In this document: positions 1 through 64,000 of the stretch, in pieces
Position numbering within the stretch: position 1 is the first letter of the stretch
How the letters are laid out: each line of letters opens with the position of its first letter
NCBI GenBank assembly: GCA_024137785.1
Contig: JAHRHZ010000105.1
Span: 6,328,219-6,392,218 of the forward strand
Direction of reading: 5' to 3'
DNA: 64,000 bases
DNA from: Ginglymostoma cirratum
Taxonomy: Eukaryota
Program-made: the position numbers and the translations under genes
Notes under the pieces: model-generated
Database searches by the model: none
Seen by the model: the letters and a program-made list of their open reading frames with translations, nothing else
Told to the model about the DNA's origin: nothing

Positions 1-269
1 AAAGCCTGAAGGAAGGGTCAAGGCCTTCAAACCACTAAGGTTGGAAACAGCCAAGGAGACTACACATAGCAGGGACCCTGGGTTTTAATAGGCTGCGGGT
101 TTGTAGAAAATAAGTTAATAAGAAAATAACTGAGGAAATAAAGGAGGTATTAGACATCTAGGAAGAATGAATCAGAATATTCACCAGTAAAAAGAGGGGA
201 GAGGGGAGCTGGGCGAGTGAGTGATGGGCTTGCAGAACGGAATATGTACTGCATGTTATGAAATATTTA

Positions 270-372
270 AAAGAGTTGCATTTATAGGACCCCTCTTGTG
301 GCTCAGGACGTTCAAAGCGCTTTACTGCCAATGAAGCAGTTTTGAAATTTAGTCAGTTCAAAGATAGGGAAA
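270..372 (-). mobile_element. Old Deu/AmnSINE-like SINE 3' fragment
   Basis: GAGTTGCATTTATAG...AAAGCGCTTTACTGCCAATGAAG...TTTTGAA...GGAAACAG resembles the reverse complement of the tail at 24480-24580 and the fragments near 38030 and 55640. Confidence 0.45.
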
Positions 373-1134
373 CAGATTCCGTATTATACCGTCGCAGTAA
401 CTAGAATATCTTCCTAGCTTCAGCCGCTACTGTCAGTGAGAGCTTCTTAAAGAGCCCAGGACAGACAAACGTTAGAAAGCCAAAGAACAAACAAGTTTAC
501 TGAATATCAGAAATAAGAATGTTCAAATATTCTAACTGAAAACAGTCAGAATTTCTCAGACGAAGGATATCACTTTTTGGTTATGGTTCTTAGTCTTTGT
601 TTTTACATTGCCTAAGATTAATGAATATACGTGACTCTTAAGAGCAGGATAAAATACCTTACCCTGCCATTCAATTGTTCCGAAGAATAAACTAGTTATT
701 GATTCAGTGTCGGATTATCTCGCTCCTGCACAACAATGATACGTTTGTTGGACAGTTTTGCGTGGGGTATTCTTGGCTTGTGCTTTACTTAGGGCGAGTC
801 CCATAGATGAGTGTAGATTTACAAAACAGATTGAACGGGTTATCGTATAAACTAAAATATAATTCCCACGCCCTGGCGCTGGGTACATTACCTCAAATTG
901 AATTGAGAATATAAAATACACGACAAAAACAATGCGACTACAAAAAAAAATGCAACTACGCATTTAAAGTATTGGATATCTCCCGAAAGTGGCAGAAGAA
1001 ATTCAGATCTCCGATACAATATGATACCTGAACTTGGGATAATATATGTGTATTTACGTCTCATTCAAATCAAGTTGTCAGCGATATTTCAGCATAAATG
1101 TGTAAGGTTAGGTCCATCTCCAATAACACCTTCT

Positions 1135-1546
1135 TCAGCCACTCAGGACAAAGCAGCCCACTTGACTGGCATCCCATCCACCATCTTAAGCACTTCCTTC
1201 ACCGCCGATGCACGGTGGGAGCAGGGTATAGATCAACTGCGGTGATTCACCGACGCCCCTTGGACAGCAACTTTCCAATCCACGACTTCCACCACCTTGA
1301 AGGACAAGGGCGAAAGATGGATGGAAACACCACCACTAGCTGCAGGTTCCTCTCCAATCCACTCAGCATCTTGACTTGGAAGGAAGTATATCACTGTTCC
1401 TTCACGGTCGCTGGGTAAAAATTCCGAAAAGCTCTATGTATGTCCTTACAAGTGGTTCAAGAGGCAGCTCACCACTGCCCACTGCAGGGCAATTAGTGAT
1501 GGGCACTTACTGCTGGCCTACCCAGTCATGTCAATGTCCCATGAAT
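1135..1546 (+). mobile_element. CR1/L2-clade LINE (family B) 3' fragment
   Basis: CAGGACAAAGCAGCCCACTTGACTGGC... ending in GGGCAATTAGTGATGGGCAC...TGCTGGCC...CCCATGAAT; the same tail occurs at 22600-22680 and 52680-52730. Confidence 0.7.
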
Positions 1547-2907
1547 ATATTCTCTTTAAACAACTGCTTTAGTGACCATGCCGTTTTGCAAACCACCTCT
1601 CAATTGGGTTATTTACTGGGTTAATAATCGTATCCATTCACCAGAGAACCGATGGAGCAAAGTAATAGAAAATTGTAATGTGTGACAAATGGAAAATTCA
1701 CTTGTCTCGCATTTCAGGCTGCGAAGCAATACAGAACCAAATTCAAACCGAGCACTGACAATTTTTACCTTTAACAAACATAATACAAATTTATAGTATA
1801 TTGGATTCGGTAGAATCTTTTTTAAATGCTCGCCTTGTGGCTTTTAGAATTGTCTGTTCTCAGATGCAGAGATTGTGGGTACAGTCATTGACAAGTACAG
1901 TCGACAATAGCTCATCAATTCCCGAACATGGGGTATCTCTTAGTTTTTTTTATGCTGATGCTTACATAAATTCTATTGATCAATTAGCTTTTGTATTTCC
2001 TAGGTCTCAAGTATATTGCAATAAAACTAACGTCGAATTAAATGTATAATACCTGTGAATGTATCAATGAACGGAGCAACGTTACCCATTTTCTTTCTGT
2101 TATTTCTCATTCTGCTGCCTGCGCAGACAAGGAACAAGTTTAACGTGGTTCCTCGCTTTTATATATTGCACAGAAAACTACCGGGGAAGTGAAACACGAC
2201 TTAGATGGTGTTGCAAAGCTCCACAGCATCCCATGTTCTGCATAGTTCTTTTAATACAAAAACAAGACAGTCTTGATCTCCAAAGCAAATACATTGAGTT
2301 TTATTTTTTCATGTGTGAGGGTGGAATTTCTGCTGGTGCTGCTTAGGATTCATTAAGAGTTTCTCTGAGCTCGTTGATTCCAGTCTGTTTCCTTCACGAG
2401 AATGTTTTTTAAAACAAACATAGTTAATGGAAATTGAAATCACCCTTCTTTGTTGTTCTGCCCCCTTGTTTTCCTTCAATGCATTTCTCCTCTGTGGAGA
2501 CCAGTGGGCTGAGAGCTAAAGGTGTCTACGATTTTAAAGAAAATTCGCTAGTCTTTACTGAAACCTCTGTCAGTGCAGGCCTGTGAAAACACACCATTTG
2601 CTAACAGTTTCAACCACGCGGCGAGAGTTTAGTTCTTACTTGTCAACCATCATGTTTCTAATATTTCCTTGATTGATAACTAACAGCCTTGCTCCGGGCA
2701 CCAAAATGTTTGCATTCTGATTTTAAAAAAACACGTCCGTATAGTTACTTATTAGACTATCTCAATGAAGGCAGTGCTCTACCTTTCCATGTGCATAGCT
2801 CCTTCTGTGTTAATTGATTTCAATCTTTTCATATTCTTTTCTCATCTCTTTTTCTGTTCTCCCGCGCCATGTATCTCAGTCCATCTAGAAAAGTGGGCCA
2901 GTTTTGA

Positions 2908-3212
2908 AGAAACAAAAATAGAAATTGCTGGAGAAACTCGGCAGGCTTGGCAGCATCAGTGGAGAGAGAAAGAGTTCATCTGAAGAAGGGCCACTAAACC
3001 TGAAGCATTAACTCTGCTTTCTCTCCACAGACGCTGCCAGACCCGTCGAGTTTCTCCAGCAATTTATGATTTAGATTCCTATTTCCAGCATCCCAGGTTC
3101 TTTGCTTTAGTTTACAATTCTGAAGAAGGGTCACTGGACTCGAATTGTTAACTCTGTTTTTCTCTCCACAGGTGCTGCCAGACCTGCTGAGATTCTCCAG
3201 CCAATCCTGTTT
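2908..3212. mobile_element. Old Penelope-derived terminal-repeat cluster: one inverted arm plus two tandem arms, each tandem arm with a degenerate hammerhead core
   Basis: The left arm GAAATTGCTGGAGAAACTCGGCAGG...GAGAGAGAAAGAGTT is the inverse of AACTCTGCTTTCTCTCCACAG...GAGTTTCTCCAGCAATTT. Cores CTGAAGAAGGG start at 2980 and 3120. Confidence 0.75.
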
Positions 3213-3213
3213 T

Positions 3214-3270
3214 TATCTATCTATCTATATCTATCCATCTATCTATCTGTTATCATCAACTTATCTATCA
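3214..3270. repeat. (TCTA)n-type microsatellite
   Basis: TATCTATCTATCTATATCTATCCATCTATCTATCT. Confidence 0.85.
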
Positions 3271-4336
3271 TGTATTTGTCCACCAGTCACTTATCAACCT
3301 ATCACCTGTCTATTCACCGTTTTCACATTGCTGCGGACAAATGGTTATGTCATTAACAGGTTCAGTTAAATATTAAGCCACCCCCAGTCCCGCCGATAAC
3401 TGTCGACTTCTTGTAACCTTCCTGGGTTTGAGTCGGTATAATCATTTTGTGAGACGTTGTTAGATGAGCAGTTCAGTGTTTTTGTTCAACCGTCACAATC
3501 CGTGATGAAATATGAACCCTCTCTGAAAGTAATGTTTTTATTCGAACATTATCGGGAAGAACCTTTTTAACGTAAGACTAGGAACATTAGACGTGTCGGT
3601 CAGGAAGCTGTGCAATATGATATTGAGATAAACAATAAATATCAGGGGCAAATGGACATATTATATTACCCTAAAGAAGCACATTGGAAGCTCTTCATGT
3701 AGAGTTGATTTGGGTATTTTGCAGCTAGCTTTCTGTCAGTGACACTGTGTTCTGGGGGTGGGGGTAACGAGGAAAACCAGATGTGGCTTAGGAATTCGAC
3801 GCTGTTTAAAAAAAGAATTGGGGTGGTGTCGAGACGCTGTAGGCCCTACTGAGGAGAAAAGAAATCTGTTCGAGTGGTGTCAATCCTTCCCACGACAAAC
3901 AGCAAAACCACGTAAGGCCTGGCCGGCGGTGTCAGGTGTTTATAAAGAAAAGAGACCACTGTTTTTGTTAATGCTTGAAGAAAGCTGCCCCCACTGTGTT
4001 TTAGTAACCACTCCGTCCCCTAACCCAGCAACACATACTGGATGGGGAAGTGTTCAGCAATCACAACGAGAAGCTGAAACGTCATGTGATCCAAATAGCA
4101 AAACGCATTAAACTGAACGAAAACATCCATACATTGTCATATCAGGCAATTTATTTCGGGACGGACGTTTCCTTCCGCATAAAGCGAAAACCTTCAGAAA
4201 ACCTAAAACATTCACAAAGGGAATGAGCAGGTGACTTTCCTCTGCTCACCTCCAGCTTGGCTTTTTCTCACTCCGCTGCTTGATTTCCATCGCTGGCTTT
4301 ATACCCCCGCTCTTTCTGTCCGTTTAATCGATGTTG

Positions 4337-4415
4337 GGGTCTAGGCCCGAAACGTCAAGCTTTCCTGCTCCTATGATGCTGCTTGGCCTGCTGTGTTCAT
4401 CCAGCTCTACACCTT
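4337..4415 (+). mobile_element. Penelope-derived mini-element, 5'-truncated at hammerhead stem II
   Basis: GGGGTCTAGGCCCGAAACGTCAAGCTTTCCTGCTCCTATGATGCTGCTTGGCCTGCTGTGTTCATCCAGCTCTACACCTT is nearly identical to the terminus of the Penelope at 18516-18613. Confidence 0.9.
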
Positions 4416-4929
4416 TTAATCAATGTTGTTGTCCGTTTCGGTCACAGACATGTTTTATTCTCTATCCATTCGCCCCTCTGTTTTATCTCTCTTTCTCACT
4501 GTCTCTCAGCTCTAACGCCGCAAACTTTGGGAGTTTAACGCTGTCCACCTCGCTACCACCCTCTCCTTCAAATTCCTTCCACACATGCTACCGGGCCTGC
4601 ATCATTCTCTGTGTTTGTCTCCTCTTGGAACTTACCTCGTCGGTGTCTTTATGTTCTTCGATGCAGCTGTGCAGCGCCTTGGGGTGGCCGATCACGTTGA
4701 AGGCGCTATATGAAGGCAAGTTGTTTCCGAAACATCGGCATCTTTATGTCTGTCTCTTTCCGCAAAAGCATACTCTTGCCTTTTTGATACTTTCTTGTAT
4801 CAGCTTCTTTGGTTGTATCTCTGAATCTATCCGAATCTCTCTCTTCTGGGATTGCTAGATTTGCTTCACTTTCCTTGACCCTGGAACCTAGCATGCACCC
4901 ATTAAAATGCAATCGTTTATTTTATCCGA

Positions 4930-5800
4930 GTGGTTACAAATTATAATCATTGGTTAACGTTAAACTAATTTCAGGCGCAGCAAAATATACATTTGCACAT
5001 GTGTATAAACATTGTTGAACAGAGCATCGTTCCAGCGAGTTTTCCCAGTGATTGTGATGAGGTGCCTCTGTTGGTTGCAGTGTTTTGCGAGTGCAGGAGT
5101 AACCAGGCATCTCCAGCCTGTCTTTCTCACATTCGGAAGTACCATACTCCACTGCCGGACGTGGAAGGTCTGGTTTATATTTTCCAGCGGTTGTAGATAA
5201 AAAAAAAGAACTTTACCAAGAAGCGCAACAATATGAAGAAAATATGTTTACTGGCCAGCAACTGTAGGAGAAAAGCTGGTTTTAAATAATATGACCACTT
5301 TGTATCTTTAATTTACAGTCGATGATCTCTGAAAGAACTGAGTAAATTATTTATTACTTAAATTTCATTCTCGGTGGCATTTCTGCTTCTTTTTCATGTT
5401 AAACCTGTGTGTTGACGTCTCTTCGGCTAAAAGAGAATTTCCTTGCTTCTTTCTTATGTATACTTTTGTGTGTGTGGGTGTGTGTATTTGTGCGTCTGTG
5501 TGTGTCTGTGCGTCTGTGTGTGTCTGTTTGTGCGTCTGTGTGTGTCTGTGCGTCTGTGTGAACTTTTATTGAATGTTGCTATGAGTCGGCTGATAACTGG
5601 AATTGACCGGATTACCTCAGGCGGGGCGAGATGAAATCGATACTGTCAGGCTTTACAAATTCTTGATGGTTCAATCCTAGAAAACCCAGCAGCCTCGCAC
5701 CTGGGCTGCTTCATGACTTACTTACCGCGGACAACAATCATTTCAGGATAACTCATTGATCTGAGACATTCCTGACAGATGTGACCCTTAAGGTACGGGA
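4930..5800. promoter_or_regulatory. Candidate conserved non-coding/enhancer blocks
   Basis: Non-repetitive, CpG-retaining sequence on either side of a microsatellite, with FOX-like TGTTTAC, Sox-like AACAAT and Meis-like TGACAG motifs. Conservation is not verified. Confidence 0.3.
5468..5560. repeat. Compound (TG)n/(TGTGCGTC)n microsatellite
   Basis: TGTGTGTGTGGGTGTGTG...TGCGTCTGTGTGTGTCTGTGCGTCTGTG. Confidence 0.9.
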
Positions 5801-6000
5801 TAAATGCAAGATCTTCTAATTTTGCAGTTTGATATTGTGTTAATGTCAGATAATATAATGGAAAATAGTGCATTAATTTAAATGTTCATTCAAATCTCGC
5901 GTCCACTACTTAAAAGTCTTTTTAGACGGACAAAACCTTTAATAACAAACATATTGGCCAGGTTTTAGAAAACCCTCTCGATGCAGCGAAACTATCAGGC

Positions 6001-6325
6001 ACAGAAACACAGAAAATAGGAGCAGGAGCTAATCGGCCCTTCGAGCTGCTCCACTATTTAAGATGAACATGGCCGATCATCCAATTCAGTCCCCTGTTCC
6101 CATTCTCTCCCCGTATCCTTTGACCCCTTTAAGAACTATATCTAACTCCTACTTGAAAATACTGAATGGTTTGGCCTCAACCGAGTTCTGTGGCGGAGAA
6201 TTCCACAGGATCACCACTTACTGGCTGAAGAAATTTCTCTTCATCTCGGTCCCCCGTACTCTTAGGCTGTGATCTTAGATCCGGATTCCCCGATCATTGG
6301 GAAAATCATTCCTACATCTACCCGT
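6001..6325 (-). mobile_element. CR1 LINE 3' end
   Basis: ACAGAAACACAGAAAATAGGAGCAGGAG...GGCCCTTCGAGC...AGAATTCCACAGGATCACCAC...GAAGAAATTTCTC is the reverse of the CR1 C-terminal FF..RVV.LWNSL region and 3' UTR. Confidence 0.85.
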
Positions 6326-6844
6326 CTATTTAGGTGCTAATTGCTAAAACCTTACAACTTTCTTCCCCCTTCCATGTGACTCTAGATTAGAGTGTCATCT
6401 ACATCTGAAGGAGATGCGTCGGGACCTCACAGTAATTCTGATGTGAAATGGGAAACATAGGTAATTGGATGTTCTAGAAGATTTTAAATTGCAACAGTTT
6501 AGCAAATAATATCTTGCAGGGATTCGGAGATCGGGTGAAGAGTGATAACTCTCTGGGGTTAAAGTCAGGGAAAGAGCTAACCCTTCATTAGATCTCAAAG
6601 ACATAGGGAGCGTGTAAATGAACCTCTCTCCACCCCCCACCCCTGGTCGCCTCCAATGGTGAAGATGCCATACTGTCTTGAGTCGTTGTGTTTTAACTGC
6701 AGCAGATTGTGAGGCACAAACTCATTTCCATTTTGATGAGCTGATCGTATCTTCGAGTTAGTTGTTTATTTTGGAGCCATTATCCCTGGGGTTATTGATT
6801 CTGAATTTCAACCCCCACCCTACCCCACCCCCACAGCCACAACT

Positions 6845-7035
6845 ACCCCCTCTCTCATTCTCTCTTACCCTTCTTCTCACAAAACTTTCGTTTTCTCTGA
6901 CTTTCTCTTTTCCTCTCACTCTCGCTCTGTCTCTCACTGTCTCTTTCCTCGCATTGTCTTTCTCACACACTCTTTCTCCTTCGTTTTGTCCTGTCCCCTT
7001 GTCTGCCCCTGTCCTTCTGCTTGCTCTTTCTTGGT
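6845..7035. repeat. Polypyrimidine (CT-rich) low-complexity tract
   Basis: CTCTCTCATTCTCTCTTACCCTTCTTCTC... This tract accounts for the spurious ORFs at 6758-7261. Confidence 0.8.
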
Positions 7036-7164
7036 TCCAATGATATCGTTTATCAATTCTTTCTACGTTCCGCTCTAGTTCATTCTGCCCACTCTGTCCG
7101 CCGTTCCTTTGCTCTGATCTCATGTTGCTATTCCCCCACCCCACCCATCTCCTCCTGAAACCCC

Positions 7165-7945
7165 CGCCCCTGTGAACGAGATGAACTGCTTTCACAGCTG
7201 TGTTTGTAAATAGAGCTCCCGGCTCGGAGAATCCTGCTGCGCTCCAAAGAGTTTCCTTCACTTGTAACTGACTGGCCTAAATATCTCGAAGTTCATGCGG
7301 AGCTGTTCGTTACAAAAAAGACCGGGGGCGAGAGGCACACTGTTTCAGAAACGCCGTGCTCCCACATTAAGGCTAGAAAGTAATCTAATACAGAAGGCGA
7401 ATGAGATGCAAACCTTTTAATATAATGACTTTTCTGTGTGTGGTGCGTCGCTCGGACTTAAAACGCCTGGATCCAGTGATTAAATAACAAGCGTTTGTAT
7501 CAGTCCGTAGGTGGGACACTGTTTAATTTCAGGAAGATAAATCAAAACATCCACTTTACAGCAGTTTTGCAATATGTTTCATTTCAGGGTAATTTATTGG
7601 GGAGTTTCAGTTATATTTAAATGTTTGGAAGAGCGATTACTTAACGGGGACTTCAAAGCATGTGCCTTTTTAAAAATCAATGTCTGCTTGTTAGGTCAGG
7701 ATTTTTAAAAAGAGAAATTGCTTCGTTTATCGATTCTGATCCGTGTTGTCGTTTCTCATTCTACGCGCAATAACATTCAGGGAACTGTGCTTCCTTCTTT
7801 CCCTCCGACATACAGGGTCGATTTACAAGCCACAGGAGTGTCATAGACACGGAACTGCTCAGAAGAAGTCATGTGCGTTGGTTACATAAAATCATCAACT
7901 CTTACAGCACGAGGGAATGCTAATCCGCCATCACGCCTGTGCCTA
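7165..7945. promoter_or_regulatory. Candidate enhancer block
   Basis: Unique CpG-rich sequence with a GC box (CCCCGCCCC), FOX-like GTAAATA, CATAAAATCA (Hox/Pbx-like on the minus strand) and TAATCC. Inference only. Confidence 0.3.
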
Positions 7946-8060
7946 CCCTAAATGAGAGTACTTCAGTTCATCCTGCTTCGTCGATTTTTTTTCCATTCCC
8001 CTGTGAATACAACCCCAAACACACCCCCACCACACCCCCTTCCCAAACATTAACCCAACC

Positions 8061-8276
8061 CTGATAAAACCTGTATCAGAGATAGTAGGAACTGCAGATG
8101 CTGGAGAATCTGATATAACAAGGTGTAGAGCTGGATGAACACAGCAGGCCAAGCAGCATCAGAGGAGCAGGAAAGCTAGGGTCTAGGCCCGAAACGTCAG
8201 CTTTCCTGCTCCTCTGATGGTGTTTGGCCTGCTGTGTTCATCCAGCTCTACACCTTGTTATCTCTGATAAAACCTG
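8061..8276. mobile_element. Penelope-derived hairpin mini-element with 13-bp TSD
   Basis: TSD CTGATAAAACCTG at 8061-8073 and 8264-8276. Inverted arms ~8115-8177 and ~8199-8261 enclose the loop AGGGTCTAGGCCCGAAACGTC. Confidence 0.95.
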
Positions 8277-8435
8277 CCAGGCGAGTATTTAATGTCTCGT
8301 TATGTCACACGTTGTATCACCCCCAAAATTCTCAATGCCTTAATTATATATATGTTTGGAATTAAAGGTGATGACTAAGCAAAATTAACAAACAAAAATC
8401 AGCACCAAAAGCATTAGTTCCGATTAGGTGCAAAC

Positions 8436-8531
8436 TCCGACGAAGAGTCATCTCGATTCGAAACATTTGCTTGCTCTCTCTCCATGGATGCTGCCGGACC
8501 CGCTGTGATCTCCAGCATTTGTTGTTTTCAG
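8436..8531 (+). mobile_element. Older Penelope-derived terminal fragment with degenerate hammerhead core
   Basis: CCGACGAAGAGTCATCTCGATTCGAAACATT...CTCTCTCCATGGATGCTGCCGGACCCGCTG...CTCCAGCATTTGTTGTTTTCAG. Confidence 0.7.
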
Positions 8532-8579
8532 CATCAATTCAAATTCTTGAAGCACCGGGATTACGGAGAAGGGGAGACA

Positions 8580-8840
8580 TTTTAAGGCAGTGTGTGTTTT
8601 ATGTGAAGTAATAGGGGCGAGACCCAGGCAGCCAGTCAGTTTGGTTGACAATGTCTGACAATGGAGGAACGTGCCTAATATCTGCCCCCCGTTTTGGCTC
8701 GGTAACTCCCATCAGTTATTTAATATCCCGCCGGAATATTGTCTGTACGCTGCTGCCAAGAAGGTGCAGTCAGTTATTAAATTCTAGCTTTATCATAAAT
8801 CTACCGTCAGTAGTGTAAAGGTAATTGAGAGTTCGGAGAC
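8580..8840. promoter_or_regulatory. Candidate conserved non-coding element
   Basis: Unique sequence with repeated TGACAATG, CAGTTATT twice and ATCATAAAT (Hox-like). Conservation is not verified. Confidence 0.3.
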
Positions 8841-9519
8841 ACTGGAGATGTCTAAAAAACCAAAATGCAGACATTACTGATAACTGCATTAATGTAGCAA
8901 CATCACAGGTATCGGTTAAGTAATAAATGACAAAATAATAATAATGTTAACACTGTAACATACCATTCAGAGCTTTGTTTATCTGTGTATACATTTGTAT
9001 TTTATTATCCAGCTCGTTGAGAGCTGCAATTACGTTAGGATACGAACGTTGGGACTTCCCACCTCCAGGTTGTTAACTGACATTCTGAGCAATGATTAGG
9101 TATGTTTGCAAAGCTGCACTGCAATATAATTTTCATTTCGCTTTGAAATTGCTCCGCCTTCCGTACGAAACAGAAATGCTTTCTCTTTGGCAAACTTGCA
9201 GATATCCTTAAGCAACCTTTCACATTGGACACAAATCAAGTTGTTATTTCAGACTGCACTGTAATCCAAAGCCAGTGGAGTAGAGGATTGATAACACTCA
9301 CATACCTCCCACTAAATTAGTTTGACTTCCACACTTTATTGAAATTTTCGCAAACTACTGTCCACTGAGATCTCTACGATTATGAAAGAGCTTTTTGGGG
9401 AACTTGCTGTTTTTCTTTTCAAATAAATATAACTTCAGTGTTCTATCTTTAAACCGGTTTTCACAACATTAATGGTCCCTCCCGTTCAATGTTCGCGAAT
9501 TTAGCAAATAATCTTCCAT

Positions 9520-9960
9520 TCAAAATTAGAAGCGCATTATGTAAATTAATTGAATTTGCAATAAATATACACAGCAAAACATAGGCGGAGGCCACTGCAT
9601 GTGCAGGTTGTGCGTCGCTCGAGCCTGTGTGCTGCTTGTATCATTTTATAATGCGCTGTATATTCCGATTATTTCTGTGTATTTGTGTGTGAATGTCGTG
9701 TTCCTCCGTGTGCACGTGAATTTATTGTGCGGTCAGAGTAAAGTCAATGGCTAACACTCTGAAAATTCAGAGTTGGACCAGAAGCAGTTCCTTTCCCTCT
9801 TTGGTCGGGCCCAGGAGGGTGTCAGCATCATTTATAATTTATAGCCGATGTCACTGGGTCAGGCTGTCCCAAAACAGCCTAGGTCATTCCATGCACTCGG
9901 GTGCTGGTGCCGAGTTCCCGGTCACTCCTGAAACAGTATACAGCCCATGCCCAGTGTGAA
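9520..9960. promoter_or_regulatory. Candidate conserved non-coding element
   Basis: Dense AT-rich homeodomain/POU-like motifs (ATGTAAATTAATTGAATTTGCA), an E-box CACGTG and retained CpGs. Confidence 0.3.
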
Positions 9961-11089
9961 TAGAGAATGTGTATATAAAGGCAGTGTGTATAGAGACAGA
10001 ATCTAGAGAGTGGTTAGAGTGTGTGTAGCGCGTGTGTAGAGAGTGTGGAGAGAGAGCTTGTATGTGGAGTGTGTCGAAAGAGTATGGGGAGAGTATATGT
10101 GCTAGAGTGAAGGGAGACAGACTGTCGAACAGGCATTCAGGTCAAAACGAACATTACTGATCATCCCGCTTAAACTGCAGGAAACGGCAGATTGTGTTTT
10201 GAATATGCGTGATGCGGGTTGCAGATATAAACAATATTCTCTCCCAATATATGGAGGGTGAGATTGAAATGTCTGTTTCTTATTTGTAAAGTTACCAGTC
10301 CAGCTCAGACCAATGCAGAGAGACACGAGACAAAGAAATGATCTGATTCAAAGTGACCCCCAAGCCACCGCCTCTATATAGTTCCTCTGAATTTTTACAC
10401 GATTTGGAAACGACTACAGAAAATTGTCTCACGACGACCAGTAAATCAATAGCAACTTATATTTACATATTATGTAGCATTGAAAACGTCCCAAAGGTTT
10501 AATAGGAGCCTTATAACAAAACACCAAAATCTTAGCGCTGTCAGAGTCGAGTATTACTCCACTTATTTCGAGGTTCGAAGCCGTTCTCGGGGTTCAGTTA
10601 TTGAACATGTGTGGATGATGTGTGGTGTTGCAGAGGCTCCGAATGAATCTGAAATCGAAGGTGTTCATTTCCACTAAACTGGAGGGATCCGAGTTATTCC
10701 TCAAACATCATCCTTTATTTTAAAAATAATGTAAAATGTAATTTCATGCGGAAAAGTTCAATAAAATGAACTTATCGATTCAAACCTCGGCGGGTGATGA
10801 TTTCCCTGGCTGTAACTGATCTACTCCTGTCTCTGGTTGGACTTGGATCCTCGGTGACTTGAGAAAATCAAGTGTCTGTGCCTTGTTTATTTTACATCGA
10901 GAAGGAATGGAACAAATCAAGGTGCAAACGAACACCAATTTAAAACTTGAATGGAAAAGTTGAGATTCAGTGTCCAAGCGGTGTGGACTGGAATTGCCCC
11001 AAACGTTACGATTTTCCACACATTGAGCTCTCCTGGTTAAAGTGTCCCACTCTATCTAAATTCCCAGATTTTTCTTAATTTGCAACAGG

Positions 11090-11680
11090 GGAGCGAATTT
11101 GACGATCCTGGGTTTCCTGGGAAAGTGGGGAGAGTGTAGGCGATCCAAGGGAATCGGTGTAACTGGACAAAGAATATCTATCAGCGCATCGGGCTGAGCC
11201 AGCCCCCGGCTCTCGGCTGCCTGCCCCACTGTCTTTGTGTGTCTTTCGGCCGTCGCCATGTTTCCAGCACCGAGCTCTTCACCACGCCGTCTGTTTTCTT
11301 TCTGGTTAACACTAACAACCCAGCAATTAAAAACACCAACCGCATTTCTTAAAACAAACCAGCCCCAGCGAAAGAAGGTAGCATAATTTCGGAGCACCAG
11401 ACACTGTCTTTTAAGAAGTTTGCTGTCTGCAGCGAAATGAAATGAATGCTTAATCACAAGAGGAAAAAAAAGAGGGGGAGACGGAACTTGGTGGCAATGG
11501 CGTGATTGAAGAGATGCAAAACCCTGCTTATAAGTACCCTGTACTTATCCCAGCGTTGTGCTTCTTCACTTACAACCATTTCCTTTTCATTACTTTAATT
11601 ATTCTCGGCCGGGAGCTCAAAATCTCACCGAGTAAACGAATGGTAATTTGATAAAACATCACCCTTACAAACTGCAGTAT
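11090..11680. promoter_or_regulatory. GC/CpG-rich candidate regulatory block
   Basis: CpG-dense unique sequence (GCGCATCGGGCTGAGCCAGCCCCCGGCTCTCGG...CGGCCGTCGCC). The ORF at 11056-11457 has no recognisable homology. Confidence 0.3.
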
Positions 11681-13289
11681 TCCCAAATAATAAAGCGAAG
11701 AGCGAATTATATCCCGCGATTCTGCTTTGTCGAGATCGGATCATCGCAATTAACAAGATTAAATAACAACAACGAACTCTGCAATTTTACACCTTGCCAC
11801 ACAGTTTGTTAGAAAATATTTCTGAACAATTGCCACTCCTAAAACTGCAAAAATAAGTGTCAAATATTGAGAGGGGTTTACTAAGGTTGGCTCGATACAG
11901 TGACCTTAGAGCGTGGTTACAAATTCATGTCAATATTCCAGACTCATAACAAAGTAGTTGAATAAAATAAAGACCTACACCGTAGTTTTTATTTTGAAAT
12001 AATAAAACACTTAAGTCGAAGCCATCTGCAATAAAAAAAAACTTGGAGTGACTACAGGACCAAGAAACCTCAACGTGTACACATTTCCGTGTTGTTTTCG
12101 TGCTTTACAAAATTGGTGGAGATTCCTAGCCCAACGGTAAGTGAAATCTACAGATTTTTCGAGGGGTGTGTACGAGAAACAGTTTCGAATAATTATTCTC
12201 GGAATTAAAACTCTGGTCTATCAGAGGGTCTACATAACAAAACACAGCAGATGTGAGCGGGACAGCATTGGATTTTTTTAACTTGTGGTCCACATTGCAC
12301 TTTTTGATTTCATTGTTCCTTTTATCTAAGTCTGCAGATGTGAGCAGTTGAATGTGGACCCGCAGACTTTGGCCAAATAAATGTTACGTTGGATCACAAA
12401 TAATAGGTTTCTGTTCCTTTATTGAGGTCTGCGTTTTAAACGATTAACGCAATCCTGATTAACCTAATCCACTAAGAGCACACAACCCAATTTATAACTC
12501 AACCATTCGAGGCAAAAAGTACCCCAGTGAGTAAAGTGATTTTCAATAATCTTGTAGTAATGGATCAGAATTATTCCGTATTATCGATTAATAGTTTCAC
12601 ATGACTGGTAGTCAAGGTTATTTTAGCTCATTCCACTTTTTGTAAAGCTCCCCGTCAAAGGATAATACTTGCTAGTTTTTCCCATTTACCTGGAACCTGT
12701 TGTATGAAGCAGATTGTGAATGAACGCACTATTACAATCAGCACAAAATCTTTCTGCTCGGCGTGGAGTCAAACTTCACTCTTTTTTTGGTACAAGGGCG
12801 TCTCTAATTCAAAGTCAGAAATGGTTTATCCACTCACATGTACCAATGAAATGTTAGGGCTGCTTTATCGACGATTATTTTGTCTTAAAAGGTTACTTAA
12901 ATAAACATTTTTAACGCGCGTTCGGAGTCTTGTATGCCCAATTACATTCTGTGTCAAAACTAGGGCATCAGTGACAAACTTTTCCAAAACGGTTCAACAA
13001 AACATTTTGTAAAGTTTGAATGGACATTGATCGTTTACCGATTGTTAGTTGTTGTCATAAGATTAGCAACGATTGCCAAACGACTGCACTTTATAACCGG
13101 GATAAATTGACTACAAGAACTGACCGACATTAGAATAGGGACTTTTCATACAGTTTTGACCGCTGCTTCAAGTGGTGATTCCCAGTTGGTTGTAAGTATT
13201 TTGAAAGCATTGGAGAAAAATAAACATCACAGGTTCCCTCCCCGCCCACTGCCCAACTACTCCCCCCCCCCTACCCCCACCCCCAACTT

Positions 13290-14250
13290 TGAGCGCTTTC
13301 TTGCAGGCAAATAAACAATTGGGACTTTACAGTAGCAAAGCCCCACATTAAGTAACATTAAAACGTGCAATCTGTCTACATACTACTCTACATACTCTAC
13401 ATACTATCTATATTTCAGTTTAAGCTACCAGAAATCTCAAGGTAATCGGCTGTCATTGTACAATTCTGCCATCTAAACTCAGTTAATAGTTTTTTTTAAA
13501 AAAATACGACAGTGACAGAGGGAACAATCTGACTATATTTTTGGATTATAATCAGGGCGTCTCATTAAAAGAGATGTTCTAATATTCAGGTAAAACCAAA
13601 CTAAACCATGATATTAATGAGCAAATGCTTGGACGCTTGCCTTTTATAGTCTTCATTGAAATTGAGAAGATAGTAATGACTTGTCCAGATGCAGCACAAT
13701 CCTTTTCCTAAACTGCTGTAACTGTTCTTGTAAAAGAAACTGGGATTATCATCACATTTAGCGACATAAACTGCCCCAGAAGCAAAGGGTAGCCTCAGAT
13801 TGGAGATGCTATTGAGCATTTTAAAGTCGTGCTTTCTACCGACAACACAGAAGCAATGTTTATGGTGGACCCCGCTACCCACAACCTTGTTCCGATTGGA
13901 GACACCATCATCACCGGGCTACGAATTAATTTCAAGGGGCTATGATACGGCTGTAGCTACCTTCCCTCAAATGTGGCAAGAAGTACAGGCCATCGTTTAA
14001 ATTAATCCCTTGTCTGTGTAGCTGGCAATGTAACATTTACTTTTCTCTTGCAGTCATGAGACAGAGAGAGAGGGAGGAAAAAATGCCTTTTTGGAAAGCG
14101 TAGGTTTAGCTCACGAAATTCACTGGCTCGCATTCACCAGATTGCAGGACTGAGCTGCTGGTGAGCTGCAAATGCCATGTAATTCTAATGAGCGTCGAAT
14201 GTTTAACAAGGGTTTCAGTCATTAACATGTTTCGCAATGGGCCTATTTAA
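13290..14250. promoter_or_regulatory. Candidate long conserved non-coding element
   Basis: About 1 kb without recognisable TE sequence, carrying FOX (AAATAAACA), homeodomain (TAAT/ATTA clusters) and TAATCC motifs. Confidence 0.35.
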
Positions 14251-14686
14251 ACTACAGCTCGAAGTACGGCTGGAAGAGGCGCTTGTGCTTCAGGAGGCCC
14301 GCATTCAAGTCCCACCTGCTCCAGAGGTGTCTCCCAACATCTTGGCTGGATTGTTCTTGAGGTAAATCCGTTGCCGAATTTTGCAGCTTTCCAAAGTTAA
14401 AGTTATCGACGATTGAAGTAACCGAAACATTCCTAAATGTCTGTAATTGACTAGAACATTCCAGAATACGGATCAATCATTCTAATCTGCGTCCTTTCGA
14501 GGTGAAAGAGCTTTAAATCAGTTCCCCTTAATGAGCCTTGGACATAGTTTTAATTTTGAGGAAAAGTTTCTATCAGAATCTGAACGATACCTACTTGTGT
14601 GTCTTTAAGGAGAGTTTCTTTCCCATTCTTGTTGTCTGCAATCCAGGTTTATTTCTGGGATGACGCCAACTCCTTCGCCAAAGGGC

Positions 14687-14822
14687 ATAGAACATAGAAC
14701 AGTACAGGCCCTTCGGCCCACGATGTTGTGCAACCTAATATCCTACTCTAAGATCAAACTACCCTGCATATCCTACATTTTACTATCATCCATGTGCCTA
14801 TCCAAGAGTCGCTTAAATGTCC
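14687..14822 (-). mobile_element. CR1/HER1 LINE 3' tail
   Basis: CATAGAACATAGAACAGTACAGGCCCTTCGGCCCACGATGTTGTG...CCATGTGCCTATCCAAGAGTCGCTTAAATG. Confidence 0.85.
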
Positions 14823-15261
14823 TGAAATCCAACGATTAATTTATTTCCTGATTAAAATTGAAATTACGCAATTTAGCATTTAGCACAACAAAAAAAAGTT
14901 CTCATTGAATGGGTGTCTTTTAAACATTCAACTCATAAGTGTTAACTGTTTCCCAATGGTTAAATGGTCCAACCTCGATAAACCATTTATTAAAAGATAA
15001 ATATATCCAGCACCGGTTAATGGGATTCATCCTTTACCGCGTACAATTGAACTCAACATAACAAAAGCTGGAGGTGGGATTTGCTCCCACAGCAGATCCA
15101 GTGGGAAACGGCGTTTCTCCTGAAATAATTCCAATACCATTTGAAAGATATCTACTCCCTTGGATCAGGAATTCATATATGGGCTTCTGTTGTTCTCTGT
15201 CGTTGGTCACCTGGAGCCAAATCTGCAGATATTTTCCAATCAAACGGTTCACAAATGTTCT

Positions 15262-15935
15262 AGATAGGAACAGGAATAGGCCATTCAGCCCCTCGAGCCT
15301 GTTCCGCCATTAACGAGTTCTTGTGGTCGAATTCCTTTGGCCCTATCTTTTAATACCATTCCCCGAACAAAAGAAAATCAATCTCAGATTTGAAATTAAC
15401 AACTGATCCAGCATCCACTGCAGTTTGTGGAAGAGAGCCTTTGCTGTAGAAGCACTTCCTAACATCTCCCAGAATGGTTTGACCCTCATTCACAAACTGT
15501 ACCCCGGTTCTAGAATCCTCAACCAGTGGAAATAGTTTATCCTTATCTATCCTGTCTTTTCCTGTTGATATCTGGAAGACTTTGATCAAATCACTCCATA
15601 ACCTTCTAAATTCTCGAGAAAACAGGCCTAGAAGAAGGGTCCCGACCCGAAACGTCAACTTTCCTGCTCCTCTGATGCTGCCTGGCCTGTTGTGTTCCTC
15701 CAGCTCCACACTTTGTTACCTCTGACTCCAGCATCTGCAGTTCTTACTATCTCTAATTTGTATAATCTCTTTTTATATCTTAACGTCTGAAATCCAGGTC
15801 TCATTCCAGTAAATCTGTAAACCGTCCAAATCCATAGTTCCTTTCTAAAGTATAGAGCCCGGATCTGCTCACAGCATTCCAAGTGGGGTCCAAACAAGTT
15901 TTTGTTTAACCCGCGCCATAACTTCTGCAGCCTGT
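15262..15935 (-). mobile_element. CR1 LINE 3' fragment interrupted by a Penelope mini-element
   Basis: Minus-strand peptides PHLECCEQI..YFRKE and FRRLWSDLIKVFQI...DKDKLFPLV (CR1 ORF2 C-terminus); tail GGCCATTCAGCCCCTCGAGCCTG. Confidence 0.85.
15631..15754 (+). mobile_element. Penelope-derived mini-element nested in CR1
   Basis: GAAGAAGGGTCCCGACCCGAAACGTCAACTTTCCTGCTCC...CCAGCATCTGCAGTTCTTACTATCTCTA. Confidence 0.9.
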
Positions 15936-16018
15936 TGCAACACACGTCTGGAGCAGCTGGGATTTGAACCCACGGTCTCCTGGTTCGGAGGTAGAAGAAC
16001 TACAATTGACACAAGGGA
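15936..16018 (-). mobile_element. Short tRNA-derived SINE fragment (related copies ~14280-14350 and ~17722-17815)
   Basis: The three loci share a B-box-like segment of the form GTTCAAGTCCCACCTGCTCCAGAGGTG. Confidence 0.5.
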
Positions 16019-17429
16019 GATGGCGTCTATTAAAGTCTTAGGAAGTGAAACATGCTGCTCGGGGACAAATTGAATTTTCTTGCAAATATTGCGATATTCA
16101 AGTTGCAATATTTTGCAATATTTTTAACAATTTTAGGAATAAAGTATATTTTGGGGAAAATAAACGTGTAAACAGAGGTGGAGTGGGATTGTTTGTTTGA
16201 CTTCATTAGGTCCATTTGTTTTACTTTTAATTTGAGTGAACTGCATTATTGTGGCTGAAACACCCACTGATCAGTATTAGAATTCCCGAATACAAATATC
16301 CTGGGAGCTGGAGTCTGCAGCACAGTCGGAGTTGATGTTTTGTTAAAAGGCCATCGACCTAAAAAAAAACCTGGTTCTCTTTCCAAACATGCTGCCCGAT
16401 CTGCTGAGCATTTTTATTGGCATCACCTGAGATTCCCAGCCTCCCGCAGCATTTTGCACTGGCTGTGTACTGCCCCAGTCTCACTGTGCCGAGGGAATGT
16501 GACACTCTTGCCCCTGCGGTGATAAAATTCCGGGAGTGATGCTGGGTTGTTCTCTCTTTTCCGGAACGTCTCCATGGATCTGAAACTCAGCTCGAATTAT
16601 CGAGACACTGGGTATGGAATCGTCTCGTGTATTCACTCATCCCGGTCAAGCGAACCCCAAAGGAGTAATAAAATGATTTTGGGGCGTCTGATATCAGGGA
16701 CCGATGGCGTCTCGATTAACTGGCACCGGGGTTTGACATCCATTGTTCTTTAAGGACATCCTGTTATCTGACCCAAGTCAGGTATCCCATTGTAACGTCT
16801 GTTTATTATTCTGCAGGATGCAATGTTTCTGGCCTTCACTCACTCATTTGCATTACAAACGGTACCTCTCATTCCTGGTTTGAAACATGCATTTTTCTCA
16901 TTAAGACCCACTTTCAGTAGATAAGAGGGTCTCCCTGCCATTTGTTTTCACAGTTAATCCCGTTGACGAGTATTCGCCAAACAGTAAATCACAGGGGTGT
17001 GGGAACGCTATTAGAGAAAAGGAGGTTTTTTTTGCTTTAATAAATGCTGGTGACAACTCTGCTCTAACCGAGCACTGATATTCCCGTGTGTCGAGTGTAG
17101 CAAAAAAGAGACCGAGCAATGTTGCATTCTCAGGTTCGTACAGGCTCTCCCAAGTTGGAAGATCCTTTGGAGCTGTGTAATTCCGAGCAATTTTTATCTC
17201 CATTCCAGATTTTCATCCTTTATGGTTCTATTTTTACCTCTTGCTTGGTCCTTTTTCCTCTCAAAACTAACTTGGCAAATCCCTACCCTTATTGAATCCT
17301 AAACCTAGGCCTGGGAACTTAACATATCAACAAGTCACCCGTCGATCAAGTGGGCTTGATATATGTTATGTATAGGATAAATATATATACTATATACAGT
17401 CCTTTATACTGTATGCAGTATATGGACAT

Positions 17430-17575
17430 TAGTATATTTAAGGCTGAGATACATAGATACTTGGACAATGGGGGAATCAAGGGTTATGGGGAAAGGGCAG
17501 CGTGGGTTTAGCCATGATCATATTGAATGATGGAGCAGGCTCCAGGGGCCAATGGCCTATTCCTGATCTTATGGT
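17430..17575 (+). mobile_element. CR1 LINE 3' end
   Basis: AAGGCTGAGATACATAGA...GGAATCAAGGGTTATGGGG...GCCATGATCATATTGAATGATGGAGCAGGCTC. Confidence 0.8.
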
Positions 17576-17616
17576 CCACAAGCAATTAAAGTCAATCCGT
17601 ATTGGCCTCAACTAGT

Positions 17617-17688
17617 AGCTGGTCAGCTCAAATGGTTAGATCATGGTAGGAATAATGCCAAGGTCTGAGGTTGATCTCCATACTAGTA
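17617..17688 (+). pseudogene. tRNA-Ile(AAT)-derived pseudogene
   Basis: AGCTGGTCAGCTCAAATGGTTAGATCATGGTAGGAATAATGCCAAGGTCTGAGGTTGATCTCCATACTAG aligns along its full length to vertebrate tRNA-Ile-AAT (GGCCGGTTAGCTCAGTTGGTTAGAGCGTGGTGCTAATAACGCCAAGGTCGCGGGTTCGATCCCCGTAC), with broken stems and a 1-nt T-loop deletion. Confidence 0.7.
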
Positions 17689-17943
17689 GACATTGCTGGT
17701 TCTGATCCCTTTCAGCTTAAAGAGCTCTTGTAATGTAGTGGCAGCATCTTTAACAATGGGCCAGAAGTCCTGGGTACAAGTCTCACTTGTTCCAGAGGTG
17801 TGACTGAATTGGTTAGGAAGGTTAATTCCTACTGGCAAATCCAATTTGTTTCCATAATGAGTACATGATGTCACAACACAGCAATATTTGAATCATACAA
17901 CTACAGTAGTCAAAATTTGACACAGTACCACTTAAATAAAAAG

Positions 17944-18140
17944 CCATAGTCTTACCGGACATGGGGCTGCCCTCTAGAGACTGGTGATGTTAACCTAAGG
18001 GTCACCATGCCTCATGTGAGGGGAGAGGTTGAGAAGAAGACTCCTTCATAGTAACCTCAACCAGCACAGAAAGTGAACCCATGCTATTTGGTGTCTCTCC
18101 ATATTGTAAACTAATCAATCAGAGTAGAGCTAACCAGCTC
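17944..18140 (-). mobile_element. tRNA-headed SINE (family C)
   Basis: AACCTAAGGGTCACCATGCCTCA..GAGGGGAGAGGTTGAGAAG...TCCTTCATAGTAACCTCA; homologous to 33168-33360 (-) and 29420-29615 (+). Confidence 0.7.
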
Positions 18141-18515
18141 CATCCTTGAGCAGACACTAGGACAGGTGACCACAAGCTTTGATGGACTTAAAGAGCAATT
18201 TTAAAGGATAAAGAGACATTCGGGGAGAAAATTCCAGAGGGTGGGTCATAAGTAGCAGAAGATGTAATGGTGGAAGGATGAGAATCAGAAGTACACAGAG
18301 GACAAAATTGGAGGAGCCAGGAATCTCAGGTTTTAGGACTCATGCTGACTGCCAGGTTAATGACAGTACAAAGCCAAGGAGTGATCTGAAAATATTCTAT
18401 TTGAAAACTTTACTTAAAACCCAATAAAATAGGTTAATCATAGAGAAAAGAAAAACATTTTAAACATTACCCCAAAGATAGCCAATCAATTGGGGAACCA
18501 AGTTAGATCAGGTTA

Positions 18516-19352
18516 TTAGAGATAACAAGGCGTGAGGCTGGATGAACACAGCAGGCCAAGCAGCATCATAGGAGCAGGAAAACTTGACATTTCGGGCCTA
18601 GACCCTTCATCAGAAATGGGGGAGGGGAAGAGGGTTCTGAAATAAATAGGGAGAGAGGGGGAGGTGGATATAGGATGGATAGAGGAGAGGATAGGTGGAG
18701 AGGAGGCAGACAAGTCGAAGAGGCGGGGATGGAGCCAGTAAAGGTGAGTGTAGGTTGGGAGGTAGGGAGGAGATAGGTCAGTCCAGGGAGGACGGACAGG
18801 TCAAGGGGGCGGGATGATGTTAGTAGATGGGAGATGGGGGTGGGGCTTGAGGTGGGAGGTGGGGATAGGTGAGAGGAAAAACAGGTTAGGGAGGTGGAGA
18901 TGAGCTGAGCTGGTTTTGGGATGCGGTTGGGGGAGGGGAGATTTTGAAGCTTGTGAAATCCATATTGATGCCATTGGGCTGCAGGGTTCCCAGGCTGAAT
19001 ATGATTTGCTTTTCCTGCAGCCTTTGGGTGGCATCACTGTGGCATTGCAGGAGGCCCAGGATGGACATGTCATCTGAGGAATGGGAGGGGGAGTTGAAAT
19101 GGTTCGCGACTGGGAGGTGCAGTTGTTTGTTGCGAACTGAGCGCAGGTGTTCTGCAAAGCGGTCCCCAAGCCTCCGCTTGGTTTCCCCGATGTAGAGGAA
19201 GCCACAATGGGTACAGCGGATGCAGTATACCACATTGGTCTTGGGGCCTGGAATTGGGGTGAGGGAGGAGGTGTGGGGGCAGGTGTAGCACTTCCTGCGG
19301 TTGCAGGGAAAAGTGCCGGGTGTGGTGGGGCTGGAGGGGAGTGTGGTGCGGA
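18516..19352 (-). mobile_element. Penelope-like retroelement (Neptune-type) 3' portion: Cys linker, GIY-YIG endonuclease, 3' UTR and hammerhead-containing terminus
   Basis: PGTFPCNRRKCYTCP linker near 19280-19320, the GIY-YIG ORF at 18886-19233, a pyrimidine-rich UTR, then CTGATGAAGGGTCTAGGCCCGAAATGTC at 18613-18586. The element is 5'-truncated and has no RT. Confidence 0.93.
18886..19233 (-). pseudogene. GIY-YIG endonuclease domain of Penelope ORF (fragment)
   Basis: VYCIRCTHCGFLYIGETKRRLGDRFAEHLRSV...VANHFN..SH....ILGL...E.QIIFSLGTLQPNGIN. Confidence 0.92.
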
Positions 19353-19455
19353 CAGATTATTACTTTTCCCAACTCAGTCTGATCAGTTTGAATCTCTGGA
19401 ACCCAAATCAAGGCATAGCATAATCGGTCTCTGATCTGACTGAGTAAAAACAAAC

Positions 19456-19574
19456 ATCACAAATGAATTTTTCTGAAGAAGGATCCAGACCCGAAACATC
19501 AGCTTTCCTGCTCCTCTGATGCTGCTGGGCTGCTGTGTTCATCCAGCTTTACACCTTGTTATCACAAATGAATT
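19456..19574 (+). mobile_element. Penelope-derived mini-element with 14-bp TSD
   Basis: TSD ATCACAAATGAATT at 19456-19469 and 19561-19574; core CTGAAGAAGGATCCAGACCCGAAACATC at 19473-19500. Confidence 0.92.
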
Positions 19575-22189
19575 ATCAGCTGCCCAGCTCTAATTTTCCA
19601 GTACTTTATGGACTTCCTCCAACAGAACATACAGTTTTTCAATATCGCCCCATAGAAACATAAAAAGTTACAAATTGCATTATCATTTTATAGGTCATGA
19701 TCACTACAATACCATAAGTGAAGTATTTATAACATCCAAGACCTCGGGGGGTGGGGGTGGGGTCCAAACCCCAACGTCTTGGTGTTCTTATGCATTTGAT
19801 ACAGACCTATCAGTCTCAGGCTGTCTTCCTAGGTTGCTATGCCTGCTCACCTCTCCACCCCATTGACAATGTTTATTGTTGAACAGTTTTAAATTATGCA
19901 TCCAGAGAGCACTGGGCAGTTACTGGTCATAAATTGCATTGTTTTTATGTAAGAGGTCAGGAAGTTCAATGTTTTTCTCCTTCCCCATTTGCAGCAGCTC
20001 ATCAATGCTTGGCTGACATCCTTACTTCAGTCATACATGAAATTTATACGAAAAAATATAAAGCCTATTTTTAAGTCTACTTGGGAAAAAAAAATATATA
20101 ATCTTTAGTTTGAAGGATAATTTAACAGTTAGACTGTCAGTATAAAACTGATCACAATAATCTTGGCTCTGATTAAGAACCAAACAAAATTTTAAATGTC
20201 CAATTTTTCCCAGTTCCCTCTAATACAACCCCAGCATCCGGGGTTGTCTCTTGAGCCAATGCTATGATTGTTCTGTGGGGTGGAGCCTGAGTAGTATCAT
20301 TTCAAACTACAACTCAGTTTGCTTAATTTTGTTTCAATTGATAATTGGTATTTTCCAAAATATAATTTTAGTTATGCTTCCCCCTCAATATTTGCCAGAA
20401 ATACATCAATAAAACAAATATGTGAACAAAAGCTACTCCATCAAAAGCCTGCTGTGTTATTCCATTAGATTATGGCCGACCTGCACCTCAATTCCATTTA
20501 TGTGCTTTAGCTGTACACCTCTTGATGCTCTTACCTATCAAAAGTTGGCTCCATATGTTGTTGAATTATTGAGGGAGTACTGACCAAACACTAAGCCAAG
20601 ACGAATGAAGGGGTAGTTAGAAGAAATATTTTTCAGAGATCTATTTTTAAATGACGGTGGTCAATATATTTTTATTAGGTAATGGTTTGAACAGATACAG
20701 AGCTAAGCATGGTAAACTGAGGTATAAAACCACCGTCATCAAATTGAATGGCAGAGTCGAAAAAAGGTCCAATTCCTCTGTTTTTATGTAGGAGATTCTT
20801 AGAACATGGGCTGCTTATCCACAAGTTGTGAAGTGAATATTATAACATCATCTGAAAGGACCTTGGATAAGTTTTTATAGCAGAATATAGAAGGCTTTAC
20901 AGGGTAAGGGAACTGAGAAATAAGATTAGATTTAGATAGTTCCAGTTAAGATAATAGCGAGAGCACAGTCCAGTGGATTATATGGTCCCCTTCTGTGCTG
21001 TAATTTCCATAATCTATGAGGTTCACACTTTTCACTCCCTTGGGACCAGGAAAGGTCAGATGCCAAACATTACAGGGCCTAGATTTGTTGTATTCCTGGA
21101 AGTTTTATCAATGGGAGCTCTGTCTTCCTGGCTCCCACAGTAAAAGTTTCTTAGAGGTAGCTTCTTCTGATTTACTTGCACTCAGGCTCATTAATCAATC
21201 CATCACTGGGTTTTTTGTGGTTGTAATTAGAACCTTTTATTCAAACTGAAAATAGATTATATATTCCAGTTCATTCTTTTCTAATCTCTATGGGTGGTCA
21301 ATGCAAAATCAGGCCCTTTTACACTTTTGAGAAAATGTAAACAGAGAATGGACCGGAAATGGTCTGCACGGTGTTTTGGCTAACAGCTGATTTTGGTCAA
21401 CGACAGATGTTGCTAGAGTTTGTAAGGAGAATGAGAAAGACTGAATGGTCAATCATGGAACTCCTGTTGGTACTGGTCAGAGAGCTTTATGTGAATCTTT
21501 GTGTTTGTATCAGAAGTTGCCCTGCCATCTTCAGAATGTTTTCACCTTATTCATTCATGCTATATCTACTAAAACCTGATGCAATTTTCACTGTATAGTT
21601 TCAATTTTTCAATACTAGAGCAAGAACAACCTGTGCTTTTATAGAACAGAGAAAAGCAACTCAAATCATTAACTCTCTCTTTAATCATGCTGGTCGGACA
21701 ACTTGCACCGAACAATGAACAATTTAGAGCTGTTGATTTGAGCCCACTAGGTACATGGCTGAGGCTACTCCAGCTTTTTTCATGTGGAATTCATACAGCT
21801 GGTCATGTGTGGTTATGCTGATCAAATTCAGGTTCTGAAACTGAACAAAAATCACCTGATAGTTTCCTTGATTTGCCAGTGTTGATGAAAGACAGGTCGA
21901 GAGTACCAGGTGGGATTCCAACTTTTTTTTAACAAGCCTTGACAGTGAATTAAATTTACTGCAATGTTCTGACTGATAAAATCACCCATTCAATCAAATT
22001 TCAGGACAAATAATATCAAATTTTGAGTTTTTTTTATTAAGACTTCTTAATTGAATAAAATATAGTCAAACACGAAAAATGCAGTGTCCAAGTTTTAGTC
22101 TTTTTTAGCCATGCAGATTCATGCTGTGGAATTTATTGTTTAGATGTATTTTAGTCAGAAACTCAAGACTTATTGTAATTTTAAAAATT

Positions 22190-23200
22190 ACAGTATTATA
22201 GAATGATACCATACCTGTGGAGGCCATGTGGCCCATCATGCCTTTATCAGTTCTTTGTAAGACCTATCCAATTGATCAGCACTACATCCACAAACATTCA
22301 CTCCCTCCACCACTAATACTCAGTAGCAGCAGGATGCATTACCTACAAGATGCACTGCAGAAATTCACCACAGTTCTTTATATAGCACCTTCCTAACCTA
22401 CAACAACTTCCATCCAAAAAGTCAAGGGCATCAAATAAATGGGAACACCATCACTTGCAAGTTGCCCTCCAAATCACTCAACATCTTGAATCGGAAATTT
22501 ATTACCATTTCTTCTCGGTCACTAGATCAAATTCCCTTCCCTGCGTCTTTGTGAGTCTACCTACATCATATGGACTGCAACAAATCTAGAAGGTAGCTCA
22601 GTACCACCCTATCAAGGGCAATTAGGGATGGGCAACAAATGCTGGCCAGCCAGCAATGCTCACGTCCCACAAGTGAATAAGAAAAGTCTGTCCCATTCTC
22701 TTGCACTTTCTCTGTAGCCCTGTCCTCTTTCCACTTCCAGTATATATCTAGTTCATTGTTGAAAGTTATAATTGAATATGTTTCCATACCCTTTAGGCAC
22801 TGAATTCCACATCATAACAACTCACTGTGTATTTTTTTTTTCCCTCGTGTTGCCTCTGGTTCATTTGCCAATGATCTTAAATCCTTTGGTCACAGACCTC
22901 TCTGTTCCTGGAAGCAGTTCATCTTTATTTGCTGTATCTAAATCCTTCATGACTTTGAATACTTCTGTCACATTTCCCCTTAACTATTTTTTCTATAAAG
23001 GAAATTGCTGCAGTTTTTCTTATCTCACCACGTTAATTAACTTTTTCATCACTGGCAACATTCTAATAAATTTACTCTGCACACTCAGGGTTGAAACCAT
23101 TCATAAAGTATGGTGCCAAGAAAAAGGTGTTGCCCACCAACTGGAGACCTATTTGCATTTTGTAAGGATTTAGCATAATTTCCTTGACCTTGTGCTTAGC
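22190..23200 (-). mobile_element. Old CR1 fragment split by a family-B LINE
   Basis: GGAGGCCATGTGGCCCATCATG tail near 22220, resuming at ~22685 (TGAATTCCACATCATAACAACTCACTG...TCATGACTTTGAATACTTC). Confidence 0.6.
22275..22682 (+). mobile_element. CR1/L2-clade LINE (family B) 3' fragment
   Basis: CATTCACTCCCTCCACCAC...CTACAAGATGCACTGCAG...AAGGGCAATTAGGGATGGGCAACAAATGCTGGCCAGCCAGC. Confidence 0.8.
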
Positions 23201-24184
23201 AATCCCCGTGAGTTTGGAATGAGGGCGATGGTACGTGTAAGTTTAGGAAATCTCAAACTCGATCCCAACCCACTTTGAACTCTCACATTTCAGATTTTAA
23301 CACAGCTTGAAACAGGAGGTGAGGGGAGGGGAGTTGTTGGTGAGGGTCTGATACAGATGGGTGAGCAACCGACATATTCCCAGTACATGGATTGATCATT
23401 TAAATACCTATATGATTCAGGTTTAATCTATCTACCAGGCTTAATCCAAACAACTAAATGGAGATGAAGACAACTTCATGGAAAAGAGTGAGTGCTTTTT
23501 GGCACTGTTTATGGGCCAGGATGAACATGAGCAATTCCTGCCCGCTTTCCCGCCTACCGTTCCAGCCCGCCTACCATTCCAGCCCACACCCCATCCCAAG
23601 ACTAAGAACACAATCTCATTCCACAATGAATGAATACCCCAATGATCAACCTATCACCTACCTCCTCAACCTCCCACTCAGGATCAGACCTCCCACAAGA
23701 TCTGATTCCCCTCCTTCCACTCCACTTGTCTCAAGCTCAAGAACCAAAAATTCCAAGACCATTTGGAGATTACCTTTCTGTCGCTGGGCTGTAGCCTTCT
23801 CGGGAGCTTTACCTGTCCTAAAGAGAGACAGTCAAACTGCCTTCTGAACCAAAAATCTCTAGGGAATAAAGGTGCACACTTTGGAATAAAATTGACCTGA
23901 CCAAAAGTCTACATCTCCCTCACAAACCCAATCGCAGGCAAGATTGGGGCTTTTGACTTCATTTAGAAAGCTGAGAGTCCTATACTTGTTTTGAACTTGT
24001 CCTGCTGTCTGCAAAGGTATGTGTACATATACCTACAGGGTCTCTGTTCTTGCAACTAGTTTAAAATTACACGATTCACTTTGCAGTGTAAACATCTTAG
24101 TTACGGGCGAAACAATGGGAACATGGAATTATGTTTTACATGCAAGTATGAAGCTCCATAGCTGACATCAAACTGAAGTCCTAT

Positions 24185-24580
24185 TGTAGCAGTCTAGTCT
24201 CTGAGTCAGTAGGTTGAAATTCTAAGCACATAATCTAACTGACATTTTAGTGCAGTACAGAGGGAATGCTGCATTGGCAGAGAAGCTGTTTGTCAGAAGA
24301 AATGCTAAAGAGAAACTCCATCTGTCCCCTCAGGTGTCATAATTGGCACAGGAATTCCCCTGTGCAAAGTATTCATTCTTCAACCAGCTTTACTGTCAAA
24401 ACTGGTTGTCTCTGTACATTACCTTCTGATTTTTTTGTGGGGGTGGGGTGGGGGGGGGGCGATGGTGGTTGTTGTGCATAAATTGGACACTGTGTTTCCT
24501 ACTCTATAAGAATATCTACATTTCAAAAATACTTTGCTGACTATAAAGAATTTTGAGACTTTCTGATTTGGTGAAAGCTT
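24185..24580 (+). mobile_element. Deu-domain (SacSINE1/AmnSINE-like) SINE, degraded
   Basis: CTGACATTTTAGTGCAGTACAGAGGGAATGCTGCATTG...TGTGCATAAATTGG...TGTGTTTCCTAC...TTTCAAAAATACTT. Confidence 0.6.
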
Positions 24581-25249
24581 TTTCCCACATTGAGAAATTC
24601 AGTACAATGTTAATAGTAAAATAATTTTCAAGTGTCAATTAGGGTTCCATCTTTCATTCCTGTGGAAAATGATTGCCTTTGCATACTGATTACAAAGCCA
24701 GCAGGAGAAACAATGCTTGCAACATTTTCAGGAATGGGGTCATCTGACAGAGGCGAATGCAACACTCCGCAGAGGCTTTAATGATACAGAAATTTGAAAA
24801 AGGTTAATACCCACTGCACTTAGTGAGCACAGTGCTACATTAGTGAGGACTGTGCTGTACTCATCAATTCACAATTTACAGCACAGTAGAGAGGAATTCA
24901 GTCAGCACTAAGTAGGTCTTGATTTTGATCTTTTGACATCTGATAACAATAATAAGCAAATAAATCCCAGAGGTTTTGTCTCCAGTGCAGTCGTGGAGAT
25001 TGTTGGAGGCCCTACCTTTAGTGCTGAAGGACTGGCAGGTATAATATACATTCCATTGCTACAATCCATTTATTACTTATCTAGTCTAAGTGCACAGAGT
25101 TCACTGGTTAATCTCATTTTATGTACTTCACGTAAAACAGGCTATCATACAAAAAGTTACTTGTATTTTTTGTAAAAACCGTAATTCTTGCTGGCCTTCA
25201 TTTTTAGATGCTTTGAATTACGTGTAAATGGAGAACGGCATTATCTATT

Positions 25250-25530
25250 ACAACAGCAATTTAAAATCCCCAAGGCACTTCATAATGCATAATCAGCCAG
25301 AAATTGACACACAGCCAAGAAAGACACATCTTGTCAAAGAATTAGGTTTTAAACAGCATCTTAAAGGAGGGGATGAGATGAAGAGGCCTTGAGGCTTTGG
25401 GAGGCAGCTTCTCAGTTAAAATCTAAATAGCTGAATGCACAGCTGCTAATGCAGGGGTAAATGAGGGACATATAAAAAGACTGAGGTAGTTTGGAGGGAC
25501 CGAGAAGGTTACAGTGATAGAGAGGGGGCA
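25250..25530 (-). mobile_element. Old L2-like LINE 3' fragment (related pieces ~18150-18390, 38880-39232, 50730-50910, 55450-55620)
   Basis: CCCCAAGGCACTTCA...GTCAAAGAATTAGGTTTTAAACAGCATCTTAAAGGAGG, a tail shared among these loci. Confidence 0.5.
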
Positions 25531-26223
25531 ATCTGTCGAGTGTGAGGTAACATAGTGTTTCTGGTGCTGGGACAGCAGCCCAGATATTATGGGGTAATGT
25601 TAAAGAAACTAAACGGATGGGAAACACATGGAATAAGAAACAACGCTGTTTTAAACCTCAGCCTTTGTTTGTTTTGTGTTACACCTAAAATCATTAACTA
25701 GGCAATGCGAGGGAATCAGCAAAATTGTCCTCAAATGTGATCAAATTCCATCCTAGCTGACACTAAAACTACATTCAATAATTCTGTTGGCTCTCACCAG
25801 GGGTTAAAAATAATTGCTAAAGCACTTTTAAATTGCAATCAACATGGTTTATTAATATTCTTCAGTGACTTTAATTACACCACATGGTTGACTGTTAGTG
25901 AGTTAGTAAACCATTTATGACCAAATACACACTGCCACATTCATAAAGCAACTAAGGGTGAGACGTTGATGTAGCCTTGCTATGAGATACCCAACGTTTT
26001 AATAGAACACTTTCTCAACGGTGCAAGGCTCTAAATGATTGTGGAGTAAGGGCATTCAAGTGTCCTTGTCTACTGATCTCTAGAATTTAGTGCGTAGGCT
26101 CCAGAATACAAGCACTGTGGATGAGGTGCAGCTGTAGTGTCCCTAGAAGACCCAAATTGAAGTTCTCCCTGCTCCAGAGATATGTTATAACATGTCTCAT
26201 ATCTAATAGGTCTAACTAGAAGA

Positions 26224-26225
<2 letters not shown>

Positions 26226-26273
<48 letters not shown>
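26226..26273. repeat. (AC)24 microsatellite
   Basis: Perfect AC run. Confidence 0.98.
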
Positions 26274-26276
<3 letters not shown>

Positions 26277-26489
26277 AAAGTACTTTGGCCAAGTAAGGTA
26301 CACTCATGAAAGAAGGATAGGCATGGATTGACCAAAATGGTGTCCGTTTCTGAAGTTATTTTGTATCCACACAAGCTGCTGATTCTTCGATTTCTTCCTA
26401 GAACAGTTATTCTACCTATTCCTGGTGTTTGTATGAACGTTTCTGGACACATTGCCACAGAATGCTTCAAGTAGTTTGACCTTGCTCTG

Positions 26490-27110
26490 TTACATATTCC
26501 CCCATGGAGACATTTATATTGAAAAACACCTTTGACCACAAGTCCATCAGGCAGTGGTCAGTACATAATATCCTTGAGGCCCTGCAGGAAAAAAGATGGT
26601 AAATATATCATGTAGTTCCCTGCGCCGACTGTCAAATTAATTTGGCAAAATGCTGGAACGTACGAATAAACAAGGAGACATCAGTTGACCAGAGTTCAGA
26701 AAGACCCTCTGCCAGCTGTTTCTTACATATCCAAAATCTCTGCTCCTCTGTATGTAGCCCCTGACGTGGTTGTGGTAGGAGAGAGATTGTTGTTCACTTT
26801 ACTGTGAAATATGCAGTTGCAAAGAAGGTCTGGAGAGAAATGCAGTGGTCTTTTGTTATGTCCATTCCTGAGCAGCTCGATGACACAGGATTCTGTGTTC
26901 TACAGGCTATCCCTCTGGCCTGAAGGACCATTAACATGGTGAAAGCCTTTTGTCTCCCCAAAATCTGCTGGTCTTCCAGTGCATGGAGTTGTCCTTGACA
27001 AAGAGTTGCAAACTGGCACATTACGATGTTTAGGACTACATGCTCGGGAAGCACTAAAGCTTCAGGTAGCCACTGCAAAGGTCATTGTCTAATGCCTTTC
27101 AGAAATGGTA
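26490..27110 (+). mobile_element. Tx1/L1-clade LINE ORF2 3' fragment
   Basis: GCAAAGAAGGTCTGGAGAGAAATGCAGTGG...AGCAGCTCGATGACACAGGATTCTGTG (AKKVWREMQW..SS.TQDSV); homologous to the minus-strand copy at 34250-34950. Confidence 0.7.
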
Positions 27111-28329
27111 CACCAAAGGATTGAAACTGCAGAACTCCTCAGACTTACTGCGGCTTTCAAGAACGTGCCTCACTGTGAATCAAGAACATTGAAAATGTAT
27201 TGTGGTGCCTCAAAGTGGAACATGGTATTTGGTGAAACAGTGTATATCCGTTGAACTTGCTTTAATTTCCAATTTAAGCATTGCTATGTAGAAAAATAGG
27301 TGTTGAAGTTTTATATTTTTACTCAACTAGGTCATAGGAAACAGAGTTGAGAAAAGAAACATAATTTTATAAAGAATGGAAAAAGGATGCTGGTTGGTTG
27401 GGCCATATTGTCATGGCGATGCAGCAAGAATAGTTAACTGTCAATCTCAATGATCAGATCAGACAGGTAAATTTGCAACTTGAAATGATTTTGCCCTTGG
27501 GCTGTATATCTGACATTAAATGTATTTTATAAACATTAAGTCCATTACAATTAAATTGAATGGAATATACTGTGCAGGGACAGCTTGAATTTTCATGCAA
27601 ATTGTGTAAAATTCAAGTTAAAATGTTTTGTCATTGCTTTTACAAATAAATGAATAAGGTATACTTTTGGGGGGAAAGTCTTCACAGAGCAGTTGTAATT
27701 GATTTAATTCCCTTTGCCTCAGATAGTGGGGTAGATTCTAAGGAAATCCTTTTCCGAGGCTCTCTGTGAGTGGTAAAGATGAATTTTGGTTTGTTTTTAA
27801 CATATACACTTTACTCAGAACAGTTGCAAAGAAACAGAGATGGAGTAATGGGGTGATGCTCTTCAGAAAGGTCAATTTTTTCACTCTCTGAGCTAAAAAA
27901 ATCTAAGTCTTATCTCATTCACAAACTGGGCCATGTGACCCCCTTCTTGAAAAGTCCTCCACTGTATATCCAAGCTCCCCTGCTCCTTGCAGGTGCAGTT
28001 TGGTTGCTATTGTACCCAGTGCCTTTTCCTTAGCAAAGTACCCTTTGTTTCAAAATTCAATTTATATCTATATAGGTCCACACATTTGTTTAAAAAGTAA
28101 TATTTGGATCACACATCTTCATGACAATACAAAGAGAACTGGAAATTTGGATTTCTCTCCCCTAAAAGCAATTGAATGTCGTGTCAATTGGAGTGTGTTT
28201 TTTGCAACTGAAAGCAACAGATAAGGATATTAAGGTGCATGGTCCAAAGAAGGGTAAATTGAGTTGAGGTGCAATGAACCCATAATTTAACTGATTCCTG
28301 AAATAAACTCATGACTTCTCCCTTCCACT

Positions 28330-29250
28330 TGTGATGGAAGGTGTATAACTTATATATAATAATACTTTTGGAAGTTGAATTTCAAAGTAGAGCCAGATGG
28401 GTGTTGTTTTTTTCTGTAAAGTGTTGTCTTTAAAAAAAATTCAGAGATTCCTTCTGGAGCAGTGACTAAATCCAGCATTTGTCACAAAAAAGGTGACTGC
28501 AGATTCTAATGGTGTTAATGGAAAGATACTTATATTGTAGGATTTATGATGGATGGGCTAAATATGTAAGGTCATAAGCTTTGTTTTTAGTTCAGAAGAA
28601 TCGAGGATGAACAAGTTTATTTTTAATTCAGTTCAAATGACAACAGGATTGATTTTATAAGGAAACTTATTTTCCTTTCCAAAAGGAGCTCAGGGCAGTT
28701 CATGGAACAATTATTTCAGCAGCAAGATCACAAGCGTGGGGCTGGAGAAAGGTTTAGTTTGTGAAACTTCCAAACCAGGAGATTTTGGTTAAAAATGTGC
28801 AGGTCTTTAGAACTAGGGAGTATGAGACTCTTGAGTGAGAATTTTGGTAGACTTGGAAAGGACTCAACTGAAACGTCCCCCAAAATCCACAGGAAAGAAT
28901 TTGAAATGAATCAGTTAAGTAGAACTCTAAAGTGTTGAGATATATGCGTCTTTTTTCTGGATTTGAGTCTCTGTAATGGATAGTATGGGAAACAGATTGA
29001 AACATTATTTTGCTGTATGCTTTGAGTTCTTCCTAATTATCTTCTATGTTTAGTTTGCTTTGAATTTAATTCATTTTATATAGTTAACTTGAACAACGTC
29101 GTTGTTAAAAGAAATCCGCAGACTTGTGTGCACATCTCAGTGAATAACTGCTCTATTAACTAACTAAACAAAAATACATGTGATATATCAATTTAAGTTT
29201 AATTCTAGGAAGTAACTTTTCAAGTCAGACTATGAGATAGGATCATAATA
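28330..29250 (+). mobile_element. Possible old solo LTR
   Basis: Starts TGTGATGG and ends GGATCATAATA (a possible decayed TG...CA terminus) with an LTR-like AT-rich 3' part. No TSD seen. Confidence 0.25.
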
Positions 29251-29419
29251 CATCATTCTCAATGTGAATGGTGAGTCTCGATGTACAGGTGATATGGCAA
29301 CAGCATTCTTGCCCTGTAATCCAGAGATTGCTAGATTGAAATCACCCTTGGCTCAAGTACAGGCTAACTGTTGGCTGCACGCAATGGCCTGTTTCGATGC
29401 TATATACTTGAAGTAAAGG

Positions 29420-29615
29420 GGTCAGTTAGTTCAGTTGGCTGGACAACAGCTTTTATTATACTGCAGAGTGATCCCAATAGCATAGGTTCAATTTTCACAC
29501 CAGCTGAAATTACCGTGAAGGACTCTCCTTCTCAACGTCTTTCCCCTCACCTAAGGCATGGTGACCCTTAGGTTCAAGCAACACCAGTCTTCTCTCTACG
29601 AGAGGGCAGCCTAAT
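29420..29615 (+). mobile_element. tRNA-headed SINE (family C)
   Basis: GGGTCAGTTAGTTCAGTTGGCTGGA (A box)...GGTTCAATT (B box)...GTGAAGGACTCTCCTTCTCAAC...GGTGACCCT. Confidence 0.7.
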
Positions 29616-31002
29616 GATGACCCAAAGTAGGTCTATCTTGACAATTTTGAATCCAAGGAATGGGAAACAGGACTGATTGTTCTCTTGCCTAACTCAATGC
29701 CAGAGTAACACTACTGCCCAAACTTAGTTGAGATCTGGCTAACTCTCTTGGGTTGAACCTGGCAACTTCCTAATCCATAAGATTCTGAAATGACACATCA
29801 GTGGGTGCATTTACAAAGTGTGTCATGAGAGGGGAAAAACTGTGTATGCTTGCACAAGCTGCCAGGTCACAGGAAATTCAGGGATATAAAAGGTTTAAGG
29901 ATTCTTTTTGCCCAAACAAAAGACAATACAAATACAAGAGACCATAACAGTAGATTAGAATTTCTTTCTTTTCTGTTTCTTTGTAGATGTTAAATTTGTT
30001 ACAATAAATCGAGTTATTTTTTCCGTTAATGATGAAATCTGATGTGAATTGCTTTTGTCCTGGACAGCAATCCATCAAGCAGGTTGGTCATTTGGTGGTC
30101 CATTTGGAAATTTGTACATTTTGAATGGCTTGTGAATATGTTATGTAGAGGCCTCCTGGCAGTAGCTAGGTTGTGGGGCAGAAAATAAATCAGGAGATAG
30201 AAAAAGTATGTAAGAAAGGCACTATTACAATAATCATGGAGAACTTCAATTTGCAGGTGGACTGGGAAAATCAGGTAGCAGATCCTAAGAAAAGGTGCTC
30301 ATGGAATAACTGTGAGATAGATATTTGGAACAGCCTGTTGTAGATAGAGCCCACCAGGGAACAGGCAGTTCTCGATCTGGTGATGTGTAATGAGGCAGAC
30401 TTGATTAGTGAGCTTAAGGTGAAGGAACCCCTAGGGGGCAGTGACTATAATACGTTAGAATTCACCATGCAGTTTGACAGGGAGAAGATTGAATCAGATG
30501 TAAAGGTATTACAATTGACTAAAAGTAACTACAAAGACAGGAGAGAGAGTTAGCCAGGCTTGATTGGAAGGGGAGCATAGCAGGGAAGACAATGGAGCAG
30601 CAATGGCAGAGGTTTCTGGGGGTTGTTCAGGTGGCATAGCAGATATTCATCCAAGGAAGAAGAAAGATATCTAGGGGATGACAAGGCAACCATGACTGAT
30701 GAGGAAAGTCAGGGACAGTGTAAAAGCAAAAGAAAAAGCATACAATGTGGTGAAGATTAGTGGGAAGCCAGAGGATTGGGAAGTCTTTTAAAAACCAGCA
30801 GAGAACAGCTAAAAAAAAAAAGCAATAAGGGAGAAAATGAAATATGAGGGCAAGCTAGCTAGTAATATAAAAGAAGATTGCAAGAGATATTTTAGGTATC
30901 TAAAAGGTAACAGAGAGGCAAGAAAGGATGTTGGGCTGCTGAAAAATGAGGCTGGAGAAGTGGTAATGGGGAACAAAGAAATGGCAGAGGAACTGATTAG
31001 GT

Positions 31003-31155
31003 ACTTTGTATCAGAGATAAAAGGTACTGCAGATGCTGGAGAATCCGAGATAACAAGCATGGGGCTGGATGAACACAGCAGGTCAAGCAGCATCATAAGA
31101 GCAGGAAAACTTGACGTTTCGGGCCTAAACCCTTCATCAGAAAACTTTGTATCAG
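31003..31155 (-). mobile_element. Young Penelope-derived mini-element with intact hammerhead core and 12-bp TSD, nested in CR1 ORF2
   Basis: TSD ACTTTGTATCAG at 31003-31014 and 31144-31155. Confidence 0.95.
31109..31143 (-). ncRNA. Minimal type-I hammerhead ribozyme motif (predicted dimeric)
   Basis: Minus strand reads UUU-CUGAUGA-A-GGGU(UUAG)GCCC-GAAAC-GUC-AAG. Activity is untested. Confidence 0.7.
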
Positions 31156-33167
31156 TTTTCACAGTGGAAGACAGCAGCAGCGTACCAGAACTTTAAGAGA
31201 GTCAGCAGACAGAGGTGAGTGGCCATCATGAAGGAGAAGATGCTGGGAAAGCTGAAAGTCTGAAGGTGGATAAATCAGCTGCACTGGATGGACTACAGCC
31301 CATGATTCTGAGGGAGATAGCTGAGGTGTTGTGGAAGCATTGGTGGTGATCTTTTCTGGAATCACTGCAGTCAGGGAGGATCCCAGAAGACTGTGAAAAT
31401 GGCTTATGTAACATTGCTGTTTAAGAAGGGAGGGATGCAAAAGATGGGGAATTATAGGTCCGTTAGCCTGATCTCGGTCATTGGTAAGATTACGGAGTCC
31501 ATTATTACAGATGAGATTCTGGATTATTTGGAAGTGCATAGAAAAATAGAGCTGAGTGAACATGGTTTTGTCAAGAGGAGGTCATGCCTGATAAATCTGT
31601 TAGAATTCTTTGAGGAGGTACCAAGCAAGTTAAACAAAGGAAAGCCAGTGGACATGATCTCTTTGGATTTCAAGCAGACTTTTGACAAGGTGCTACACAA
31701 GAGGCTGCAAAATAAAATAGTAGCCCATGGTGTTAGGAACAAGATACTGGCATGGATAAAGGATTGGCTGATTGGCAGAAGGCAGAGAGTAGGAATAAAA
31801 AGGTATTTTCCAGGATAGCAGCCAGTGACTAATAGAGTTCCACAGGGGTCAGTATTGGGACCTCAACTATTCAAATTATACATTAACGATCTGGATGAAG
31901 GAATTCAGGGCATTGTTGCTACATATACAGATGACACAAAGATGGGTGAAGGGGCACATAGTGTTGAGGTGGTGAGGAGGTTGCAGAAGGATTTGGACAG
32001 GCTAGGAGAGAGAGCAAAGAAATGGCAGATGGAATACAATGTGGGAAAGTATGAGGTTTTGCACTTTGGTTGGAAGAATAGAGGTGTAGACTATTTTCTA
32101 AATGGGGAAAGGCTTTGGAAATCTGAAGCACTAATTTAGGAGTCTTAGTTCAGAGTTCTCTCAAGGCTAACATGCAGGTTGAGTTGGCAGTCAGGAAGAC
32201 AAATGCAATGTTAGCTTTCATTTTGAGGCTAGAATACAAGAGCAGAGATGTACTGCTGCAGCTGTATCAGGCACTGGTCAGACCACACTTGGAATATTAT
32301 GAGCAGTTTGGGCCCCATGATGGAGGGGTTTACAAGAATGACTCTGGGGATCAAGGGCTTGTAATATCAGGAGTGCTTGAGGACTCTGGATCTGTACTTG
32401 ATGGAATTTAGAAGGATGATCGGGATCTCACTGAAACTTACACAATACTGAGAGGCCTGGGGATAGAGTGGATGTGGTGAAGTCATTTTCCACTCATAGG
32501 AGAGACTAGGCCCCAAAGGCACAGCCTCAGAGTGAAAGGTCAACCTTTTTAGAGCTGAGACGAGGATGAATTTCTTCAGCCTGAGGGTGGTGAATCTGCG
32601 GAACTCATTGATACAGACGGCTGTGGAAGCCAAGTCATTGAGAGCATTGAAGGCAGAGATTCTTGATTGGTAGGGGAATCAAGGGTAGCACGGAGAAGGC
32701 AGGAGAATGGGGAAACATGTCAGCCATGATCTAATGGTTGAGCACACTCAATTACTGGTACACTCTTCCTAGTTAAATTATACCAAATGTTTGAAGGATC
32801 GTTTACGATCTTTAAACCGGTCAATGTACGAATAGATGTGGAGTTAGTTTGAGTGGTGAATGGTAAAAGGACAGAATCCAGGTTTTGTCCCACTAAAATA
32901 AAATTGCATCACAAGCAGGTAAAGTCATCCTGCATTTGGAACAGGTATCCTTGATGGATTGCAGGAATTAACAAAAGCCCAACTGCTGGAATTGGCAAAT
33001 AAATTAAACATGGCCTGCCATATTCTTTTCATAGTCTGTGTCCCTCTTTGTTATATACTGTGCTTCGATGGATCTGGGGGCATTTACTCATGTTAAAGGC
33101 ACCATAATAATAGAAGTTGTCACAGTCTACCTTTCTCCAACATTTGCAAAATGCAAAGTAATATCAG

Positions 33168-33360
33168 ACCATAGAGCTGCTCTCTCATTAGAGGGAGAGA
33201 AATGATAGGTGATGGTTTAACATGAGGGTCATCACCCCTCAGGTGAGGGGAGAGATTGAGAACGAGAGTCCTTCATGGTAACCTCAGCCTGTGGGGCAAT
33301 TGAGCCCATACTGCTGGCATCACTCCAAATTCCAAACCTTATCACAAGCTAACCAACCCT
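33168..33360 (-). mobile_element. tRNA-headed SINE (family C)
   Basis: GACCATAGAGCTGCTCTCTCATTAGAG...CTCAGGTGAGGGGAGAGATTGAGAAC...GGTAACCTCAGCC. Confidence 0.75.
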
Positions 33361-33592
33361 CCTCCTTAAACTCAGCAACATGATTCTCCTCAAATACTCA
33401 CATCCACATTTCACACTGGGCAGGTGGGGAAGATGTGGTAATGCCACTGGATTTATTCAGTGCTATCCTACAAAGATGGCCCCGAGGTTTGCTTATGCCC
33501 ATCCCAAGTATTGCAGCTACCAATCCCCTACATGATTTTTAAAAACCACCATCAGGTCACCTGCTCAGTCTTCTGCTGCTTAGGGAATTTTG

Positions 33593-33941
33593 TTTTTATT
33601 CATTAATGGGATGAGGGTGTTACTGGCCAGGCAGCATTTATTGCCCATCCCTAATTGCCCAGCTGGCAGTTCAGAGTCAAGCTCATTGCTGTGGGTCTGG
33701 AGTCATATGTAAGCCAGACCAGATAAGAATGGCAGTTTCCCTCCCTAAAGGACGTAAGTGAACCGGATGGGCTTTTCTGACAATCAGCAATGGGTACATG
33801 GTCATCATTAGACTCTTAATTCCAGATATTTTATTGAATCCACCATCTGCCATGGCTGGATTCAAACCCCAGTCCCTAGAACATTATCTGGTTCTCTGCA
33901 TTAATAGTCCAGCAATAACAGTTCTAGGCTATCACCACCCC
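33593..33941 (-). mobile_element. tRNA-headed SINE (family B) sharing its 3' tail with LINE family B
   Basis: GCATTTATTGCCCATCCCTAATTGCCC tail and GGATTCAAACCC B box; homologous to 45948-46310. Confidence 0.85.
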
Positions 33942-33999
33942 GAATTCTGTTTCAGTATCTCCACCAGGAAGTGCCTCAGGCCTCGTTGTCATATTCTGA

Positions 34000-36380
34000 G
34001 TGCTATATACATTTTTGTTTTGCAAAAATATATTTTATTAATAAGAAATCTTTACGTACATACACATGTACTAAAGCAGTTCTGTACAGTCTTTGCATAT
34101 TGAGAAAAATAAATATTGACATTCCCTGCAGTTGCAAAATCCAAAGGCATTTGTTATTTATGAAGGACACTATTTACATATATTTGAGGCAATGAAAGGG
34201 TCTGACAACTGAATGGGCCCCCATTGTACTTTGGTGAGAAGACCTTAGATGGTGGTCTTTCCCCACCGTGTCTTGGCGGCAGCTATCCCATGCTTTAGTG
34301 CATCCCTCAACGCGTAGTCCTGGGCCTGCAACACTCGGTTGAATGCTTGCGCTGGAAGACCAACAAGTTTCAAGCAGAACAAAGAGTGTCTTTCACCAAG
34401 ATGATGGTTCTCCAAGTGCAGTCTCGGTGTGCATCCTGGGAAAAAGAGCACAGAGCTCTGTGTCATGGAGCTGCTTGGGACAAACCTCGACAAAAACTAC
34501 TGCATCTCTCTCCAGACTTTCTTTGTAAGGGCACATTCCAGAAAGAGATGTGACAGTCTCAACTTTCCTGCAGCTGCTTCGATGGCAGTATGTGGTGGTG
34601 GAGAGAGTGCGGCATAAATGGAAGAACTGATGGGAAGTACCCTTCTCACCACTAGCCAAGCAATGTCTTGGTGCTTGTTGGAAAGGGAAGGAAACTGCCA
34701 TCCTTACCTGGTCTGGCTTACATGTGACTCCAGACCCACGTCAATGTGGTTGACCCTGAACTACTGTCTGGGAAATTAGGGGTGCTTGTTGGAAAGTTTT
34801 GGTGATGAGGCATTCTGTCAAATTACTTTGACAGTCTGCTTAGGGAACCATGCGACAAGATCTACCCTCTCCTTTTCCTGTAGGGTCTCAAGGAGGTTAC
34901 AAGATGACCACTTCCTGATGGACTTGTGATTTCTTCACAAATTTTTCCACGAGAGGTAGATGATAAGGAATGGCTCAACTACTTGCAACATTCCACAGCA
35001 ATGAGGCCAAACCCATCCCTTGTAATACAGGGGACAGGTAGAACCTCAGTGTGCAGTGACACTTGGTGTTTGTGTAGCGAGGATCTATGCACAGCTTGAT
35101 GCAGCCACACAGGGTGAGGTGATGGACTAATGGTATGATCACTGGATTGTTAATCCAGAGACCCAAGTAACTTTCTACACTCCAGGTTTAAATCCTGCCA
35201 TGATAGATGATGGGGTTTGAATTCAAATAAACAAAAATCTGGAATTAAGAGTCTAATGATGATCATGAAACCATTGCCCATTTTCAGGAAAAACCCACCT
35301 AGTTCACTAATGTCGTTTGGTGAAGGAAATCTGCCATCCTTACCAGGTCTGGCTGACATGTGACTCCAGAACTACAGCCATGTGGTTGGCTCTTAACTAT
35401 CCTCTGGGCAATTAGGGATAGGCAATAAATGCTGGCCGAGCCAGTGACGCCATCATTCCACAAATGAATTTAAATAAAACACAACAGAGGCCATCAGGAT
35501 GAGGGCAGTATAGGGTATGTCTTTCCCACCCTCTCTTATCCAGAGCTTTGTACATTGTGTCTCTGCAGACATTGTCCATCTTAGACCTCCAGCTGAAGTG
35601 GAAGATGACTCGGGTGACTGCAGTGGCACAGGATCAGGGAGTGGGCTAGAACTGCACCAAATGCAGCAACACTGAGAGTACCTCACACCTGATGACCAGG
35701 TTTTTTTCTCGTGATGGAGAGGGAGTAGAGCTCCAACCTGCACAGTTTCTGCCTCACCTTGGTGATTCACTCCTCCCAAATTTTAGCATCAATCCCTCTG
35801 AATCATATTCCCAGCACCTTCAGATAGTCTGACCCAATGGAGAAGGTGATAAAGGGTCAGTCAGGCCAATTCCCAAAGAACGTGGTCTCACTCTTGCCTC
35901 GATTTACCTTGGCACCCAAGGCCAGTACAAACTGGTTGCAGATGCTCATGGGTCTGTGCACTGACAGCAGATCCAAACAGAAAACAGCAGTGCCATCCAA
36001 GCACAGGGAGGCTTTGACCTGCAGGCCTCTGCCACCTGGAATAGTTGCCCCTCTCAGGCTTGCATCCTTCCTGATGGATTCAGCAAAAGGCTTGATACAA
36101 CACACAAACAAGGCCGGAGAGAGTGTGCAGCCCTGCCTGACTCTGGATCTAATTGGGAAACTTTCTGATTCCCACCCATTGATTGAGGCTGAACTAATTA
36201 AGGTGTTGTAGAGCAGTCTGATCCAATTGGGGATCTCATCCCAAATGCCTATTTCCTCATGTTGGTGTGCGAGATCCTATCCAAGGCCTTCTCCTGGTCC
36301 AGACAAACAGAGGCAGATATTCCACCCCAACCCCAAGCTGCACGTGGGTGATGGCATCCCTGAGGAGTGCCAGAAATCGT
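34000..36380 (-). mobile_element. Tx1/L1-clade LINE ORF2 relic, interrupted by SINEs
   Basis: Minus-strand peptides LDQEKALDRISH (RT), IRSRVRQGCTLSPALFVCCIKPFAESIRKD, ALGAKVNRGKSE and SRFVPSSSMTQSSVLF; T-rich/poly(A)-like end near 34015. Confidence 0.85.
35114..35478 (+). mobile_element. tRNA-headed SINE (family B), near full length
   Basis: GAGGTGATGGACTAATGGTATGATCACTGGA...GTTCACTAATGTC...GGGCAATTAGGGATAGGCAATAAATGCTGGCC. Confidence 0.85.
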
Positions 36381-36399
36381 CCTGCCCAGTACAGCACTG

Positions 36400-38050
36400 G
36401 TTTGGTCCAGGCGGTATGCAAATACAGTGTTCGTTGACAACCCCAAGCCCGGCAGAGTTAATTACGAGTGTAGTTTAAACTGCCGTGCCTTCTTACTCGT
36501 GTTGTTCGTAACCAATGTGGGCAAAGGAGAAGCGATTTGTTTGAACAACTGCGGCCGTATGATTCGAAACAAAGACTATTTTAGCGCACGTCAGTACGGG
36601 ATTGTTTAACGTAAACAGTTCTGAAGGGTCATTTCCACCCCCCCCCGGTTACCTTGCCAGCACCAATCAAAGCCCTCGGGGCAGACTCTATCAATACAAA
36701 ATAGCAATCGTTAACAGACCAAGCATTTCCCATTCAGCCAGGGAATAGCCAATTTTATTTTTTTTTAACAATAAGCTTCCAGTAGAAAAAAATACATGTT
36801 GAAACAGGGCTTTATTCAGAAATATAAATTGTATGGATTATTGCATCGAGTTTCAAAACAAAAAAAAAGCTCTGGGCAAATCTTCCATCCTTTACACTCT
36901 GCATCGATTTCCACTCCGTAACAGCCGTAGCTATGAATCCGTGCTTTAGGAGCGAAGTGATTTCAGAAAATAAAAGACATCTCCGCCAGGTGGAAATTCA
37001 CAGACAGACGTGGAACAGAAAAAAAAAGATATGGCGGGACTTTTTCCAAAAAAAATCCAACTACAAAAACAGGTTTAAATTTGTTTTTCTACCCCCTTCA
37101 GGCAAAACCGAAAAACGTAAGCAAAGCAAAATAAGCACATCAAAGGACCATTTACGTGAAATCGGAGGGGAATTTTGCCCCGTAGACAATACCTACTCCC
37201 ATTGTCTAATCATGATTATAAGAGAGAGGGGTGTTAAAAGTTTGGGTTTTATTCCAGTAAGACAGAGGGACAAAAAAGGCAGAATCCATCTAAAATAGGG
37301 AAAATCGAGGCTTAATTCCGATAGTAAAAATTATTCATCTTAAAATCTGGGGAGGGGGTGTGGAAATTTCCTCCTTGTCCTATTTCCTATTGACGCACAT
37401 GCAGCGCCCCGGAGATTAGCGTGGGTTTAAATTCGCCACTTCCATTAAATTGCAAAGTAACAAGAAAATGGCAACATTTCAAGGCCCAGATTGACAGCTT
37501 CCGGCTCACCCACTTGTTTACCCACAATCCTCTTCAAAAGAATTTATAAAAAAAAATTTTTAGTTTGTAAGATCTACCCTAGCATTTTTATTGGGAGAGA
37601 GGCAGCGCCGTGCCTGTTTTGTTTTAAACAGGGCAACCGCAGCACAGGGTGTGTGTGTGTGTCCGTGGCTTAGTGCAGTTACTTGTTAATGCTGATAATC
37701 CCAGCCCGGGATAGGAGTGAAGGGGAATGTTGCAGTGAATTTCAGTGCATTGGTCCGCCTGCCATTGTCGCTGGAGATGTTTTTGAATTTGAATGGGGCT
37801 CCATTTCTAAATATTTGTTCCCATTTCCCCCGCCCCGAGCTCTCCCCATCGTCCCCTGGCTCGTTCTGGATTAAAACGCTTCTCTTTTCCGGTACCTCGA
37901 CCGAAGCCCATTATTTAGGAGCGGAGCTCTTTGGCCCTGGCAGGAGTCAAGCACCGCCATGTCAATCAACCTCTGAACAAATGCATGCACCAACAAGGCC
38001 TGGGACGGGAACTGATGTTTTATTTAATGTTTTGCATTCGTATAGCGCCT
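36400..38050. promoter_or_regulatory. Isolated CpG-retaining island with candidate enhancer core (~37380-37720)
   Basis: Abrupt rise in CpG relative to the flanks; AGATTGACAG (Pbx/Meis-like) at 37488-37497 and TGTTTAC (FOX) at 37515-37521. Confidence 0.5.
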
Positions 38051-38200
38051 TTCAAAGTGCTTTACAGCTTTGAAGTACCATCTTATGGAAATGTAATTCC
38101 GTGAATGAAACACAGCAGCCAATTATGCACAGCAAACCCTTATAATTATTTTTAATAACCACACAATCTGTTTCTGTGATGTAGATTGAAGGATAAATAT

Positions 38201-38423
38201 TGACAATGGAGCTAGGTTGGCCAGGTGGATATCGTGAGTATGAGTTCCCTGATTGGTGCTGTTAACCTGGGCCAATCAGGGAGCCCTGGCTGACAGATAT
38301 AAACGGGAGCTTCAGGGATTCTGTTCATTCTAGGGACAGTCTCTGAGCAGAGCCCATGTACTGTGCATGTGTGAATAAAGGGTGATTTGATTATAGGATA
38401 TCAGCTTCTATGCAGTTATTTCA
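38201..38423 (+). mobile_element. Small solo LTR (Gypsy-like), inserted in a Deu-SINE fragment
   Basis: CCAAT boxes, ATATAAA, AATAAA and a GCAGTTATTTCA end; homologous to 53218-53441. Confidence 0.7.
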
Positions 38424-39232
38424 GGCCAGAAGAATATAACTTGGTGCTCAAAGCTTCATTTGCATGGCTGATACTGCAACAGTGAGCAAATTCCAGAAGT
38501 GTTAAATTGGTTGGAAAGCATTTTCAGATATCCTGAGAGGGGCAAAACGTGCTGGATTTCAAATCATTTTATCAGGAAGAGCTGGCAAGCTCTCCTCACT
38601 CTCCTGGCCAAAGCTGATCACATTGTAGTCTGTGGGAGCTTGCTGTATGCAAAGTAGCTGCCACTGGTTTCCACAACTCAACAGTGCTTACATCTCAAAA
38701 GAAGCTTAATTGCTTTAATGTGGTTTGGGACATTGAGTCTGTGAAAGGCTTTTTTGTTTCATTTAATGTCAGTGAAAATTGGGCAGTAAGGAGGAGAGGA
38801 AAATGATGTACACAAAACCCACAATTTAGAAAGCCCTGACCTTTAACATAGTAAATAGTCACATGAGTACTATCAAATAAAATTGGCATCCAACCACACA
38901 AGGAAATATTGGGACATATGACCAAAAGCATAATCAACAGGTAAATTTTAAGGAGCGTCTAGCTAGAGGAGTAAGAGAGAGCAGTAGAGAGGTGGAGAAA
39001 TTATAGCGGGGATTATAGGAATTAGTGCTAGAGTAGCTAACATCCCATTATTAAAGGATTAAACTCTAAAATGCACAAAATTCCAGAATTGAAGGAGAGC
39101 AGAAAGAGCAGAATGTTGTGAAGCAGGAGCAGATTGCAGAGATTGCAAGTGGAGGGGCAATCTAGGGGTTTGAAAAGAAGGATGAGAATTTTTAAATCCA
39201 GGAATTGTTAAACTGGGAGCAGTGTAGTTTAG

Positions 39233-39632
39233 NNNNNNNNNNNNNNNNNNNNNNNNNNNNNNNNNNNNNNNNNNNNNNNNNNNNNNNNNNNNNNNNNNNN
39301 NNNNNNNNNNNNNNNNNNNNNNNNNNNNNNNNNNNNNNNNNNNNNNNNNNNNNNNNNNNNNNNNNNNNNNNNNNNNNNNNNNNNNNNNNNNNNNNNNNNN
39401 NNNNNNNNNNNNNNNNNNNNNNNNNNNNNNNNNNNNNNNNNNNNNNNNNNNNNNNNNNNNNNNNNNNNNNNNNNNNNNNNNNNNNNNNNNNNNNNNNNNN
39501 NNNNNNNNNNNNNNNNNNNNNNNNNNNNNNNNNNNNNNNNNNNNNNNNNNNNNNNNNNNNNNNNNNNNNNNNNNNNNNNNNNNNNNNNNNNNNNNNNNNN
39601 NNNNNNNNNNNNNNNNNNNNNNNNNNNNNNNN
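39233..39632. other. Assembly gap (400 N)
   Basis: Run of N. Confidence 1.
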
Positions 39633-39728
39633 CCATTTCTGATGAAGGGTTTAGGCCCGAAACGTCAAGTTTTCCTGCTCCTATGATGCTGCTTGACCTG
39701 CTGTGTTCATCCAGCCCCATGCTTGTTA
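39633..39728 (+). mobile_element. Young Penelope terminus abutting the gap
   Basis: CCATTTCTGATGAAGGGTTTAGGCCCGAAACGTCAAGTTTTCCTGCTCC...CCCCATGCTTGTTA. Confidence 0.93.
39635..39670 (+). ncRNA. Minimal type-I hammerhead ribozyme motif (predicted dimeric)
   Basis: AUUU-CUGAUGA-A-GGGU(UUAG)GCCC-GAAAC-GUC-AAGU; stem I AUUU/AAGU; predicted cleavage after C39666. Activity is untested. Confidence 0.7.
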
Positions 39729-39784
39729 CCTGGGTCTGCATGTCAGTTTAGAACCAGGACCAGGCAGAGTTGTGAGGACTTTCA

Positions 39785-41110
39785 TGTGGGAGGTATAGTT
39801 AGTAAATTTGCAGATGACGCCAAAGTTGGTGATGCAGTGGACAGTTAAGAAGGCTATCTCAGAGTAGACTGGTAGACTCATTAGCAATGTTAGATCACAT
39901 GGGATCCAGGGAGAGCTAGTGAATTTGATGCAAAATTGACTTGAAGGTAGGAGACAGAGTGTTGGTAGAGGGTTGCTTTTCAGACTGGAGGCCTGTGACC
40001 AGTGTGACCAAGGATCAGTGCTGGGTCCACTGCTTTTTGTCATTTATAGGATTGATTTGGATGTGAATATAGGAGGTATGGTTAATAAGTTTGCAGGTCA
40101 CACCAAAATTGGCAGTGCACTGGACAGTGAAGAAGTTGCTCTCAGAGTACAATGGGACTTTGATCAGATGGGCCAATGGGCCAAGGTGTGGCAGATGGAG
40201 TTTAATCTAGATAAATATGAGATGTTGCACATTGGTAAAGTAAATCAGGGCAAGGCTTATACACCTAACGTTAAGGCCCTGGGGAATGTTGCCGAACAGA
40301 GACCTAAGGGGCAGGTGCATCGTGGAGTTGGAGGTAGACAGAGAGATGAAAAAGGCACTTGTCATGCTGGCCTTCATTGGTCAGTGCATCGAGTATCGGA
40401 GTTCAGATGTCATATTGCGACTGTACAGAACACTGGTGAAGCCACTTTTAGAATACTGTGTTTAATTCTGGTCTCCCTGATATAAGAAAGGCCTTGTTAA
40501 ACTTGAAAGGGTTTAGAAAAGAATTACAAAGACTGGAGGGTTTGAGTTATAGGGAGGGGCTGAATAGGCTGGGGCATTCTTCCCTGGAGCATCAGAGGCT
40601 AAGGGGTGACCTTATAAAATCATGAGGGGCATGGATATAGTGAATAGCCAAGGTCTTTTTCCTAGGGTAGGAGAGTCCAAACCTAGAGGCCGTAAGTTTA
40701 ATGTGAGAAGGGAATGATTTAAAAGAGGCCCAGAGGGGCAAATTTTTCACGCATACGTTGGTGTGTGTATGGAATGAGCTGCCAGAGGAAGTGGTGGAGG
40801 CTGGTACAATTACGTCATTTAAAAGACATCTGGATGCGTAAATGAATAGGAAGGGTTTAGAGGGATATGGGCCAACTGCTGGCAAATGGGACTAGATCAG
40901 TTTAGGATATCAAATCGGCGTGGATGAGTTGGACCAAAGAGTCTGTTTCTGTCAGAGATAATAGGAACTGCAGATGCTGGAGAATCTGAGATAACAAGGT
41001 GTGGAGCTGGATGAACACAGCAGGCCAAGCAGCATCATAGGAGCAGGAAAGCTTGACGTTTCGGGCCTAGATCTGTTTCTGTGTTGTATAACTCTATGAT
41101 TATGACTCTT
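39785..41110 (+). mobile_element. CR1/HER1 LINE 3' fragment
   Basis: QGSVLGPLLFVIY..DLDVNIGGMVNKFA..TKIG and QWAKVWQMEFNLDK; tail ACTCTATGATTATGACTCT. A duplicated RT piece lies at 39785-39865. Confidence 0.92.
40942..41082 (-). mobile_element. Penelope-derived mini-element with 11-bp TSD in the CR1 3' tail
   Basis: TSD TCTGTTTCTGT at 40942-40952 and 41072-41082; truncated within hammerhead stem II. Confidence 0.93.
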
Positions 41111-41886
41111 ATGTCAAAATTACGTGTTGACACCCACTTTCAACATTGACGATACAGTAAGTTGTCAAGGAGCTGTTTGTGTAGCTTTTCCCAAGACTTA
41201 ATTTCAGGAGCGATGTGATGAAGGAATATCAGCCTGAAAATTGAGGCAAGATATTTCATTATCATTTGATTACATAAAGTTCATCCAGTTGTAACGACAG
41301 GAGACTGAAATGTTGCAAGTGCTGTGAGCACATCACTCACAGTGTGACATCCAACAATGTTTCACGCTGCAAAGCACTGATGCAAATAAGCTTGTTCATT
41401 TCATATTGCATTGAAACGTACGTCTGTACAAATTGCATCCTACAGTGTGCTACTTACCGTCATATATTGTGTGATAACAAAAGGCTTGTTGACCTGTGTG
41501 GTTCATTCACAAAATCATATCATTTTGGTAATTTTAAATCAAAATAATATGTTAAACAATTTTGTAATATATGAAGGATTCCAAATTGTTAATCATCCCA
41601 CTATTTTTGCATTCAGCTTTACAGTGTCTTTCACTAAGGAAGAAACCAGGTAAGCAATGCCCTTCCCAGTCCTCACCCAGTGCTGCTATGGCATCAGCTG
41701 CTCTCTAGCAAATAAAGGCATTGTACATTTGATATTCACCAGGTGATGCTGATCAATGGTTCAGTGCAATAATGGGTTTCACAATGTGAAGGAATTGCTT
41801 GCGCAGACCTGTGTTCTACTAATAAATGGAAGCCTCCTTGGAGCAATCACAAGAACTTGGGTCCAGCAAGCATTTGGTGATGAAAT

Positions 41887-42285
41887 TCATTGGAGTTTAG
41901 AAGAATGGGAGGTGACCTGATTGAAACATACAAGATTCTTAGGGGACTTGACATGGTAGATACTGAGAGGTTGTTTCCCCTTGTGGGAGAGTCCAGGACC
42001 AGCGGGCAAAATCTCAAAATAAGGAGTTGCTTATTTAGGATGGAAATGAGGGAGAATTTCTTCTGCCGGAGGGTAGTGAATCTGTGGAATTCTTTACTGC
42101 AGAGAGATGTAGTGGCTGGGCCGTGAAGTATATTTGGGTCCAAGACAGGCAGATTTTCCAGCAGTAAAGGAATCAAGAGTTAAGGGGATAGACAGGAAAA
42201 TGAAGTTGAGAATTATCAGACCAGCCATGATCTCATAGAATGGCAGAACTGACAAGATGTGCCAAATGACCTCCTTCTGCTTTGT
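41887..42285 (+). mobile_element. CR1 LINE 3' fragment
   Basis: LEFRRMGGDLIETYKILRGLD..D.ERLFPLVGESRT.G.NLKI...RENFF..RVVNLWNSL. Confidence 0.92.
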
Positions 42286-43061
42286 CACAAGTTGATGGGT
42301 ACAGGAGCAAACAATTCAGCCCTTTGAGACTGTTTGTCCATTCTGTTGAATCATGCTGATTTACTTATCTTTAATCCATGCCTTTTGATACACTTACCTG
42401 ATTTCAGTCCTGAAAGATTCAATTGTTCCTGATGCCAAGCAAATTCTGCGAGTGAATTTCAGATTTCCACTACCCATTATGTGTAAATTGTTTCCTGATT
42501 TCACTCCTAGGTGGCCTTGCTCCAATTTTAAGATTGTGCCCTAATATTCCAAAGAGGTTGACAGTGGGTACGGCATCTTCTAAAAGAGAAATTGTAGAAG
42601 ATATAGGGCTGTGAGGAAAGAGCAGCAGTGGTTTGCATAGCTCCAATGAAGATCAGTCTGAACTACAGTAGGCCAAATGGCCTCCTTCTGTTCTATAAAC
42701 CTTTGTGTCACCCCAAGCTAGCTTCAGCAAAACACTTCTGCATGTTTGTAACCACTTCAAAAAGTCTTTCCCCACAACATGAATCCCTCAGCCTATTGAA
42801 AAGGAAATGTGAAGCACACAGTACCTTAGCGAGAGACACATACAACCAAGAGCTGAATAGCTTTGCTCCGAACAGTTGTTCCAGATAATACTAGTACTTG
42901 ATAACAGGGCACGATACTGGGGAATAAATTCCATATTATTTCGTTAAAATAGCAGCAGTAAACAGTTGATTAGCTGAGAATTATAGTCCACAAGACAGAC
43001 AAATACAGATAACAATCACAGAACTTTTCTTGTACACTTAACAATATCTAATTCAGAAAAC

Positions 43062-43259
43062 ATCACAGAGCAAAAATATGTATTAGAGATAAAAGGTACT
43101 GCAGATGCTGGAGAATCCGAGATAACAAGCATGGGGCTGGATGAACACAGCAGGTCAAGCAGGGTTTAGGCCCGAAACGTCAAGTTTTCCTGCTCCTATG
43201 ATGCTGCTTGACCTGCTGTGTTCATCCAGCCCCATGCTTGTTATCACAGAGCAAAAATA
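43062..43259. mobile_element. Young Penelope-derived perfect hairpin mini-element with 17-bp TSD
   Basis: TSD ATCACAGAGCAAAAATA at 43062-43078 and 43243-43259; perfect 42-bp inverted arms at 43121-43162 and 43204-43245. Confidence 0.96.
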
Positions 43260-43439
43260 GGTCATTCAGTCCATCAGGTCGGCAACAATATTTTTACTTC
43301 AGTGAGTCTTCTAGTCCAAACCTATTCTTCTGCTCATTCTAAATATTATTTATTGTATTTTTCATCGAATTTATAGATTGTGCTTTGACAAAACTTTGTA
43401 GCAGAAAATTCCACCTTCTGGCTCTTATCAAAAGATAAC

Positions 43440-43808
43440 TATAGAAGTTTATAAAATCATGGGGGACATGGATAGGGTGAATAGTCAAGGTCTTTTCCCC
43501 ATTGTGGGGGAGTACAAAACGAGAGGGCACAGCTTTAAGGTGAGAGGGGAAAGATTTAAAAGGGATCTAAGGGGCAACTTTTTCATGCAGAGGGTGGTGT
43601 GTGTATGGAATGAGTTACCAGAGGAGGTGATGGAGGCTAGTGCAATTACATTTAAAAAGCATCTAGATAGGTATATGAACAGGAAAGGTTTAGAGAGATG
43701 TGGGCCAAATGTTGGCAAATGGGACTAGATTAATGTGGAGTATCTGGTCAGGATGAACAAGTTGAACTGAAGGGTCTGTTTCCATGCTGTACATCTCTTT
43801 GACTCTAT
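43440..43808 (+). mobile_element. CR1/HER1 LINE 3' fragment
   Basis: MDRVNSQGLFP.VGE.KTRGHSFKVRGERFKRDLRGNFF.QRVV.VWNELP. Confidence 0.92.
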
Positions 43809-43899
43809 CCCCTCTTTAATTCTAATACAATATAAATAGATTTATGCTCTCTTTTTACTTCAGACTAGTAACATACATGTCTATGTTAATACGTGTTAT

Positions 43900-45400
43900 T
43901 TTTTATTTGTTCACAGGTCATGGGTGTCACTGGCTAGTCTTTTTTTTTGTCCATTCTTGATTGCCCTTGAAAAGGTGATTGTGAGCTGCTCTCTTGAACT
44001 GCTGCAGTCGTTAAGGTGTAGTGACACCCACAGTGCTGTTAGAAAGGGAGTTCTAGGTTTTCAGTGACAGTGAAGGGACGATGACATAGTTCCAAGTTAG
44101 GATGGTGAGAGGCTTGGAAATGAACTTGAAGGTAGTGGTGTTCCCTTCTATATGGTCCTCTCATGTTTCTAGATGGTAGGAGCTGAAAGAGTCTTGGTGA
44201 GTTACTGGAGTACATCTTGTAAGTGGTTTAATCTGCTGCGACAGTGCATTCTTGGTGGTGGGAAAGAATGTTGGAGATATTTGGGGTAGTAATCAGGCAG
44301 GATGTTTTATTCTGGATGAATGTTATTCAAGCTGCACTCATCCAGGTCACTGGCTGTAATACCATCACAGTCCTGACTTGTGTCTTGTAGATAGTGGATA
44401 GGCTCTGGGGAGTCAGGAGGTGTGTTATTTGCCTCAGAGTTCCTAGCCTCTGAACTCCTCTTGCAGCCATGTTATTTATATGGAAGTAAAGTACTGTGGA
44501 TGCTGGAGATTTGAAATAAAAACAAAACATGCAGAATATTTATATCTTTGGTCCAGTTCAGTTTCTGATCAATAGTAATCCCCAGGATGTGAGGAATTCT
44601 GCGCATCTAGGACAGTGCCTTGAGGTCGTGCACAACTGAAGTGATGTCTTGGGGCTGAGATCATTGACATCCAACAACCACAACTATTTTCCTATGTGCC
44701 AGGTCTGACTCCAGCCAGCAAAAATCTCTCGCTGATTCCCACTGACTCCAATTCTTCGAGAACCTCTAGATATCACACATGGTCATATGTTACCTTGATG
44801 TCAAGGGCAATCACTCACACCTCTGGAGGTGAACTGTTTTGTCCAGACAGTCATACAGCACAGAAACAGACACTTCATTCTAACTCATCCATACCAACCA
44901 TGTTTCCCAGTGAAAAAAATTCAAAGCTTATCCAGCCTCTCCTTAGAACTCAAACCCTCCAGTCCCAGTAACATTCTTTTCTGCATCTTCTCCAATTTAA
45001 TAATATCTTTCCTATTGTAGGTGGCCCTGAGCTGTAATGATGTCAGGTGCTGAGTGGCCCTGCAGAATCTTTACTAAATATCAGTGAGCAGGTTATTGTA
45101 AGCATGTGATAAAACAGTTAATGCCACTTTCTGGGGGTCTGAACATGAGATTGAGATGGATCATTCACCCGGCACTTCTAACTAAATATGGATGCAAATG
45201 CTTCATCCTTGCCTTTTGCCCTGATGTGCTGCATTCCTGAGGATGAAGCTATTTATAGAGACTCCCCTTGTCAGTTCTTCAATTCTTCACCACCATTCCC
45301 AGTTGGATGTGGCTGGACCACAATCCTGAGATCGCATCGATCGATTGTAGTCTATGTATGTTAATCAGCTTATATATTTGTAATATCTATCCTTATTGGT
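43900..45400 (-). mobile_element. CR1/L2-clade LINE (family B), fragmented
   Basis: Minus-strand peptide QRLGTLRQITHLLTPQSLSTIYKTQVRTVM; 3' tail near 43910-43980; interrupted by small insertions. Confidence 0.75.
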
Positions 45401-45947
45401 TTGCTGTTTATCAAATTGATGATTGGTTTGGCAAATTTGTTGCAAGCAAAATGGACAAATAATAATTGCGCAGAAAATTACAAAATGCTAAAGAGCCTTG
45501 TATATACGGAATTGTTTTACAGACAAAAGACTACCATAATGACATGATCAAGGTGAGTATTTGTGGAAGTAATGGCCTCGTGGTATTATTAGTCCAGAGT
45601 CCCAGGAATTTCTCTGGGGGCCCTGGTTCAGTTCCTGCCATGACAGAGTATGGAATTTGAATTTTGTTTTTAATCTGAAATTAAATAACACTATCAATTG
45701 TTGAGAAAATTCATCTGGTTCACAGGTGGCTTTTGGGGAAGAAAACTGCTTCCCTTACCTGGTCTGTCGTACATGTGACTCCAGATCCACAGCAGTGTCC
45801 TTTGGGCAATTAGGGATGAACAATAAATGTTGGCCTAGCTGGTGATGGTCACATGACCCAAGTGAGTAAATAATTTAGAAAGACACTGCTTCAGAAGGGG
45901 TTTCTTGTTAAAACATTTTGGTCATTTTCCCTCTCTTCAGCTAAGAA

Positions 45948-46310
45948 AGGGGAGGCAATGGCTTAGTGGTATTATTGCTGGACTGGTTAGTCCAGAGACC
46001 TATATAATGTTCTGGGGACCCAGGTTCGAATCCCACCATAGCACATGGTGGAATTTGGATTCAATAAATATCTCGAGTTAAGAATCTAATGATGACCATG
46101 AATCCACTGTCAATTGTTGGGAAAAACCCATCTGGTTCATTAATGCCCTTTAGGGAAGGAAACTGCCATCTTTACCTGGTCTGGCCTACATGTGAATCCA
46201 GACCCACAGCAATGTGGTTGACTCTGAACTGCCCTCTGGGCAATTAGGGATGGGCAATGAATGCTGCCTAGCCAGTGATGCATTTGTCCTGTGAATGAAT
46301 AAAAAAAAAT
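45948..46310 (+). mobile_element. tRNA-headed SINE (family B), full length; degraded tandem neighbour at ~45560-45870
   Basis: GGGAGGCAATGGCTTAGTGGTA (A box)...GGTTCGAATCCC (B box)...GGGCAATTAGGGATGGGCAATGAATGCTG...GAATGAATAAAAAAAAA. Confidence 0.9.
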
Positions 46311-46759
46311 TGTCTGGTGCTTGGACACCAGGCACTCTCTTGAGTGATCAGTCTTTATTTGTGCAGAAAGCTGATGGACCATATAGCAGAACAAAGTCCA
46401 GACGTTCACAAATAGACTTTCAAACTGGAGGCTAAAGACAGAAAACAGGAACAGGAACAGCAACACCAGCTGATGATTTTTCAATTCCAACTCCAGTTCA
46501 TGAGGTTGATCTATGTGCCCCTTTGACTTCTCACAAGGCTGTTGAGTTAATTTTAAGATTTACGGATTCAGCTGAAGATTGAGTGAAGAATGATTGGTGT
46601 TTCAGTCCATCATCTTCCCTTTACAAATATAAAAACCAGATAAATAGGCAGGCAGAGCCTTGATTTAAGGTGAAGTTGGGTTTAAGGATGAAGGACAAAG
46701 AGATTGAGAATCATCAACTCAATTGTCAACATAACTGACCAGTGTTAATTTTTTTTAAA

Positions 46760-47152
46760 TTTATTCTTTTGTGTGATGTGATTGTCGCTGGTAAGGTCAG
46801 CATTTGTTGATCCAAGTACCCCCGAACTGAATGACTTGCCAGGGCCATTTCAGAGAACACTGAGGGATCAACACATACTGTAAGTCAGGAGTCAAATGTA
46901 GGTCTGACCAATAGGGATGGCAGATTCCTACTCAAAAAGATATTAGTGACCTAGAAGACTTTTAATACCTCTCAATGTTAGATTCATGCTCACCATTATT
47001 GAGACTGGTTTAATATTCCAGAACTATTAATTGAATTTAAATTATACCGGCTGCCCTGTTGGGATTTAAAACCATGTCCCCAGAGGATTAGCCTGAATTA
47101 ATAAATCTAAATTAATAATCTCGGGACATTACAACAATGTCACTATTTTCCC
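46760..47152 (-). mobile_element. Older family-B-related SINE (another copy ~49985-50255)
   Basis: GATGGCAGATTCC...TATTAGTGA...GGGATTTAAAACCATGTCCCCAGAG. Confidence 0.65.
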
Positions 47153-48642
47153 CAGTCAATAAATATAAAGCTATACCATTTAAGCTGTGGAATTCACTCA
47201 AAACTGTGCTTTTGTTTGTGAGTGCCAATATCTCCATATATGGTTCTATAGGTTTTCTTGTGATCCACCTTTGTACTATATTAAATGCAATTTGTCGCCT
47301 TTATTGAATTAAAACAGAAAATTTTGGAAGTATTCTCCTGAAATGTCACTGATCTGAAAGATTAGCTCAATTTCTCTCTCCACAGACCTTTTTTCCAGAA
47401 TTTCCTTTTTTATCTTTCCAGCACCTGCACTGTTTTATTGCTGTTCAGTCTCTTTCTTTACTCCTTTACATCTTTCTTAACATCTACTCCATTGATCAAG
47501 TTATTGGTAATAATATAGAAAATCTTTATGTAGCTCATGTCAAGTATATTCGGATAATACTCCGATGAAGTGCATTCTGTTATTAAAGATGCTATGAAAA
47601 TCTAAGTTGCTACAGCTATTTATGGCAAAACCAGCAGACTATAACTTAGACGCAGCCATTGATTAAACTACACAACCCTTTGTCAGAACACACCTTGAGT
47701 GTATGTCTATTGTTGGCCATGAGAACTCAAGGCAGCTATTCATAAATAGAAATTCATCACGAGCTCTGTGCTGAAACCTAATTCCAGAGACTGAAATATG
47801 AAAAAGCCTCAAGGAATGTATGTTTTTCTATCTTTCCAAAAGAAATGGCAGAGTGGCTCCTGTATAGTTTAGTGTTGACCAATATGTGAGCACCATGTGA
47901 CTAATTGGGAACACAAATCCGGCTAATTAGATCTGTGATTAATAAATAAAAGATGCCTAACAAGCACCATCATGTGACAAACCACATGCACGTGAACTGT
48001 GACCTTTTAGTCTGTTCACTGGCAGAATGGTGAGACAAAGACCAAGTTTACAAGTGTTTGTTTTACTATAGCGTGGATGCATTACTTCCTTGTTGACTGA
48101 TTTTTGGCAGATCTTTGTTATATAAATAAATATGTGAAGTACATTTGCTTGTGAGTACGTATAAAAGTGAGATCTGTTAAAATTAATACATGTGGCTGAA
48201 AGTATGCTCTCACCACACACCTATGAGACACCTTGAGAAGTTTATTACAGATGTTCAACAAATGCAACTTGTTGTATTACGCATTTTACTAAAGATCTTG
48301 TACACCGATTGGGGCAGCTGGGGGAAATAACTGGCCCATTGTGGGTGGCTGTTTTCCTTGCTATTTTTTTCTGCTTCCCCTTGCAGCCTAATTGCTACAA
48401 ATCCGTCTGCCTCCCACAATGTCTGGTAATTCAAATTTCTCCTAATAGTCTGAGTGGGAGAGTCTATGTCCAAGCTTTATGGTGGTCTTAGAACCAAATA
48501 ACCAGAACTGAATAGTAGAACATGCTTGAAGGGCTGAATGGTCAAACGTGCTCCTAATATTTTTAAAATTTAGCCCAATGTTTCTCAGAAGCAGATATTT
48601 CAAAGCCACAGAATTTTCTCTAATCAATGATATAGATAAATT

Positions 48643-49725
48643 AGTAGACTGGTAGAGTAGTTATTAAGGTTATATCGTAGAGGGACAGGGGTAGCCATCC
48701 AATTGGATACAAATTTGGCTTGAAAGTAGGAGACAGACGGTGTTGTTAGAGGATTTATTGACTGTGACCAGAGGTGTGCCACAAGGACTGGAGCTGTGTC
48801 CATTGCTTTTCATGATTTATAAAAATGATTTGAATGTGAAAATGGGAGGTATGGTTAGTAAGTTTGCAGATAACACCAAAATAGTAGTGTCATGGACTGT
48901 GAAGAAGATAATTTCAGAGTGCAATGAGAGCTTGATTTGATGTGCCAATGGGCTGAGGAGTGGCAGATGGATTTTAATTTAGATAAATGTGAGGTGTTGC
49001 ATTTTACTAAGGCAAACCAGGGCAGGAAATGTTGCCGAACAAAATGACCTAGGGGTGCAAGTGCACAGATCCTTAAAAATGAAGTTGCAGGTAGATAGGG
49101 TGGTGAAGAAGGTGTTTGGGATGCTTGCCTTCATTGTTCAGAACATTGATTGTAGGATTTGGGATGCCATGTTGCGCTGTACACAATTTTGGTGAGGCCA
49201 CTTTTAGAATACAGTGTAACAATACTGATTGTCCTCTTATAGGGATGTTGTTAAATTTGAGAGGGTGCAGAAAAGATTTAAAAGGATGTTCCCAGGACTA
49301 GAGAGTTTGAGTTATTGGGAAAGGCTGAATATCTGCAGCTTTCTTCCCTGGAGCGTCGGAGTCTGAGGGGCGACCTTATAGAGGTTTATATATCCATGAG
49401 GGGCATGGATAGGGTGAATAGCCAAGGTCTTATTCTTAAGTTGGGGGAGTCCACAACTAGAGGGCATAGGCTTAAGGTGAGGGGCAAAGAAAAGGACCTG
49501 AGGAGTAATTTTGTCATGCACAGAGTGGGCATATATGAAACAAGCTGCCAGAGGAGGTGGTGGGGGTGGGTACAATTGCGTCATTCAAAAGGCATCTTAA
49601 TGGGTCCATGAATAAGAAGAGTTTAGAGGGATATGAGCCAAATGCTGGCAAATAAGACTAGATCAGATTCAGATGTCTGATGATTTGTCAGAAGGGTCTG
49701 TTTCCGTGCTGTATGACTCTATGAC
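48643..49725 (+). mobile_element. CR1/HER1 LINE 3' fragment
   Basis: VTRGVPQGLELCPLLF.IY.NDL...GGMVSKFADNTK and SLERRSLRGDLIEVY..MRGMDRV; tail GCTGTATGACTCTATGAC. Confidence 0.92.
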
Positions 49726-51491
49726 CAACCAATAATAAAAAGCAAGTAGACAAATGTACTAAACAATATCATTAAATTCTGTTGTGTATTAGAGATCATA
49801 GAGCTTCTTGAACGGCGCTTAAGGCCTAATGCATGGGGTGTCTCATGTATCCTGTCACAATTTTTCTTTGTTACTTTATATTTTGTGATGCAATTTGCTT
49901 GCTTCTTCTATTAATGTTTATTTCTTGCCCTCAAGCCTTAAAAGTCCAATTCTCTGCAGTGTCCCTTCAACTCATGGGCACCACACTATTTATTGCCCAG
50001 ACAGCAGTTAAGAGTCAAGCGTATTGCTGTGGCTCCAGAGTTAGATGCGGGTCAGAACACTTCATTCCCTAAAGGGTATTAGTGAACAAATGAATGTTTA
50101 AACAACAATCAGCCAACAATTACTACTAATTACAGACTTTTTTTTTGCTGAACTCAAACTTTACCATCTCCCAGGATGGGATTTGAACCCAGAGAGCCCA
50201 CAGAACATTGGCCTGGGGTGTCTGACTTGTTAGCTCAAGTGACATTTCCACTATACCTTCTGTGTAGCTACTGTGTTGAAACTATGTAATTTCCCAACTT
50301 CTCCAGATCGTACTTTCCCAGAATATCACTAACAGCGACTGCTTACATTTGTGATTGCTCTGTCTACCTATAATTTATCAATTTTTAGGACCCTAATTTG
50401 GCCACAATAAAATCACTTGTTTTGCTTTACTGCCATATCTGCTACGTTTTACAAACATAATTGTTTCTGCTGGAGATACCACATCATTATAAGAACCATT
50501 TTATGTGAGTGTACATTATTTGTAATTGCCCAATTATCTGGAAATATCTAATAGTAGGCACCTGCTGCAAATTCACTGGGGAATTATTTGTAGTTCATCT
50601 ATCGTCTCCCTTAGTGTAGCATTTTATGCAGCAGTGCAGTTTCACAAGCTTTCTAATATTTTGAGAACTCTGTATTCTTCCTTTACACATTCCCCGTTTT
50701 TGGCACTTCAATTGGTATTTGTGCCTTAAATTGTTTAGATCCTGAGCTGGAATTTCCTCCCTTAAGCTCTCCACCCTTCCATTAAGACACTCCTTAAAAC
50801 CTATTCCTCACCAAGCTTTTAGTCATCCATTCCAAGGTCTCTGTATTTCACCTGATTTTTTAAAAATTTGAGTACAATTCTAACCAGCAACTTTACTGCA
50901 GTGAAAGTGACAGATAAATAAAGAAAGATCATTGTTCCTCTTTGTTGTTGTATTCTAGCATCTTATTCAACATCATACTTTTTAACTGCGCTCGAATGAT
51001 AACAATCAAGCTATTGTCTTGTTGCTTTTTGCTGTGCTGTTATTGAGAGAATGTAGGGCACAACATTTTTGCTGTGTTTCCTACATTAAAACAGTGACTT
51101 CACTTCAAAAAAATACTACATTGTGAAACACATTTGAACTTCATGAAGTTGTGAAAGACATGCTAAAAAATGCAAGTTCTTTCTCATATTTTACATAGCA
51201 TAATGTGTGTGTTTAGCCAATGAGTCACTGGTGAAACCTTTGTAAGGTAATGACTGAAACAGGATTGAATATGTACTCAGTGCTGAAGTCAGGAATCATT
51301 TGCAGCAAGAGGGTGAGTAGGTAATTTACACCCTGACAATGCCAGTTGGAGTCCATGATTTCCCTGGCACTTCCAACCAGCTATGTGGTTGGAATAAGTT
51401 TACACAGTGGCAGTGCTGCCACTCCAGTACACATTGTTGCACTGTTGCCATGCAGAATGACTATTTATGCTATAACATGCCAAGATAAAAC

Positions 51492-51650
51492 CTAAGACCA
51501 TAAGATGTAGGAGCAGAAGTGGGCCATTCAGCCGATTGAGTCTGCTCATCATTCAATGAGATCATGGCAGATCTGATGGTTCTCAACTTGACTTTACTGC
51601 CTTTTCACCATAATCTTTGATTCCCTTTTGATTAATAATCAGTCTTTCTC
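51492..51650 (-). mobile_element. CR1 LINE 3' tail
   Basis: TAAGACCATAAGATGTAGGAGCAGAAGTGGGCCATTCAGCC. Confidence 0.75.
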
Positions 51651-51691
51651 ATATACGTAACCTGAAACCTTATGATAACTTCACACCTAAG

Positions 51692-51773
51692 TCAGAGATA
51701 AAAGGTACAGCAGATGCTGGACAATCCGAGATAACAAGCATGGGGCTGGATGAACACAGCAGGTCAAGCAGCA
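51692..51773 (-). mobile_element. Young Penelope terminus running into the gap
   Basis: TCAGAGATAAAAGGTACAGCAGATGCTGGACAATCCGAGATAACAAGCATGGGGCTGGATGAACACAGCAGGTCAAGCAGCA; same subfamily as the copies at 31003 and 43062. Confidence 0.93.
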
Positions 51774-52173
51774 NNNNNNNNNNNNNNNNNNNNNNNNNNN
51801 NNNNNNNNNNNNNNNNNNNNNNNNNNNNNNNNNNNNNNNNNNNNNNNNNNNNNNNNNNNNNNNNNNNNNNNNNNNNNNNNNNNNNNNNNNNNNNNNNNNN
51901 NNNNNNNNNNNNNNNNNNNNNNNNNNNNNNNNNNNNNNNNNNNNNNNNNNNNNNNNNNNNNNNNNNNNNNNNNNNNNNNNNNNNNNNNNNNNNNNNNNNN
52001 NNNNNNNNNNNNNNNNNNNNNNNNNNNNNNNNNNNNNNNNNNNNNNNNNNNNNNNNNNNNNNNNNNNNNNNNNNNNNNNNNNNNNNNNNNNNNNNNNNNN
52101 NNNNNNNNNNNNNNNNNNNNNNNNNNNNNNNNNNNNNNNNNNNNNNNNNNNNNNNNNNNNNNNNNNNNNNNNN
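51774..52173. other. Assembly gap (400 N)
   Basis: Run of N. Confidence 1.
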
Positions 52174-52499
52174 GGGCTGGATAAACATTTAAATGATCTC
52201 TCGCCTATACAACAAGGAAATGATTGATTGCTTTGTGATAGCCCAACTTATTTGCAATATTTGCACATAAAAATCTGTGTATTGTTCCTCCAATTTTCAA
52301 GTTACTAAAGTGGGTTGATTTCAAAGGAGACATCCATTATCAGAATGGTCCCACCATTTCAGATTGGATTCATGACATAATTCCAGAACAGACAGAAATA
52401 CTTTATGTGTGTACGGTTCTTGACATGCCTATTTTTCTCTTTTATTTTAATCCTGTTTGTTTCTTGAAAAAAATCCACATTCTTCCAATTCCCAATTGG

Positions 52500-52735
52500 T
52501 CATTGGAACAACATCACCTGCAATTTCCCCTCGAAACCATACGCCATCTGACTTGGAAATATACTGCTGAGCCTTCAGTGTCACTGGGTTAAAATTCTAG
52601 AACTCCATCCCTAACGGCATTGAGCATCTACCTACGTAGCACAGTAGTTCAAGAAGGCAGTTTACCACCATCTTCTCAAGGGAAGTAGATGCTGATCCAG
52701 CCAGGGATGCCCACGTCCCATGAGTGAATGGAAAA
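52500..52735 (+). mobile_element. LINE family B 3' fragment
   Basis: GGAACAACATCACCTGCAA...CTGACTTGGAAATATAC...GTTCAAGAAGGCAG...CTTCTCAAGGG...GCCCACGTCCCATGAGTGAAT. Confidence 0.75.
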
Positions 52736-53217
52736 TAAATAAACAAAAAGAAAATGCTTAGCAGGAAAAGTTGGTTGTTCAGAAGAAAGGAGTGCTCCTA
52801 TTAGGAAATTTTGGAACATCCTTCGCATTAATTGAGATGTTTTTGTTCAGCAATTCCCTCCTCAGGACTTATCTGACTGACCAGGGCCCTTCCGACCACC
52901 TGAATTCCTGTTGCTGCCTGATTTTCTTCTGGAATAAAAAACAGAAATTGCCAGAAATGTTCAACATCTCTTGGCAGAGAAACAAAGCTAACATTTCTGA
53001 TCTGTGGCCTTTCACCAGATTTATTTCAGAATTCCAACATCCCTGATATGTGTGTTTTGATTTTCTTCTGGAATTGAACAGGAGTTTAATCCTGAATATC
53101 AACATTGTAGTTTCTGACTCACTTTCCCTGCACATACCAATCCCACTCCAAACTAAATTTAAGGTGATAATCTGTACAAACAAAGTGGAAAGAATTTGCC
53201 CAAGGATGTTGGGAGAT

Positions 53218-53441
53218 TGAAATAACTGCACAGAAGCCAGTATCCCATGACCTAATCACCCTTTACTTACACATGTGCAGTACTGGGGCTCTGACCTGCC
53301 AGCTCAGAGCCAGTCTCTAGATAGGGGAGACTCTTTGAATCGCCTGTTTATATTTGTCAGCCCAGATTGGCCCAGGTTAACAACCCCAATCAAGGATCGC
53401 ATAGTCAGTGGATCCACCCAGCCCTTGTTCCAGTCACTACA
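53218..53441 (-). mobile_element. Small solo LTR with 5-bp TSD
   Basis: TG...CA termini (TGAAATAAC...CACTACA); TSD GAGAT at 53213-53217 and 53442-53446; homologous to 38201-38423. Confidence 0.85.
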
Positions 53442-56400
53442 GAGATATATCTGCTAGTTCCTCAAAGCAAGAATGACACTTGTTCATGGCAATAGAATGC
53501 ACTCAAGCGACTTTAAACCTGGGGAGGCTGTTGTATTCCAGCCGAAATATAGTTCAGGCTGATAAGGAAAGTCTTTTGCTCTTACCATCTGCCTTTGGTG
53601 TAACAGGAAGATTTACAGATCATTAATCACCCACTTTGGACATGAGTTGCTACATTCCCTTAATGGCCATTGAGACTTGAGATGAGACTTGAGCCTATCA
53701 CAGCAACACAAGATCGCTGTTGGGAAATAGAATGGCAAGTGAAACTTGGATTCCTTAGTGGCTGTGTGAGAGTGACTGGATTCAGGTTACTTCTATAGCT
53801 GCAAACTTCAGCAATGCTTTCACTTACTTGGTTTTGAACCAGCATGAATCATTTGGAAGAAGTACACCGCATTGTTGATTTCAGGTTCTCACTGGCATAA
53901 AGAATAGGACTGATATCATTTTCTATAACTCCAAAAGAACTTTGCATTCCTCAAACTCTGGGAAATGGACATCCCCATTTCCATCCTCCTACCTTTTGCA
54001 GCACGTTGATAATCATCTGGACACTAACTGAGCTGAGTCACTCGCAGAAGATGACATTAGCAATTGTCTATATATTGTAGCATGCAAAACAGAGTGGTGT
54101 GGAACAAGCTAAATGGAGCAGACGGGTTAGTTTCTCTCTGTCATTGTTCATGTTTACATTGGTCTTTAAGGATATCTGTAAAACACGGTGTCTGGTCGGG
54201 TTAGCTACAGTGGAACTTAAAAAGAAAAATCACATGCACATGAGAGTCTGTGTATTGCCGGATCTACATTGTTCGAAAATAGCACCTCTTTGAAAAGAGC
54301 AACAGGGACTTGTCTTTGGAGGGTGTCTGTCACTTTAAGGGAAAACAGGCAGCAGCCATCATCCCTCCCTTTTGCCCACTACTCCCTGCCAATTTACATT
54401 GATAACCAGTCAACCTCTCCCTGTCTCCAAAACCTACTCCAGCCCTTCATGTTTCTGAGAAGCCTCAGCTGTGCGGAAGTGCTGAAGATAATGCACATTC
54501 CTAATGATAATGGAGGCCCTATCAGAAAGGATCCCTCTCTCACACAGTGCAGGCTGGTAATTGTCAGATAGCGGGTCAGCTTCTGAGCTCATCATGTGCA
54601 GAATGCTAAATAGCAAAAAGAGATCCAATGACTAGGAAAAGGAAAAGAAACTGGCTCATTTATTGCCTGATTCCTCCAATAAAGTGTCCAAATCAATACA
54701 ACAAATTAACACTTGTTTTCCCTGTCTTTTAAATAATGGAAAGTTGTTGTTGCTACCACAAATATTTGAGGTGACTCACGTAAAGGCAAAACTAGATAAA
54801 CAAATAAGCAGAAGTAATAGAAAGATAATAATAAAGTGAGGCAGACTGACTTGTCTAAACCATTAACATCAGTATGGACTCGTTGGCCTGTTTCTGTGCT
54901 GTAAGTATCAAGACTATGTAAAGTAATAGAATTTCCAGCTGCAGCACCCCTGAAGGCACCATGTTTTACTCAGGTACAGAACTATGCAGAACTTAGATGT
55001 AGGCAATTCAGCCCATTGAGTTTATGCAAACATTTATGTCACGGATGTGCCTTCTCCCATGTCAGCTTTCCTCGCACAATCAGCATTAACTTCTACTCTT
55101 TTCTCCCTCATGTATGTATTCAGCTTCGCCAGTTTCAATATCTCACTGAAATGGCAACACTTCAAGTGTGTGCCTCGACGGAATGGTGAGAATTTGCCCA
55201 GATTTTTATTCTTCTGCGCTGAGATTCTGTGCTATAACATGAGGCAGTCATGTCCTTCCCGATTGAAAAGATGATGCACAAGGCCAAATAGTTGCACATT
55301 TAGTTCATTTTCTGGTTACTGCTGAAGGGCAGATGCCTCTTCTATGGTGGCAATGGAAGGTATTTGTCAATCAGTGAGCTTTGTCATACTGTTGATAAAA
55401 TATAGCCAGGAATGACTCATATTAAGAAAATAACCAACTGTGCCTTTAGCTGACTAGGCCCTAGAATTCCACTACGAAACACTGGTCTGCCTTTTTACCT
55501 CTCCGTCCCTGCCTTTAAGAGGCTCCTTAAAACTTATCTCATTGACCAATCTTTTGTTCATCTGTCCTGCTATATCTCTTTGAAGCTCAGAGTCTGATTC
55601 TACTCCTATGAAGTATCTTAAAGGAAAAGGAGAAGAGTCTCACATTTATGTAATTCACAACTGCTAGACTTCTCAAAGCACTTTCCACGCAGTGCCTTGC
55701 TTTTTGAGGTAGTCACCTGTTATAAGACAGGAAATACGGCACCCAGTTTGTACACAGCAAGCTCCCACAAACAGCATTGTGGTAATAATCAGATAACTAG
55801 TTTTTTTTGGAAAGTAAGAACAGAGGATGCTGGAAATATTCTGCAGGTCTAGCAACATCTATGGAGAGAAAATCAGGGGGCTGAATTTTACCAGATATCA
55901 ACTAAGTATCATTTTCAAAAGCTTTTTAGAGAGTTTGTCTCCCTGGGGCTAAGCACGTTTTCTCATAGGCAATTATCCCTAATGCACCTCATTAATGATG
56001 TACCATTATGATGCCCTACTCATCCAATGCTTGTTCGTTTCTCTCACTCATTGTAGGTGGAAGCACTCCTCACTGCTGGGATATCCCAAGACACCTGGCA
56101 CCAGCACCACTTTTGAACCCAGTCATGCACCTGGTCAAGTGTTGGCAGTCTGGAGTCACCATGAATACTGTGGGACAGCATCCACAAACTAATACGCCTC
56201 ATGACACAGAGCTAACTTGGATGATACTTCCTTCCAGATATACTGCACATTCCTGCACCTATCGCAATTTAAGCACTGAGCCACATAACTTAGCTGTCCC
56301 TAGCCACATCCCATCTTACTCCAAACCCTTTCTCCAATGCCCACTATAGTCCAGTATCTTATCATTGTTTAATGTGAGACCATTACATACAGGTCACACT

Positions 56401-56619
56401 CATTCTTATTTGCCAACACTAAAAACCAACATAAATCAAACAAATAGAAGTTGCATTTGCCTCTCAGAACAGAAACAGACTGTTTGCCTGTTGAGCACCT
56501 GTGATTTTACAGTCAATGAACAATCACAGCTCCCAGCTCTCCACTGGAGTCCTGTCAATTGAGTCCTGCCTGGTTGGCAGCAGGGGCACTCTATCATTGC
56601 AGAAGGAGATATTGCTCCC

Positions 56620-57860
56620 ACTCAGTGTTCTCATCCTCCTTCTCACAACACTACTCCCACTCTCCCAGGTCGTCATGCTCCATCACATTGCTGCTTTGCC
56701 TGCTCCAGTTGTACAGAGCACAGCGTGCTCGGATGATGTGGCACACCTCTGTCCAGACTTTACCGTGAGACTTCTAGATCCTGCTCAAAGCAGTGAGGTC
56801 TTATCTTCAGGAGACCTGTCATCTGTTCTTGTCAAAGTTTGGGCTACATTTTATCTGAACTCAGTCAGGGGACTGTTCAATGGAGTCATCAGCCATGGTC
56901 ACAGTGGGTAGCCTTTGCCTCCCAGTAACCATCCTGGCAAGGTATCTGGACTCGCAACATTCTCAAGGATATGGACATCATGGCAGCTCCCAGGGTACAT
57001 GGCACGCATTTCTCGGAAGCAGAACCAGCGGTCACAGATAACTTATACCTTGATGGAATGGAATCATTTCTATTGTTTAACTCAGCTGTGTTATGAAATA
57101 GGTCTCTCAATACAATGTGTTTACAGTGTATTACAGCCTGGGGGAAGCCCGCTTTGTTGCTGAATCTAACTGCTCAGGCTGTAGCCCAGACTCATCTTAG
57201 GGCAATGAGATTGGGGTGGCATAACAGTTAGTACCGCTGCCTCCCAGGTTCAATTCTAACCTTGGGGTGAATGTCTTGTGTGGAGTTTGCATGTTCTCCC
57301 TGCTCCCTCCCACCGGATGCTCCACTTTCCTTTCACAGTCCAAAAAACCTGGTCAAATTCATTCTTATTCACTAACACCAAAAACCAACAGAGATCGAAC
57401 AAATAGAAACTGCATTTGCAGATTAGGTGGCTTGGCCATATTAAAATAAAATTGTCGTAACATCCAAGGATGTGCAGGTTAGATGGATTACCCATAGTAA
57501 AAACCCTGTGGAGGGTTATAGGCATGGTGTAGAGGGATGGGGCTGGATAGGATGTTCTTCAGACAGCTGGTGCAGACTTGATGGGCTGATTGGCATCTTT
57601 CTGCACCGTGGGGATTCTATGAGATGAAGTGCTCTGTTTGGGAACAAATGGCATCTGTAACATCCTTGATTATATTTGTGGGTGGACAACTGAGTGATCC
57701 CACACACACTCTCAGTGGATTTTTGGAAGCAGTCAGTTGCATAAAAGTTCAATGTACCTGTCACATTGATGGCCACTGGAATAGAATGGTCACCCACTCC
57801 TTCAGGGCACAGGTCCTGAACCAGCATCTGACAAACTTCTATGATAGTATCCCAGGGCAT
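56620..57860 (-). pseudogene. Harbinger (HARBI1-like, DDE) transposase pseudogene, split by a SINE
   Basis: IPVAINVTGTLNFYATDCFQ...CGITQ (57650-57860), then AGFP, YPGSCHDVHIL, GWLLGGKGYPL*PWLMTPL, GLLKIR and VCHIIRARCALYN across frameshifts. Confidence 0.85.
57212..57625 (+). mobile_element. HE1/V-SINE, degraded, inserted in the Harbinger transposase
   Basis: GTGTGGAGTTTGCATGTTCTCCC V-domain; tail TCTGCACCGTGGGGATTCTATGA; possible TSD ATGAGAT (57205-57211, 57619-57625). Confidence 0.8.
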
Positions 57861-58239
57861 CCCGGGTCTGTGTTCCTCACTCTACTGGAAGAAATGGCAT
57901 TGAGGCTGAAACACTCTGGTCCTCCTGTCCCACCTGTATATAATCAGCATTGACCTTCTCATATGGAGGTTATTTGACATTCGCTGGAGGCTGCTGCTAC
58001 TCCTGGGCTTGCTGGTGCATTAGTTGCTCCTCCATTTCCGTGTTGTCATTGCATCACAGCAACAGTGTCAGTTATCCCTCCAGTGGCTGGATCCACCATT
58101 TACACTCAGTGAACCCGTGTCAGGTACATTGGGAACAGAATGGGTCCTTAGTAATGCGAGCAGTCAGCATTCATGTCACTCACAAAACATACAGCTAAGC
58201 TATTCCTCCATACAGTGGCACAAGGAGTACTCCAACAAG

Positions 58240-58397
58240 GAGGGCCATGGAATGAGAAGCGAATGGTCCCGACCCGAAAAGTCAACTTTCCTGTTCCCCT
58301 GATGCTGCTTGGCCTGCTGTGTTCCTCCAGGTCACACACTGTGTTAACTCTGACTCCAGCATCTGCAGTTCTTACTATCTCTGAGGACCATGGAATG
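58240..58397 (+). mobile_element. Penelope-derived mini-element with ~15-bp TSD
   Basis: GAGGGCCATGGAATG (58240-58254) and GAGGACCATGGAATG (58383-58397) flank the body GGTCCCGACCCGAAAAGTCAAC...TACTATCTCTGA. Confidence 0.88.
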
Positions 58398-58540
58398 CCT
58401 ACTTTTACATTGGACCTTATTTTGATGAATGCAGCACAAATCATGTCACAAAGAAACAACAGGAAACTGTAATTGCTGAAGCCTTCTCCTTCTAGACTTC
58501 TGATATTCAGTAAAGGCATCGATGCATGTGTCTTGTATTA

Positions 58541-58852
58541 TCATAGATTCCCTACAGTGTGGAAACAGGCCCTTCGGCCCAACAAGTCCACAACAATGCT
58601 TGGAGCATCCCAACCAGACCCATCCCCTTATAACCCACCTAAACTACACATCCCTGAACACTACAAGCAATTTAGCATGGCCAATCCACCTAGCGTGCAC
58701 ATCTTTGGACTGTGGGAGGGAACTGGAGGAAACCCATGCAGACACAGGGAGAATGTGCAAACTCCACACAGACAGTCGCCCGAAGGTGGAATTGAACCCA
58801 GGTCCCTGGCGCCGTGAGGCAGCAGTGTTAACCACTGAACGACCATGCCACC
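58541..58852 (-). mobile_element. HE1/V-SINE, full length
   Basis: tRNA head with GGTTCAATTCC, V-domain TGTGTGGAGTTTGCACATTCTCCC...GATTGGCCATGCTAAATTG and a CR1-type tail GGGCCGAAGGGCCTGTTTCCACACTGTAG. Confidence 0.92.
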
Positions 58853-60199
58853 TCAACTTACAGATCAAGTTGAGAAGGAATCAATTCCTTATCCCTCTGC
58901 AGCCTATGAGCTCTTGCAATATATTTGTGCTTTGTGGTCCACTCATGCCTCTCTTAAGACCACCTGTGATTAATTCTGCTCCACAAAAGTGACTATCTTC
59001 AATCTGCAAGGATCATCAAGATTGTTGGTGACCCAGCACGTGCACCTCTCGGAGCTGGACTCTGCATGCTTTTCACATGCACAATGATACATTGCAAATG
59101 ATTATAATCACTTGGAAGTGCAGCCTGTGCATTTGGACAGAGAAAACTGTAGGTGATGTTCCAGTCTTTCTCAGTTCAGGGTTTGCATTTGGGAATCAAA
59201 AGATTCTGGAAGACAACGCAGTCTGCATTTGTCACTTCAGTCCTAGGCTCAGGTAGGTCACCCCCAGAGCTTCATGTCTCTTTCTTCCTGGTACTCCCTG
59301 GACAGCCCATCACTACTGACCCACCAGAAGGTCTCAACTAAATCCTGGAGTGATGGCTGCAATTCTCAACCTTACTCCCTGAGCCCCATCACTACAGTTA
59401 AATCCTGCCCATCATCATCATGCACAGTACCCCCATCAAGGCCAGGGTGGCAGTGAATGTCAATAACACTCCTCTCATGTTGCATCTCACGTCCTCCCAT
59501 GCACTACTGTACCTCCGCTGACCCCACCAACTTTATTGAATTTCCCCCTTCACACTGTCCTTGTTCTCTCTGCATCAAAGATTGCTGCATTCAATTCCCA
59601 CCCAACTGAGATTCCCTTCACAACTCTACCACAACAGTATCCCTTGATGCCCCCATGATTTACATTCCACTGACTTCCCCATGATTGAACATGGCTCAAT
59701 GCCCACTTACCAACTCGGATGAATGGCCCTGACTGATGAGTGACAAGACCTGTGACCAACCTTTGTGCAGTTGGACTCACTATATCAGGATCCTGACTGA
59801 TAGCATCCCCCAACTTGACTCAATTGAAGACCAGTCCCCTTCACCTTTGCAACTTGGGCACTTGTTGATGCACATGGAGTGTGTTTGCTGTGTAGGCTGT
59901 GGTCACATGGTCTGGTGTGAGATTGGCACAGCATGATGTCGTACAGCGACAAGTTTACCCTCTTGACTAATACCTGCTAACAATCTGAACAAGCTGCCTG
60001 GCTTCAATAATGAGAGATAAGCTATATTAATAGGCCCTTTGCCACTCAGTATAGGGAATGTTGACTTGACTTCCAACACCTGGTTAGAAAATGCAACTTT
60101 TCGTCTGGATGCTGAGAAGTGTCTCATTGGACCTCTCACTCAGTTTTCACAAATTTCTCACCATAGGCCAAGCCCCAGGAGGATTCAGTCCCTGCGAAT

Positions 60200-61760
60200 T
60201 TGCCTGAGTTTTGAGTCAAATGTGATTCTTCTTAAATGGAGGGATGGTAGAAAGGTGGTGGATTTTATGCAATTGAAATGGAGGGACAAAGAACAAAGGG
60301 GAAATTCTAAGATAGGGTGGAGGATGAGAGGCTTTAAACAATAAATACATAATGGAGCAAAAGGCAGAAGGAGTGGTGATGATCATCATAAAGCAACAAA
60401 CAAATGGTCCAGAGTGATTGTCAATAGCAGAATAATGAACAGATCTGTCTGAAGTGAAAACATGAAAACAGAATACAGATTGGATACAGACAGGCATTTG
60501 GCAAACAAAAATCAAAAGAAAGGAGGGAATCATGGTCCAAAGTTGTTGCTGCTGAGTCCAGACTATGCCAGCCAGGAGCAGAAGTAGACCATTCAATAAA
60601 ATCATGGTCGGACTCACTATTACCTGAAATCAGCATTCCTGCAAACCCCCCCACGATAACCTTTCACCCCCTTACTTACCAAGAATCTATCTGGTTCTGC
60701 ATTAAAAAGTATTCAAGGACTCTTTTTCTACCAGATGCTCAGGAAAAGAACATTCTTATAAGAGAAACTAATTCACCTCATCTCTATGTTATATGGGCAA
60801 CCCCTGATTTTTAAACAGTCCCCCAGTTCTAGATTCTCCCATGAAAGGAAACATCCTCTCCACATCTACCCGATTGAGAAACCTCAGGATTTTATTCAAG
60901 CAAGTTGCCCCTTCCTCTCCTAAACTCCAGTGGATACAAGCCAAGCCTGTCCAGCCTTTTTATATTAGACAACCCACCCATTCCAGGCATTAGACTGGTA
61001 AACCTTCTCTGAACTACTTCCAACACATTTACATCCTGTCTTAAATAAGGAATGTAATACTGCGCACAGTACTCCAGATGTGGCCTCACCAGTTGCCTGT
61101 AGAAGCACAATCTCCCTACTTTTATATTCAATCCCCCTCACAATAAATGATAACATTCTATTCACTCTCCCACTTACTTGCTGTATGTGCATATTAGCCT
61201 TGTCTGATTCACACACCAGAACATACGTATCTCACTGCATCTTAGAGCTTAGCAATCTCTCGCCATTTACGCAACATACATCTTTTTTATTGTTTCTGCT
61301 AAAAAGGAGTCTTCTGCATTTTTGGAAAACTGTCATGTGCCAAATCAGAAGAAGAGGTGCTGTTCAGTAAGCTTGGGCTGAGCTTCAATGAAACCTTGCA
61401 ACAGGTCAAGGTCGGAAATGTGAGTGAGGGAACAGGGTGATGAATTAACATGGCAAGCAAGCTGAAAATGTCGCTGGGTCATGCTTGCAAATTGAACACA
61501 GCTGATCTTCAAAGTGCTCACTCGGTCTGCATTTCGTTTCCACAATTAAGAGACTCCATTGTGAGCCACAATGCAATATATCTAAACTGAAAGAAGTGCA
61601 AGAAAATCACCTCTTCCCCTAAAATGAGTATCCAGGAACTTGAATGGAAGGAGAGGAGGTAAAAGCAAAGGTGTTGCCACACCCTTGATTCCATGGGAAT
61701 ATTCCGTGGGAAGGAAACGAGATGTATGGGGGTCATAGAAGACTGGACTCTTCAGAATAA
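60200..61760 (-). mobile_element. Old Penelope element (3' UTR plus degenerate GIY-YIG), split by a CR1; its terminus lies at ~55815-55876
   Basis: 61325-61620 is homologous to the GIY-YIG region at 18950-19230 (GAGGTGCTGTTC...TCTGCATTTCGTTTCCAC...GCAATATA); purine-rich UTR at 60230-60560. Confidence 0.6.
60570..61320 (-). mobile_element. CR1 LINE 3' fragment
   Basis: YRQLVRPHLEYCAQY..PYLRQDV..LEVVQRRFT.LMPGMGGLS...RLDRLGLYPLEFRR.RG. Confidence 0.9.
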
Positions 61761-62669
61761 TAGCAAAAGCAGGGACAGGAAGAATGCATTTTTCTGGTGT
61801 TCATTGAGCAATAATTGTCATGACACCAGGGATATCTCCTCTGTATATCTTCAAAATAGCCCCATGATCTTTACAGCTATCCGTGCAGACAGGCAGAGTT
61901 TATCATCTCATGCAACATAACATTCCTATAGTACCGTAGTGGAGTGTCAGTCTTAATTGCTGTGTTCAATCTCTGGAGTGGGACTTAAACCCAGAATGAT
62001 AGGCAAAAAGTACTACCAACTGAGCCATAAATGATGTTTTTGCTGTGTTAAAGACACAATATAAATGCAGATAATTGTTGAGTGTGTGGTGGAGTTGGGG
62101 GATGTCAGTAAAATGATGGTCATCTAGCATTTTGGCCCACCAGCTAAAATTTTTAGTTTTAATTATTTAGTTGCTACTTACATATGGTGTAGACCAGATA
62201 TTGGGCTCTGTTCAACCATGACAACTGTTAACAGGCAGCATTTTAAAAATTAACCATTGATAATTAGTTTGGGCTTTCTCACTAATTGCAAGTATTTCCA
62301 TCCACATGTATTTGGTTCAGAAAGGATTTGGTCTAAAAATATCACCAGTGCAGCACCTGTAAGTTCTTTATTGCACACAGCTGCCAGTGCCCAAGGCTCC
62401 AATGTTACATTTACCTAAGTTGCAGAGCAGTCTCCATAACAGCTCACACAACATGAAGAAAGAACTCAAGTGCAAAAAATTGTGATTGATAAGACTCCCT
62501 TGTGGTTTAACAATTTAAAAATAAACATTGTCCTCTGTGCTAAATGTTAGGCCCCAGCTGGGGCATTATAACCAATGCTGGGTGCAAGACTTTTGGTAGG
62601 ATGGCAAAGCCTTGGAGATGGTGCGGAAAAGATTTCCCAGAATAATCGCAGGCATTTTTAATTTTTTAA

Positions 62670-63935
62670 AAAGTTCATTCACGGGATTTGGGCATTGCTG
62701 GTTAGTCCAATGTTTCTACCCAATCATAATTGCTCTGGAGAACGTGATAGTGAGTTCATTTTCGAGTTACTGCAGTCTATGTGGGGTAGGTAGACCAACA
62801 GTGATGTTAGGAAAGGAGTTCCAGGAGTTTGACCCAGCAATAGTGAAGCAATGCTGATATATTTCCAAGTCAGGTTGGTGAGTAGCTAGGAAGGCACCTT
62901 GCAGGTGATGGTCTTCCTGTGCATCAGCTGCCCTCATCCTTCTAGAAGTCAAGGGTTTGGGAGTGATGTCACAGGACCCTCGGTGTTGTGTTGCAATGCA
63001 TCTATTAGATAATACACACTGCTGCCTTCATGTGTTGGTTATGGTGGTAATGTTGAAGGCATGGAAGTGGTGCCAATCAAGTGGGTCAATTTGTATTGGA
63101 CGATGCCAAGATTTTTGAGTGTTGTTGGAGCTGCACTCATTCAGGCAAGTGTGGAATATTCTATCGCATTCCTGGTTTTGAGGAATCAAGATGTGACTTA
63201 CTTAGCATAGAATCCACGGCTTCTCACCTGCCACAGTATTTATATGGCTGGTCCAGTTCAGTTTCTGGTCAATGGATACCTTAAAGATGCTAGTGGTAGA
63301 AAATTCATTGATGGTGATGCCACTGAATGTCATGGATCAGTGGTTGGATTAATCTCTAACTGGAGATGTCATTGCCTGGTACTTGTGTGTTGCATGCCAC
63401 TTATCGAAGTCTGAATGTTGTCCAAATCTTGCTGCATATGGACAGAAATGCTTCAGTATCTGGGGAGTCACGAATGGTGCTGAATATTGTGCAGTCATTA
63501 GCATACATTTCCACTTCTCATAAAAGCAAAATACTACAGATGCTGACTTCTGACTTCATGTAGGAAGGAAGGTAATTGATGAAGCAGCTGAAGATGATTG
63601 GGTCTAGAACACTATCCTGAGTGACTTTTGTGCTGATGTCCTGACTGCCTCCCACCAACCTCAACAAACTTCTTTTGTGCTGGGTATGATTACAAACAGT
63701 GAAGAGTTTCCCACTGATTCCCATCAACTCAAGTTTTATTTGGTCTCCTTCATGGAACAGTCAAATGTTGCCTTGATATTCAGGACAGTCAACCCTCACG
63801 TCCTCCCCTGAGTTCAGTTCTTTTGGCTATGCTTAGATCAAGGCTGTAATACACTCGGGAGCTTAGTGGCACCAGCAAAACCCAAACAGAACATCAGTGA
63901 GCAGCTTATTGCTGAGTAAGTGCTGCATGATGCAG
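62670..63935 (-). mobile_element. CR1/L2-clade LINE (family B), fragmented
   Basis: GGGAGTTCCAGGA-like and TTCCAAGTCAGG segments as at 44050-44110; minus-strand QDSVLDPIIFSCFINYLPS (RT QGSVLGP motif). Confidence 0.75.
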
Positions 63936-64000
63936 CAATTCAATGAAGCTGACTGCTGTGTTCATATTACGAGCAGGTTTGAGGAAACTTTGAGAGACAA

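Follow-up and report, generated by a model that had tools for sequence, protein, structure and literature searches.

Dispersed Penelope-derived units with a minimal hammerhead motif in Ginglymostoma cirratum are probably short cDNA insertions of a pseudo-LTR end

Results

The window analysed here is a stretch of 64,000 nucleotides (64 kb) from Ginglymostoma cirratum. It contains one long copy of a Penelope-like element (PLE), a 5'-truncated insertion of 834 nt on the minus strand (18519..19352), which consists of the C-terminus of a GIY-YIG protein, a C/T-rich pseudo-LTR (pLTR) and a minimal hammerhead ribozyme motif (min-HHR). An earlier note on this DNA had placed a GIY-YIG Penelope at 18516-19352: the domain is indeed present (PF01541, E = 1e-6, above the cut-off), and the limits are now 18519-19352. 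The element may belong to the Penelope/Poseidon clade. Its min-HHR (18582..18617, minus strand) comprises a putative 4-bp stem I, CUGAUGA-A, stem II and GAAAUGUC, with a C-to-T change in the palindrome. The copy is flanked by a 10-bp target-site duplication (TSD) with one mismatch (18509-18518/19353-19362), whose score is within the null range but which lies at the edges of homology.

The protein encoded by the long copy is 85% identical to a whale shark RT-EN protein and 77% identical to one from the zebra shark. The endonuclease remnant (18889..19352, minus strand) lacks 13 residues that are present in the whale shark relative; in the latter, RT motifs are found upstream of GIY-YIG, and the RT is absent from the copy in the window. 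The zebra shark protein reads through the motif of the unit downstream of its GIY-YIG. Protein searches did not connect the unit to the start of an ORF: the translated unit only retrieved a whale shark exonised fragment (E = 0.22), and the search with the N-terminal piece gave a whale shark fragment which stops short of the unit. A match between the translated unit and a tandem-repeat protein was discarded as uninformative, since it is driven by the repeats and its score is summed over six weak stretches. No full-length copy, with a pLTR end leading into the ORF, is present in the 64-kb window.

The repeat unit of about 90–140 nt is found at all 13 positions listed in the earlier note (blastn, printed context, and nhmmer with E from 1e-16 to 1e-27; the best nhmmer match in the reversed-window control has E = 0.41). 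Position 18586 among them corresponds to the GIY-YIG element's own 3' end. Two further units are present at 51773 and 53019, both on the minus strand, and nhmmer detects degraded copies at 16341, 44532, 47339 and 55875. The 15 units in 64 kb amount to one per 4.3 kb, in agreement with the announced density of roughly one copy per 5 kb. Short units outnumber longer copies 12 to 1. No tandem array of the unit was found in the window, and the units have no tRNA head: there is no tRNA gene, and none of them matches tRNA, 5S or 7SL in Rfam. The counts over 14 copies given below leave out 51773, the inverted arms and the four degraded copies.

The units do not form a single family, contrary to what had been proposed: the members of the young group are 77–100% identical to one another and only 46–67% identical to the older copies. 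The four youngest copies have a 1-nt deletion in common, and three of them are 99–100% identical. In the tree, the ORF-bearing copy, the only one of its kind there, is sister to the youngest short units (96/90 support; 92–94% identity); two of the young copies in this tree run into N.

Two units have both boxes of the hammerhead core in perfect form. That at 31015..31143 (minus strand) has the tail, starts at -3 (5' ends are numbered relative to C3), is inserted in LINE RT sequence and is flanked by a 12-bp TSD (31003-31014/31144-31155), while that at 39633..39728 (plus strand) has no tail and matches the long copy to at least -6 before it runs into N. The unit at 19470..19560 (plus strand) has CUGAAGA, a palindrome reading ACAU and a mismatch in stem II; we rejected the idea that it is the inverted pLTR of the long copy, to which it is 87% identical, since it has its own 14-bp TSD. 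The 5' end coincides with stem II in 4337..4414 (plus strand; +9, no CUGANGA, TSD of 14 bp with one mismatch) and lies inside it in 40953..41071 (minus strand; +12, with tail, TSD of 11 bp). The units at 15628..15754 and 58255..58382 (both on the plus strand and with tail) belong to the same subfamily; the former has a damaged or clipped 5' box and an intact GAAACGUC, the latter an unrecognisable 5' box, the palindrome AAGU and a 15-bp TSD with one mismatch.

Older subfamilies are represented by a direct arm at 2977..3108 (plus strand; with tail, 5' end at -3) and, directly behind it, by a unit at 3118..3216 (plus strand) which is 75% identical to it. The GAAA box is decayed in both. This pair was considered as a functional tandem dimer and rejected, because both cores are decayed. 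The unit at 8436..8530 (plus strand) belongs to a third, older subfamily, with a longer loop II. Beyond the earlier note, 51692..51773 (minus strand) is the 3' part, with tail, of a youngest-subfamily unit whose 5' part is in N, and 52935..53057 (minus strand) is an old insertion made of an inverted arm reduced to the tail and a direct unit starting at -1, enclosed by a 16-bp TSD. The degraded copies are 16341..16442 (plus strand, nhmmer E = 1.9e-6), 47339..47431 (plus strand, E = 1.6e-6), 55812..55875 (minus strand, a 3' part with no readable ribozyme, E = 8.3e-9) and 44485..44532 (minus strand, a fragment of the 3' end and tail, E = 8.9e-4).

Ends of the insertions

The short units had been said to have their own TSDs of 11–17 bp. 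This is so for 7 of the 12 noted short units (4337, 8178, 19473, 31143, 41071, 43161 and 58260, with scores of 11–18), not for 2980, 3120, 8437 and 15631, and the 5' end of 39639 is in N. A score of 11 or more was reached in only 2 of 300 random site pairs. With the old copy at 53019, eight short insertions have a TSD. The TSDs are richer in AT than the window (66% versus 58%). The units are derived from Penelope, as had been claimed, they lack the ORF, and each of those flanked by a TSD is an insertion of its own.

Two classes of 3' ends are observed, 57–67 nt (9 of 14 copies) and 98–102 nt (5 of 14) after H17. They are about 35 nt apart, which matches the 30–40 bp tail of Penelope, mapped to two RT start sites (Frangieh et al. 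2024, PMC11167929). The long copy ends at the first of them, without tail.

Inverted arms of the Penelope type are found in three to five insertions; nhmmer detects those ending at 2976, 8177 and 43162. At 8178, the inverted arm (8074..8177, minus strand), made of the tail and the unit, ends precisely on the base that follows the predicted cleavage site, shows no microhomology at the join and is followed by a direct arm (8178..8263, plus strand) that starts at +8 and has neither CUGANGA nor tail; a 13-bp TSD (8061-8073/8264-8276) encloses both arms. At 43161, the inverted arm (43079..43162, minus strand), made of the tail and the 3' part of the unit, ends well downstream of the cleavage site with 2 nt of microhomology, the direct arm (43161..43242, plus strand) starts at +8 to +10 and lacks CUGANGA, and a 17-bp TSD (from 43062 and from 43243) encloses both. 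The earlier note did not mention the additional arms inside these two TSDs. The third arm, of an older subfamily (2909..2976, minus strand), ends at the predicted cleavage site or within 3 nt of it. An arm just upstream of the 47339 copy is weakly supported (alignment score 22). Two of the four well-read arms (five including the degraded one) have their inner end at most 3 nt from the predicted cleavage site, exactly so for 8177 and with an ambiguity of 0–3 nt for 2976 (nominal P 0.0006–0.008, post hoc). The arms of the two-arm inserts overlap by 47–70 nt of common sequence, which is not expected from twin priming on a single template without strand displacement. Fold-back of one cDNA was rejected as the origin of the 8178 and 43161 palindromes, since the inverted arm has tail sequence that is missing in the direct arm.

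Among the 13 readable direct 5' ends (39639 is left out), 12 lie between -3 and +12, the remaining one being that of the 834-nt copy. The next 48 nt contain the start of only one degraded fragment (binomial 6e-7 under constant truncation). This 15-nt stretch lies just downstream of a TATA-like TATTTAT (18642..18648, minus strand) and of an Inr-like CCATTTC (18613..18619, minus strand), a putative promoter element and a putative transcription start, respectively; the Inr consensus is YYANWYY. The Inr-like A (18617), 31 nt downstream of the TATA-like motif and 4 nt upstream of C3, adjoins the group of short-unit 5' ends that lies farthest upstream. In the whole window, 13 of 128,000 positions have a pair of this kind, and the zebra shark protein that reads through has the same SPSLPIY residues at the TATA-like position. 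The pair may act as a promoter, a post hoc reading of the sequence of one copy. Drosophila Penelope has a TATA-less internal promoter; if the same applied here, the short unit could carry its promoter along, which argues against the TATA/Inr reading.

The hammerhead motif

The loop-less GAAAC-GUH hammerhead with a 4-nt palindrome is not new: it is the min-HHR of Cervera and de la Pena (2014, PMC4209133), so that the "ultra-minimal" ribozyme of the earlier note is not an architecture of its own. The description itself was accurate, since there is no loop between GAAAC and GUC and this type I minimal hammerhead cannot close stem III in cis. In the part of Fig. S3 of PMC4209133 considered here, many rows read GAAA C G U C or C G U U, and the published consensus has an extra nucleotide after A9, as in the present units, where this nucleotide is unpaired and stem II is closed by G10.1-C11.1. 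That the ribozyme is obligately dimeric would follow from its geometry and from the literature; like the known min-HHR, it should have a weak cleavage activity that depends on dimerisation or on the help of a protein.

The term "ribozyme-bearing" applies to few copies as they now stand. Both boxes are perfect in only 2 of 14 (31140 and 39639), 5 of the 14 copies with a readable ribozyme region have no recognisable CUGANGA (4337, 8178, 41071, 43161 and 58260), and the ACGU palindrome is intact in 7 and decayed in the rest, with a CpG-type change in 6 of the 7 altered palindromes. At the level of the family, the boxes CUGANGA and GAAA-N-N-UH flank stem II as in a min-HHR, which most copies taken singly do not show. 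The predicted excess conservation of the core between subfamilies was observed (0.855 for 11 core positions versus 0.632 for the downstream part, from the only 9 copies that reach the 5' box); 12 of 5000 random sets of 11 columns are as high, and one of 52 contiguous downstream windows is higher (0.875).

Pairing in stem II is found in 90.6% of 53 cells in register, versus at most 69.8% when the register is slid; its covariation is not above that of shuffles (372/500). The putative stem I has 4 bp, including one G-U, and is readable only in 18613 and 39639. ViennaRNA favours other folds than the hammerhead, for the monomer and the dimer alike: the fold with the 4-bp stem I is at -3.5 versus -9.3 kcal/mol for the MFE, and the double-hammerhead dimer at -5.3 versus -28.8 kcal/mol for a stem II duplex, the latter on a slightly longer stretch. 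Self-complementarity of loop II is confined to the youngest subfamilies, so this duplex was dismissed as a sign of dimerisation across the family. Nor was the hammerhead fold recovered by RNAalifold. A scan against Rfam gave 14 matches at E up to 5, with no hammerhead family among them; min-HHRs were originally defined with a relaxed descriptor, not with Rfam (Cervera and de la Pena 2014, PMC4209133). The miRNA matches in Rfam are just the inverted arms.

Discussion

We argue that the units are probably short target-primed cDNA insertions of the pLTR end, left by several successive EN-bearing Penelope-like lineages, rather than a separate element. Transcription, driven by the TATA-like/Inr-like pair, would start in the pLTR some 4 nt before the hammerhead core. 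The RT-GIY-YIG protein would cut AT-rich DNA, and the RT would start from either of two internal sites separated by about 35 nt, 60–100 nt downstream of the cleavage site; both activities have been seen in vitro with the anole element. When the priming site is near the 5' end of the RNA, either a full-length mRNA or an RNA from a truncated copy that has kept its promoter, the cDNA would run off after about 80–130 nt, and some copies would be clipped back to the base of stem II. Integration would then give the 11–17 bp TSD and, when both DNA strands prime, the inverted two-arm insert, both of which are seen. The upstream TATA-like motif is missing from the inserts, whose palindromes decay mostly by CpG-type changes; selection on the ribozyme would have acted in the source elements, not in the inserted copies. 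In vitro, pLTR-ORF junction RNA gives short internally primed products with no need for ribozyme cleavage, and both DNA strands are cut and extended in the reaction (Frangieh et al. 2024, PMC11167929); inverted 5' arms and tails are standard features of PLEs (Arkhipova et al. 2013, PMC3846280; Craig et al. 2021, PMC8557442).

We favour this origin because of the two 3' end classes, the clustered 5' ends with the TATA/Inr-like pair at their edge, the nested ORF-bearing copy, the inverted arms, the AT-rich TSDs, the CpG-type changes in the palindrome and the read-through in the zebra shark. Against it, two subfamilies have 1- and 2-nt deletions in common downstream of a conserved ATG; if this ATG is the start of the ORF, their sources were non-autonomous. 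A non-autonomous family would likewise produce the 12 to 1 excess of short units.

The earlier note saw in the units such a non-autonomous family. It may be that short masters are transcribed alone and moved in trans by Penelope proteins, like SINEs: short units account for 12 of 13 readable 5' ends, the 1-nt deletion common to the four youngest copies and the near-identity of three of them point the same way, and the literature describes putatively non-autonomous PLE derivatives, trans-mobilisation by pLTRs, and retrozymes proposed as derivatives of PLEs. We nevertheless consider a SINE-like family unlikely. The 5' ends vary even inside the youngest subfamily (-3, at least -6 and +8), one member of which matches the long copy upstream of the proposed start, and the ORF-bearing copy, although there is only one, is nested among the short units; there is neither a tRNA head nor a tandem array. 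Varied 5' ends (-3 to +12), two 3' ends and kinship with an ORF-bearing copy are what by-products of ordinary Penelope lineages would give. The fixed 5' end and Pol III head of a SINE are not seen; an internal Pol II promoter may be present.

Ordinary 5' truncation could also be invoked, if long Penelope RNAs are primed at the 3' pLTR and the RT stalls at a structured or dimerised hammerhead. PLE copies are known to be heavily 5'-truncated, min-HHRs are mostly single motifs "probably related to truncated PLEs" (Cervera and de la Pena 2014, PMC4209133), and the 834-nt copy and 39639 show that templates containing upstream sequence are in use. What makes stalling doubtful, and to us a poor candidate, is where the RT stopped: an end on the 5' side of stem II or upstream of the core means that the structure has already been passed, and none of the 13 readable direct 5' ends is at the 3' foot of stem II (+13 to +28) or between -7 and -738. 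Formation after insertion, by deletion or recombination of longer copies, has been put forward in the literature for rotifer solo pLTRs without TSDs, and 4 of the 12 noted short units have no detectable TSD. These are among the more diverged copies, and the eight short insertions that have TSDs directly at both edges exclude such an origin for themselves; the same eight lack the upstream C/T-rich part of the pLTR, which recombination would keep. We regard post-insertion formation as very improbable for the set as a whole.

Within the preferred reading, that of short target-primed insertions, the two-arm inserts could be genomic fossils of a reaction between two RNAs, a proposal that is speculative and that we would not bet on. 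A dimer of the Penelope protein would hold two RNAs whose min-HHRs are paired via ACGU, one would cut the other, and each DNA strand would prime on one RNA; one arm would end at the cleavage site of the cut RNA, and the other would pass the uncut ribozyme to the start of the transcript. If true, this would be evidence that the min-HHR of a PLE cleaves in vivo, evidence that the anole RNA-seq data did not provide (Frangieh et al. 2024, PMC11167929).

Most of this is ordinary, since a known and mostly broken ribozyme, in a lineage where Penelope elements are abundant (as they are in the whale shark), changes little as it was first stated; the two end patterns are the exception. Its value lies in the junctions, which could help show how Penelope elements copy themselves. 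If the sharp 5' edge holds genome-wide, internal priming followed by run-off would account for most of the dispersed single min-HHRs, with no need for random truncation or a new class of SINEs. If inverted arms pile up at the cleavage site, cutting by min-HHRs in vivo becomes testable from a genome alone. A shark genome would hold enough copies for solid statistics, given a density near one per 4 kb.

Comparison with known systems

Like metazoan non-LTR retrozymes (Cervera and de la Pena 2020, PMC7229834; Li et al. 2026, bioRxiv 10.64898/2026.07.22.740005), which have been reported in one chondrichthyan, the units are non-coding, have a type I HHR, are related to the pLTRs of PLEs and occur as dispersed monomers. 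Retrozymes are, however, defined by tandem repeats, a complete HHR in each unit and a circular RNA, whereas the present units are not HHR-to-HHR monomers, are not arrayed and have individual TSDs; the only adjacent pair, 2980 and 3120, is the diverged one with two decayed GAAA boxes.

The resemblance to the min-HHRs of PMC4209133 extends to the type I core without loop 3, the palindromic 15.2-16.2 positions, the extra nucleotide after A9, G10.1-C11.1, the short putative stem I, the location in the pLTR and the occurrence as mostly dispersed single motifs, sometimes two nearby on opposite strands. No shark appears among the rows of Fig. S3 and the entries of Table S1 considered here, and the short stem II (4–5 bp) and weak 4-bp stem I with its G-U pair are particular to the present units.

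In Poseidon_Ac (PAc) from Anolis carolinensis (Frangieh et al. 2024, PMC11167929), too, the HHR lies close to the end of the pLTR, an optional tail is delimited by two RT start sites located downstream of the HHR, the targets are AT-rich, both strands are cut and the uncleaved ribozyme is kept in the copies. The ORF of PAc starts at stem II and its RT sites are in an AC-rich stem-loop, whereas the present units have TATCTC-like ends; RNA ends at the cleavage site are missing from the PAc RNA-seq, in contrast to the two inverted arms that end there or beside it here.

Canonical EN+ PLEs (PMC3846280; PMC8557442) share with the present elements the 5' truncation, the inverted 5' arm, the 30–40 bp tail at one end, the solo pLTRs and, in one pLTR, TATA plus Inr-like motifs. 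Their TSDs are of about 8–10 bp, versus 11–17 bp here, and they differ from the present set, in which most inserts are only 80–130 nt long and have tightly clustered 5' ends. Several hallmarks of the group are found here: a C-terminal GIY-YIG in the window, which follows an RT in the whale shark relative, an HHR in the pLTR, an optional tail, inverted 5' arms and a TSD.

Penelope-derived units and their target site duplications

The units are real insertions of the pseudo-LTR (pLTR) end of a Penelope-like element (PLE), with target site duplications (TSDs) at their boundaries; they carry a known minimal hammerhead ribozyme that is mostly broken. It is very likely that they were produced by retroposition of the PLE end. 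A unit was found by blastn and in the printed context at all 13 positions listed in the earlier note. A profile built from these copies matches them at E values from 1e-16 to 1e-27 (nhmmer), the best match in the reversed window being at E 0.41. Extended at its 3' side, the profile detects additional copies in the window at 51773(-) and 53019(-) and four degraded ones, with no match at E up to 1 in the reversed control. The density is one unit per 4.3 kb (15 units counted in the window).

TSDs of 11-17 bp, which had been ascribed to the short units in general, were recovered for seven of the 12 units on the list; 2980, 3120, 8437 and 15631 yielded none, and 39639 runs into N. The TSDs of the seven units score 11-18, while 2 of 300 random site pairs score at least 11. 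An eighth TSD, of 16 bp, surrounds the old copy 53019.

The long, ORF-bearing copy at 18519-19352(-) encodes a GIY-YIG remnant (Pfam), and its protein is 85% and 77% identical to RT-endonuclease proteins of whale shark and zebra shark, respectively, which makes a shark the most probable host; the remnant (18889-19352(-)) lacks 13 residues, in frame, relative to the whale shark protein. An expansion of Penelope elements in sharks is known from the literature. Pieces of the same family, exonised or mis-annotated, occur in several annotated host proteins of sharks and rays; a whale shark HPPD model includes 20 of 22 residues of the tailed unit (the one with an optional extra 3' part). A short unit-like stretch at 52174-52190(-), across an N run from the 51773 copy and in the same orientation, may reflect a tandem insertion or an artefact of the assembly.

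Other repeats are present in the window. Non-LTR RT fragments (Pfam RVT_1) lie at 31321-31815(+) (E 4e-11) and 39940-40482(+) (E 0.045), both putatively CR1-like, and at 35860-36276(-) (E 2e-10); unit 31143 is inserted in non-LTR reverse transcriptase sequence. The three inverted repeat pairs in 33632-35434 (59-111 nt, 83-86% complementarity), unrelated to the unit, are probably opposite-orientation copies of another repeat. Yet another short repeat, with copies in opposite orientations at 57277-57344 and 58704-58770, presumably resembles a fish/shark SINE core.

Conservation and decay of the ribozyme core

The units follow the hammerhead order: CUGANGA, one extra A, a stem II of 4-5 bp, GAAAC and immediately GUH, with a weak stem I of 4 bp. 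Among the 14 copies whose ribozyme region is readable, only two have both boxes perfect and five have an unrecognisable 5' box; ACGU is kept in seven, and a CpG-type change is among the alterations in six of the other seven. The excess conservation of CUGANGA/GAAAC across subfamilies, on which the earlier note made its proposal depend, is present: the 11 core positions score 0.855 against 0.632 for the downstream part, a level matched or exceeded by 12 of 5000 random column sets and exceeded by 1 of 52 contiguous downstream windows. Position N7 is variable. The core was thus kept in the source elements, while it decays in copies once inserted.

Stem II pairs in 90.6% of cells, with covariation not above that of shuffles, and no hammerhead model in Rfam matches the units. 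Energy models prefer non-hammerhead folds for the monomer and the dimer alike, so that spontaneous ribozyme activity may be low. In the youngest subfamilies (e.g. 39647-39658), stem II and its loop form a self-complementary stretch of 12 nt, a predicted dimer interface, which is not conserved in the other subfamilies.

Ends of the units

With core position C3 as the reference, 12 of the 13 5' ends that can be read fall between -3 and +12. They form two groups, one at about -3 to +1 and the other at +8 to +12, where stem II has its base (that of 58260 could belong to either). The remaining end is at -739. In the 48 nt that follow the range, a single degraded fragment begins (binomial 6e-7), old short fragments being harder to detect. 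The long copy has an Inr-like A at -4 and a TATA-like TATTTAT 31 nt upstream of it; this match was noticed post hoc, and such a pairing occurs at 13 of 128,000 positions.

In the simplest reading, transcripts would start at the Inr-like site near -4, and priming at the 5'-proximal RT site would give a cDNA that runs off the end of the RNA. We lean towards this specific mechanism as the origin of the short units. What argues against it is that the Drosophila Penelope promoter is internal and TATA-less. Protein searches found no link between the unit and an ORF start. Two subfamilies have common frameshifting deletions downstream of a conserved ATG; if this ATG is the ORF start, the sources of these two subfamilies would be non-autonomous. 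In a tree of 14 rows, the ORF-bearing copy does not stand apart but pairs as sister with the youngest short units (support 96/90), which with one long copy is a weak test.

The 3' ends fall into two classes, 57-67 nt (9/14) and 98-102 nt (5/14) past core position H17, which correspond to the optional PLE tail of 30-40 bp described in PMC8557442, PMC3846280 and PMC8969392. According to Frangieh et al. 2024 (PMC11167929), this tail is the interval between two internal RT start sites, the main template is uncleaved RNA, the ribozyme cuts only with protein, and cutting and extension take place on both DNA strands. TCCAGC precedes each of the two classes of ends (40953-41020(-) and other tailed copies). 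A GAUGCUG motif, pairable with CAGCAUC in the tail, is predicted to do so in two of four folds, and in a shifted version in a third; the block from GAUGCUG on equals the ribozyme core in conservation and is a candidate RT-binding element.

Inverted arms

At 8178 and at 43161, the direct arm is accompanied by an inverted one, and the TSD surrounds both. The inverted arm 8074-8177 has its end precisely at the first nucleotide past the predicted cleavage site, and its join lacks microhomology; that at 2909-2976 stops at this site or overshoots it by up to 3 nt, according to the reading given to a decayed triplet. Such an end is not seen in the arms at 43162 and 53020, nor in a fifth, weakly supported arm near 47.3 kb. 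The nominal P for arm ends at the cleavage site is 0.0006-0.008, for two events selected post hoc. Three insertions share a stretch of 47-70 nt between their two arms, which requires either a second template or strand displacement. It is established for this ribozyme class that, within a double hammerhead, one RNA is cut by the other. We speculate that a two-arm insert combines one arm from a cut RNA with one from an uncut RNA, which such a dimer would fit. A min-HHR dimer is described in PMC4209133.

Comparison with known elements

Inverted 5' arms such as those seen here are standard for PLEs. No tandem array of the unit was found in the window and no tRNA head, which places the units outside the definition of non-LTR retrozymes given in bioRxiv 2026.07.22.740005 and PMC7229834. 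The tables of that preprint (bioRxiv 2026.07.22.740005) include one chondrichthyan and could list the same family. In the literature searched, where subscription journals are thinly covered, neither the hammerheads of shark PLEs nor a clustering of the 5' ends of such units turned up as the subject of a paper.

The hammerhead form of the units is already published. Cervera and de la Pena 2014 (PMC4209133) describe minimal hammerhead ribozymes (min-HHRs) that have neither helix III nor loop 3, are palindromic at 15.2-16.2, occur by the thousands per genome, mainly as single motifs, and are probably tied to truncated PLEs; cleavage is low for dimers and none for a monomer. Many rows of their alignment have the sequence C G U C or C G U U, and the examined rows include no shark.
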